In this document: one piece after another, positions 1-24,896 of the stretch | Layout of the letters: each line of letters starts with the position of its first letter | Numbering within the stretch: position 1 is the first letter of the stretch | IMG/VR virus record: IMGVR_UViG_3300005099_000002 | Span: 1-24,896 of that record | DNA: 24,896 nucleotides | Origin: a virus | Reading direction: 5' to 3' (one strand) | Notes under the pieces: model-generated | What the model was told of the DNA's origin: nothing | What the model saw: only the letters and a program-made list of their open reading frames with translations | Databases searched by the model: none | Translations under genes and position numbers: made by a program

Positions 1-115
1 TGTCCGGCGTACTGTTTTCCGTGACTTGCAATCCGTTTAACACACCCCAAGGCCTGCTTCCCAACATAATGTTGTTCGGGTCTACGTGGTAGAATTTCTC
101 TCCGTCCGCATACAT
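1..115 (-). CDS. Partial (runs off left edge) tail or virion structural protein
   Basis: Manual translation from ATG at 115: MYADGEKFYHVDPNNIMLGSRPWGVLNGLQVTENSTPD; GVLxGLxV resembles N-termini of phage fibre/baseplate proteins; starts right after the stop of 117..476. Confidence 0.6.
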   Translation of the reverse strand, partial: MYADGEKFYHVDPNNIMLGSRPWGVLNGLQVTENSTPD

Positions 116-116
116 T

Positions 117-476
117 TTACGGCCTCCTATTTTTTATTATTATTTGATATTTTAGGCTAAAGTCGCTTGTTTTATTTATCGCGGGGTGCACTACCCTTGA
201 AATCATGTCGCCGGCGGTTGCATCGTTGAACAAGCCGACTTCGGTTAAAGCGTAACCGTTCGCCTCGTTTGTCCCTATTTCAACTTCGAAAAGCACCTGT
301 CCAGTTGCAGGTTTACTTTTACTTGAAATTGCTTTCCGCAGCACTTCGTTTTCCAGTGCTGTCTGCGTCGCCAACACTTGGCCTGTGCCGGTTCCGATGG
401 CAATGTGGCTGGGCGGGTTAACCGAGTCGCCGTAAAGCCAGTTTCGGTCAAGATTTAGCCCCGCGTTTACTATCAA
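117..476 (-). CDS. Tail-collar/fibre-attachment-like structural protein
   Basis: HIAIGTG...ALENEVLR...EANGYALTEVGLFN...MISRVV...INKT pattern resembles tail-collar fibre proteins; TTG start with GGTGA upstream; tail module context. Confidence 0.6.
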   Translation of the reverse strand: MIVNAGLNLDRNWLYGDSVNPPSHIAIGTGTGQVLATQTALENEVLRKAISSKSKPATGQVLFEVEIGTNEANGYALTEVGLFNDATAGDMISRVVHPAINKTSDFSLKYQIIIKNRRP

Positions 477-732
477 CTTCCTTCACCTTTTCTTTATTTT
501 TTAGTTCCAGTTCAACTGTTTTAATGCAGTATCGGATAAAGTCGTTTAGACTGTTAACTCCGACTTGGCGGCGTATTTCGTCGATATTAGGGTAAGAGAC
601 TACGTCTATCGTGGTTTTGATGCAAAACTTTATGAAGTCGTTTAAATTTGAAAAGCCAAGTTGTCTTCTAATGTTTTCGAGAAAAGTTATTTCCTGTGTG
701 TTCGTTTCCATTTTAAATATACATTCATCCAC
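448..732 (-). CDS. Small protein with tandem RHH/CopG-like helical repeat
   Basis: Internal duplication IRRQLGFSNLNDFIKFCIKTT / IRRQVGVNSLNDFIRYCIKTV. Confidence 0.6.
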   Translation of the reverse strand: MDECIFKMETNTQEITFLENIRRQLGFSNLNDFIKFCIKTTIDVVSYPNIDEIRRQVGVNSLNDFIRYCIKTVELELKNKEKVKEVDSKRGAKS

Positions 733-964
733 TTAACTCACCTATTACTTTACTAAGCAAATATATGTTTGAAACTAAAAGGTAAAAAGTAACAATGATT
801 TCTAAAGAAATAATAAATTTGTTGTATTCAAATAGCTTGAAACTTTTTTCTAATGCTAACTTAATAACAATAATAAGCCACAGTAAGATATATCCAACCG
901 TGAAGCCGCTACTTATAAGCTTATGAATGTTTTTTAGTGTTTTTTTAATTTTGTTCTTTTCCAT
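725..964 (-). CDS. Small membrane protein (2 predicted TM segments)
   Basis: Basic N-terminus then two hydrophobic stretches; AT-rich; overlaps next gene start. Confidence 0.6.
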   Translation of the reverse strand: MEKNKIKKTLKNIHKLISSGFTVGYILLWLIIVIKLALEKSFKLFEYNKFIISLEIIVTFYLLVSNIYLLSKVIGELSG

Positions 965-976
965 TTTTACCCCCCT

Positions 977-2158
977 TTAAATTAAATATCCTTCATACCA
1001 ATAATCAATATAATCACTTGAATCTAACTTATAATACCAACCAGCAGGAACAAACGCTTTTAAAGCATAGACAGGAGCCAAACTTGAATCTGAAGAAAGA
1101 AACCTATCTACGGTATAGTATGTTGATGTGCTAGGCCCAATTATAAGTTCACCATCACCCGCACCAGACGTATTAAGTAAAATACACACAAAAAGAGTTT
1201 TGCCACTTGTGTTTTGATACCACGTATTTAGGCTTCGATTAAGTTTTTCATCACTTAAACTTGGATTTGTGTTTTTCCAGCCTTTTCCCGCCACAGTTTC
1301 TTTAATCCATAAGTCTCCACTAGCTTTTAAGTCTAATAGTTTAGTCCACGTCTCGTCGCCTGTAGTTGGGTCTGAACCTGATGTACACAATGAAACACCT
1401 AGAATTGTTCCACTTGCCGAATTTGAGTCTCCTAAAACTATTGCCTGATTTATAGTTCCTTGCTCGTTTATGAAAGCAATCATATGCCCATAATCGTCTG
1501 CAATTCCATATTTACTACTTGCCAAACCAACTCTAATCCTCAAACCATTATCTATATTATCAGCTAACGTCCAAAACTCAGTACAAAATATCTTATTCCA
1601 TCTGCGACTTGCACTTCCAAAATTTCTTGAAGCATCAGCATCTGGACGTAAATTTTGTGCAATTGCGGCAATATTCTGCAAATTCAAAGCGTTAGTTATA
1701 ATCTCTGTTCCAGCTACTTTTAGCCCTTGCCTGATGTCTACTTTCCCATCTGACCGAGTTACCCACAACGCCTCTCTTAGCGTTCCGTTATCCATCATGT
1801 TTATTTTGAGGATGTTGTTCGTTGCATCGTAATGTATGTCTGCCCCGAAATTATCGTTTTCCTCTCTTAACTCTATTTTTATATCGTAATTTGTATCATT
1901 CATTAATTTCAAAAGAGTTGTCTCAGTCCTCGTCCAAGTGCCGAGATATATGTTTCCTGCGAAGTGTCCGTTTTGGAACGGGTTTGTGGGGCTTCCAATG
2001 TTTATTCCGCTTGTAGACGGTATTATGTCGGAGTCGATGGTTATGATGTCTGTGATTTTAAGGTTGTTTATGGCGTTTATTATTTCGTTTATCTTGTTTT
2101 TCTTTGTTTTATCTCCGTAACGGTCCCACCACTCCTCTACAAGCTGAATATTTACCAT
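977..2158 (-). CDS. Tail fibre / receptor-binding protein
   Basis: Two fibre-type repeats (IIPSTSGINIGSPTNPF; LRPDADASRNFGSASRRW) and C-terminal WYQNTSGKTLFV...VPAGWYY tip motif; follows hub gene. Confidence 0.7.
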   Translation of the reverse strand: MVNIQLVEEWWDRYGDKTKKNKINEIINAINNLKITDIITIDSDIIPSTSGINIGSPTNPFQNGHFAGNIYLGTWTRTETTLLKLMNDTNYDIKIELREENDNFGADIHYDATNNILKINMMDNGTLREALWVTRSDGKVDIRQGLKVAGTEIITNALNLQNIAAIAQNLRPDADASRNFGSASRRWNKIFCTEFWTLADNIDNGLRIRVGLASSKYGIADDYGHMIAFINEQGTINQAIVLGDSNSASGTILGVSLCTSGSDPTTGDETWTKLLDLKASGDLWIKETVAGKGWKNTNPSLSDEKLNRSLNTWYQNTSGKTLFVCILLNTSGAGDGELIIGPSTSTYYTVDRFLSSDSSLAPVYALKAFVPAGWYYKLDSSDYIDYWYEGYLI

Positions 2159-3345
2159 TACTCATTACTCCATATCAGTTCTTCACTTCCTGTCGAATAA
2201 CCCAACTTGCTGCCGAACGCGGAAAACGTCGGGTGACCTAAAATAAAACCCTCACTAACATATTTCCGGTAAATCCTAACAACAACCTCCATGACTTTCT
2301 CGTCTTGGAACCTGTTGTAGCGGACCGGTGTGGCCTGTAGGTCGGCGTCACGTAAATCTATGTCAACTACTTTTTTAGTTAAATCAGCTAAAATGTCTTG
2401 TAGTTCAACGCTGTACTCTGCGGTTTTAATTCGACACGTACTGGGCGGAACGTTAAACTCCATTTCTAAAACAACGAACTGCGAGTCGATGTTTCGCTCG
2501 GGAATTCTTATTTTGACGAGTTGTCCGGGTGCGAGGTTGCCGACGTCGTCTATAAGTGTCACACATGTGACACGTTGAATAGGGTTAGCCTTACGACGCA
2601 AAATAGCCATCGCCCGCTCATAGGCTAAATCTTCGTTGTCAACGGTGGGGTCCACCACAGTGTCCTCGCGGATTCCCCATGTTTGCTGTGCCTGTAGGTC
2701 TTCGACCTGTACGCAGATGCCTTCTTTACCGTAAAATGTCAAACGTGTGACAACGTCTTTTCCGAGTTTAGGAGCATCGTACGTTAAAATGTTGGTAGTG
2801 CTTGAAAGCGTTAAGCCGCTGTCGAGGGTTTCTCGCGGGAAAAAGTTAAGGTCTTTGTATTCGTCTACGTGAAAGTCGTATTTAGCTATTTCAGCGAGCT
2901 CGTGCATCACCTTTAGCAGCGACACACCTTTCCATTCACGTGTAATATACGTGTTTGTTGTCTGCACGTTGCTTGTCGTTATGTCGGGCGTATAAGTCGG
3001 GATAAGGCCGTCGGAACTATTTGTTATTATGTCGCTTATTTCCCGGTTGCTGTAAGACTTATACACACGTCTATCTAGGAGGCGGGCTGTGTAGTCTCGG
3101 CCGCTTAAATTAACGTAGAACTGTGTTTCCGTTACGTTTTCAACCCGGCCGCGGAACTTTAAAGTCCCGTTGAACTTTATTTTAATGTCGTCGCCGTACT
3201 GGAATTTTCCGGTTAAGTTTTGCGACGGGTCGTAGAGCTTCACGGCGAAGCTTTTAGTGTACTGCGTTACGCTGCTGTTAATTTTCAAGTCGCTAAAATA
3301 ATCGGTGTAATCTACGTCGTTGACAAGTACCGTTACGCTTACCAT
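2158..3345 (-). CDS. Tail tip/baseplate hub protein (Mu gpP/late-control-D-like)
   Basis: GDDIKIKFNG..FRGRV..V.LSGRDY..RL pattern, 395 aa, second gene after TMP. Confidence 0.7.
   Translation of the reverse strand: MVSVTVLVNDVDYTDYFSDLKINSSVTQYTKSFAVKLYDPSQNLTGKFQYGDDIKIKFNGTLKFRGRVENVTETQFYVNLSGRDYTARLLDRRVYKSYSNREISDIITNSSDGLIPTYTPDITTSNVQTTNTYITREWKGVSLLKVMHELAEIAKYDFHVDEYKDLNFFPRETLDSGLTLSSTTNILTYDAPKLGKDVVTRLTFYGKEGICVQVEDLQAQQTWGIREDTVVDPTVDNEDLAYERAMAILRRKANPIQRVTCVTLIDDVGNLAPGQLVKIRIPERNIDSQFVVLEMEFNVPPSTCRIKTAEYSVELQDILADLTKKVVDIDLRDADLQATPVRYNRFQDEKVMEVVVRIYRKYVSEGFILGHPTFSAFGSKLGYSTGSEELIWSNE
2557..2572. repeat. Dispersed palindrome copy (perfect)
   Basis: TGTCACA-CA-TGTGACA, inside hub gene. 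Confidence 0.9.
2737..2752. repeat. Dispersed palindrome copy (1 mismatch)
   Basis: TGTCAAA-CG-TGTGACA, inside hub gene. Confidence 0.8.
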
Positions 3346-3731
3346 TATGTTTCCACCACCTTCATTTCGATTATAACGGTGCTGTCACGTACGCTGCCGC
3401 CGGTTTCAATTTCCCGGACCTTACTTATCTGCACGGTGAAGCTTCTCGCCCCGGTTTCACCCGAAACACCCCATTCAAACGTCCACGGGTCGCCACCCGA
3501 CCGCACGGCGTCAATAACTTCCTCGATTTTTTGTTCCTTTGTTTTACTTGCGTCTGTCTGTGGATGCCAGATAAGCATGATGGTTTGCACTCCGCGGCCG
3601 TCATCTATAATCTCGGTGCGGCCCTGCTGAAACTTGAAAATATGGAGTTCTTTTTCGAGGTCCCGCCGTATTTCCGGTACGGGTTCAAATGTTATAGTTG
3701 TGGCTCCGCGAGATAAACGTATGGTTTTCAC
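3345..3731 (-). CDS. Distal tail (Dit-like) protein
   Basis: 128 aa beta-rich protein directly after TMP with overlapping start/stop. Confidence 0.5.
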   Translation of the reverse strand: MKTIRLSRGATTITFEPVPEIRRDLEKELHIFKFQQGRTEIIDDGRGVQTIMLIWHPQTDASKTKEQKIEEVIDAVRSGGDPWTFEWGVSGETGARSFTVQISKVREIETGGSVRDSTVIIEMKVVET

Positions 3732-5041
3732 GCGGTTCCCCTCCTGTAATATTCGTCCATGAGTTCTTCGAAAATTGCCTGTAAAATCATTTTAAGGTCG
3801 AACGGCGAGGTCGCCATAGTGCTGTGCAGGTCTATTTTAGGTTCAAGTCGGATAACGGTGTAGCTCGGGGAGCCCGGTGGCGTAATGTTTAAGACGGGTG
3901 TAATTTTGTTGACGGTTTTCCGTACGCCGCCGGTGAAAGCTTCTCCGAGTTCTTTACCGTATATTACGATGTTTTTAAGTGGGCCGCGTTCCGGTAGGCT
4001 GCCGCCGAAAAACCCGGCCAACCACTCGGTGAAGTTTTTTACTTGTTCTTCCGCGTAGGTCTTTGCTTTTTCAAACCCGCTTACAAACCATTCAATCAGT
4101 TTTTTACCGGCTTCCATCATCCAGTCTTTTAAACTCGTGAACCAGTCGAGTAAACCGTGTATGGCGTCTTTAGCGTAGTTTGCTGCTGCTTTCCAGTCGC
4201 CGCGAAAAACAGCTTTAACTATGCCAAGCGCGTCTTTTACTAAACGCAGTTGCAGTTTAAGTGACGCGGCGAGTGGTTTGGGTAAACGGTTTAAAACCCC
4301 GCTAACCGTGTTTTCAATTGTTCTCCAATCTCCAGTCCAGACAGCTTTAATAAGGGTCGTTGTTTTCTGCCACGCAGTTTTTAAACTAGATAAAAACTTA
4401 GGGATATTAGTGCTTAGCCAGTCAACTACTATTTTTGTTTTATCTCTTATGCCGAGCCAGTTGTTTTGCCACGCCACGTAAAGTAAGGCTCCCGCGGCGA
4501 TAACAAGGCCGATAACGGGGATAAGTGTGGACATGGATACTCCTAGGACGGTTACGCCGCCGGCGGCTGCACCTGCACCTAAACCCACCGCGGACAGTAA
4601 AGGCCCTAACGCTCCGAGAAAACTTATTACGGGTCCTAGAACGGCGGTAAGTAAAACAACCATGCTTATAAACTGTTGTACGGGTTCCGGTAAGCTAACA
4701 AACCAATCCACCAGTTTACCGAGTAAATTGGCTACGGTTTCAAAAACCGGGCCGAGCTCCTCGCCTAAAACGTAATATACGCGTTCCATTTGGAACTGCA
4801 TTTCAGCCATAGCCACGCTCAAAGTGGGTGACGCTCTTATCATGGCGTACATTGTACCCATTGCGGCGGCGGAAACACTCATAAAAGCGAGATGCCATGT
4901 TCTGAAGGCTTTTTTACTCTCGGTTTCAGCTTCTTTCAGTTCGCCGCGGAATTCTTTTAAGATTTTTTGGGCTGTTTGCAGGTTTTTAACCGCGGCACCT
5001 ATTTCTGCTTCTAGTACGATTTTAAGTTGTTCTACATCCAT
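3728..5041 (-). CDS. Tape measure protein (short, 437 aa)
   Basis: Helical Ala/Leu/Gly-rich, central hydrophobic segment, periodic Trp/Phe, position after chaperone genes. Confidence 0.85.
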   Translation of the reverse strand: MDVEQLKIVLEAEIGAAVKNLQTAQKILKEFRGELKEAETESKKAFRTWHLAFMSVSAAAMGTMYAMIRASPTLSVAMAEMQFQMERVYYVLGEELGPVFETVANLLGKLVDWFVSLPEPVQQFISMVVLLTAVLGPVISFLGALGPLLSAVGLGAGAAAGGVTVLGVSMSTLIPVIGLVIAAGALLYVAWQNNWLGIRDKTKIVVDWLSTNIPKFLSSLKTAWQKTTTLIKAVWTGDWRTIENTVSGVLNRLPKPLAASLKLQLRLVKDALGIVKAVFRGDWKAAANYAKDAIHGLLDWFTSLKDWMMEAGKKLIEWFVSGFEKAKTYAEEQVKNFTEWLAGFFGGSLPERGPLKNIVIYGKELGEAFTGGVRKTVNKITPVLNITPPGSPSYTVIRLEPKIDLHSTMATSPFDLKMILQAIFEELMDEYYRRGTA

Positions 5042-5403
5042 GTGTGGCCCTCTATTTGTTTTAAAATATAGTTGTAGATTTCTTTCGCCTTCTTTTTAGG
5101 TAAAGCGTTTATTTGGGCTTCCTCGAAAAACATCGTGCCACTTGTATCAGATACGCCGGGAATTTTAAGTATGATTGTAGAGGAGAAAACCCCTTTTACA
5201 AGTTGTACGCCGAAAATCTTGCTGTAAGGGTAGCTTTCAATTTTTTTATGTAGGCCTAGCCAGCTCGGGTTTACGATTATTACGCGTTTGTTTGTTACGA
5301 TGATGGTGTCGGGTGTCACAGGTGAGCCGCCGGGTTTAACCCGGCTCTGCGAAGCCTTAAACAGTATTTTTTCGTCTTCAAACAGTAGTTTTTCTATTTT
5401 CAT
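5032..5403 (-). CDS. Prokaryotic PH-domain protein
   Basis: PDTIIVTNKRVII...IESYPYSKIFGVQLVKG pattern of bacterial PH domains. Confidence 0.75.
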   Translation of the reverse strand: MKIEKLLFEDEKILFKASQSRVKPGGSPVTPDTIIVTNKRVIIVNPSWLGLHKKIESYPYSKIFGVQLVKGVFSSTIILKIPGVSDTSGTMFFEEAQINALPKKKAKEIYNYILKQIEGHTWM

Positions 5404-5618
5404 GGTGTTAGTCTCCTAAGTTTTTGTTCGGCTTCAAGCCGTTCTTTATGTTCTTCTTTTGCTATCCAATCTAAGATTGCTATTAGCTCGTCGTAGCGGC
5501 GTTTAGGTAACCGTAAGATTTCGCTGTAACTCATGCCGGTGGCCTTCATAAGCCGAAAATCGTCGACGAGAAGCTTTATTTTATAAGGTCCTCCGAAGCC
5601 ATCGAGATAACGCCATAT
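5400..5618 (-). CDS. gpT-like -1 frame extension of the tail assembly chaperone (72 aa)
   Basis: Open -1 frame from the A9 run to TGA at 5402-5400: IWRYLDGFGGPYKIKLLVDDFRLMKATGMSYSEILRLPKRRYDELIAILDWIAKEEHKERLEAEQKLRRLTP. Confidence 0.75.
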   Translation of the reverse strand: MWRYLDGFGGPYKIKLLVDDFRLMKATGMSYSEILRLPKRRYDELIAILDWIAKEEHKERLEAEQKLRRLTP

Positions 5619-5980
5619 TTTTTTTTCTCGGCTTCCGGTAAATCAGTTAACTCCCGGATGGTTTCATAGAGTAGTTCGAAAAGTTCACCGTTAAGCTGTT
5701 TGACTTGTTCGAACGTCATTTTCCGGTTTTCCCGTAGGGCTCCGGCCATAATCATGAGGGCTTTCATTTTGACTACGCTGAAACCTTTGAACTTTATTTG
5801 ACCGGTTTCCATGTTAACGTCGTATAGGGCACATTTTTCCCGTATTTCTTCGTACTCGTAGCGGGTTAAGCCTCTACATTGAAATTTTACGCCGTTGTAT
5901 TCTACGGTTTTTTCTCCGGGTTTGAAGAAAACTTCGTTCACGGGTAGCTCGCCTCGCTGTCCACCACTACTATCTGACAT
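5576..5980 (-). CDS. Tail assembly chaperone (gpG-like)
   Basis: Between tail tube and TMP; ends near slippery GAG AAA AAA AAA; alternative GTG start at 5941 overlapping the tube stop. Confidence 0.8.
   Translation of the reverse strand: MSDSSGGQRGELPVNEVFFKPGEKTVEYNGVKFQCRGLTRYEYEEIREKCALYDVNMETGQIKFKGFSVVKMKALMIMAGALRENRKMTFEQVKQLNGELFELLYETIRELTDLPEAEKKKYGVISMASEDLIK
5618..5626 (-). promoter_or_regulatory. Programmed -1 ribosomal frameshift slippery site (A9)
   Basis: T9 on + strand; fits X XXY YYZ; -1 frame stays open for 72 codons. Confidence 0.7.
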
Positions 5981-6846
5981 GTTTTAGGTTTCAAAACCAG
6001 TTTTTGCAAATATACGGGTTCCTCCGGTAACGCGAAGTCCGGTTCCTCGATTAGACAATCGTTTAACTTTAATGTTAACGTGTCGTTTGCACCGCGTGTA
6101 AAAACTATTTCAACGTCGAAGGCTGTCTGCGGGTCGCTTAACCAGTTATCCCACCAAGAGGTGTCCGTTGGGTGAAACTCTACGACTAGGTCGTTTTCAC
6201 GGCCGCCTTCCGGTAGAAAACTGGGTTTAGCGGACCCTAAATGGTACGCGTGGTCGTATTTCAAATTGTTGGAGAAAGTCCACGAGAAACTTTTAACGCT
6301 GCCTATACTGTTACCGCCGAAAGTTATACTGCTTACCTTCGCGAAACTGTAAGGTTTCGTTGTCACTTCTGCGACAGATGTGCGAGAAGTGTATTTTTTA
6401 ACGTCCATGGCACTGCAGTCTACGCGAACCTTAAGGTCGTCGCCTTCAACACAGCTAATAGTCATCTTGTCGACTTTGCAGCCGAGGTAACGCCGCACAA
6501 AATTGATACTCGGCAAAGCCGCTTCCAATGTGAAGGTTGGCAGTTGGTCAGCGGGGTCAATGGTATGTGTATAAGGGCCCGACCCACTGTCTGTCACCGT
6601 GCCGAGACACATCGTTAGAAACTTGCCGTCTTGCGGATAATATTCGAAGGAAAAAGGAAACTCATATTTTCCTTCTGTTTGAATGTGGAAGTCTCTTTTT
6701 CCTGCATGCCGGTAACGGCGTATTTCACGTTTTTCTTTTGGCGGAAACTCTTTAACTATGCCGAGCCAAACGTTTGGTGTGGCTTCGGTTCCGGGCGAGG
6801 ATTCACGTCCCCATGAAATATACCAAGGTCCGGTTGCATAGCTCAT
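5938..6846 (-). CDS. Major tail tube protein
   Basis: GRES.PGT..., FTLE...RRYLGCKVDKMTIS, VKSFSWTFSNNL motifs typical of tail tube proteins; 302 aa; position. Confidence 0.85.
   Translation of the reverse strand: MSYATGPWYISWGRESSPGTEATPNVWLGIVKEFPPKEKREIRRYRHAGKRDFHIQTEGKYEFPFSFEYYPQDGKFLTMCLGTVTDSGSGPYTHTIDPADQLPTFTLEAALPSINFVRRYLGCKVDKMTISCVEGDDLKVRVDCSAMDVKKYTSRTSVAEVTTKPYSFAKVSSITFGGNSIGSVKSFSWTFSNNLKYDHAYHLGSAKPSFLPEGGRENDLVVEFHPTDTSWWDNWLSDPQTAFDVEIVFTRGANDTLTLKLNDCLIEEPDFALPEEPVYLQKLVLKPKTCQIVVVDSEASYP
6361..6376. repeat. Dispersed palindrome copy (2 mismatches)
   Basis: TGTCACT-TC-TGCGACA, inside tail tube gene. Confidence 0.6.
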
Positions 6847-7038
6847 TTAGTTTTCACCTTCCTTTTTCTTAGGTTTTTTAGAGGGTTCTTTTACGATTTC
6901 AAAATTACCGGTTCCTAAAAGCTGCGTTAAACGCCAGCCTTCCGGCATATCCACTATTTCACCTTCACTTATGCTTAACAGGGCGTCCGCGTAATGTTTT
7001 ATACCGTCTTTAAGCTTAATCTTAACCATTTTCATCAC
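6847..7038 (-). CDS. Small hypothetical virion-module protein
   Basis: 63 aa, coupled overlaps with neighbours, GEIVDMPE motif, Lys-rich tail. Confidence 0.6.
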   Translation of the reverse strand: MMKMVKIKLKDGIKHYADALLSISEGEIVDMPEGWRLTQLLGTGNFEIVKEPSKKPKKKEGEN

Positions 7039-7475
7039 GTATAGACGCGAAATTCAAGTTCTATTGTTTTTCGGTGTAGGGTTTCGCTTCCCGGTGGCGG
7101 ATTATGTCGTACAACCGGTATACGGCCGTCAAGCAAACCGTAATCAGTAAACTGGCTGCGTTTCTCCTTTATCTTCGCCAGTATCTCATCGGTTATTGTG
7201 TCCACTTGTTCTAGTTTAGTGGCGTAGACGTCGACGGCAATACGTATAGTGTGTTCAAACATGCTGCTATACGAACAAAGAGGTATGCCGGGAGAATCGA
7301 TATGATAAACTAAGATAACCGGGTAGTAAACAGTTTTGCTGGCCCGCTGCGTCAAAACAAAGTAGCTTCCACTAGGCCGACTGCTGGCAGCGGGGTCCGT
7401 GATATTGTCTCGGAGAAAGTCGCGGACAAATAGCACCGTTTTTTTGATTATTTGGTTTGGGTCGATTGTGCTCAT
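7035..7475 (-). CDS. Tail terminator/completion protein (SPP1 gp17/lambda gpU-like)
   Basis: YPVILV...IRIAVDVYA...VDTITDEI pattern; position before tail tube. Confidence 0.7.
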   Translation of the reverse strand: MSTIDPNQIIKKTVLFVRDFLRDNITDPAASSRPSGSYFVLTQRASKTVYYPVILVYHIDSPGIPLCSYSSMFEHTIRIAVDVYATKLEQVDTITDEILAKIKEKRSQFTDYGLLDGRIPVVRHNPPPGSETLHRKTIELEFRVYT

Positions 7476-7486
7476 GTTACCACCAG

Positions 7487-7502
7487 TGTCACAAGTGTGA
7501 CC
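7487..7502. repeat. Dispersed palindrome copy (1 mismatch)
   Basis: TGTCACA-AG-TGTGACC, 12 nt upstream of the tail terminator ATG. Confidence 0.85.
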
Positions 7503-7762
7503 TAAGGGAAAAGTCCGCCACCCGGCGAAACCAACCTAAAAAAACCTCGCAAACAACACATATAGCTTAACCGTTATCAAAACTAAACAACAAATAATAA
7601 CATTATACATTCTATAATGTTCCCGGAATGTTATATATTGTACAATGTTTTCGGTCCGTAAATATAGCGACAAAATTCAGGAACCCCTCATTTACATTAT
7701 ATGAAATATAACAATTTGTATCGAAAAATTATATTTTTCATAATGTTACAGTCATAGTAAAG

Positions 7763-7804
7763 TTTATATATATGAATTACTATTATAGTAACATGGTGAT
7801 GTAA
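7763..7804 (+). promoter_or_regulatory. Archaeal promoter (TTTATATA), operator and GGTGA RBS
   Basis: TTTATATA 7763-7770, TTACTA-TTA-TAGTAA 7777-7791, GGTGA 7795-7799, ATG 7805. Confidence 0.75.
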
Positions 7805-8095
7805 ATGGTATGGCAAAAAGTCATAGACGCGGCATACAATGATAAGGGTGACAAGTGCTTACTTTTACAAAATAAGGCTGGAAAAACCTATTGGATAAAC
7901 CTTTATAAATTCACCGACCCCGAAGGAGCCGGCGAAAAAGTATTCAGATTTGTTCTTGAGTCTCAGACCGAAGGCCCCTTAGACGATATAATGGCCGAAG
8001 TCTGGATAAATATAAGTTTTTCACACAAATTTATAGTGGCTTGTAGATTACCTAAGCCTATAAAATCAGATAAAATAATAAATGCGAGATGGTAA
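7805..8095 (+). CDS. Hypothetical protein (antisense accessory gene)
   Basis: 96 aa ORF with own promoter and RBS. Confidence 0.75.
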   Translation: MVWQKVIDAAYNDKGDKCLLLQNKAGKTYWINLYKFTDPEGAGEKVFRFVLESQTEGPLDDIMAEVWINISFSHKFIVACRLPKPIKSDKIINARW

Positions 8096-8097
8096 AA

Positions 8098-8250
8098 ATG
8101 GCTTGGCCATACTTTTGTGCAAACCGGGAAAAACATCCAAACGGCGAGGTTATTCAGATAAAGACTAACAAAATTAATCCCCGTTGTCCTTACTGCGGTG
8201 AAATCATGACTTTTGGCTGGTATTACAGCCACACAAACTACGACTATTAG
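8098..8250 (+). CDS. Small Zn-ribbon-like protein (50 aa; not in ORF track)
   Basis: MAWPYFCANREKHPNGEVIQIKTNKINPRCPYCGEIMTFGWYYSHTNYDY; starts 2 nt after previous stop; followed by T-tract. Confidence 0.65.
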   Translation: MAWPYFCANREKHPNGEVIQIKTNKINPRCPYCGEIMTFGWYYSHTNYDY

Positions 8251-8280
8251 TTTTTATTTTTTAACTAACTTTTTATTTTA
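8251..8280 (+). terminator. Oligo-T archaeal terminator
   Basis: TTTTTATTTTTTAACTAACTTTTTATTTTA directly after stop. Confidence 0.5.
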
Positions 8281-8303
8281 TACGTGTTTTGTTTATCAAC
8301 ATA

Positions 8304-8344
8304 TTTATATAGGTTAAGTTATATATATAACATCGGGTGAGAAA
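8304..8344 (+). promoter_or_regulatory. Archaeal promoter with palindrome and GGTGA RBS
   Basis: TTTATATA 8304-8311, perfect palindrome GTTATATATATAAC 8318-8331, GGTGA 8336-8340, ATG 8345. Confidence 0.7.
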
Positions 8345-8707
8345 ATGATGAAAAAAATAAAAATGGAAGAAATAGTCAAGAAATGGGTTAAAAACTATTA
8401 TACAACCGAGAAAGAATTCTCATTGAAACATCCGAAGCTCTACAAGGCTAATTTAGAGTTTTTTGAGGCTGTCAATGATTTACTCAGTGAAATTGTGGAT
8501 TACGCTGTAAAATGGTTTTCACAGCATCCTAAGAGTGAGACCTTTGTGGTTTTTGATTATAATCAACTTTCCTGTTGGACACAAATAATTGTAAAGTTTA
8601 CGCGAAACGGCGAGGTTTTCATTTTCAAAGCTTACCGTTACTCAGACAACTATAAAGTCGGAGAACAAGCACTATACATAAAAGACCTACTTACAGAAAA
8701 AATTTAA
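8345..8707 (+). CDS. Hypothetical protein (antisense accessory gene)
   Basis: 120 aa ORF with promoter/RBS; stop overlaps the convergent gp10-like stop. Confidence 0.75.
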   Translation: MMKKIKMEEIVKKWVKNYYTTEKEFSLKHPKLYKANLEFFEAVNDLLSEIVDYAVKWFSQHPKSETFVVFDYNQLSCWTQIIVKFTRNGEVFIFKAYRYSDNYKVGEQALYIKDLLTEKI

Positions 8708-9153
8708 CCCCTCAATATTTCTTTTATTTTGTTTTTTATCAGTCTTTTTACCAGTTTTTTATTTTTCATAAAAGCGGGACGCATGAATGGTTGCGGTTCG
8801 GTTCCTTGTTTTGCGATTTTTTGGGCGATGGCCCACGCGGCTTCTTCCGGCATACCGTGCAGGTGGGCCCAGCGTTTAAGCGGTTCCACCGGTGGAAAAT
8901 GTGGCAACGTACCGTATTCGACGTAAGGAGCATAAAAAACATTTGTTCCGACTTCAACTTTGTTAAACGCTGTTTGCTCGATGTGTATGCTGGCTCTTAA
9001 ACGACCGGTGTTAACGGGGCAAAACTGTTTAGCGTCAAACTCAATTATGTAGCCGGCAGCCATGAGAACCCGGCTTATTTCACGTTGCAGTTTCTCGGGT
9101 AGCTTTTGCATATCCACTTTGCTTTTTATTTTAACTTTCATGTTCATAGACAT
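8704..9153 (-). CDS. HK97 gp10-family tail completion protein
   Basis: AKQFCPVNTGRLRASI...GTNVFYAPYVEYGT...QPFMRPAF signature. Confidence 0.9.
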   Translation of the reverse strand: MSMNMKVKIKSKVDMQKLPEKLQREISRVLMAAGYIIEFDAKQFCPVNTGRLRASIHIEQTAFNKVEVGTNVFYAPYVEYGTLPHFPPVEPLKRWAHLHGMPEEAAWAIAQKIAKQGTEPQPFMRPAFMKNKKLVKRLIKNKIKEILRG

Positions 9154-9163
9154 TTTATTTCAC

Positions 9164-9229
9164 TTTTACCGGCGGCTGGTAAAACACGTCACATGTGTGA
9201 CATGTCGTTCCGTCATGGGTGACGGAACG
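9164..9229. repeat. Three adjacent inverted repeats in an intergenic gap
   Basis: TTTTACC/GGTAAAA 9164-9184; CGTCACA-TG-TGTGACA 9187-9202; CGTTCCGTCA/TGACGGAACG 9206-9229. Confidence 0.85.
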
Positions 9230-9230
9230 G

Positions 9231-9584
9231 TTATTGTTCTAGTTCTGTTAAGCTGATTTTTTTAACGGTTAGGCCGGCGTAGGTTGTGGTTTCCACTCGG
9301 GTTACGATGTATTTGTTTCCGTTGTATTCTAGGCGGTCGCCTTCTTCTACGTTTACGTCGCTGCTAACGTAGGCTTCGAAGTCTACGCCGCCGTATTTCT
9401 CGCCTTCGCTTCGCAGCTCTAAGCTTTTAGCCGTCATAGGTGTGACAAGTATTTTAACGGTTTCCTCCGTCCACGTGGAAGAAGACTCATCGAGCTCGTC
9501 GTAGTCGTTGTACATCGGTGAGCTAAGTTTTTTCAGTGTTGCGTCCACTCCAAGTTTTTTAATGAAAATATTTAGGGATTTCAC
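9231..9584 (-). CDS. Head closure protein (SPP1 gp16-like)
   Basis: EGDRLEYNGNKYIV.RV motif; position after adaptor. Confidence 0.7.
   Translation of the reverse strand: MKSLNIFIKKLGVDATLKKLSSPMYNDYDELDESSSTWTEETVKILVTPMTAKSLELRSEGEKYGGVDFEAYVSSDVNVEEGDRLEYNGNKYIVTRVETTTYAGLTVKKISLTELEQ
9432..9447. repeat. Dispersed palindrome copy (2 mismatches)
   Basis: CGTCATA-GG-TGTGACA, inside head closure gene. Confidence 0.6.
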
Positions 9585-9599
9585 CGGACCACACCAAAA

Positions 9600-10190
9600 T
9601 TAGTAGTGTAGGTTTTTCTTGTATTTGTTTAGCCGGGTTTTCGCCCATTCCGGCAGTGTTTCCGGGGTTTCATAGCTTATGTTTACACCGTTTAAACTTA
9701 TAGACGAGGCTATTCCGGCTTCAGCGTGTTTAAGCGGATATTTTTTCAGCCACTCAACACAAAGCTGAATACAAATAGTTTTAATTTCCGTGGGAACCGT
9801 GCTGTAACCGTACGAGTAGGTTACTTTAACCGCTTTTACCTTCGCCTTCCAGTACCATTTGTTCGGGTCCACATAACCGTTTGAAACCTTTACTAGGCGG
9901 CCGTCACGAAACCAAACGTAATGGGTGTTCTCCGTTAAGGTTGTACCGTCTTCCACGACCTCTGAAACCGCCGTTACAGGGTAGTTTTTCAACATTATGA
10001 CGTTGTGGCCTTTTCCTTTCCCGTCGTAGTACTCTACGACGTTTTCATGTAACGTGAAGTCCCGGTTACAGTACGCGTCGATTAAAGCGGAAACATGGCT
10101 TATTATCAGCGACACCGATGGGTCCGGGTTTGAGTCAAACGTCGTGTCGAGGTATTTTTCGATGTCGTCTTGTGTACAGTAGTCTGTCAC
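9600..10190 (-). CDS. Head-tail adaptor (HK97 gp6/SPP1 gp15-like)
   Basis: YCTQDDIEKYL...IDAYCNRDF...VKVTYSYGYSTVPTEIK signature. Confidence 0.85.
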   Translation of the reverse strand: MTDYCTQDDIEKYLDTTFDSNPDPSVSLIISHVSALIDAYCNRDFTLHENVVEYYDGKGKGHNVIMLKNYPVTAVSEVVEDGTTLTENTHYVWFRDGRLVKVSNGYVDPNKWYWKAKVKAVKVTYSYGYSTVPTEIKTICIQLCVEWLKKYPLKHAEAGIASSISLNGVNISYETPETLPEWAKTRLNKYKKNLHY

Positions 10191-10231
10191 CGCCGCAGGC
10201 CTCCGTTTTAACTGTTAATTGTAAAAAAGGG

Positions 10232-10657
10232 TTAAGGTGTTTTGTGTTTTTTCATGTGCGAGTTCAACGCGTTCTGCGAGTCGAACTTTTTACCGCAAAC
10301 CGGGCAAACATATTCTTTTTCCGGTGGTTTCTCCAGTTCCTCTATAAATTCGTTTATTTCTTCTTCGTAGGGTACCTTTAACTGTTTTAAGAGTTCTTTT
10401 GCGGCTGCGAACGGCAGTTTTTTCAACGCCGCTAAAATTCTCGGCCCAAGCTTCTTTTTCAACTCCGGGCTAACAAGTTTCTCGATGTCTTGTTCCTCGG
10501 GGAAAACCTCTTCGTAACCCATGTTTCTTAGTAAGATGGCGTCTTCCTCGTTGTCCACGGTGCAGAGATGGTTTTGGAAATAGAAGGCTTTGTCCGGTGT
10601 AGGCCTAGCTATTTCGTTTTTCCCCTCAGACCTAAAAGTCCAAGTTTTCTTACCCAT
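10232..10657 (-). CDS. Head-module protein with C-terminal classical C2H2 zinc finger
   Basis: YVCPVCGKKFDSQNALNSHMKKH matches C-x2-C-x3-F-x5-L-x2-H-x3-H. Confidence 0.8.
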   Translation of the reverse strand: MGKKTWTFRSEGKNEIARPTPDKAFYFQNHLCTVDNEEDAILLRNMGYEEVFPEEQDIEKLVSPELKKKLGPRILAALKKLPFAAAKELLKQLKVPYEEEINEFIEELEKPPEKEYVCPVCGKKFDSQNALNSHMKKHKTP

Positions 10658-10672
10658 TTTCTAGCCTCCTAT

Positions 10673-10918
10673 TTATTTGTCGCCTATTACGATGCCGGCG
10701 ACCGTCCCCGTATTCGTACTTGTTAAAGTTATAACGTTGCCGCTTACCGAGTAGGTTTCCAGTGCATTGCTGCAAATCAATATGGCTACGTCGATGCTTG
10801 AAAGCTCACTCACAGTCAGCGTGTCGTTTTGATTGTTTTTTGTTCCCTTTACGAAAACGCAATACTTGCTTAAATGTGGTGAAATTACTACTTGGGTTTT
10901 ATTTGATACTTCAGCCAT
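10673..10918 (-). CDS. Putative capsid decoration protein
   Basis: 81 aa beta-rich, immediately after MCP; positional inference. Confidence 0.45.
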   Translation of the reverse strand: MAEVSNKTQVVISPHLSKYCVFVKGTKNNQNDTLTVSELSSIDVAILICSNALETYSVSGNVITLTSTNTGTVAGIVIGDK

Positions 10919-10934
10919 ATTTTACCACACTCCT

Positions 10935-11972
10935 TTATGGTAGGTTTATTATTTTAGCACAGAATTGTTCCGCTTTAACTATGCCAACCTCGTAGACTTT
11001 TAGCATAAACTTGTAGCTGTCGTTGGTTCTCGCCAGTTCCTCCATGACCACGTCTTGCAGCACTCTCATCTCTATTACGCTGGTATCTAAGACTAAGAAA
11101 ACCCGTTTCTGGGCGGTGTTAGGCATATTTCTGCAAGGCATGATTGGAATGCCGTCGAAGTTTATAGCCTTTATACCGTAGTTTAACGTCCCCGAAACGT
11201 CCATGTAGGTTATGTTTTGCTGCAGTAGCGATTTTATTTTGTTGAAGGTCCGCCAATCGGTTACCATAAGGTTGGGGTCTCCGCCGTGCTCAATACATTG
11301 TCTAATAGCGTCTCTTATGGCTGCGACGCTTATCTCAGTGGTGCCACCGTTATTCGTAATGTTGGTGGTTATTTGTTTTAGGATTCCGTCGTAGCCGTTA
11401 GCATTATAATCGTATATAGCTGTGTCGTCACCGGAGTTAGTTGTACCCCTCAATAAGGTTTTTTCTTCCTTTAACCGTAGGGCCTCGGTGTGAATTTTAA
11501 TTTCCTGTTGCAACGCGTTTATGTATTCTTTGCTTGCGGCTACTGCAGGCCCGGTAAGTCGGCCCACAGAGTACAGGAACTTGATGTTAGCGGTTTTCTG
11601 CTCGTAGGTTGTGTCTGATTCATCTAGGGCGGCGTCTTCCGCCAGCCACGTGGCCGATGGCTTAGCGGTTATACGGTTGTATACCGCGGCTTTCCCGCGG
11701 TTAGTCACTCTCCTAATAACATCTAGGAACGGTGTTTTCTGCTTGGTTAGGTCTATGATTTCGGGGTCCACGTAGACCGGCACAATTGTGCCCACCGTGC
11801 TCAAAGTATAGGCTTTTTCGATGTCTGGTTCAAGCATTTTTCTCAGTTCTGGCCTTCTGTCGATTCCTCTCCATGGGTCCCAGTAGACGGTGCCGTCGTA
11901 CAGGTCTTTGAAACAGATTCTATATGCGAGGTCGGACATAAAGTTTTCACTTATTCTTCCAAACACGGACAT
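10935..11972 (-). CDS. Major capsid protein (HK97 fold)
   Basis: IVPVYVDPEII...TPFL, WLAEDA, GYDGI, IRDAI...GGDP..MV motifs; 345 aa; follows protease. Confidence 0.9.
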   Translation of the reverse strand: MSVFGRISENFMSDLAYRICFKDLYDGTVYWDPWRGIDRRPELRKMLEPDIEKAYTLSTVGTIVPVYVDPEIIDLTKQKTPFLDVIRRVTNRGKAAVYNRITAKPSATWLAEDAALDESDTTYEQKTANIKFLYSVGRLTGPAVAASKEYINALQQEIKIHTEALRLKEEKTLLRGTTNSGDDTAIYDYNANGYDGILKQITTNITNNGGTTEISVAAIRDAIRQCIEHGGDPNLMVTDWRTFNKIKSLLQQNITYMDVSGTLNYGIKAINFDGIPIMPCRNMPNTAQKRVFLVLDTSVIEMRVLQDVVMEELARTNDSYKFMLKVYEVGIVKAEQFCAKIINLP

Positions 11973-13108
11973 TACTCATCAACTCCAAAACGTTTTTTAA
12001 GAGCCATCTTCAAAATGCTTTCTTCTTTAGGTGTTTTTTCTTCTTGTTCGGGTGCCGCGTTCTCTTTCACGGCTTTCCTAACCGGTAGCTCTTTCAGTTT
12101 TTCTTCGACGGTTTTTTCGATTAGCGACTTAATTGTCACAGGTGTGACGTCCGCCTGTGCTTGGGCGGCCTCAGCTTGCTGTTCCTGTTTTTCCTGCCAC
12201 AGGTCTCTCAAAACTTCTTCTATTTTTGCTAGGCGTTCCTCTATTGTTTTTATTCTTTCCTCCAAATTTGACTCCTCCGTTTCGGATTCTTCTCCTCCTT
12301 CTTGTTGTTCTTGTTGTTGAGAGGTCTCTTCGACCTCTTTAAACAAAATAAAGTCGACAAGTTCTTTTTCGACGTCGGGGTCAACCGCCTTTATTTTACC
12401 GGCCCGCCTACCAATATAGGCACACAATCGCTGGGCGTTTTCTTTTTTAAGACCCCGACATCTCATAAAGTACTCTACGCACCCGTCGAACCCGTTTTTA
12501 AAGGTTCCATCCGGGTTAACGTAACGGTCACGGCAACTACTACCTGCTTTCACGGTTTCTTGAGACGTTTCCTTCACCACCTCGGGTTTTTCAATTGAAT
12601 CTAAACTTTTACTAAGCACTTCGATAAGGGTCTCCGGGTTCGCCGGAACATCCACCAAACTTACCTCGTATAGCTCCATTTTCGTTATTCTGCGGACCGG
12701 GCGGCCCAACGTCTTATCATAGTAGCGTTCGGCCTCTAATATTCGGCCGCCAATACTGTACGCTTTAAGTATGCCTTCTTTGACTAGTTGCCACGCTTCA
12801 TCAGCCGCCTTAATCCCCTTCAAAATCTTAGCTTTAAGTCTTAGGCCTTTGTGGTCGATTTTAAGGTCCAACGCCTTACCAATAGGCTGCTTCTGATGCA
12901 TGTAGCGTATCGTAGGGAACATCATGTATTTTTGGGCGGCCTCCTTCAACGCCTCACGTGTGACAATCTCATATTCCCGGTCCACCGTCTCCGTACTAGC
13001 ATAACCCTCAATTATTCTTTGTTCGTCGTCGAGAATTTTCTGGTCGGTCGCCGTCATAACCGCTTGAAACGGCACACTCATCTTAATTATTTCACGTTCA
13101 CCGCTCAC
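11972..13108 (-). CDS. HK97-type prohead protease with C-terminal scaffold-like region
   Basis: IEGYAS...DREYE, MHQKQPIGK, AYSIGG, LYEVSLVDVPANP; acidic linker and coiled-coil tail. Confidence 0.92.
   Translation of the reverse strand: MSGEREIIKMSVPFQAVMTATDQKILDDEQRIIEGYASTETVDREYEIVTREALKEAAQKYMMFPTIRYMHQKQPIGKALDLKIDHKGLRLKAKILKGIKAADEAWQLVKEGILKAYSIGGRILEAERYYDKTLGRPVRRITKMELYEVSLVDVPANPETLIEVLSKSLDSIEKPEVVKETSQETVKAGSSCRDRYVNPDGTFKNGFDGCVEYFMRCRGLKKENAQRLCAYIGRRAGKIKAVDPDVEKELVDFILFKEVEETSQQQEQQEGGEESETEESNLEERIKTIEERLAKIEEVLRDLWQEKQEQQAEAAQAQADVTPVTIKSLIEKTVEEKLKELPVRKAVKENAAPEQEEKTPKEESILKMALKKRFGVDE
12134..12149. repeat. Dispersed palindrome copy (1 mismatch)
   Basis: TGTCACA-GG-TGTGACG, in protease/scaffold linker. 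Confidence 0.85.
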
Positions 13109-13332
13109 TTCAGAAACCTCGCTGAAATAAATCTAACAAAATAAGCCGCAGCAATATATAATAAAATGCCGTAATAAACCCCGCAGCAAAAACTATAACA
13201 TCTACAAAAACCAAGTTTAAAAGAAATTAAAAAACAAACACCAACCTAAAAAATTAAACAAAATAAAGGGGTTGGGGGTTGTCGGGTCTGGTGTGTCCGG
13301 GGTTGGGTTGTTTTATTTAAGGGTTTTTGTTG

Positions 13333-13347
13333 TTACTATTGTAGTAA
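13333..13347. promoter_or_regulatory. Third copy of the TTACTA-N3-TAGTAA operator
   Basis: TTACTA-TTG-TAGTAA, 3 nt beyond the hjc stop. Confidence 0.6.
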
Positions 13348-13350
13348 AAG

Positions 13351-13719
13351 TTAGATGGGGTATATTTGTATGTATTTTGTTTGTTTTTCTTTTATTGCTA
13401 GGATTAGTTTTGCGTTTAGGGTTTTTGCTATTTGTATTTGTCGTTTCATTTGGGTTTTTGGGTAGTAGTTGTTTGTTTTACATTCGATTAATATTATTTC
13501 TTTTGTGTTTGGTTCTATTGCTATGAGGTCAATAGGTTTACTTCCTGCAAGTCTAAAAACTATATAGCCTTTATTTTCAAATCGCCGTTTGACCTTATAT
13601 TCAAATTTTCTAGCATAAATCATTCTTGCTTTCTGAATCTTCCTGTTTTTCTCTTTTTCCAAAAGCTCGAAAAAACGTTTTTTCTGCAATATATTTAATT
13701 TGTTTTCCATTTTTATCAC
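13351..13719 (-). CDS. hjc: Archaeal Holliday junction resolvase-like PD-(D/E)xK nuclease (ATG at 13710 likely start)
   Basis: FEYKVKRRFENKGYIVFRLAGSKPIDLIAI...IILIECKT matches the Hjc motif. Confidence 0.8.
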   Translation of the reverse strand: MIKMENKLNILQKKRFFELLEKEKNRKIQKARMIYARKFEYKVKRRFENKGYIVFRLAGSKPIDLIAIEPNTKEIILIECKTNNYYPKTQMKRQIQIAKTLNAKLILAIKEKQTKYIQIYPI

Positions 13720-13725
13720 TTACAT

Positions 13726-13881
13726 CTAAATGGGTGATATTATTCGGGTGAAGCCGCAGTTTGGGCATTTGTATTCTCTTGCTGGGATTAGTTCTGCTGA
13801 GGCTGCGTCGAAAAAATAGCATATTTTTGTTTTTAGTTTGTGGTTGCAGAGCGGGCAGACGTTAACTTTTAGAACATTCAT
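13726..13881 (-). CDS. Zn-ribbon protein (51 aa; not in ORF track)
   Basis: MNVLKVNVCPLCNHKLKTKICYFFDAASAELIPAREYKCPNCGFTRIISPI. Confidence 0.7.
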   Translation of the reverse strand: MNVLKVNVCPLCNHKLKTKICYFFDAASAELIPAREYKCPNCGFTRIISPI

Positions 13882-14011
13882 TTAAGTGGGCCTCTTTTAG
13901 TTTTTTATGGGTTTCACGGTTGTCTGCGATTAGTATGGTGCCGCAGTAAGGGCACACCCAAATATAGGCTTCTCTATCCCTAAGCAGCGTGTTAAGTTCT
14001 TTTAGACCCAT
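13862..14011 (-). CDS. Zn-finger-like protein (49 aa; not in ORF track)
   Basis: MGLKELNTLLRDREAYIWVCPYCGTILIADNRETHKKLKEAHLNECSKS; overlaps portal stop and next start. Confidence 0.65.
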   Translation of the reverse strand: MGLKELNTLLRDREAYIWVCPYCGTILIADNRETHKKLKEAHLNECSKS

Positions 14012-16433
14012 TTTTGCCACCATTTTTTATTATTCCGAAGAGTTTAAGCCAACTGTAAACGGCAAAATGAGTTACACCGAGTTCGTCGGCAATTTTACGC
14101 GTACTTAAACCGCTACTATATTTTTCCCGCAAATAATCATATATATTAATGTTGTATTTTTGTTCGAGTTCAATCATGGTCTTTGTTTTTTTGATGTAGC
14201 GGCCGTCTTCGGTTAGAATCGCGTTTTTACTTATTATTGGTACGATTGTGCAGCGGCAGTTTGGATGTAAGGGTGGTACGTCTATTTGGCCGAAACGCGG
14301 CGAAATAAACTTAGCTAGCAGCGGTACTTTTTGGTTGGCCATTTCAAGGCAGTCGGGACACGTACGGTCATCGTAGGTTACAATCCACTGTTTGCCTTCG
14401 ACCACGTCTGATTTTTGGTAGCCGATTAAACGGCCCATATTCGACGCTCTTATTGTCTCGGTGCGTGCGATTCTCTCGGCTTCCCAGTCCGTTAACGTGC
14501 TAAACTCCTCTTTTATCAGCTCGCCCATTTTATCTATTGATAGGCCGGTTTGCAGGCCTTCGATTAAAACGTTTCTTATACGGTCTCTTACTTGTTCATA
14601 TTTGGATGTGGCTAAGAGCTGCGTATAGGTTTCAATGTAATGTACGGCTAACGGGTCCTCCAAGTCGAAGGTGGCCTCTAAGTTGAGTTCTTGGGCGGCT
14701 TTACGGAAACCTAGCAAAATGGCGTTTAACATGTATTTTTTAAGGAACTCTTTGAACTCTTGGGCGTGGCCGCTTAAAACCTTTTCAATAAGGTCCCGGA
14801 AAACTTTAACATCCTTTTCCAGTAGGGGTTTACCGTTAAGCTGTTTCATGGCTTCCGCGAATTTCTCGCTTTTAAGGAAATTTATGAGTTCGTTTACATG
14901 TTTTTTAAAAAGTTTTTGTAGGTCTTCGGTGAACTTTTTTTCGAAGGTTTTTAGGCCCCATATTTCCCGTGGGTCCCGTGGGTCGCTGCTTGGGTTGGGG
15001 AGTTTGTAGAATTCGTCGCGGTGTGTCACATGTGTGACATTGGTCTCGGTGTTCTCGCTCGGTATAATGGGATTATCGGTTGTTAGGGCTTTTTTATTTG
15101 CGAGTGTTATTGGCGGTATTGATGGTTGTGTTCCGGTTACGGATTCGAACGGGTAGTTTTGCGGCATAAAAAGGGGTCTGTTTCCCCATGGAACCGGGTC
15201 TAACCCCATTTCTCGGCGGACTTCGTTTATTGTTTTAAGGCCGGTTCTTATTTCACGTTCCCATATTGCTATTTGCCGTTCTTTTTCGAAACGGTCGCGG
15301 TGCGGTGCAAACTTAAACATAACGTCGTCGAAACCGAACTCCGGAATAATCTCCGTGTTAATGTGATATTCTAAAAGTCTCAGTAAGGGTCCTAGTCCTT
15401 TACGTCGGAAAACTTCGCTTTGCTCCTCGCTTGTGGCCCGGTTAACTGTCTCCGTTAATCCCAGCTCGTTCGGTGTAACTTTGAACGCGGCCATTACGAG
15501 CTTGAAATACCATCTTTGACTTTCTAAGAACTGCATTTCTTTATTTGTAAGCGTAAACTGCTGCCATTTAAAATCACGGTTAATGATAGGTAGTTTGTGG
15601 GGTTTTCCTTTTACTTCGGTTTCCCACCATCTAATAAAGTTCTCAAACTCTGTTTCACTTATGTCCAATAAAGATAGTACGCCGCTGGGTATGCTTTCGC
15701 TGAAATATTTCTCGTTCCACTCTAAGCTTTTAATTAAGGTTTTTACGACGGTTAAAATGGATTGTACAGGTGAGAAACCGTAACAAGAATAAGAACGCGG
15801 ATTTTGCATAATATAGACGATTTCTTTTTCCGTGAAAAATATCGGTTTTGATTGCGGGTTTTTAAAACTATACTGATAGTAGCCCTGTACCACGCCGTGT
15901 TCATCAACCTTTTTAAGAAATGTGGCTCCGTCTGCGGCGTAAATTTCACGTAGTTGGCTTTTTTCGTCGAAAACCTTAACGATAACACCGGCATCTATCT
16001 CCAAGATGTCTCTTACGACTTGCCGTAATATTTGTTCGAAGCTTTCATCGTTAATGTTGGGGTTTTCGAAAAACCGTTTAACTATACGGCAGTGTTCTAA
16101 AACGATGGGGTTGTTGACGTGTTTCGGGTCCTTTGGAACAATGTCCCATTCTACGCTGCAAACCTCGTCGATAAGAGTGTCGATACATATTCGGCACCAC
16201 GCGGTTTGAGCCATTTCCCGTATTTCGTAGATGTTTACTTTCCGCGGGACACCGTAAGGTGCACGCCAAAACCAGTGGGGCGTAACGGTTTTACGGTAAC
16301 TTCTTTTTTCTTTTACACCTTGATAAACCGTTATATTTTGATAGGCGGCGTCGACTACGCCCTTCTCCACCGTATCATAGGTTAATGTAGGGTTTTGTTT
16401 CGACCGTTTAAAAAACTTGAATATACGCGACAT
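13992..16433 (-). CDS. Portal protein fused to MuF (SPP1 gp7-like) domain and C-terminal HTH
   Basis: HK97-type portal motifs (YGFSP, EMQFLE, FKVTPNELG); MuF motifs (AERIARTET, DDRTCPDC, PPLHPNCRC); HTH GLSTRKIADELGVTHFAVYSWLK. Confidence 0.92.
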   Translation of the reverse strand: MSRIFKFFKRSKQNPTLTYDTVEKGVVDAAYQNITVYQGVKEKRSYRKTVTPHWFWRAPYGVPRKVNIYEIREMAQTAWCRICIDTLIDEVCSVEWDIVPKDPKHVNNPIVLEHCRIVKRFFENPNINDESFEQILRQVVRDILEIDAGVIVKVFDEKSQLREIYAADGATFLKKVDEHGVVQGYYQYSFKNPQSKPIFFTEKEIVYIMQNPRSYSCYGFSPVQSILTVVKTLIKSLEWNEKYFSESIPSGVLSLLDISETEFENFIRWWETEVKGKPHKLPIINRDFKWQQFTLTNKEMQFLESQRWYFKLVMAAFKVTPNELGLTETVNRATSEEQSEVFRRKGLGPLLRLLEYHINTEIIPEFGFDDVMFKFAPHRDRFEKERQIAIWEREIRTGLKTINEVRREMGLDPVPWGNRPLFMPQNYPFESVTGTQPSIPPITLANKKALTTDNPIIPSENTETNVTHVTHRDEFYKLPNPSSDPRDPREIWGLKTFEKKFTEDLQKLFKKHVNELINFLKSEKFAEAMKQLNGKPLLEKDVKVFRDLIEKVLSGHAQEFKEFLKKYMLNAILLGFRKAAQELNLEATFDLEDPLAVHYIETYTQLLATSKYEQVRDRIRNVLIEGLQTGLSIDKMGELIKEEFSTLTDWEAERIARTETIRASNMGRLIGYQKSDVVEGKQWIVTYDDRTCPDCLEMANQKVPLLAKFISPRFGQIDVPPLHPNCRCTIVPIISKNAILTEDGRYIKKTKTMIELEQKYNINIYDYLREKYSSGLSTRKIADELGVTHFAVYSWLKLFGIIKNGGKNGSKRT
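15024..15039. repeat. Dispersed palindrome copy (perfect)
   Basis: TGTCACA-TG-TGTGACA, in portal-MuF linker. Confidence 0.9.
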
Positions 16434-16455
16434 ATTATTTTATTCCGCATTATTT

Positions 16456-16464
16456 TTTATAAAA
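16456..16464 (-). promoter_or_regulatory. TATA box for a probably leaderless portal transcript
   Basis: TTTTATAAA 23-31 nt upstream of portal ATG; no RBS. Confidence 0.45.
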
Positions 16465-16731
16465 TTATTGTGTCACGTTTAAATCTACAAGTTTATGTCC
16501 ACACTTAGGGCATTTACCGCCGCTACAAATTAAATCTATTAAACTTGTTTTCACGCCGCAAGCACATTTAAAATAGATGTGGCCGCTTAGTTCTGTTTTT
16601 ATTTTTTGTAAAACATTAAAGTCTAATAGGTTCGTGTTAAGCTCAGTTGTGCCGGTTCCAGTCACCGGACGAGGGATAGCAGAGGGTGGATAGTTAAAAC
16701 GGTGCTTCCAGCTTGGCACAACCATCATCAT
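16465..16731 (-). CDS. Zn-ribbon protein
   Basis: FKCACG...CSGGKCPKCGH. Confidence 0.6.
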   Translation of the reverse strand: MMMVVPSWKHRFNYPPSAIPRPVTGTGTTELNTNLLDFNVLQKIKTELSGHIYFKCACGVKTSLIDLICSGGKCPKCGHKLVDLNVTQ

Positions 16732-16845
16732 CGCCTATATTTTAAATCCAATTTACAATTATAATAATAATTATAATGATTATTATTGTTGCGAGCCCTG
16801 TAAATAGAATCGCGTTTCTATATGCTTGTTCCACCTTTTTCATTT

Positions 16846-17103
16846 CTATGCCTCCACGTTTACACCTAAAACGGCTAACGCGTTTTTCACAATTTCAGCT
16901 CGTTCAGTGTCGCCTTCCTCTAGGAACCGTTTATAGAGTTTTTTACAGTAGTCTTGTAGGTGTTTTGGCATGGTTGATTGTTTGCCTTCTAATAGTGATT
17001 TCACTATTTCGCCGAGGGTTTTACGTTGGCCCTTTTTCTTGAGTTGAAGTTGTAGTTCTAAAAGTTTGACATGGGTATATTCGTCTACTTTTATAGTCGG
17101 CAA
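16846..17103 (-). CDS. Ribbon-helix-helix DNA-binding protein
   Basis: TIKVDEYTHVKLLEL...RKTLGEIVKSLL fits the archaeal RHH/VapB-like pattern; TTG start with GGTG RBS. Confidence 0.7.
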   Translation of the reverse strand: MPTIKVDEYTHVKLLELQLQLKKKGQRKTLGEIVKSLLEGKQSTMPKHLQDYCKKLYKRFLEEGDTERAEIVKNALAVLGVNVEA

Positions 17104-17121
17104 CTTTTACACCTTTATATT

Positions 17122-17153
17122 TTTATAAAAGTATACCGGTATACTTTTATAAA
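17122..17153. repeat. 32-bp perfect palindrome
   Basis: TTTATAAAAGTATACCGGTATACTTTTATAAA is its own reverse complement. Confidence 0.95.
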
Positions 17154-17180
17154 TTTGTATTTTTATATTTTTCTAACCGG

Positions 17181-17537
17181 CTACTTGTCTACTTGTTCAA
17201 AAAATTCTTTGGTCGGTGTAGTGTATTTTGCTTTCAGCCGTTTAACCGTGAAATAACAGTTTTTAGGCCGTTTACTGCCGTAAGGACAACGATGAGGTAT
17301 TGGGTTTGTGCCGCCGGTCCAATACGGATTTTCATCCCAATGGTTACGCCAATCACAAACATAGTAGAATTCGAGCTGGTCTATCCACACTATTTGATGG
17401 GCCTTACGCTTTTTTCCTTCCAGTTCACATAGCTCGCAGTTCTTATGTGGAAGCTGGTCGTAAGCGTACTGTTTCCAAGCCTCCCAGCAACTCAAACAAA
17501 CATCTTCTTTTTTACTCGTATTTCCACGGCTCGTCAT
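17181..17537 (-). CDS. Cys-rich hypothetical protein
   Basis: CLSC, CELC, CDW..H, HRC..C motifs. Confidence 0.65.
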   Translation of the reverse strand: MTSRGNTSKKEDVCLSCWEAWKQYAYDQLPHKNCELCELEGKKRKAHQIVWIDQLEFYYVCDWRNHWDENPYWTGGTNPIPHRCPYGSKRPKNCYFTVKRLKAKYTTPTKEFFEQVDK

Positions 17538-17745
17538 ATTTTTTCAACTCGTAAATGTTTTTCTCTAAGGTTAAAATTATTTCAGCTAATGTTTTTTCTT
17601 TATCTAAAAAATGGAACAAACGGTATTTACCATCTTCACAACTTACCCATGAAAGTTGTTTACGGTCGAGGTTTAAAACTTTAGCTGTTGTTTTTAGCCA
17701 CGCATCTAACCGTTTTCTTATTTGTTTTGAAAGTATTTTAGACAC
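17512..17745 (-). CDS. Hypothetical protein
   Basis: 77 aa, overlapping both neighbours. Confidence 0.6.
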   Translation of the reverse strand: MSKILSKQIRKRLDAWLKTTAKVLNLDRKQLSWVSCEDGKYRLFHFLDKEKTLAEIILTLEKNIYELKKYDEPWKYE

Positions 17746-18118
17746 GCTCCTCGATTACTTCGAGTTTTCCGCCGCAGTACCGGCACCGCCATAACAGTTG
17801 TTGTGCGATGTTTTCCGGGTAGGTTACCCTGCACTTGGGGCAGCGGCCCCACCGGATAACCCGGGTTCCTTCAAGCCGTTTTTTCAGTTTTTTGTGTTCC
17901 GGAGTCATCATCGTGGGGATAAATACTGGCAGCGGTATTTGCGGGTTTCCGGGCCAGTGACGTTCAAGATACTCTTTGAACGCTCTTAATGCGAGTTCGC
18001 TGAAGCTTATTTGTTCCCGTTTAGCCAGTTTACGCATTTTCTCATATACGTCTCGTTCTTCTTCTATTACTTGCAGTAAAATTTGCTTAGGAACGCCTTT
18101 TTTTAAAGGTCTAGGCAT
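17738..18118 (-). CDS. RHH plus Zn-ribbon transcription regulator
   Basis: YEKMRKLAKREQISFSELALRAFKEYL (RHH helices) plus CPKC...CRYCG; GGGTGA RBS. Confidence 0.75.
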   Translation of the reverse strand: MPRPLKKGVPKQILLQVIEEERDVYEKMRKLAKREQISFSELALRAFKEYLERHWPGNPQIPLPVFIPTMMTPEHKKLKKRLEGTRVIRWGRCPKCRVTYPENIAQQLLWRCRYCGGKLEVIEERV

Positions 18119-18282
18119 TTTTCACCCTCCGAAAGTCTTTTTTCAAGAAAATAAATATAGGTTGGGCATAGCCGCCAGTACTCGTCTATTAAGGTTTCAT
18201 CGGGATACAAAATGAAGTCGCAGTACTGGCCGCTAAGCTTACATTTTTTTGTGTCGGTTAAATAGGGACATTTTTTAGACAT
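18103..18282 (-). CDS. Cys-rich small protein (59 aa; not in ORF track)
   Basis: MSKKCPYLTDTKKCKLSGQYCDFILYPDETLIDEYWRLCPTYIYFLEKRLSEGEKCLDL; GGTGGGG upstream; overlaps next gene. Confidence 0.6.
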   Translation of the reverse strand: MSKKCPYLTDTKKCKLSGQYCDFILYPDETLIDEYWRLCPTYIYFLEKRLSEGEKCLDL

Positions 18283-18288
18283 TTGTAA

Positions 18289-18545
18289 ACCCCACCTTTG
18301 TTTCCAGTGGAACTTAACTTGGGCCTGTTTGCTAAGTTAAGTTATTAATATATATTAATAGTTAATATATATTAATGTTGAGTTTAGTTTATGGGTTTTT
18401 CCAGTGGATGCAGTGGAAATAAAGGGGTTATAACAGTGTTTCAGTTTTCCGACGTTAAAAAGAAAATAAAAAACCGGGTTAAGTTAAGGGTTTTCGACCT
18501 TTACTTCGTTAGGAAGTTCGCAAGACCTATACTTCCACTGGAAAA
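18289..18545. other. Putative replication origin: ORB elements flanking an AT-rich unwinding element
   Basis: Minus-strand GTTCCACTGGAAACAAAGGTGGGGT (18289-18313); plus-strand TGCAGTGGAAATAAAGGGGT (18409-18428); cores TTCCAGTGGAT (18399-18409) and TTCCACTGGAA (18533-18543); AT core 18334-18392. Confidence 0.75.
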
Positions 18546-18561
18546 TGTCACACGTGTGACA
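18546..18561. repeat. Dispersed palindrome copy (perfect, fully symmetric)
   Basis: TGTCACACGTGTGACA, next to an ORB core at the origin edge. Confidence 0.9.
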
Positions 18562-18828
18562 TCACAGAAAGTGGTGCAACTTACTAACCTTAGACAACTG
18601 AAACCACGCCAACACATCTTCAACACTATTTGTTAAGAGCCGTCTAATGGCTTCGAAAAGATATTTTGCTCCTTTTGCCGGCGGCGGATAAAGCTTTTGT
18701 TCATTTTCAAAAAAGAATTTGATTAAGGTGAAAAGTTCACGGTAAGTTATTTGTTCCCAGCCGTCCGTCTTAACCAAAACAATCTTATCGTTAACGGTTT
18801 TATTTCCCGGTTTAAACTTAAACTCCAT
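18562..18828 (-). CDS. Hypothetical protein
   Basis: 88 aa ORF with GGTGA RBS. Confidence 0.7.
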   Translation of the reverse strand: MEFKFKPGNKTVNDKIVLVKTDGWEQITYRELFTLIKFFFENEQKLYPPPAKGAKYLFEAIRRLLTNSVEDVLAWFQLSKVSKLHHFL

Positions 18829-18831
18829 TAT

Positions 18832-19149
18832 TTATTCACCTTTATAGTGCGATAAATCTACCCATGGCTGAACATAGCCACAATAAGGGCAAACCGCTAA
18901 GTCTGCGGGAATAGCAGCTTCGCATTTCGGGCAAAATTTAAACTCTTTTTTCTTTGTTTTTTCCACGTGACATACCGTGTCGTCCAACCGTCTAAGACTG
19001 TACAAATATAAGATAAACGCTAATAGCCACGTTAATTCAATGAAAGGAGTATTTACATCAAGTATGTCGCTGGGGTCCGGTATAATCGCCAATAAAAAAA
19101 TAAGAAAAATAATGAAAAACTCATGTTTTCTTAGTCTTATTTTAATCAC
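18832..19149 (-). CDS. Membrane protein with C-terminal double Zn ribbon
   Basis: Two hydrophobic segments around IPDPSDILD; FCPKC...VCPYCG. Confidence 0.75.
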   Translation of the reverse strand: MIKIRLRKHEFFIIFLIFLLAIIPDPSDILDVNTPFIELTWLLAFILYLYSLRRLDDTVCHVEKTKKKEFKFCPKCEAAIPADLAVCPYCGYVQPWVDLSHYKGE

Positions 19150-20086
19150 CCAGCTCGTTTATTGGAATTATGTATTGGCCGTTTTCACCAACAACCATTA
19201 AAAAGATTACTTGATTGTTTGTTTCCGCTATTTTCTTTAACGCTTCCACTAAGATATATAGTTGGGCGACTTCACTCGCGTTCATGCCGCATTTTTCTGC
19301 TATAAGAGCAATAGCCTCGGCGGTTGCGTTTGCTTGTATAAGTGTGGCGTTTGCATTTGCCTGAGCGGTTATTATAACTGTGTTGGCTCGGTACATTGCC
19401 GCTATCATTTCTTGTTCCGCTGCTAACTTATCTTCAATTGCATCAATAAATTTTTGCGGCAGAGCTATCTCGCGTAAGTCTAGTTCTTCTAAGATAACCG
19501 CGTTTAACAGTGTTCTGTCGGCTGTTAACCGGTTTTCAAACTCGTTATAAAGTATGGTTCCTATTTCAGCACGTTTCTCAATCGTTTCAATAGCTGAATA
19601 ATTAGCAATAACATCTCTTACCGTTTCACGTAGAATGCTGGCTATTGTTGTCATTTTCCAATTTAACATGGGATAGTTTTTGTATAGTTCAAGTACTTTA
19701 TTCGGGTCTAGTCGCCATCGCGCCATAATGTCGACTTCCACGCTTAAACCGTCACGTGTTAAACATGGTATCGCCGGGTAGTCGCCGGTTGCGTTTCTCT
19801 CGGACCACATTTCTAAACTGTCTACTGCTACATACACATATTTTACACTGGCCCAAGGTGCTTTTTTGAAAAACAAATAAGCAGCGTAGGTTCCGTCACC
19901 AACCGCCCACATTTCTTGGCTAATCGGGTCAATAATAATAGCCGTATAACCAACCTTAACATGCACGGTTGTGCACACTATAAGTATCGGTGTCCCTATA
20001 AGTACAAAAAGTACCAGTACTGCAACCGTGCTTTTCAAAACGTTTTTTATTTTGGAACGCTTAAATATTCGTTTTTCATTCCACAT
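19142..20086 (-). CDS. SPFH/prohibitin (band 7) membrane protein
   Basis: N-terminal TM, TRDGLSVEVDIMARWRL, RETVRDVIANY, LREIALPQKFIDAIEDKLAAEQE, Ala-rich coiled coil. Confidence 0.92.
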   Translation of the reverse strand: MWNEKRIFKRSKIKNVLKSTVAVLVLFVLIGTPILIVCTTVHVKVGYTAIIIDPISQEMWAVGDGTYAAYLFFKKAPWASVKYVYVAVDSLEMWSERNATGDYPAIPCLTRDGLSVEVDIMARWRLDPNKVLELYKNYPMLNWKMTTIASILRETVRDVIANYSAIETIEKRAEIGTILYNEFENRLTADRTLLNAVILEELDLREIALPQKFIDAIEDKLAAEQEMIAAMYRANTVIITAQANANATLIQANATAEAIALIAEKCGMNASEVAQLYILVEALKKIAETNNQVIFLMVVGENGQYIIPINELGD

Positions 20087-20093
20087 TTATTTT

Positions 20094-20558
20094 TCACCTC
20101 CCTTTAGGTTTATAATAGGGGCAGAAGTTTGGTTTTTCGGGTGCGTGGCCTTTACGGAGACAGTCTTCCAGCCACTCGCACCCGTGGCATATAAGTTTTT
20201 CACGGGGCTTTACGGACGTGTAATATTCGCCCCGCGTTATTTTTCTAACACGGTACAGGTAGCGGGCGGAAAAACTGCCGTAATATTTTTTCACTTCGTC
20301 GACCCATTCACGTACGGTTTTAAACCCGGAGTTTTCCACGTAGCTTTCCAGTTCTTCGGGTGATTCGATTTTCTTCACGAATTTAATGTAAACGTAACAT
20401 AGAAACTCTACGTATCGCCGTTTAAAGCTTCCTTTAACAGCTTTTGCTTTTCCTTCCCGCCTCGGGTAACGTAACGTGTAAACAAAACCGTGTTTAAGCA
20501 GGTGTTCCCGCGGACCCTTACTGTTAAAAAATATAACTCCGTTTTTCGGCCGCTTCAC
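20094..20558 (-). CDS. ASCH/PUA-like domain protein with Cys-rich tail
   Basis: VYTLR...LESYVENSGFKTVREW pattern resembles ASCH; C-terminal CxxC..C..C. Confidence 0.5.
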   Translation of the reverse strand: MKRPKNGVIFFNSKGPREHLLKHGFVYTLRYPRREGKAKAVKGSFKRRYVEFLCYVYIKFVKKIESPEELESYVENSGFKTVREWVDEVKKYYGSFSARYLYRVRKITRGEYYTSVKPREKLICHGCEWLEDCLRKGHAPEKPNFCPYYKPKGR

Positions 20559-20962
20559 CTGCTCTCACCTCTACTTTTTTCGCGGACCCACATTCGACGA
20601 GCTGAAACCCATTTAAACCCGATTTTCCTAAGTTTTTCGTTTATGTTGTTCCATGCGTCGCGGCCCAGCCAGCCGCTCGGTATAATTATGTCTTTGTTTT
20701 CCGTAGACGTGAAGGAAACTTTACGTCGCTCTTCCGCTGAAAGAACGCTCTTAGGACACACGGTTAGAGTGGGTTGTTCTACTGGTTTTTCCGGCGGCCC
20801 GAAAAGACTAAGCTTTAAAATCATTTTCATGGTTGCAAGCACAGCTATACGGTGCTCCCTCTTGTCTTCTTCTTTGAGGTTAGGGAACCATTTATCTACG
20901 AGTTCAACCGCCAAACTATGGATGGCTTCCATTTTTTCTTTTTCGTTTATTTTTCCCACCAC
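20555..20962 (-). CDS. Hypothetical protein
   Basis: 135 aa, coupled overlaps, C-terminal WNNINEKLRKIGFKW...W motif. Confidence 0.7.
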   Translation of the reverse strand: MVGKINEKEKMEAIHSLAVELVDKWFPNLKEEDKREHRIAVLATMKMILKLSLFGPPEKPVEQPTLTVCPKSVLSAEERRKVSFTSTENKDIIIPSGWLGRDAWNNINEKLRKIGFKWVSARRMWVREKSRGESR

Positions 20963-21615
20963 GCTTTTCGAAGTGTTTTAACATTAACATTCGTGAATTT
21001 TTTAAGCTCGGAAATTAGCCACTTGGTTTTTTCCAGCTCGGGTTCCGGTAGCTTATGGTTGTAGTTGTCGTAGCCCACGTAGACCGTTCGCGGATTTATT
21101 TTTTCTAGGAAGTTAACGAACACGTTGTTGAAATCTAAAATCGGCTCTATTGCTATGAACTTATCATCCCACGGCAGTTTTTTCATTGCCAATAGACGTT
21201 CCATTGGGTGCGGTGCGTCGCTTACATCCCAGTCTCGGTCGCTTTCAATAGTGGCCCCTAAAATAACGTTCGACGGGAAAAGTTCGAGAAAATCAAAATA
21301 TCTTAAAGGGTTTTTTGTTAAAAGAAGAAACCGGCTGTCCGGGTTTTTTTCAATGGTATGTAAAACCTGTACAATCCACGTGTCCGGAACCTCGTAACAA
21401 AACAAGTCACCCATGTCGACCACAAAAACTATTTTATTTTTAAACCGACGGTTCAAACGCTCAGGATGTAAATGTGGAACAAACCTGTAACATTTTTTGC
21501 AGCGGTTTTTTTGACGCCTAGCTAAACGGCGAGCCCAACAGTAACAACAATTATGTGTGCAGCCGACCACAGGGTTCCATGTAACTTTAACCATGCTAAA
21601 CATGCGGCTTGTCAA
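20947..21615 (-). CDS. DUF5131 (phage Gp37/Gp68) radical-SAM-like protein
   Basis: TWNPVVGCTHNCCYCWA (CxxxCxxC), VFVVDMGDLF, LLTKNP, IEPIL signatures. Confidence 0.9.
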   Translation of the reverse strand: MTSRMFSMVKVTWNPVVGCTHNCCYCWARRLARRQKNRCKKCYRFVPHLHPERLNRRFKNKIVFVVDMGDLFCYEVPDTWIVQVLHTIEKNPDSRFLLLTKNPLRYFDFLELFPSNVILGATIESDRDWDVSDAPHPMERLLAMKKLPWDDKFIAIEPILDFNNVFVNFLEKINPRTVYVGYDNYNHKLPEPELEKTKWLISELKKFTNVNVKTLRKAWWEK

Positions 21616-21961
21616 TTCTCACACCTCGAGCATACATGTAAATGTCTTCAAAGTTTTTGAAAAGCATTAGAAAACCGCCGTAAGGCACAATACGCGGATA
21701 AATACATCTAACATATAGATGTTTACCGCGTCTAAGGTAGCCGTTGAAGTGAGGGCAGCCTTGGCAGTGTTTTAGCACGTTGACCGTGCTGTCGGATTTA
21801 AAACATGTCTCACGTGTGACTTCCACGAACGCCACGCGACTAGCAACATTAAACTTAACCCTTCTAATGTGTTCGTTTTCCATTTTGGGCGGCTGGATGA
21901 GTGAGGGAGGGGAGTATGAACGGAAACAAAAAAAAGTTGAACACAACAGGTTTACATCCAA
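21596..21961 (-). CDS. Hypothetical Cys-containing protein (true start may be ATG 21883)
   Basis: CQGCPHF...VRC motif; T8 tract in the 5' extension suggests the shorter start. Confidence 0.55.
   Translation of the reverse strand: MDVNLLCSTFFCFRSYSPPSLIQPPKMENEHIRRVKFNVASRVAFVEVTRETCFKSDSTVNVLKHCQGCPHFNGYLRRGKHLYVRCIYPRIVPYGGFLMLFKNFEDIYMYARGVRIDKPHV
21806..21821. repeat. Dispersed palindrome copy (2 mismatches)
   Basis: TGTCTCA-CG-TGTGACT, inside a hypothetical gene. Confidence 0.65.
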
Positions 21962-21972
21962 CCTTTACCCAC

Positions 21973-22200
21973 CTATTTTATTTTAACCGCTCCCGGTATG
22001 AATATCGGCCTATCAGTATTGTAGCCGAAATCACGTTTACAATGTTCACATGTCCATCTCCAAGCGAGAATTGTGCCGCATATCTTTACGCCGCGGCCAA
22101 ACTTCCAAATAGTTGTTTCTATCGGTGCGTATCCTAGTACAATCATTTTAACGCTGCCTTTCCGCCCACATTTAGGGCAATCATAACTGTCGAAGACCAT
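21973..22200 (-). CDS. Zn-ribbon protein
   Basis: CPKCG...WTCEHC. Confidence 0.7.
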   Translation of the reverse strand: MVFDSYDCPKCGRKGSVKMIVLGYAPIETTIWKFGRGVKICGTILAWRWTCEHCKRDFGYNTDRPIFIPGAVKIK

Positions 22201-22385
22201 TTTAACCGCCTTCCCTCCGCTTGGTGCATATAAATCTCAACGTTAAAACAAACGAAAAACCCACTTGATGTCAATGAACATTCTTCCATTCTGATTTCTT
22301 TGAAAAACTGTTTAGCAGTATAATCATCTAGGATTTCTTTGATTTTATTCATAAAATCAGTTAGAAAATCTATTTCTTTACTCAC
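22143..22385 (-). CDS. Hypothetical protein
   Basis: 80 aa, abuts upstream gene; AT-rich. Confidence 0.45.
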   Translation of the reverse strand: MSKEIDFLTDFMNKIKEILDDYTAKQFFKEIRMEECSLTSSGFFVCFNVEIYMHQAEGRRLKWSSTVMIALNVGGKAALK

Positions 22386-22952
22386 TTAAAGCACCTCGCT
22401 TTTTCTAATTTTTTCTATTTCTTCTTTACTCGGCTTTTTATTCAATAAACAGCGATAAACTTTGATTTTGTCGTAGGGATATTTTGGGTTAATTGGTTTT
22501 CTTTCTACTTCTTCTATCCAGCCCTGTTGTTCAAAGCGTTTAACAAGTATGCCTAAGTCTCGTAGCAAATGGTCGTAAGCGTATTTATCTAAGCCGGTGG
22601 CTTCACGTAAATCCCTTATCGTAAAAGTGTCACCGTAATTTAAACTGGCAATATAATTAGCAATGATATTTAACAGGTCTTCACGGGTCCCTTTAAAAAC
22701 CGGCTTAACTGGTTTACTCGGTTTATATGGTTCGATTGGCATGGGTTCCGGTGGTCTTACCGGCGGTTCCTCCGGTAAAGTTTGAATACCTAAAAGTTTA
22801 CCCGGGTTTTCTTTTCTCCTTGGTTTTTCACGTTTAACCGGCAACGGTTTAAGCGGAACACCTACCAAAAAAGTTTTACCGCAAAACGGACAAGTAACTT
22901 TGAAAGCGTTTTCAATAGGTTCCAGCTCTTCAAACATCGGTACTTCACCCAC
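22386..22952 (-). CDS. Zn ribbon, Pro-rich linker and winged-helix DNA-binding protein
   Basis: CPFCG; PEEPPVRPPEPMP; FTIRDLREATGL...LVKRFEQQGWIEEV...KVYR wHTH pattern. Confidence 0.7.
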   Translation of the reverse strand: MGEVPMFEELEPIENAFKVTCPFCGKTFLVGVPLKPLPVKREKPRRKENPGKLLGIQTLPEEPPVRPPEPMPIEPYKPSKPVKPVFKGTREDLLNIIANYIASLNYGDTFTIRDLREATGLDKYAYDHLLRDLGILVKRFEQQGWIEEVERKPINPKYPYDKIKVYRCLLNKKPSKEEIEKIRKSEVL

Positions 22953-22953
22953 T

Positions 22954-23157
22954 TTAACCGCCTTCTTTCAGTTTTTTTCTAACCTTCAAAAAAAGAACAA
23001 CATCTTCCTCCAACAAATCAGCGTTCCTAATGCGGCTTAAAAGTACACGTAGCAGAAGAGTGTTTTTCTCGGTGCCGTCAAGATACTTTTTGAGGGCCTC
23101 TTTTTCACGTGGACTAAAAATATATGTTCTCATGACCACCACCTTTAGTTTTTTCAC
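22954..23157 (-). CDS. Small hypothetical protein (ATG 23133 likely start)
   Basis: AGGTGGTG upstream of ATG 23133; divergent from the promoter at 23179. Confidence 0.65.
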   Translation of the reverse strand: MKKLKVVVMRTYIFSPREKEALKKYLDGTEKNTLLLRVLLSRIRNADLLEEDVVLFLKVRKKLKEGG

Positions 23158-23178
23158 TACAATATAGTAACCGTAACG

Positions 23179-23219
23179 TTTATATATATTATGTTACTAT
23201 AATAGTAACGGTGATAAAA
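23179..23219 (+). promoter_or_regulatory. Archaeal promoter, operator and RBS
   Basis: TTTATATA 23179-23186; GTTACTATAATAGTAAC 23193-23209; GGTGA 23210-23214; ATG 23220. Confidence 0.75.
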
Positions 23220-23561
23220 ATGTTTTGTAGATATTGCGGTTGGTTTGGACCAATAGAACAAGTAAAAAAACGGGAAGAAGAACATTACGGCCGTCCGTGG
23301 ATTATTTTTTCATGTCCACGGTGCGGGGCCGACATAGCTTATTCATTTAAAGAAGATGTCCCGAAAACTATGATAATAAAATATACAAATGTTGACCCAC
23401 CGCCAGACGAGGAGTACTTCTGGTCAGAATTTGTTACAGATGAATGCGATTTAGAAGCAGTAAACTTTATTGTTTGGCTTTGTAGTGAACAAGGCTGGTT
23501 TGATACAGAAAAATATGCTGCTGCAACAAACACGTTGTGGATAAAAATTAGCTTAAAATAA
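23211..23561 (+). CDS. Zn-ribbon-containing hypothetical protein (ATG 23220 likely start)
   Basis: CRYCGW...CPRCG; own promoter. Confidence 0.75.
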   Translation: MIKMFCRYCGWFGPIEQVKKREEEHYGRPWIIFSCPRCGADIAYSFKEDVPKTMIIKYTNVDPPPDEEYFWSEFVTDECDLEAVNFIVWLCSEQGWFDTEKYAAATNTLWIKISLK

Positions 23562-23573
23562 TTTTTTATTTTT
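23562..23573 (+). terminator. Oligo-T terminator between convergent genes
   Basis: TTTTTTATTTTT after stop. Confidence 0.4.
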
Positions 23574-24250
23574 TAGTATGGCCATTCACTTAGTATATAC
23601 AGGTTTTTTTGTTGTCTTGTTAGCATGACTAGTTCTGGGAGATATGTTTTTTCCGGTAGTTCTACGCAGAAGTTTACGTCTTCTACTTGGCCCAGCGGAT
23701 TGACTAAAACTTTGTATGGTGTGTCGACTTCGGGGTCTCTTATTTCGAAAACTGTTTTTCCACCGGCAAGTACTTTAAGCGGCTGGTATTCGATGTTTAG
23801 CAGGTTTAGTAGTGTAAATATTTTTTCTCGGCTTAGCTGATTTACCTCGGCGATACGTAGTAGTGCTTTTACTTCTTTTTCAGTTAAGGCTCTAAGCATT
23901 ATTAAGGGCAGGAAAATCGGGGTTCTAGGGCCTTTAAGCGTTATACCCATAGCATAACAGTTATTCAACGTTTCCGCGGCCTCATAGTCCGGAAAAACAT
24001 ATATGTACGGCGGTACGATTTCACGGGTTTTAAGCTGTGGATTTAAAGCCTCATTTACTATAAATCGGCGGCGAAACTTTAAATCTCTTAAACGATATAT
24101 TATAGCTGCCGGCCGATAAATCCATGAATCAACAAGACCGACAAACATATTAAAATGGTTATCTGGCGATTTATAGCCTAAAATACGGGTTCCATCACTA
24201 TTGTAAAAAACGGGAAAACGTGAATAACCTATTATAGCTAACATCTTCAT
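23573..24250 (-). CDS. Hypothetical protein coupled to the ThiF-like gene
   Basis: 225 aa; ATGA overlap with upstream stop; no recognised domain. Confidence 0.8.
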   Translation of the reverse strand: MKMLAIIGYSRFPVFYNSDGTRILGYKSPDNHFNMFVGLVDSWIYRPAAIIYRLRDLKFRRRFIVNEALNPQLKTREIVPPYIYVFPDYEAAETLNNCYAMGITLKGPRTPIFLPLIMLRALTEKEVKALLRIAEVNQLSREKIFTLLNLLNIEYQPLKVLAGGKTVFEIRDPEVDTPYKVLVNPLGQVEDVNFCVELPEKTYLPELVMLTRQQKNLYILSEWPY

Positions 24251-24896
24251 TTACCTCGTAGCCTTTTACCATAATTGTTTATGTCACGTTTAAGTTGTGC
24301 AACCCGCACCTTATCTTTTAAATCTATTATGAACGCTGTTTTCTCGTTTTTTTCAAGCCATTGCTTAAACGCGTAATATGTGTATGCTGCTGCCATGAGT
24401 CCTAGGCCGCGGAACTCTAAGCGGCTGCAAACATCCCGTATTTTTTCAAGCTCTTTTTTTACTTTGGCGATTTTACCGGGGTCCACGGGGACCATTACCC
24501 ATTCACCCCAATCAATGTAAACATGATTTTCCGTGACCCCGATAAAAAGACTAGGTGTACGTGTATATGTTATGTAGCCTTTCGCCATTAGCCGCGACTC
24601 AATGTTATCGAAAGTTACAAAAACAAAGTCGGGTTTAAACCGTTTATGCAGTTCAATTAGCTGCGACGCCTTTTTCACATGTAGGTGTCTCGGTACAACC
24701 GTAACCGATGACAACACCTGTATTAAAGCGGCTAAAGCTGAAACTTTACGTTTACCTTCATAGCCTTTAGGAAAAATACTGCTTTCATAGTTGCCGCGTT
24801 CAATCTTATCGCCATCGATTAAGATTATTTCACTGGCGTGCGGTAAAATAAAAGGTATTATGTGGCTTGCTAGGAAGCCGCAGCCCAAGAACATTA
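24247..24896 (-). CDS. ThiF/MoeB/E1-family adenylating enzyme (N-terminus probably cut by window edge)
   Basis: LGCGFLAS Rossmann loop, IDGDKIERGN, GKRKV, FDN..SR match E1-fold ATP-binding motifs; no CxxC Zn pairs. Confidence 0.85.
   Translation of the reverse strand, partial: MFLGCGFLASHIIPFILPHASEIILIDGDKIERGNYESSIFPKGYEGKRKVSALAALIQVLSSVTVVPRHLHVKKASQLIELHKRFKPDFVFVTFDNIESRLMAKGYITYTRTPSLFIGVTENHVYIDWGEWVMVPVDPGKIAKVKKELEKIRDVCSRLEFRGLGLMAAAYTYYAFKQWLEKNEKTAFIIDLKDKVRVAQLKRDINNYGKRLRGK

Follow-up and report, generated by a model that had tools for sequence, protein, structure and literature searches.

The stretch of viral DNA analysed here (24,896 nucleotides (nt); hereafter referred to as the window) carries tail, neck, head-closure, protease/scaffold, capsid and portal genes, followed by a 279-base pair (bp) non-coding region with ORB-like elements, and belongs to a tailed virus whose host is probably archaeal. 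Spread over the window are ten copies of the 16-bp palindrome TGTCACA-NN-TGTGACA with two or fewer mismatches, of which three are perfect, four have one mismatch and three have two, and the widest gap between neighbouring copies is 3,624 bp. Dinucleotide-preserving shuffles of the window yielded a mean of 0.04 copies and a maximum of 1. An earlier note on this DNA had listed the same ten positions and mismatch counts, with gaps of up to about 3.6 kb and an abundance far above chance, and our analysis reproduces it on all of these points.

Seven of the copies are intragenic; as palindromes, the ten are listed without a strand. The baseplate-hub-like gene (2158–3345) contains a perfect copy at 2557–2572, with CA at its centre, which encodes VTCVT and is conserved at 9379 of G1 (a complete 35.9-kb relative that is ~95% identical and carries 13 copies of the palindrome), and a copy with one mismatch at 2737–2752, identical in G1 at 9199. 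The copy at 6361–6376, within a tail gene (5938–6846), has two mismatches, is the weakest of the ten and is a doubtful member of the set; its G1 orthologue has three mismatches. Two further copies with two mismatches are located in the head-closure-like gene at 9231–9584 (9432–9447; one mismatch in G1 at 2616) and inside the open reading frame (ORF) at 21596–21961 (21806–21821; identical in G1 at 24499). The protease/scaffold gene (11972–13108) has a copy with one mismatch at 12134–12149, in its C-terminal linker (DVTPVT) and ~160 bp upstream of the start of the capsid gene, and the gene at 13992–16433 has a perfect copy at 15024–15039, in the portal-to-MuF linker (NVTHVT), where G1 differs at the centre only. 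The non-coding copies were previously placed at a gene leader, at a hairpin and at a putative origin, and these placements hold. The first (7487–7502; one mismatch) is intergenic, 12 nt upstream of the ATG of the gene at 7035–7475 and beside its GGTGG ribosome-binding site, and differs from its G1 counterpart (4450) at a central base only. The second (9187–9202; one mismatch) is also intergenic, between the hairpin and the start of the neck gene (8704–9153), in a stretch of ~60 bp that is absent from a sister virus (S), and is perfect in G1 at 2861. The third (18546–18561), perfect and fully palindromic with CG at its centre, directly follows the stop codon of the gene at 18562–18828, which encodes an 88-residue protein, and abuts the first ORB-like element of the non-coding region.

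The enrichment is restricted to the full palindrome, as solitary half-sites occur at background level. Between the window and G1, 2 of 126 specified positions (14 per site) have changed, compared with 3 of 18 central positions (P = 0.014). The central dinucleotide varies, with CG, CC/GG, CA/TG and AG all occurring in the two genomes, and the asymmetry of a CC or GG centre obeys no strand rule. The viral copies are set in flanking sequences that bear no relation to one another, with no longer repeated unit, which argues against a REP- or MITE-type repeated element. In the complete G1 genome, the sites are spaced more regularly than expected by chance (largest gap, P = 0.02; coefficient of variation, P = 0.03), a result of only moderate significance that agrees with the regular spread proposed earlier.

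All seven intragenic copies in the window are read in the frame T-GTC-ACA-NNT-GTG-ACA and thus encode V-T-x-V-T, the single frame described in the earlier note. The codon-preserving control suggested there (n = 300 synonymous-codon shuffles, in which every protein and the codon usage are kept) yielded 0.18 intragenic copies for the window and 0.24 for G1, whereas 7 and 9, respectively, are observed. Selection therefore acts at the level of the DNA and not on the peptide, as had been surmised. Every V-T-x-V-T peptide in the proteomes of the window and G1 is encoded by the motif, and relatives that lack the motif also lack the peptide at the orthologous positions, a comparison likewise proposed beforehand. 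The stretches surrounding the portal and protease/scaffold copies are unalignable or divergent in relatives, and these two copies thus behave as the linkers that they were taken for. Chance, a compositional artefact or a V-T-x-V-T peptide selected at the protein level could account for the shared reading frame and nothing more, as neither type of shuffle ever came near the observed counts, three to four copies are non-coding and the peptide is missing from the same positions in relatives; we consider this explanation refuted and its probability negligible.

The motif is lineage-specific. In the sister virus S, whose capsid protein is 86% and whose terminase is 74% identical, ~35 kb of sequence contain 0 sites and show no enrichment of any other palindrome; S and G1 have non-homologous early modules. 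The lineage of the window and G1, and not the sister, has also lost GATC (0 occurrences versus 90, 131 and 34 expected) and has shifted in GC content from ~37% to 42%; the complete purge of GATC points to strong host-driven sculpting of its sequence. No PF00589 integrase was detected in the complete G1 genome, and the ORB-type elements suggest an origin of host type. A CRISPR array (L348) includes spacers that match the sister virus; their match to the window is poorer. No copy of the repeat of this array (CTTTCAATCCTCTTTTATGAGGATTTCTTTTTGCGAG) turned up in 401 Thermoproteota genomes, and no host emerged when genome contigs were queried with only the capsid and SPFH proteins.

The GATC purge and GC shift, found in this lineage and not in the sister, are what would be expected if the virus had adapted to a newly acquired host whose regulator, chromatin protein or defence component recognizes the palindrome to the benefit of the virus. 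DPANN-type archaeal metagenome-assembled genomes (MAGs) also have perfect copies between genes, at TATA-rich places beside primase, XPF and nuclease genes. Nevertheless, the motif is absent from 36 Bathyarchaeia, Brockarchaeota and Thermoproteota genomes (63 Mb), the clade with the closest SPFH gene, and from host-like contigs whose SPFH gene is 73–74% identical to the viral one, so that the host chromosome is rejected as the source of the motif, and no host combining an enriched motif with a matching GC content was found. The host factor listed among the candidate binders in the earlier note thus gains no support from the archaeal genomes sampled, and we regard this explanation as rather unlikely. 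An RNA or transcription element, in which the 6-bp hairpin serves as a terminator, pause or processing site, is improbable. Read in the sense direction, a T-run of the form TTTT or TGTTTT follows 4 of the 13 G1 sites, two of them at operon ends, and some sites could therefore double as terminators. However, the other nine have no T-run, most sites lie midway in long genes, and the deviations from the consensus in both genomes are one-sided and break pairs without compensation, which argues against an RNA stem: it is the sequence that is conserved, and not pairing alone. An RNA hairpin is thus rejected for most sites, as is a classical promoter operator, because a TATA-like box lies within 60 bp of only 1 of the 13 G1 sites, a site overlapping the beginning (5′ end) of a Cas2-like gene.

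The proteins previously named as possible binders include the helix–turn–helix (HTH) fused to the C terminus of the portal protein, a ribbon–helix–helix (RHH) protein (an RHH–Zn protein, at 17738–18118) and a winged-helix protein. The first two are also present in the motif-less sister virus and are thus ancestral, leaving the winged-helix protein as the sole lineage-specific one among those named. Sites for the portal–MuF HTH, which would organize or anchor DNA in the capsid or mark it for packaging, could be seen in the 12 portal subunits set against ~13 sites and in the site within the portal gene itself, but the same HTH occurs in S and in a further relative (L266), both of which lack the motif and any other enriched palindrome, making this function very improbable. 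The winged-helix protein, encoded on the minus strand at 22386–22952, comprises 188 residues, with a Zn ribbon in its N-terminal part, then a Pro-rich linker, and a winged helix followed by a terminal helix in its C-terminal part. It has weak Pfam matches to AbiEi_4 and MarR_2, and its AlphaFold model places the winged helix at residues 88–170 (pLDDT ~80–89), with Foldseek matches to dimeric regulators of the PadR/LmrR/MarR type (probability 0.96, E ~0.02). Searching the PDB with the sequences of three candidate proteins, and the ESM Atlas for the winged-helix protein, gave nothing useful. The protein has 3 matches among 1.84 billion representatives, is absent from S and has no palindrome at its own promoter. 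Covariation of protein and site through its remote homologues was tried and rejected, since the contigs of both homologues lack any dispersed palindrome. Taken together, its domain composition and its restriction to the lineage suggest that it is the best candidate binder.

The resemblance to bacterial parS raises a further possibility, in which the sites form a centromere or loading array for a viral or host CTP-clamp of the ParB family that partitions, condenses or silences the episome, as KorB does in RK2 and SopB in N15. In a direct reading, the copy at 18546 matches TGTTTCACGTGAAACA at 12 of 16 positions, the figure given earlier, and the motif matches the degenerate parS consensus TGTTNCACGTGNAACA at 14 of 16. 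The parS-like character noted before is reinforced by two bacteria in which the identical 16-mer flanks ParB genes: it directly follows a canonical ParB gene in one MAG (G015), and in Streptacidiphilus fuscans it forms a 10-site cluster around a ParB homologue, with no canonical parS in 80 kb. The perfect copy adjoining the putative origin, the missing integrase, the regular spacing and a ParB_N and HTH protein in G1 are all in keeping with such an array. On the other hand, the search for ParB and ParA recommended in the earlier note found neither in the window: ParB_N (PF02195) has no match there, its single match in G1 is a ParB_N–HTH_3–D12 methylase fusion of a common phage type, whose place is taken in the window by an Hjc-like gene, and no ParA, CbiA or AAA_31 match was obtained among the ORFs of the window and G1 that were compared with Pfam or PHROGs. 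Nor do the sampled archaeal genomes contain any copy of the motif, parS-like or not, and as only 4^7 half-sites are possible, a match from scanning 185,000 genomes may be a coincidence. Chromosomal parS likewise is a 16-bp palindrome with a CACGTG-type centre; unlike it, the viral sites are mostly dispersed (one perfect copy abuts the ORB-like region and the others are evenly spread over the genome) and their central CG is not conserved. A ParB-type array is thus unlikely here.

The palindrome also occurs elsewhere. In one sub-lineage of HMO-2011-type marine phages, the very same motif is present in as many as 8 perfect copies. These differ from the copies in the window in that they group together in the early region, for the most part between genes and immediately ahead of ribosome-binding sites, and they resemble conventional early operators. 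The motif is absent from HMO-2011 itself, where AGTCCG-N4-CGGACT takes its place at equivalent positions, and blastp and cluster HMMs detected no protein shared between these phages and the present virus, so that a common binder is rejected and the identity of the motif is probably a coincidence. In Opitutus and Kiritimatiellae, the same core lies inside a conserved 38-bp palindrome, and canonical parS is present there as well. A literature search with the 16-mer matched only a paper on an unrelated subject, the catabolism of propionate in Shewanella, and a survey of Bathyarchaeia viruses does not mention such repeats.

Several known arrays may be kin to this one in kind. The stoperators of cluster A mycobacteriophages, sites of an L5 gp71-type immunity repressor, stop elongation away from promoters and are asymmetric, monomer-bound and orientation-dependent (PMC9283540). 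The viral array resembles them in that a single short site recurs many times across early and late genes, and differs from them in that its site is a palindrome mostly in coding sequence, in a virus with no detectable integrase and probably an archaeal host. The stoperator analogy drawn in the earlier note thus breaks down on symmetry and orientation. KorB of RK2 serves in partition and also silences at long range, sliding away from its sites, and its operator (OB) is a short palindrome dispersed over the replicon, with some copies far from promoters (PMC11790492). The dispersed short palindrome is common to both systems, whereas KorB is a ParB-family CTPase, none of which is encoded in the window, and the OB sequence is unrelated. 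N15, a non-integrating prophage maintained as a low-copy plasmid, has several separate inverted-repeat centromere sites, IR1–4 (PMC7205306); it has four sites together with SopA and SopB, whereas here there are 13 sites and no Sop or Par proteins were found.

We tentatively favour, at somewhat less than an even chance, the explanation that the palindromes are docking sites for a virus-encoded, two-fold symmetric (dimeric) DNA-binding protein, for which the product of 22386–22952 is the best candidate, acting genome-wide in silencing and/or episome maintenance. The lineage would have installed the sites throughout its genome by codon choice (GTC-ACA-NNT-GTG-ACA) in tolerant protein linkers and at a few intergenic spots, and the binder, possibly the orphan Zn-ribbon/winged-helix protein, would be supplied by the lineage-specific early or accessory module. 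Once occupied, the sites would act across the genome and not at promoters, blocking or dampening transcription as it passes through the structural operons; in addition, they may keep a non-integrating genome with a host-type origin quiescent and maintained; stoperators or KorB operator sites provide the working likeness. A bolder version, which we consider unlikely, is that an archaeal head-tailed, non-integrating virus with an ORB origin is silent and/or inherited through a 'holocentric' parS-like array in its own coding sequence, read by a non-ParB Zn-ribbon/winged-helix protein or an unseen archaeal clamp.

The literature searched offers no counterpart of a genome-wide single-site array in archaeal viruses; if real, the 'holocentric' array would be the first of its kind, a genome-wide set of operators or centromeres, to be described in them. 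Such arrays have been described in a handful of replicons of bacteria (cluster A mycobacteriophages, RK2 and N15), where they reveal unusual mechanisms of long-range silencing and partition. The present case is a clean one, with ~13 sites backed by strong statistics and a sister virus in which the sites and the early gene module are both missing, and the system is therefore directly testable. Our findings show that a signal at the DNA level can strongly dictate codon choice and, with it, even short peptide segments of structural proteins.

The 24,896-bp window contains ten copies, each with two or fewer mismatches, of the 16-bp palindrome TGTCACANNTGTGACA, which comprises 14 specified positions and two free central ones, as compared with a mean of 0.04 and a maximum of one copy in dinucleotide-preserving shuffles (n = 100). 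The ten copies lie where an earlier note had placed them, and its description of the array is a good one: the feature is real and striking. Outside the full sites, the half-sites TGTCACA and TGTGACA each occur once in the window, which is background level, indicating that only the complete palindrome is enriched. Departures from the consensus are one-sided (among them C6A, A5T and substitutions at position 1 or 16), and none of those in the window or in the close relative IMGVR_UViG_3300014887_000001 (hereafter referred to as G1) is matched by a compensatory change in the opposite arm. On these uncompensated mismatches, the motif reads as a DNA site and not as an RNA stem. The motif is not a promoter element, as a TATA-like box lies within 60 bp of only 1 of the 13 G1 sites. 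This site overlaps the 5′ end and putative transcription start of a Cas2-like gene (81–83 amino acids, 81 in G1; G1 18119–18364, L018:119-364, minus strand; 5406–5657 in G2, a fragment of another close relative); 2 nt separate the palindrome from the ATG, and the TATA box lies 17 nt upstream of the palindrome. The Cas2-like protein starts with MRIWIVDYDI and has a β-α-β-β-α-β sequence pattern, with no Pfam or PDB sequence match. Its gene falls in a part of G1 missing from the window, as does the early region that carries a tRNA-Ile gene with anticodon TAT (G1 18883–18959, L018:883-959).

G1, a complete 35.9-kb record bounded by terminal repeats, shares about 95% identity with the window and runs in the opposite orientation. 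It carries 13 motif copies, and the 9.1-kb G2 fragment carries four. Nine of the ten window sites have a G1 orthologue, and these nine pairs differ at 2 of 126 specified positions but at 3 of 18 central ones (Fisher P = 0.014), indicating that the arms of the motif are kept and its centre is free. In the 40-bp flanks of the same pairs, 21 of 720 positions are changed. On the circular map of G1, the 13 sites are spaced more evenly than in random placement (largest gap, P = 0.02; coefficient of variation, P = 0.03), and merging two close site pairs post hoc gives P values of 0.005 and 0.002.

All intragenic copies in the window, G1 and G2 begin at the third codon position, and every one is read as GTC-ACA-NNT-GTG-ACA, encoding V-T-x-V-T. 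The earlier note had taken such copies as a sign of selection on the DNA, and codon shuffling bears this out: when synonymous codons were permuted among positions, with protein sequences and overall codon usage unchanged (n = 300), the shuffles gave averages of 0.18 intragenic copies for the window and 0.24 for G1, as against 7 and 9 observed. The V-T-x-V-T peptides are encoded by the motif in all cases (3 of 3 in the window and 5 of 5 in G1), and the more distant, motif-less relatives do not keep the peptide at orthologous positions. Their portal has TAEPVQ in place of NVTHVT, their protease/scaffold has AE--PST in place of DVTPVT, and their terminase and 277-aa protein have similar but non-identical residues at the motif positions. 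Together, these observations argue that the peptides are a by-product of the DNA signal, put where the proteins tolerate them.

The window, an IMG/VR viral record with an estimated completeness of 70%, codes for a head-tailed virus, and almost every gene lies on the minus strand. Among them are a portal–MuF–HTH fusion, a protease/scaffold, an HK97-type capsid protein, head–tail adaptors, a tape measure and a baseplate hub. The head module also encodes a 141-aa protein (10232–10657) with a C-terminal C2H2 zinc finger (PF13912, E = 3e-8), and its counterpart in a further motif-less relative (L266) has weak C2H2 zinc-finger matches. On the 155-kb contig JGI24729J20445_1000016 (L323–L326), a capsid gene with 41% identity to that of the window is present four times at intervals of exactly 45,776 bp; the contig probably represents a distant relative, either as a concatemer or as tandem genome copies assembled together. 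An archaeal host is indicated by several signals. The window encodes a Hjc-type resolvase and many zinc ribbons; its 279-bp non-coding gap (18283–18561) has an AT-rich core surrounded by ORB-like elements (TTTTCCAGTGGAAG, TCCACTGGAAAAACCC and GTTCCACTGGAAAC, the last with a G-string after it); and the named homologues of its SPFH gene are almost all from Bathyarchaeia, Brockarchaeota or other Thermoproteota. In addition, a 5.3-kb contig (Ga0180301_10016687, L348) bears a CRISPR array in which about 60 copies of a 37-nt repeat (CTTTCAATCCTCTTTTATGAGGATTTCTTTTTGCGAG) alternate with spacers of 36–51 nt. Two of its spacers match S, a sister virus, at 46 of 47 positions, and one of these two also matches the window capsid gene (11392–11432) at 38 of 41; a search of 401 sampled Thermoproteota genomes did not find the repeat. 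In the complete G1 genome, neither a viral replication protein nor a tyrosine integrase was detected.

The array is specific to one lineage. We rebuilt S from two loci (L265 and L314) that are 100% identical in their overlap. Its capsid protein and terminase are 86% and 74% identical to those of the window virus, and its GC content is 36–38%. In about 35 kb of S there is no motif copy with two or fewer mismatches and no other over-represented palindrome, and the more distant relatives also lack the motif. G1 and S have homologous structural genes (33–86% identity), whereas the early/accessory module of G1 (18–30 kb) is largely unrelated to S. The proteins encoded in G1 but not in S include a zinc-ribbon/winged-helix protein, an 88-aa protein whose gene ends with a stop codon directly adjoining the perfect 18546 copy, the Cas2-like, VWA, ThiF, DUF5131 and SPFH proteins, and a ParB_N–methylase fusion. 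GATC is completely absent from the window, G1 and G2 (expected 90, 131 and 34, respectively), whereas the two pieces of S contain normal counts of 72 and 82. In G1, CATATG, GCTAGC and AGCGCT are also absent, and CCGCGG and CGGCCG are strongly enriched (24 and 15, versus 3 expected for each).

We commit to a binder that would be virus-encoded, with the predicted winged-helix protein (188 residues; 22386–22952, minus strand) as the first choice. The protein has an N-terminal CxxC zinc ribbon and a proline-rich linker, and its C-terminal domain is modelled as a winged helix with a terminal helix after it, with pLDDT values of 80–89 over residues 88–170 from a four-sequence alignment. Foldseek searches with this model retrieved PadR/LmrR/MarR-type dimeric regulators (E ~0.02, probability 0.96), families whose members bind palindromic operators as dimers. 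Only three matches came from 1.84 billion representative proteins. Two points count against this candidate: no motif site lies at the gene's own promoter, and no dispersed palindrome occurs on the contigs of its two remote homologues. Among the viral binders named in the earlier note, it is the one lineage-specific candidate; homologues of the portal C-terminal HTH and of the RHH-Zn protein occur in the motif-less S, which lowers their standing. The same observation weighs against the rival reading in which the portal HTH uses the sites in packaging. The HTH on the portal–MuF protein (13992–14145; L315 and L266) is conserved throughout the group, motif-less relatives included, and its recognition-helix residues vary.

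A parS/ParB reading remains as a rival. With the motif as a query, scans of 2.9 million viral contigs and of 185,000 genomes recovered multiple copies in unrelated settings. In a metagenome-assembled genome (MAG; G015 C7, L242), it directly follows the stop codon of a canonical ParB gene (ParB_N, HTH_ParB and ParB_C), with further copies 130 bp and 1.4 kb on and DnaA-box-like sequences nearby. Streptacidiphilus fuscans (G050 C23 350–470 kb, L267–L270) has ten copies within 120 kb around its ParB homologue, and canonical parS is missing from the 80 kb that were inspected. The motif is evidently chromosomal parS in both, with the natural variant TGTCAC(A/G)CGTGTGACA. Opitutus sp. and Kiritimatiellae MAGs (L225–L241) contain the core within a conserved 38-bp perfect palindrome (GTGCAAATCGA-core-TCGATTTGCAC or GTGCGGAAAAA-core-TTTTTCCGCAC; 10–16 copies per genome) alongside canonical parS, and a few DPANN-type archaeal MAGs have perfect copies at TATA-rich intergenic spots beside primase, XPF and nuclease genes. 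About a dozen HMO-2011-type marine podophage contigs (terminase 86% identical to that of Puniceispirillum phage HMO-2011) have 2–8 perfect copies each; these group in the early region, and most of them immediately precede ribosome-binding sites. Their 16-bp palindromes are lineage-specific (L155, L205, L190, L153, L014 and other IMG/VR loci), one sub-lineage having TGTCACA-SS-TGTGACA; HMO-2011 itself (NC_021864.1, L264) lacks the motif and instead has three AGTCCG-N4-CGGACT in the same placement. No protein common to these phages and the window virus was found by blastp or cluster HMMs. As there are only 4^7 half-sites and the searches used the motif itself, these identities are analogies, not evidence of one common binder. 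A random half-site matches five of six specified parS positions with a chance of about 0.5%, and the resemblance is worth keeping in mind. The partner proteins that the earlier note's parS-like proposal would involve did not emerge: PF02195 (ParB_N) has no match in the window, and no scanned ORF encodes a ParA-type ATPase. PF02195 matches one G1 gene (298 residues), which combines ParB_N with a weak HTH_3 match and the N-terminal part of a D12 adenine methylase. This apparently truncated fusion lies in a module swapped between the two 95%-identical genomes (window 13292–14011, G1 32751–34335), where the window has instead a Hjc-like nuclease gene (13351–13719) and two tiny zinc-ribbon ORFs. 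The window sites are as good as those of G1, save two extra T-to-C changes at position 1, and the array thus persists without that gene. A host factor recognizing the motif, tied to a host shift shown by the GATC purge, remains another rival. However, the motif with one or fewer mismatches is absent from 36 Bathyarchaeia, Brockarchaeota and Thermoproteota genomes (~63 Mb), a clade sample that may not include the host, whereas a reversed control pattern occurs five times; with up to three mismatches, it is also missing from 65 kb of cellular contigs that carry an SPFH gene with 73–74% identity to the viral one. The host factor raised in the earlier note thus gains nothing from these genomes. 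A partial terminator role also remains as a rival: 4 of the 13 G1 sites are followed in the sense direction by TTTT or TGTTTT, and for these alone a terminator-like role is conceivable, but the other nine lack a T-run and the mismatches are uncompensated.

The enrichment, the selection on DNA that overrides codon choice, the symmetry with a free centre, the regular spread through structural operons and the lack of promoter association are consistent with an array of sites for a symmetric dimeric protein and with a function needing whole-genome coverage, as are the restriction to a lineage with a particular early module and the absence of the motif from the sampled host-clade genomes. Stoperators (PMC9283540) and KorB operator sites (PMC11790492) offer working resemblances, but the array falls outside both families because its sites are palindromic and the window encodes no ParB-family clamp. 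In the mechanism that we propose, a virus-encoded dimer, with the winged-helix protein as first choice, would occupy the palindromes across the genome, and the occupied sites would silence and/or maintain, genome-wide, a non-integrated genome that may replicate from a host-type origin. The mechanism is experimentally accessible.

Follow-up and report, generated by a model that had tools for sequence, protein, structure and literature searches.

Gene content of the virus and the non-coding gap

The window, i.e. the whole stretch of DNA analyzed, is an entire IMG/VR record of 24,896 nt from a head-tail virus and is estimated to cover 70% of the genome. Family scans of the window identified the structural genes (portal-MuF fusion, prohead protease, HK97/SU10-type capsid protein and tail tube), as well as SPFH, DUF5131 and ThiF-like proteins and an archaeal-type Hjc resolvase (see Table 1 for coordinates). 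A near-identical complete genome, G001 (IMGVR_UViG_3300014887_000001; 35,901 nt with a 123-nt terminal repeat, rated 100% complete), additionally encodes a large terminase, fibre-like proteins, a VWA protein and tRNA-Ile(TAT) in the part absent from the window. BLAST of positions 17000-20000 against the INPHARED phages gave no match, and an Rfam search of positions 17900-18900 gave nothing near the thresholds.

Between two co-oriented minus-strand ORFs of this virus, there is a 279-bp non-coding gap (Table 1). The initial annotation had described in it a minus-strand and a plus-strand origin recognition box (ORB) pointing apart across an AT-rich core, with two further TTCCASTGGAW cores. The two boxes (ORB1 and ORB2) and the AT-rich core are present as described, and the additional cores were found as TTCCAGTGGAT at 18399 and as TTCCACTGGAA at 18533. 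The latter is the core of a third, degenerate box (ORB3), which is convergent with ORB2 at a distance of 94 nt. The gap sequences of the window and G001, two independent assemblies, differ by one base, which lies outside all boxes. A chimeric assembly with host DNA was excluded, because the two assemblies agree and viral genes are found on both flanks. A plus-strand ORF at 18391-18636 was likewise not accepted as a gene; the 88-aa ORF upstream of the gap overlaps with it, and the relatives have no homologue.

The G-strings of ORB1 and ORB2 are both directed away from the AT-rich core. Compared to the consensus, ORB1 has 3 nt inserted between its A-tract and G-string, changing AAAGGGGT to AAAGGTGGGGT. 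This insertion creates a Shine-Dalgarno-like AGGTG positioned 9-10 nt ahead of the ATG at 18282, similar to the AGGTGA and GGAGGGTGA sites ahead of neighboring genes. The remark that the G-string of the left ORB doubles as the ribosome-binding site of ORF 18103..18282 is therefore reasonable, and judging from its sequence, ORB1 has evidently been shaped for this double role. ORB2 matches the consensus at 18/18 positions from CAGTGG to GGGGT (the portion 18411-18430 reads CAGTGGAAATAAAGGGGT, with TG just before it), with ATG in place of the left dyad arm. The bare dyad core lies 9 nt ahead of ORB2, and both together form the doubled unit CAGTGGATGCAGTGGAAAT. A fresh replication slip as the source of this doubling was ruled out, because the doubled 19-mer is conserved in the distantly related loci L191-L193 (see below). 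The AT-rich core contains a 33-nt all-AT near-palindrome and two 17-nt direct repeats, and it probably also bears TATA-like promoter elements of the downstream operon.

Table 1. Features at and around the non-coding gap (positions in the window).
Feature	Position	Strand	Remarks
Hjc resolvase, archaeal type	13351-13719		
Portal-MuF fusion	13992-16433		
126-aa RHH + C-terminal Zn-ribbon protein	17738-18118	-	translation and family alignment; invariant HYPGNPQIP motif between the domains
59-aa Cys-rich ORF	18103-18282	-	first gene downstream of the gap; ribosome-binding site inside ORB1; no family match
Non-coding gap, 279 bp	18283-18561		between co-oriented minus-strand ORFs 18562-18828 and 18103-18282
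ORB1, full box GTTCCACTGGAAACAAAGGTGGGGT	~18289-18314	-	2 mismatches to the 21-nt consensus; PWM 26.6 bits
AT-rich core, candidate duplex unwinding element	18333-18392		most AT-rich 30-, 40- and 60-nt stretch of the window
All-AT near-palindrome, 33 nt	18344-18376		within the AT-rich core
Bare dyad core TTCCAGTGGAT	18399-18409	+	mini-ORB-like
ORB2 GGATGCAGTGGAAATAAAGGGGTTA	18406-18430	+	2 mismatches to the consensus; PWM 28.0 bits, best in the genome
ORB3, degenerate box TTCCAGTGGAAGTATAGGTCT	18521-18545	-	4 mismatches (17/21); PWM 12.1 bits
Palindrome TGTCACACGTGTGACA, sole perfect copy	18546-18561		abuts ORB3; candidate site for a virus-encoded DNA-binding protein
88-aa ORF	18562-18828	-	upstream of the gap, its stop codon bounding it; no family match
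188-aa Zn-ribbon + winged-helix protein	22386-22952		

The boxes match the cellular ORB consensus

To re-derive the ORB consensus from archaeal genomes, one genome per prokaryotic species was scanned with the pattern TTCCASTGGAAAYAAA-N0-3-GGGG. At least 120 genome contigs matched; among the matches listed, 117 are archaeal, from many phyla, and 3 are bacterial. The matched cellular sites have (G)TTCCAGTGGAAAYAAAGGGGT in common. An Orc1/Cdc6 ORF was found within the 8-kb locus in 46 of the 120 listed loci, no more than 500 nt from the box in 35, and the one such ORF checked by Pfam showed Cdc6_C, Cdc6_lid and AAA domains. Therefore, the pattern marks genuine orc1-adjacent origins. The pan-archaeal 21-nt consensus derived from the 117 archaeal loci is TTCCASTGGAAAYAAAGGGGT.

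The viral boxes are true matches to this consensus, far beyond chance. With one mismatch allowed, TTCCASTGGAA occurs three times in the window, always in the gap, compared to a mean of 0.29 in shuffled sequences. The three gap sites differ from the 21-nt consensus at 2, 2 and 4 positions, whereas no site with 5 or fewer mismatches was found in the rest of the 24.9 kb or in sixty shuffled 8-kb archaeal loci. The scan with an ORB profile that had been recommended was done with an ungapped position weight matrix (PWM) built from 229 archaeal cellular sites. Cellular sites scored a median of 36.7 bits (minimum 8.2); the gap sites scored 28.0, 26.6 and 12.1 bits, no other site of the window exceeded 8 bits, and 40 shuffles of the window gave a single match, at 8.1 bits.

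When 2.9 million IMG/VR contigs were scanned with TTCCASTGGAAAYAAA-N0-3-GGGG, only the present virus matched, so the sequence is not common among viruses. Three other IMG/VR contigs contain the exact ORB1 19-mer. Two of these occurrences are coincidences within coding sequences (E-V-P-L-E-T-K); the third contig is L009.

Arrangement of the gap relative to cellular origins

Pyrococcus oriC, Sulfolobus oriC1 and haloarchaeal oriC1 share the same ORB consensus, composed of a dyad core, an A-tract and a G-string. Like the viral gap, archaeal chromosomal origins have two strong outward boxes around an AT-rich unwinding element, and by definition they comprise one to five boxes ahead of a gene (PMC5333045). 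In the cellular loci, neighboring ORBs of opposite orientation were divergent, with their G-strings outward, in 41 pairs and convergent in 8, and the spacers, mostly 112-254 nt long, include a strongly AT-rich stretch. ORB1 and ORB2 are likewise divergent, and their 95-nt spacer reaches an AT fraction of 0.95, the maximum of the window. The ORB-DUE-ORB layout (DUE, duplex unwinding element) proposed in the initial annotation thus agrees with that of cellular origins.

The viral gap nevertheless departs from chromosomal oriC in several respects. It is located on a 36-kb viral genome, with no orc1/cdc6 beside it or elsewhere in the replicon, and the gene behind it encodes an RHH protein rather than an initiator. 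Its spacer is shorter than that of every divergent pair in the cellular sample (minimum 112 nt), ORB1 has an insertion before the G-string, and ORB2 is doubled and without its left dyad arm. Among the compositional curves of G001, the MK disparity has its minimum at 27,871, inside the ORB cluster, as one of several extremes tested; the extremes of GC skew and RY disparity are elsewhere in this small genome, which is transcribed almost in one direction.

Search for a viral initiator

All ORFs of at least 40 aa were searched with a local HMM built from 46 cellular Orc1/Cdc6 proteins. The HMM recovered 47 cellular Orc1 sequences as a control but had no match in the window, in the whole of G001 or in loci L134-L136 of the relatives (best E 0.25); G409, a 90%-complete relative, was covered in this search by the 22.3 kb of locus L135. 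The absence of orc1/cdc6, first noted for the vicinity of the gap, therefore holds for the entire complete genome. Profiles for MCM, PolB, PrimPol and tyrosine integrase had no match in G001 or G409, so that the search for orc1/cdc6 or mcm suggested for the contig found neither, with G001 included. Among the remaining ORFs, many of which are small and unannotated, Pfam, PHROGs and NCBIfam detected no recognizable replication protein, Rep, helicase or primase family. Given a cellular origin layout and no recognizable replication genes of its own, the virus probably borrows the Orc1/Cdc6 of its host.

Host Orc1/Cdc6 could also bind the boxes in another capacity, as a sink that would titrate the initiator off the host chromosome or as a switch of the operon that responds to the cell cycle or initiator state of the host, with the gap not being the viral origin. 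A protein bound at ORB1, between the TATA-like AT core and the start codon, would be placed to block or modulate transcription, and papers on SNJ2 and Orc1-2 describe Orc1 paralogues as transcription regulators in archaea and archaeal viruses. Haloarcula does not tolerate an additional oriC2 on a plasmid, an indication that the initiator can be limiting (PMC5333045). A sink or switch, however, would not need the full origin architecture of outward boxes around the AT maximum, and the virus would still have to recruit a replisome, for which we found no alternative route. We regard this explanation as improbable.

The downstream operon and the related viruses

The gap is also the promoter region upstream of the gene for the RHH/Zn-ribbon protein, a candidate regulator or copy-control protein. 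Compared to the NCBIfam family of the ORF56 plasmid copy-control protein, it gave a weak, sub-threshold match (E 0.004; 17 bits, with a cut-off of 50). The palindrome at the end of the gap is dispersed through the genome: allowing up to 3 mismatches, the window has 10 copies of TGTCACACGTGTGACA, whereas 0.06 are expected, and allowing up to 2, the complete genome has 12 copies and the relatives have none.

Genus-level relatives were reached through portal homologues. In L135 (from G409; portal 60% and capsid 86% identical), as in other relatives, a homologue of the RHH/Zn-ribbon gene is located directly behind the equivalent gap, which is syntenic in L135. That gap contains a single ORB-like element, GGTTCCACAGGAAATGAGGTTTAC (ORB strand), antisense to the gene and upstream of an AT-rich stretch; the element of L189 has one more core mismatch. 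In L191-L193, whose RHH proteins are 40% identical, GCAGTGGATGCAGTGGAAATAGAGGTC is found at the same position and in the same orientation, with 19/19 identity to the doubled core CAGTGGATGCAGTGGAAAT. An ORB-like element thus occupies the position and orientation of ORB2 before the homologous RHH gene in two other clades (L135/L188/L189 and L191-L193), and the unit conserved across clades is the 9-nt-spaced direct repeat CAGTGGA-TG-CAGTGGA. That such an element is kept at one position in three clades argues for a function. On the ungapped PWM, none of the elements of G409, L189 and L191-L193 scored above 8 bits; canonical boxes are therefore present only in the species of the window (the window and G001), and its genus-level relatives keep degenerate versions. 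Either the canonical ORBs of this species are of recent date, or its relatives rely on sites that have diverged or on different ones.

These observations bear on a purely regulatory explanation, in which the CAGTGGA repeats would be operators for a viral DNA-binding protein controlling the promoter in the AT core, and the resemblance to ORBs would be convergent or vestigial. Candidate readers are the adjacent RHH/Zn-ribbon protein and the 188-aa Zn-ribbon + winged-helix protein. The gap is directly upstream of the operon encoding the RHH protein, the direct repeat could be read by RHH proteins binding in tandem, and the relatives' elements fail the ORB PWM. With the sole perfect TGTCACACGTGTGACA palindrome abutting ORB3 and the weak resemblance of the RHH protein to the ORF56 copy-control repressor, this explanation stays a serious rival, although we consider it unlikely. 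The repeats are present at the promoter of the RHH operon, but the DNA-reading strand of the RHH protein varies among clades (KQILLQV, TTSILLY or VKIVSVP), whereas the 19-mer is identical, which favors a conserved host protein as the reader. Other RHH homologues (L183-L186, L190 and L194) have no such repeats upstream. Moreover, the matches do not end with the core but continue for 10-11 nt, covering the A-tract and G-string of the pan-archaeal consensus, the placement of the two strong boxes is that of cellular origins, and the pattern occurs in no other virus among the IMG/VR contigs scanned.

The confinement of canonical boxes to one species would also fit a non-functional remnant of a host origin, recently acquired by illegitimate recombination, and it is an accepted view that origins are captured between chromosomes and extrachromosomal elements (reviewed in PMC5333045). 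When the gap was compared by BLAST to the 117 archaeal origin loci, however, the matches were of box length only, with no flanking host sequence. The sequence of ORB1 has been adapted to provide a viral gene with its ribosome-binding site, three viral clades have ORB-like elements in the same place and orientation, and the single difference between the two assemblies spares the boxes. A mere remnant is thus, in our view, very improbable.

ORB sequences and the host

The expectation that the ORBs could reveal the host was not supported. The same 21-mer is found in Methanomicrobiales, Methanotrichales, Methanosarcinales, Nitrososphaeraceae, Asgard archaea, Thermoplasmatota, Woesearchaeota and Hadarchaeales; because the consensus is pan-archaeal, the boxes do not point to a particular host of this virus. 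The major capsid protein gave only distant matches (26-27% identity) in 401 Halobacteriota genomes and no match in five named archaeal genomes, and the viral tRNA-Ile(TAT) showed only generic similarity, at most 85%, in 301 Halobacteriota genomes. The left flank of ORB2 (ATGCAGTGGAAAY..GGGG) did not prove to be an ORB variant among 301 sampled Thermoproteota genomes, with 1 match, which is at chance level.

A proposed host-dependent origin and its relation to other replicons

Taken together with the alternatives above, we consider it moderately probable that the gap is a host-Orc1/Cdc6-dependent origin overlapping the promoter of the RHH/Zn-ribbon operon. From the sequence, we infer initiator binding, MCM loading, origin firing and coupling to transcription as follows. 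Host Orc1/Cdc6 would bind ORB1 and ORB2, with weaker binding to ORB3 and the bare core. With the two strong boxes facing outwards, the bound initiators would bracket the 95-nt spacer, and host MCM would be loaded at the all-AT palindrome; the host replisome would then copy the circularized 35.8-kb genome bidirectionally. The gap would at the same time serve as promoter and 5' leader of the operon starting at 18282, which encodes the 59-aa Cys-rich protein followed by the RHH/Zn-ribbon protein. For this reason, initiator occupancy and operon transcription would probably be coupled, as at cellular origins located before orc1/cdc6, and the RHH protein may act as a regulator of copy number or timing. 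A point against this proposal is that haloarchaeal origins are reported to depend specifically on the orc gene next to them (PMC3936714), so that an orphan origin must match the host's own initiator.

Viral episomes that depend on host licensing are found in eukaryotes. From EBV oriP and the terminal repeats of KSHV, the latent episome is licensed by host ORC/Cdc6-MCM rather than by a viral helicase or polymerase, and these latent origins recruit ORC via a viral tethering protein (EBNA1 or LANA). In the present virus, in contrast, the DNA itself mimics the binding site of the host initiator, and no homology is implied. The P1 plasmid origin and pSC101 are mobile elements in which boxes for host DnaA adjoin an AT-rich region. 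Such replicons are bacterial, use a different initiator family and have their own Rep protein with iterons, whereas the present virus has no recognizable Rep with iterons.

To our knowledge, it is not known how replication starts in most archaeal viruses, and many small and mid-sized ones encode no recognizable replication protein. A cellular-type origin without an initiator offers a concrete, testable mechanism for their replication. If it operates in the present virus, host Orc1/Cdc6 recognizes the viral DNA and loads host MCM, so that the virus is subject to host licensing, an archaeal counterpart of the host-ORC-dependent viral episomes of eukaryotes. Such an origin is also relevant to the hypothesis that the additional origins on archaeal chromosomes derive from captured mobile elements.

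Orc1/Cdc6-type recognition is likewise found in other archaeal mobile elements, such as haloarchaeal pleolipoviruses (SNJ2), Tebi-SV1 and Methanobrevibacter MSTV1. These bring their own Orc1/Cdc6, which in SNJ2 and MSTV1 is thought to act as a lysogeny regulator, whereas the present virus has none and its boxes match the cellular consensus. ORB-like sites were predicted by Ori-Finder 2 in the pleolipovirus HHPV4 (PMC5867852). A preprint on Thermococcales viruses reports classical ORBs and Orc1/Cdc6 to be absent from its data set (PMC12934983), and one on AGV1 reports no ORBs (bioRxiv 10.1101/2021.04.21.440749). In the literature searched, we came across no virus described as having cellular-type ORBs but no initiator.

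A parallel arrangement in the spindle-shaped virus NMP1

In a short-query BLAST against INPHARED, ORB2 matched BK067782, the spindle-shaped virus NMP1 (Marefusivirus pacificense, Nipumfusiviridae). In NMP1, a 690-nt intergenic region between divergently transcribed gene blocks contains four boxes on one strand (GACTGGAGTGGAAATGGGGGT, AACTGGAGTGGAAACAAGGGGGG, TCTGGACTGGAAATATAGGTGG and a weaker fourth) and one on the opposite strand (GACTGGACTGGAAATAAAGGGGGT), with G-strings outward around an AT-rich stretch. The Orc1/Cdc6 HMM had no match in NMP1, and the paper describing Nipumfusiviridae mentions neither ORBs nor Orc1 and does not call the array an origin. NMP1 is thus, like the present virus, an archaeal virus without Orc1 that has outward ORB-like boxes around an AT-rich region. 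It differs in being an unrelated, spindle-shaped virus associated with Nitrosopumilaceae, with the core CTGGASTGGAAAY, more boxes, a spacer of about 400 nt and a location between divergent gene blocks.

The non-palindromic box type of NMP1, CTGGASTGGAAAY..GGGG, is the chromosomal ORB variant of the class Nitrososphaeria, its putative host class. It was found in 88 of 251 Nitrososphaeria genomes (a tally that includes the unpublished genome G543), compared to 1 of 251 for the reversed control. In all six Nitrososphaeria loci sampled, orc1/cdc6 (E <=1e-128) is located 250-350 nt from the box. Because an unrelated virus without Orc1 mirrors the ORB of its putative host lineage, NMP1 strengthens the host-initiator explanation in general and hints at a general strategy of Orc1-less archaeal viruses.

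We propose, only tentatively, that archaeal viruses lacking replication proteins commonly mimic the ORB-DUE-ORB origin of their host lineage and are licensed directly by host Orc1/Cdc6. If so, an ORB variant in a viral genome would mark both the viral origin and the host lineage, and the present tailed virus and NMP1 would be the first two examples, unrelated to each other and with ORB types of different archaeal groups. Viral genomes that mirror lineage-specific ORB variants would provide a new handle for host prediction, as well as small portable vector origins for archaea without genetic tools.

ORB-like sites in other viruses and in archaeal chromosomes

Boxes of the form CTGGASTGGAAAY..GGGG are arrayed in the spindle virus NMP1 (Nipumfusiviridae), where they face outwards and flank an AT-rich region. 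Orc1/Cdc6 was not found in NMP1 by using the local HMM, and the family paper of the Nipumfusiviridae makes no mention of the array. In Nitrososphaeria, the chromosomal ORB variant beside orc1 has this CTGGASTGGAAAY core, which was present in 88 of 251 genomes; orc1 lay alongside at all 6 of the sampled loci. A tailed-virus fragment on a separate IMG/VR contig (L009), without Orc1, carries the ORB-like site AGTTCCACTGGAAACAAAGGTTACT and a second, weaker one.

A single conserved box with a constant flank, TTATTTTTCCACTGGAAATAAAGGGGT, recurs across numerous MAGs of Methanotrichaceae/Methanothrix and Methanosarcinales (L047, L052, L053, L054, L074, L076, L080, L083 and L093). No Orc1/Cdc6 ORF was found inside the 8-kb locus around these boxes; the box may belong to an origin that lies far from orc1, or it may be an Orc1 site standing alone.

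Coordinates of the features in the window, the complete genome and other viruses
Feature	Location	Details
NMP1 box array	L199 2371-3064 (BK067782.1 ~32,490-33,185)	CTGGASTGGAAAY..GGGG boxes
L009 TerL	5266-6570	tailed-virus fragment IMGVR_UViG_3300035698_015476
L009 ORB-like site AGTTCCACTGGAAACAAAGGTTACT	3918	18.8 bits; inside ~1 kb non-coding stretch 3228-4214
L009 second ORB-like site	5266	11.3 bits
Perfect TGTCACACGTGTGACA copy	window 18546-18561	the only one in the window; adjoins ORB3
tRNA-Ile, anticodon TAT	L008 983-1059 (G001 18,883-18,959)	missing from window
RHH protein	window 17738-18118	HYPGNPQIP motif; homologues in L183-L196
188-aa protein	window 22386-22952	N-terminal Zn ribbon, Pro-rich linker, C-terminal winged-helix-like domain

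Dispersed palindrome and tRNA of the virus

The palindrome TGTCACACGTGTGACA occurs in 10 copies in the window versus 0.06 expected (≤3 mismatches; span 2557-21821), mostly within coding sequence. Twelve copies (≤2 mismatches) were found in the near-identical complete genome, G001, and none in the relatives G409, L134, L136 and L191. The tRNA-Ile of G001 showed only generic similarity (≤85%) to tRNAs of 301 Halobacteriota genomes.

Candidate DNA-binding proteins

The 188-aa protein showed a weak match to AbiEi_4 (E 0.0016) and is a candidate for a further DNA-binding regulator of the early region. In the RHH family, which had no match among Pfam families, HYPGNPQIP directly follows the second helix and is invariant across the window protein and its homologues. 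Some members extend the motif as Q-x-x-L/I-x-x-F/Y-x (QIPLPVFI, QIPITGFM), and by sequence this extended form resembles a PCNA-interacting (PIP) box.

In the third clade, a (CTAC)n microsatellite separates the ORB-like element from the AT-rich promoter ahead of the RHH gene (L191 ~1830-1860), with an equivalent placement in L192 and L193. It is possibly a spacing or phase-variation device; its copy number was higher in L193 than in L191 and L192.

What the first reader, a model, noticed from the sequence alone, without database searches (positions are those of the whole stretch)
23573..24896. Virus-encoded ThiF/E1-like enzyme coupled to an unknown 225-aa partner
Seen: an E1-fold protein with intact adenylation motifs (GCGFLA, DxDxxExxN, K, DNxxR), no Zn-binding CxxC pairs and one downstream Cys (RDVC), overlapping (ATGA) an unrecognised ORF. 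Known: ThiF/E1 enzymes adenylate C-termini of ubiquitin-like proteins or peptides, and occur with E2/JAB/Ubl genes in prokaryotic conjugation and anti-phage systems. Inference: the tail end of a viral Ubl-conjugation, peptide-modification or counter-defence operon continuing beyond 24896.
Basis: partly seen in the sequence, partly recalled or inferred. Interest (0 to 1): 0.7.

Follow-up and report, generated by a model that had tools for sequence, protein, structure and literature searches.

The report
Ubiquitin-like tagging module tied to Ro60-like RNP
The two genes at the end of this archaeal virus contig are the activating enzyme and a probable conjugating enzyme of a small ubiquitin-like protein, and in relatives they always travel with a Ro60-like RNA-binding protein and tRNA-shaped small RNAs, a link between protein tagging and an RNA particle that I found in no paper.

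Summary
ORF 24247-24894(-) is a minimal E1/ThiF-type adenylating enzyme: motifs intact, no zinc CxxC pairs, one invariant downstream Cys. The contig end cuts off about 7 codons. It overlaps a 225-aa ORF that no sequence library recognises.

The window is a whole IMG/VR contig, so the upstream genes were read in a complete 35.9-kb relative (E1 95%, partner 92% identical) and about 20 other loci, including the Archaeoglobus profundus chromosome.

All share one mobile cassette:
- one to three small RNA genes, each a tRNA-like head (or, in one case, two hairpins) closed by a long covarying stem, like bacterial Y RNAs (YrlA);
- a 66-aa beta-grasp protein that always ends in a free Gly;
- a roughly 485-aa helical + vWA (full MIDAS) protein with partial profile similarity to Ro60/TROVE proteins;
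- the E1;
- the partner, modelled as an OB-like barrel plus a UBC/RWD-like domain with an invariant Cys.

There is no JAB peptidase and no RING.

Best reading: a Ubl-E1-E2-like conjugation module attached to a Ro60-like/Y-RNA-like particle. Target and purpose are unknown. It is not host MoeB/ThiF/TcdA.

Earlier notes of this scan describe the same kind of cassette in huge phages and bacteria. This is the archaeal, JAB-less form. I found no published description.

The parts
24247..24894 (-). Minimal E1/ThiF-like adenylating enzyme (215 aa here, 222 aa in the relative; about 7 N-terminal codons lost at the contig end)
   Evidence: Pfam ThiF at 32.1 bits. Family of about 43 clusters, 42-62% identical, 200-220 aa. 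Invariant ATP-site residues. Profile against PDB: MccB 2.4e-7, UBA2 3e-5, BubCD 2.7e-4, UBA5 7e-4.
24868..24885 (-). Nucleotide-binding loop GCGFLA of the E1
   Evidence: G-C-G invariant in 26 sequences. Aligns to the GCGG loop of MccB.
24427..24429 (-). Codon of the invariant Cys (RDVC; window residue 156, Cys162 in the relative). Candidate thioester or persulfide site of the E1.
   Evidence: Invariant in 26 sequences. It lies about 150 residues after the G-loop, as do Cys187 of MoeB and Cys184 of ThiF (positions recalled from memory).
23573..24250 (-). Partner protein (225 aa): N-terminal OB-like barrel plus C-terminal UBC/RWD-like domain
   Evidence: AlphaFold2 model with pLDDT 87, pTM 0.84. 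VIA-align results. Family of 44 representatives among 1.84 billion proteins. Found in the cassette in 13 loci.
23882..24079 (-). OB/S1/TRAM-like beta-barrel (residues 58-123)
   Evidence: RNase R 7dic_A Z 5.4, rmsd 2.1, 56 aligned. RumA 1uwv Z 5.0. RNase II Z 4.7.
23600..23836 (-). E2/UBC/RWD-like domain (residues 139-217): helix, four strands, Cys loop, helix
   Evidence: Ubc9 4y1l_C Z 5.8 (rmsd 3.1, 76 aligned). Tsg101 UEV 5.2, FANCL 5.1, Ctf19/Mcm21 RWD 5.0, BubB in 9eav 4.7, Ubc8 4.2, Cap2 3.8. Secondary structure.
23666..23668 (-). Codon of Cys195 (motif D-x-N-x-C just after the fourth strand). Candidate catalytic Cys of the E2-like domain.
   Evidence: One of only five invariant residues in 34 sequences of 23-45% identity.

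Best explanation
The two window genes are the last two genes of a conserved, mobile cassette. Its upstream half lies beyond the end of this contig.

Cassette order:
1. One to three small RNA genes. Each has a closing stem with a conserved outer helix GCCNCC/GGNGGC, an internal loop and a variable inner helix. The stem encloses a tRNA-like head or, in one case, two hairpins.
2. A 66-aa beta-grasp protein that ends in a free Gly.
3. A roughly 485-aa protein with a basic helical N-terminal half and a vWA domain with a complete MIDAS site. This is the likely Ro60 analogue.
4. The minimal E1.
5. The OB + E2-like protein.

Proposed mechanism. Only the first half-step rests on conserved catalytic motifs; the rest is inferred.
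- The E1 binds ATP-Mg and adenylates the C-terminal Gly of the small protein.
- The acyl group passes to Cys162 of the E1, then to Cys195 of the E2-like domain.
- It then passes to a target that is selected by the RNA-protein particle. The Ro60-like protein holds the stem of the small RNA. The tRNA-like head or the OB barrel docks the E2-like protein or the substrate. The MIDAS site may bind an acidic residue of the Ubl or of the target.
- No peptidase is needed, because the Ubl is made with its Gly already exposed.

The cassette is carried by tailed archaeal viruses and by integrated elements. It sits next to a polynucleotide kinase/phosphatase in one locus. It is therefore most likely used in virus-host or element-element conflict centred on tRNA or RNA damage.
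For: Gene linkage:
- Only the four cassette proteins are shared among about 20 otherwise unrelated loci.
- Gene order varies: L013 and L006 are divergent, and L010, L018 and L021 carry inserts. The genes nonetheless stay together.
- The cassette is also in the A. profundus chromosome, in an island with an IS607-type element and two Orc1/Cdc6 genes. One search also lists an ORF pair I read by eye as a VapBC-type toxin-antitoxin, not checked against any library.
- Only 2 of 96 genomes of that class have the E1.

Ubl:
- C-terminal Gly in 11 of 11 distinct loci; F65 and G66 invariant.
- Model pLDDT 85.6 with a floppy tail.
- The structural neighbours are mostly beta-grasp proteins: MoaD Z 4.3, SAMP1 4.0, CysO, Urm1, TtuB, ubiquitin, and a bacterial E1-E2-Ubl complex.

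E1.

E2-like domain.

Ro60-like protein:
- Invariant MIDAS residues D298, S300, S302, T350, D380.
- hhalign against 10 archaeal TROVE proteins gives probability 85.5%, E 5.7e-6, over the last TROVE helices plus the vWA domain.
- Language-model neighbours include TROVE clusters at 0.94-0.96.

RNAs:
- tRNA-like genes lie 25-600 nt upstream on the same strand in 9 of 11 loci.
- The closing stems covary. Helix 1 is 100% paired, with AU:5, UA:5, GC:1 at one pair. Helix 2 has 8 of 12 pairs with double changes. 0 of 500 shuffles reach the observed values.
- Full-length model hits occur next to cassettes, with two weaker exceptions away from one (L028 2798-2908, L022 7628-7733). Ordinary tRNAs match only model positions 26-98.
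- Two heads have 3- or 5-nt 'anticodon' loops.
- A second element in L002 (7771-7874) has its own TATA box and T-run terminator.

Related pair elsewhere: an E1 (50.9 bits) and a Ro60-like protein (38.5 bits) lie beside a tRNA array in a 595-kb phage.
Against: - No biochemistry exists for any component.
- The E2 call rests on a predicted model with middling Z scores (5-6). Foldseek found nothing. There is no HPN motif and no Pfam E2 family hit.
- The Pfam TROVE model does not hit the vWA protein even at E<=10. A profile search of the PDB finds no Ro60 structure. hhalign leaves the N-terminal 245 residues unaligned.
- No Rfam Y-RNA family matches at E<=1.
- The YrlA-type motif GNCGAAN0-1G occurs as GGCGAACG, but on the 3' strand of the stem, whereas in bacteria it lies near the 5' end.
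- Two loci (L005, L013) show no such RNA in the sequence available.
- Canonical archaeal TROVE genes have no E1, Ubl or E2 within 1.5 kb.
- No target, E3 or peptidase was identified.
- The upstream genes were not seen in this window itself, only in relatives.
Confidence: 0.55

Rival explanations
1. Sulfur-carrier pathway. The E1 adenylates the Gly-ended beta-grasp protein, which becomes a thiocarboxylate. The partner's Cys relays a persulfide. The sulfur is then used to thiolate the tRNA-like RNAs or cellular or viral tRNAs, as in TtuB/TtuC or Urm1/Uba4.
For: - The nearest folds of the small protein are MoaD, SAMP1, CysO, TtuB and Urm1.
- The E1 is domain-minimal like MoeB/ThiF-type enzymes.
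- The cassette is glued to tRNA-like RNAs.
- The hosts are hyperthermophiles, where thiolation stabilises tRNA (general knowledge).
Against: - The conserved set contains no rhodanese, cysteine desulfurase or PP-loop ATPase (TtuA/Ncs6 type).
- The C-terminus is a single Gly after Phe or Leu, not the GG of sulfur carriers.
- The NCBIfam ThiF equivalog scores 15.8 bits against a cut-off of 159.
- The partner's C-terminal domain resembles UBC/RWD folds.
Confidence: 0.15
2. RNA-directed transfer. The activated C-terminus of the small protein is transferred to a hydroxyl of the tRNA-like RNA, for instance its encoded CCA end, or to another RNA held by the Ro60-like protein. The product would be a protein-RNA ester rather than a protein-protein isopeptide.
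For: - Most tRNA-like heads encode CCA or CC just before the 3' strand of the stem.
- The E1 reaction makes an acyl-adenylate, as aminoacyl-tRNA synthetases do (general knowledge).
- Bub pathways already run through oxyesters (PMC11601596).
- The partner has an OB/S1-like barrel.
Against: - Both the E1 and the E2-like domain keep invariant Cys residues, as expected for a thioester relay to a protein target.
- There is no direct evidence for this transfer.
- The CCA is buried between the head and the closing stem unless the RNA is processed.
Confidence: 0.07
3. The genes are linked but there is no relay. The E1-like protein adenylates something other than the small protein (a peptide, the RNA or a metabolite). 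The partner would then be a non-catalytic RNA-binding adaptor whose RWD-like domain only mediates assembly.
For: - RWD and UEV domains are often non-catalytic.
- Z scores are only 5-6.
- The best solved-structure match of the E1 is MccB, a peptide-adenylating enzyme.
Against: - Cys195 of the partner is one of five invariant residues.
- The small protein's terminal Gly is invariant and its tail is flexible.
- The four genes keep together through rearrangements.
Confidence: 0.12
4. An ordinary host-derived MoeB/ThiF/TcdA gene at a provirus boundary, with an unrelated neighbour.
For: The Pfam hit is to the generic ThiF family and is only just above threshold.
Against: - No MoeB, ThiF or TcdA structure appears at E<=0.01 in the profile search of the PDB.
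- The NCBIfam ThiF equivalog is far below its cut-off.
- The gene lies inside a complete viral genome with terminal repeats.
- It always has the same three protein neighbours in unrelated contexts.
Confidence: 0.01

Closest known systems
Bacterial and phage Ro60 (Rsr) with Y RNAs (YrlA/YrlB; Salmonella rsr-yrlBA-rtcBA; Deinococcus Rsr-Y RNA-PNPase), Chen et al. 2014, PMC4201824
   Same: - A roughly 500-aa helical + vWA/MIDAS protein.
- Small RNA genes within a few hundred nt on the same strand, folding into a long closing stem plus a tRNA-like module. Some loci have more than one RNA, including a non-tRNA-like one.
- A GNCGAANG-like sequence in the stem.
- Occurrence in viruses.
- One locus has a neighbouring polynucleotide kinase/phosphatase.
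   Different: - Pfam TROVE and the Rfam Y-RNA models do not match. Only the last TROVE helices plus the vWA domain align (hhalign probability 85%).
- The motif is on the 3' strand.
- The tRNA-like heads are nearly complete cloverleaves scoring 50-70 bits on the tRNA model.
- The hosts are archaea and archaeal viruses.
- The locus carries a Ubl, an E1 and an E2-like protein, which are not reported for Rsr loci in the papers I could read.
Bacterial Ubl-conjugation operons used in phage defence: Bil (BilA-D), CBASS Cap2/Cap3, Bub (PMC10557695, PMC11601596)
   Same: - A small beta-grasp protein with a C-terminal Gly, an E1-type adenylating enzyme and an E2-fold protein in one mobile operon.
- Sporadic distribution on mobile elements.
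- BubCD and BubB appear among the sequence and fold matches.
   Different: - No JAB or serine peptidase.
- The E1 has about 210 aa, with no fused E2 or peptidase and no zinc site.
- The E2-like domain lacks HPN and is fused to an OB-like barrel.
- The PADLOC E1-E2 models match only weakly (19 bits).
- A Ro60-like protein and small RNAs are part of the unit.
- Archaeal rather than bacterial.
Archaeal SAMP/UbaA (E2-independent sampylation) and Thermus TtuB/TtuC
   Same: Archaeal or thermophile setting. MoaD/ThiS-like beta-grasp protein. Small non-canonical E1. Connection to tRNA.
   Different: - Those systems use GG termini and chromosomal housekeeping genes, and have no E2-fold partner.
- They link to sulfur transfer through TtuA/NcsA, which is absent here.
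vWA-MoxR 'FtsH ternary' conflict systems with a complete Ubl tri-ligase set (Kaur et al. 2020, PMC7159879)
   Same: A vWA protein is genomically coupled to Ubl, E1 and E2 components in a predicted conflict system.
   Different: - Those systems have a MoxR AAA+ ATPase, FtsH, a JAB, a RING E3, an Ubl-E2 fusion and EAD adaptor domains. They occur in multicellular bacteria.
- None of these features is present here, and no RNA component is described there.
Nidhogg viruses of Helarchaeota (Rambo et al. preprint, 10.1101/2021.07.29.454249)
   Same: Tailed archaeal viruses from hydrothermal sediment, reported to encode a Ro60 (TROVE + vWA) protein and three ThiF/E1-like proteins.
   Different: - The two were discussed as unrelated items: RNA binding, and hijacking of the host ubiquitin system.
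- Adjacency, a Ubl, an E2-like protein and RNAs were not described.
- tblastn of the GenBank phage collection (INPHARED) with the proteins studied here found no close relative.

Membership tests
E1/ThiF superfamily (PF00899) | Match to the family model above the curated cut-off | tested here: met
   32.1 bits (window) and 34.3 bits (full-length relative) against a cut-off of 28.1.
E1/ThiF superfamily (PF00899) | Rossmann G-x-G-x-x-G/A loop, ribose-binding Asp, phosphate-binding Lys, Mg-binding Asp of the 'DN' motif | tested here: met
   G10, G12, D33, K56, D102 and N103 are invariant in 26 sequences and align to the MccB equivalents. The Arg of the canonical 'NLxRQ' is not present; N44 and K49 are conserved instead.
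E1/ThiF superfamily (PF00899) | Adenylation of a C-terminal carboxylate (activity) | not testable with these tools
   Needs an ATP-PPi exchange or Ubl-AMP assay.
Housekeeping MoeB / ThiF / TcdA | Equivalog-level similarity and synteny with molybdopterin, thiamine or tRNA-modification genes; zinc CxxC pairs (MoeB/ThiF) | tested here: not met
   NCBIfam ThiF equivalog 15.8 bits against a cut-off of 159. None of these appears at E<=0.01 in the PDB profile search. Only two Cys and no CxxC. The neighbours are the cassette genes.
E2 / UBC-RWD-UEV fold | Helix, four-stranded antiparallel sheet, loop, helix core | tested here: inconclusive
   The model has H141-150, E154-160, E166-171, E179-183, E188-192 and H204-213. 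Ubc9 Z 5.8, UEV 5.2, FANCL 5.1, RWD 5.0, BubB 4.7. Foldseek found no match and Z is below 8.
E2 / UBC-RWD-UEV fold | Catalytic Cys in the loop after strand 4, preceded by an HPN-type Asn | tested here: inconclusive
   Cys195 is invariant in 34 sequences. The motif is D-x-N-x-C with Asn193 at least 90% conserved among 13 sequences. It is not a canonical HPN and the spacing is shorter.
E2 / UBC-RWD-UEV fold | Match to a Pfam E2 family (UQ_con, Prok-E2_A to E, RWD, UEV) | tested here: not met
   No such family at E<=10 for any of 13 members.
Ubiquitin-like beta-grasp modifiers and carriers | Beta-grasp fold | tested here: inconclusive
   The model is beta-beta-alpha-beta-beta (pLDDT 85.6). The neighbour lists are mostly MoaD, SAMP1, CysO, Urm1, TtuB, ubiquitin and GB1, at Z 3-4.3 and TM 0.45-0.5. 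No Pfam match.
Ubiquitin-like beta-grasp modifiers and carriers | Conserved C-terminal Gly on a flexible tail, encoded next to an E1 | tested here: met
   Gly is the last residue in all 11 distinct loci. The terminus is FG (LG in L006), not GG. The last six residues have pLDDT 56.
Ro60 / TROVE + vWA | Match to the TROVE model (PF05731) | tested here: not met
   No hit at E<=1 for 9 members or at E<=10 in the two genomes. The same model finds 16 true TROVE genes in 401 archaeal genomes.
Ro60 / TROVE + vWA | C-terminal vWA domain with MIDAS, preceded by the TROVE helical repeats | tested here: inconclusive
   MIDAS residues are invariant. hhalign to archaeal TROVE proteins gives probability 85.5%, E 5.7e-6, over columns 246-432 against 310-520. 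The N-terminal 245 residues do not align. Atlas feature scores to TROVE clusters are 0.94-0.96.
Ro60 / TROVE + vWA | Y RNA genes nearby on the same strand | tested here: met
   Stem-closed RNA genes lie within 600 nt upstream in 9 of 11 loci.
Y RNA (YrlA type) | Long stem formed by the 5' and 3' ends that encloses a tRNA-like module | tested here: met
   RNAalifold consensus with 38 pairs, 15 of them with compensatory changes. Counts on 13 sequences: helix 1 is 100% paired, helix 2 is 86% paired, and 0 of 500 shuffles reach the observed values.
Y RNA (YrlA type) | Match to the Rfam Y-RNA/YrlA covariance models; GNCGAAN0-1G near the 5' end | tested here: not met
   Only tRNA (RF00005) matches at E<=1. 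GGCGAACG is present in 4 of 6 elements of one subgroup, but on the 3' strand.
Bil / Bub / CBASS-Cap2 defence operons | Dedicated peptidase (JAB or Ser-His) and a match to the defence-system models | tested here: not met
   No peptidase in the conserved set. PADLOC E1-E2 models match at 19.4 and 10.6 bits only, and the partner has no match.

The most novel reading that the evidence does not exclude
A Ro60-like/Y-RNA-like particle in archaea and their viruses carries its own ubiquitin-like conjugation enzymes. The tRNA-shaped RNA would act as bait or scaffold. The Ubl would then be attached to whatever protein engages, or cleaves, the tRNA mimic, or even to the RNA itself. That would be an RNA-guided protein-tagging system used in virus-host conflict over tRNA.
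Probability: 0.3. Interest if true: 0.9.

Novelty: new variant of a known kind. Interest (0 to 1): 0.8.

Why it matters
Ro60 and Y RNAs have been known for decades, yet their effector links remain few. PNPase in Deinococcus is the main example. Ubiquitin-like conjugation in prokaryotes has only recently been shown to work in antiviral defence.

A unit that joins the two would be a new way of choosing targets for protein tagging. It is conserved through rearrangements, mobile, and present in archaeal viruses, in a cultivated archaeon and, in a related form, in huge phages. It would also give Ro60-type particles a new output.

The archaeal form is the simplest so far: about 210-aa E1, 66-aa Ubl, no peptidase. 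It comes from thermophiles, so its proteins should suit biochemistry and structure work.

Archaeoglobus profundus DSM 5631 carries it at 980.7-984.0 kb of its chromosome. The RNAs, the particle and any conjugates can therefore be looked for in a living organism.

Tried and rejected
Searches that found nothing:
- PHROG, NCBIfam and PADLOC gave nothing useful for the partner. For the E1 they gave only weak hits.
- Foldseek against the PDB and BFVD found nothing for the partner.
- The ESM Atlas gave nothing for the partner.
- A PDB profile search gave nothing for the vWA protein or the partner.
- tblastn of the GenBank phage collection at E<=1e-3 found nothing for the vWA protein or the E1. A laxer search found one huge phage.
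- HMMs and hhalign of the partner and the Ubl found no counterpart in that phage locus. Homology of those two components to the bacterial or phage cassettes is therefore not shown.

Readings considered and rejected:
- A TcdA-like or MccB-like role. There is no TcdA similarity, and the Ubl ends in Gly, not Asn.
- The tRNA genes as mere integration sites or an ordinary viral tRNA array. The elements share closing stems and acceptor and T arms whatever their 'anticodon'. Two have non-canonical anticodon loops. They also sit inside a complete viral genome.
- A bulge-helix-bulge splicing motif in the closing stem. The two unpaired stretches face each other (3 x 5 nt).

Tools and papers unavailable:
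- Burroughs and Aravind 2016 (NAR) and Sim et al. 2020 (Annu Rev Microbiol) are not held. A prior description there cannot be excluded.
Full report
**1. What is in the window**

The window is an entire IMG/VR record: 24,896 bp, linear, about 70% complete. It belongs to a tailed virus.
- It has a portal-MuF fusion, an S78 prohead protease, an HK97-type capsid protein and a tail tube.
- At its right end, on the minus strand, lie ORF 24247-24894 (215 aa) and ORF 23573-24250 (225 aa), overlapping in ATGA.
- The first ORF is open at the contig end.

The first ORF passes the Pfam ThiF threshold.
- It shows the G-loop, the ribose-binding Asp, the Lys and the 'DN' Asp.
- It has only two cysteines, so there are no zinc CxxC pairs.

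The second ORF matches nothing in Pfam, PHROGs, NCBIfam or PADLOC.

**2. What lies beyond the contig end**

A 35.9-kb relative, IMGVR_UViG_3300014887_000001, is complete and has terminal repeats. It is 95% identical in the E1 and 92% in the partner.
- Its E1 is 222 aa, so the window copy lacks only 7 residues.
- The gene overlapping the E1 start is a 495-aa protein with a vWA domain.

The E1 family is small and distinct: about 43 clusters, 42-62% identical, 200-220 aa. Scans of viral, genome and metagenome collections with its alignment gave about 20 loci.
- An all-against-all comparison shows these loci share only four proteins with the virus. One further protein is shared with a single locus.
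- The four are a small protein, the vWA protein, the E1 and the partner.
- The order is usually small protein, vWA, E1, partner on one strand.
- In L013 and L006 the small protein and the partner are divergent from vWA-E1.
- In several loci extra genes are inserted.
- The four genes staying together through such rearrangements is the main evidence that they work together.

The cassette is also in the chromosome of Archaeoglobus profundus DSM 5631, at 980,825-984,047.
- It sits in an island with an IS607-type resolvase + TnpB, two Orc1/Cdc6 paralogues and an AAA ATPase. An ORF pair there also looked to me like a VapBC toxin-antitoxin, but I did not scan it against any library.
- Only 2 of 96 genomes of that class carry the E1.
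- In a Desulfurococcaceae MAG (L006) the large neighbouring ORFs look like ordinary cellular genes, such as an ABC-transporter ATPase (read by eye, not checked against Pfam).
- The module is therefore mobile and not restricted to viruses.

**3. The small protein**

- It has 65-67 residues with good ribosome-binding sites.
- It ends in Gly in every locus: '...VVYRxxAxFG', or '...AILG' in L006.
- The AlphaFold2 model (pLDDT 85.6) is beta-beta-alpha-beta-beta with a low-confidence C-terminal tail.
- Its structural neighbours are mostly beta-grasp proteins: MoaD, SAMP1, CysO, Urm1, TtuB, YukD, ubiquitin, and the Ubl of a bacterial E1-E2-Ubl complex.
- Scores are modest (Z 3-4.3, plus one Z 5.2 match to an FdhD accessory protein), as expected for 66 residues.
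- A Gly-ended beta-grasp protein encoded with an E1 is the classical substrate of such an enzyme.

**4. The partner**

The model is confident: pLDDT 87, pTM 0.84. Foldseek finds nothing. The exhaustive aligner splits the protein into two domains.
- Residues 58-123 resemble OB/S1/TRAM barrels: RNase R Z 5.4, RumA Z 5.0.
- Residues 139-217 resemble the UBC/RWD/UEV fold: Ubc9 5.8, Tsg101 UEV 5.2, FANCL 5.1, Ctf19/Mcm21 5.0, BubB 4.7, Ubc8 4.2, Cap2 3.8.
- The order of elements is helix, four strands, loop, helix. The loop carries D-x-N-x-C.
- In 34 family members of 23-45% identity only five residues are invariant, and Cys195 is one of them.

I read this as a minimal E2-like domain fused to an RNA- or protein-binding barrel, with about 60% confidence. 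The Z scores are middling and no sequence model of E2 families matches.

**5. The vWA protein and the small RNAs**

The vWA domain has a complete, invariant MIDAS site. The N-terminal roughly 290 residues are helical and rich in invariant Arg and His.

Evidence on a Ro60/TROVE relationship is mixed.
- Pfam TROVE does not match, nor does a PDB profile search.
- Language-model neighbours include viral and bacterial vWA proteins of the same size (0.97) and TROVE clusters (0.94-0.96).
- hhalign against ten genuine archaeal TROVE proteins, fetched, aligns the last TROVE helices plus the vWA domain at probability 85.5%, E 5.7e-6.

The stronger argument is the RNA.
- ARAGORN and Rfam find 'tRNA' genes directly upstream of the small-protein gene, on the same strand, in most loci.
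- Their flanks pair to form a closing stem. It has an outer helix GCCNCC/GGNGGC, in which N covaries as U:A, G:C or A:U, then an internal loop, then an inner helix of 8-13 bp whose sequence differs between loci but stays complementary.
- RNAalifold finds 38 pairs, 15 of them with compensatory changes.
- On 13 sequences fitted to a covariance model, helix 1 is 100% paired and 8 of 12 pairs of helix 2 show double changes. No shuffle of 500 reaches the observed values. That alignment is fitted to the model, which favours it.
- The model finds full-length copies next to cassettes, plus two weaker ones away from a cassette gene (L028 2798-2908 in A. profundus; L022 7628-7733). Ordinary tRNAs match only the cloverleaf part.
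- The heads share acceptor and T arms whatever their 'anticodon', and two have 3- or 5-nt anticodon loops. They are therefore mimics rather than decoders.
- The complete virus has a second element (L002 7771-7874) with the same closing stem but two plain hairpins inside, its own TATA box and a T-run. It lies just before the vWA gene, whose true start is then the ATG at 7891.

A long stem from the two RNA ends, a tRNA-like module, several RNAs per locus and same-strand proximity to the protein gene together match the description of bacterial Y RNAs (YrlA/YrlB) next to rsr (PMC4201824).

Differences from those Y RNAs:
- The Rfam Y-RNA models do not match.
- The GNCGAANG-like sequence (GGCGAACG) lies on the 3' strand of the stem.

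In L018 a polynucleotide kinase/3'-phosphatase gene follows the partner. That is a second, weak hint towards RNA repair.

**6. Mechanism**

Shown:
- Conserved adenylation residues in the E1.
- An invariant terminal Gly on a beta-grasp protein.
- Invariant Cys residues in the E1 and in the partner.
- Tight and rearrangement-proof linkage with a vWA/MIDAS protein and stem-closed tRNA-like RNAs.

Inferred:
- ATP-dependent adenylation of the Gly.
- A thioester relay from E1 Cys162 to partner Cys195.
- Transfer to a target chosen by the RNA-protein particle.
- No peptidase is needed because the Gly is already exposed.

Rivals are a sulfur-carrier route, transfer to RNA, and a non-catalytic partner. 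They are listed with their tests in the rival explanations.

**7. Comparison and novelty**

The E1 is a member of the E1/ThiF superfamily but not of MoeB, ThiF or TcdA. The system resembles Bil, Bub and Cap2 operons in logic, but it lacks their peptidases and fusions and matches their models only weakly.

A vWA-Ubl link exists in the bacterial 'FtsH ternary' systems (PMC7159879). Those have MoxR, FtsH, JAB and RING, and no RNA.

A preprint on Asgard viruses lists a Ro60 and three ThiF genes in Nidhogg viruses as separate features.

None of five full-text searches returned a paper that couples Ro60/TROVE with an E1 or a Ubl. Two likely sources are not held.

Earlier notes of this scan report the same kind of cassette, usually with a JAB peptidase, in huge phages, cyanobacteria and myxobacteria. 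I checked one such case myself. In the 595-kb phage LR756511.1 my E1 profile (50.9 bits) and my vWA profile (38.5 bits) hit two ORFs 4.5 kb apart on one strand, beside 14 tRNA genes. My partner and Ubl profiles found nothing there.

The present case is thus the archaeal, peptidase-free form of an apparently unpublished module.

**8. Verdict**

Confidence by claim:
- The two genes belong to this cassette: high, about 0.9.
- The cassette runs a Ubl thioester relay: moderate, about 0.55.
- The vWA protein is a true Ro60 homologue: moderate to low.

The target and the biological role are open.

Noticed in passing
L002:7771-7874 (relative; not in the window): A roughly 100-nt RNA gene with the same closing stem (GCCACC/GGTGGC) but two plain hairpins instead of a tRNA-like head. 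A TTTATATA box lies about 25 nt upstream and a T7 run follows. It overlaps the GTG first listed as the start of the vWA gene, so that gene probably starts at ATG 7891.
   Followed up: partly
L018:10595-12556: A 653-aa protein with polynucleotide kinase (AAA_33) and PNK 3'-phosphatase/HAD domains lies directly after the partner gene, followed by a metallo-beta-lactamase-fold protein (13997-14914). This is a possible RNA-repair neighbourhood of the cassette.
   Followed up: partly
L029:7492-7794 (A. profundus 982491-982793); also L004:4486-4818 and L012:1241-1582: A roughly 100-110-aa gene ('MR(K/R)(E/D)DAELLKKLIGK...') is inserted between the vWA gene and the E1 in one sub-clade only. It has no Pfam match.
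   Followed up: no
L031 (IMGVR_UViG_3300005099_000001, 9.1 kb): A viral contig that ends inside a vWA gene 93% identical to the relative's. It carries both small RNA elements (4121-4255, 5897-6000). Its size and content fit the roughly 11 kb missing from the window's virus.
   Followed up: no
L028:2798-2908 (A. profundus 957,797-957,907): A weaker full-length match of the RNA model (57.9 bits) about 23 kb from the cassette. The fold looks like a tRNA with partly pairing flanks.
   Followed up: no
window 19142-20086 (-): A virus-encoded SPFH/Band 7 protein (E 7e-21). The neighbouring 154-aa ORF (20094-20558) is the only non-cassette protein shared with another cassette locus (L009:10514-10921, 32% identity).
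   Followed up: no
window 20947-21615 (-): A DUF5131 (phage Gp37/Gp68-type) protein with a CxxxCxxC-like Cys cluster (E 2e-23; phrog_2045).
   Followed up: no
window 13992-16433 (-): A single 813-aa ORF that joins portal, MuF-like and C-terminal HTH domains.
   Followed up: no
L022:7811-9363: An array of ordinary tRNA genes (model positions 26-98 only) a few kb downstream of the cassette. It resembles the tRNA array beside the related gene pair in huge phage LR756511.1 (L045:10171-13879).
   Followed up: partly
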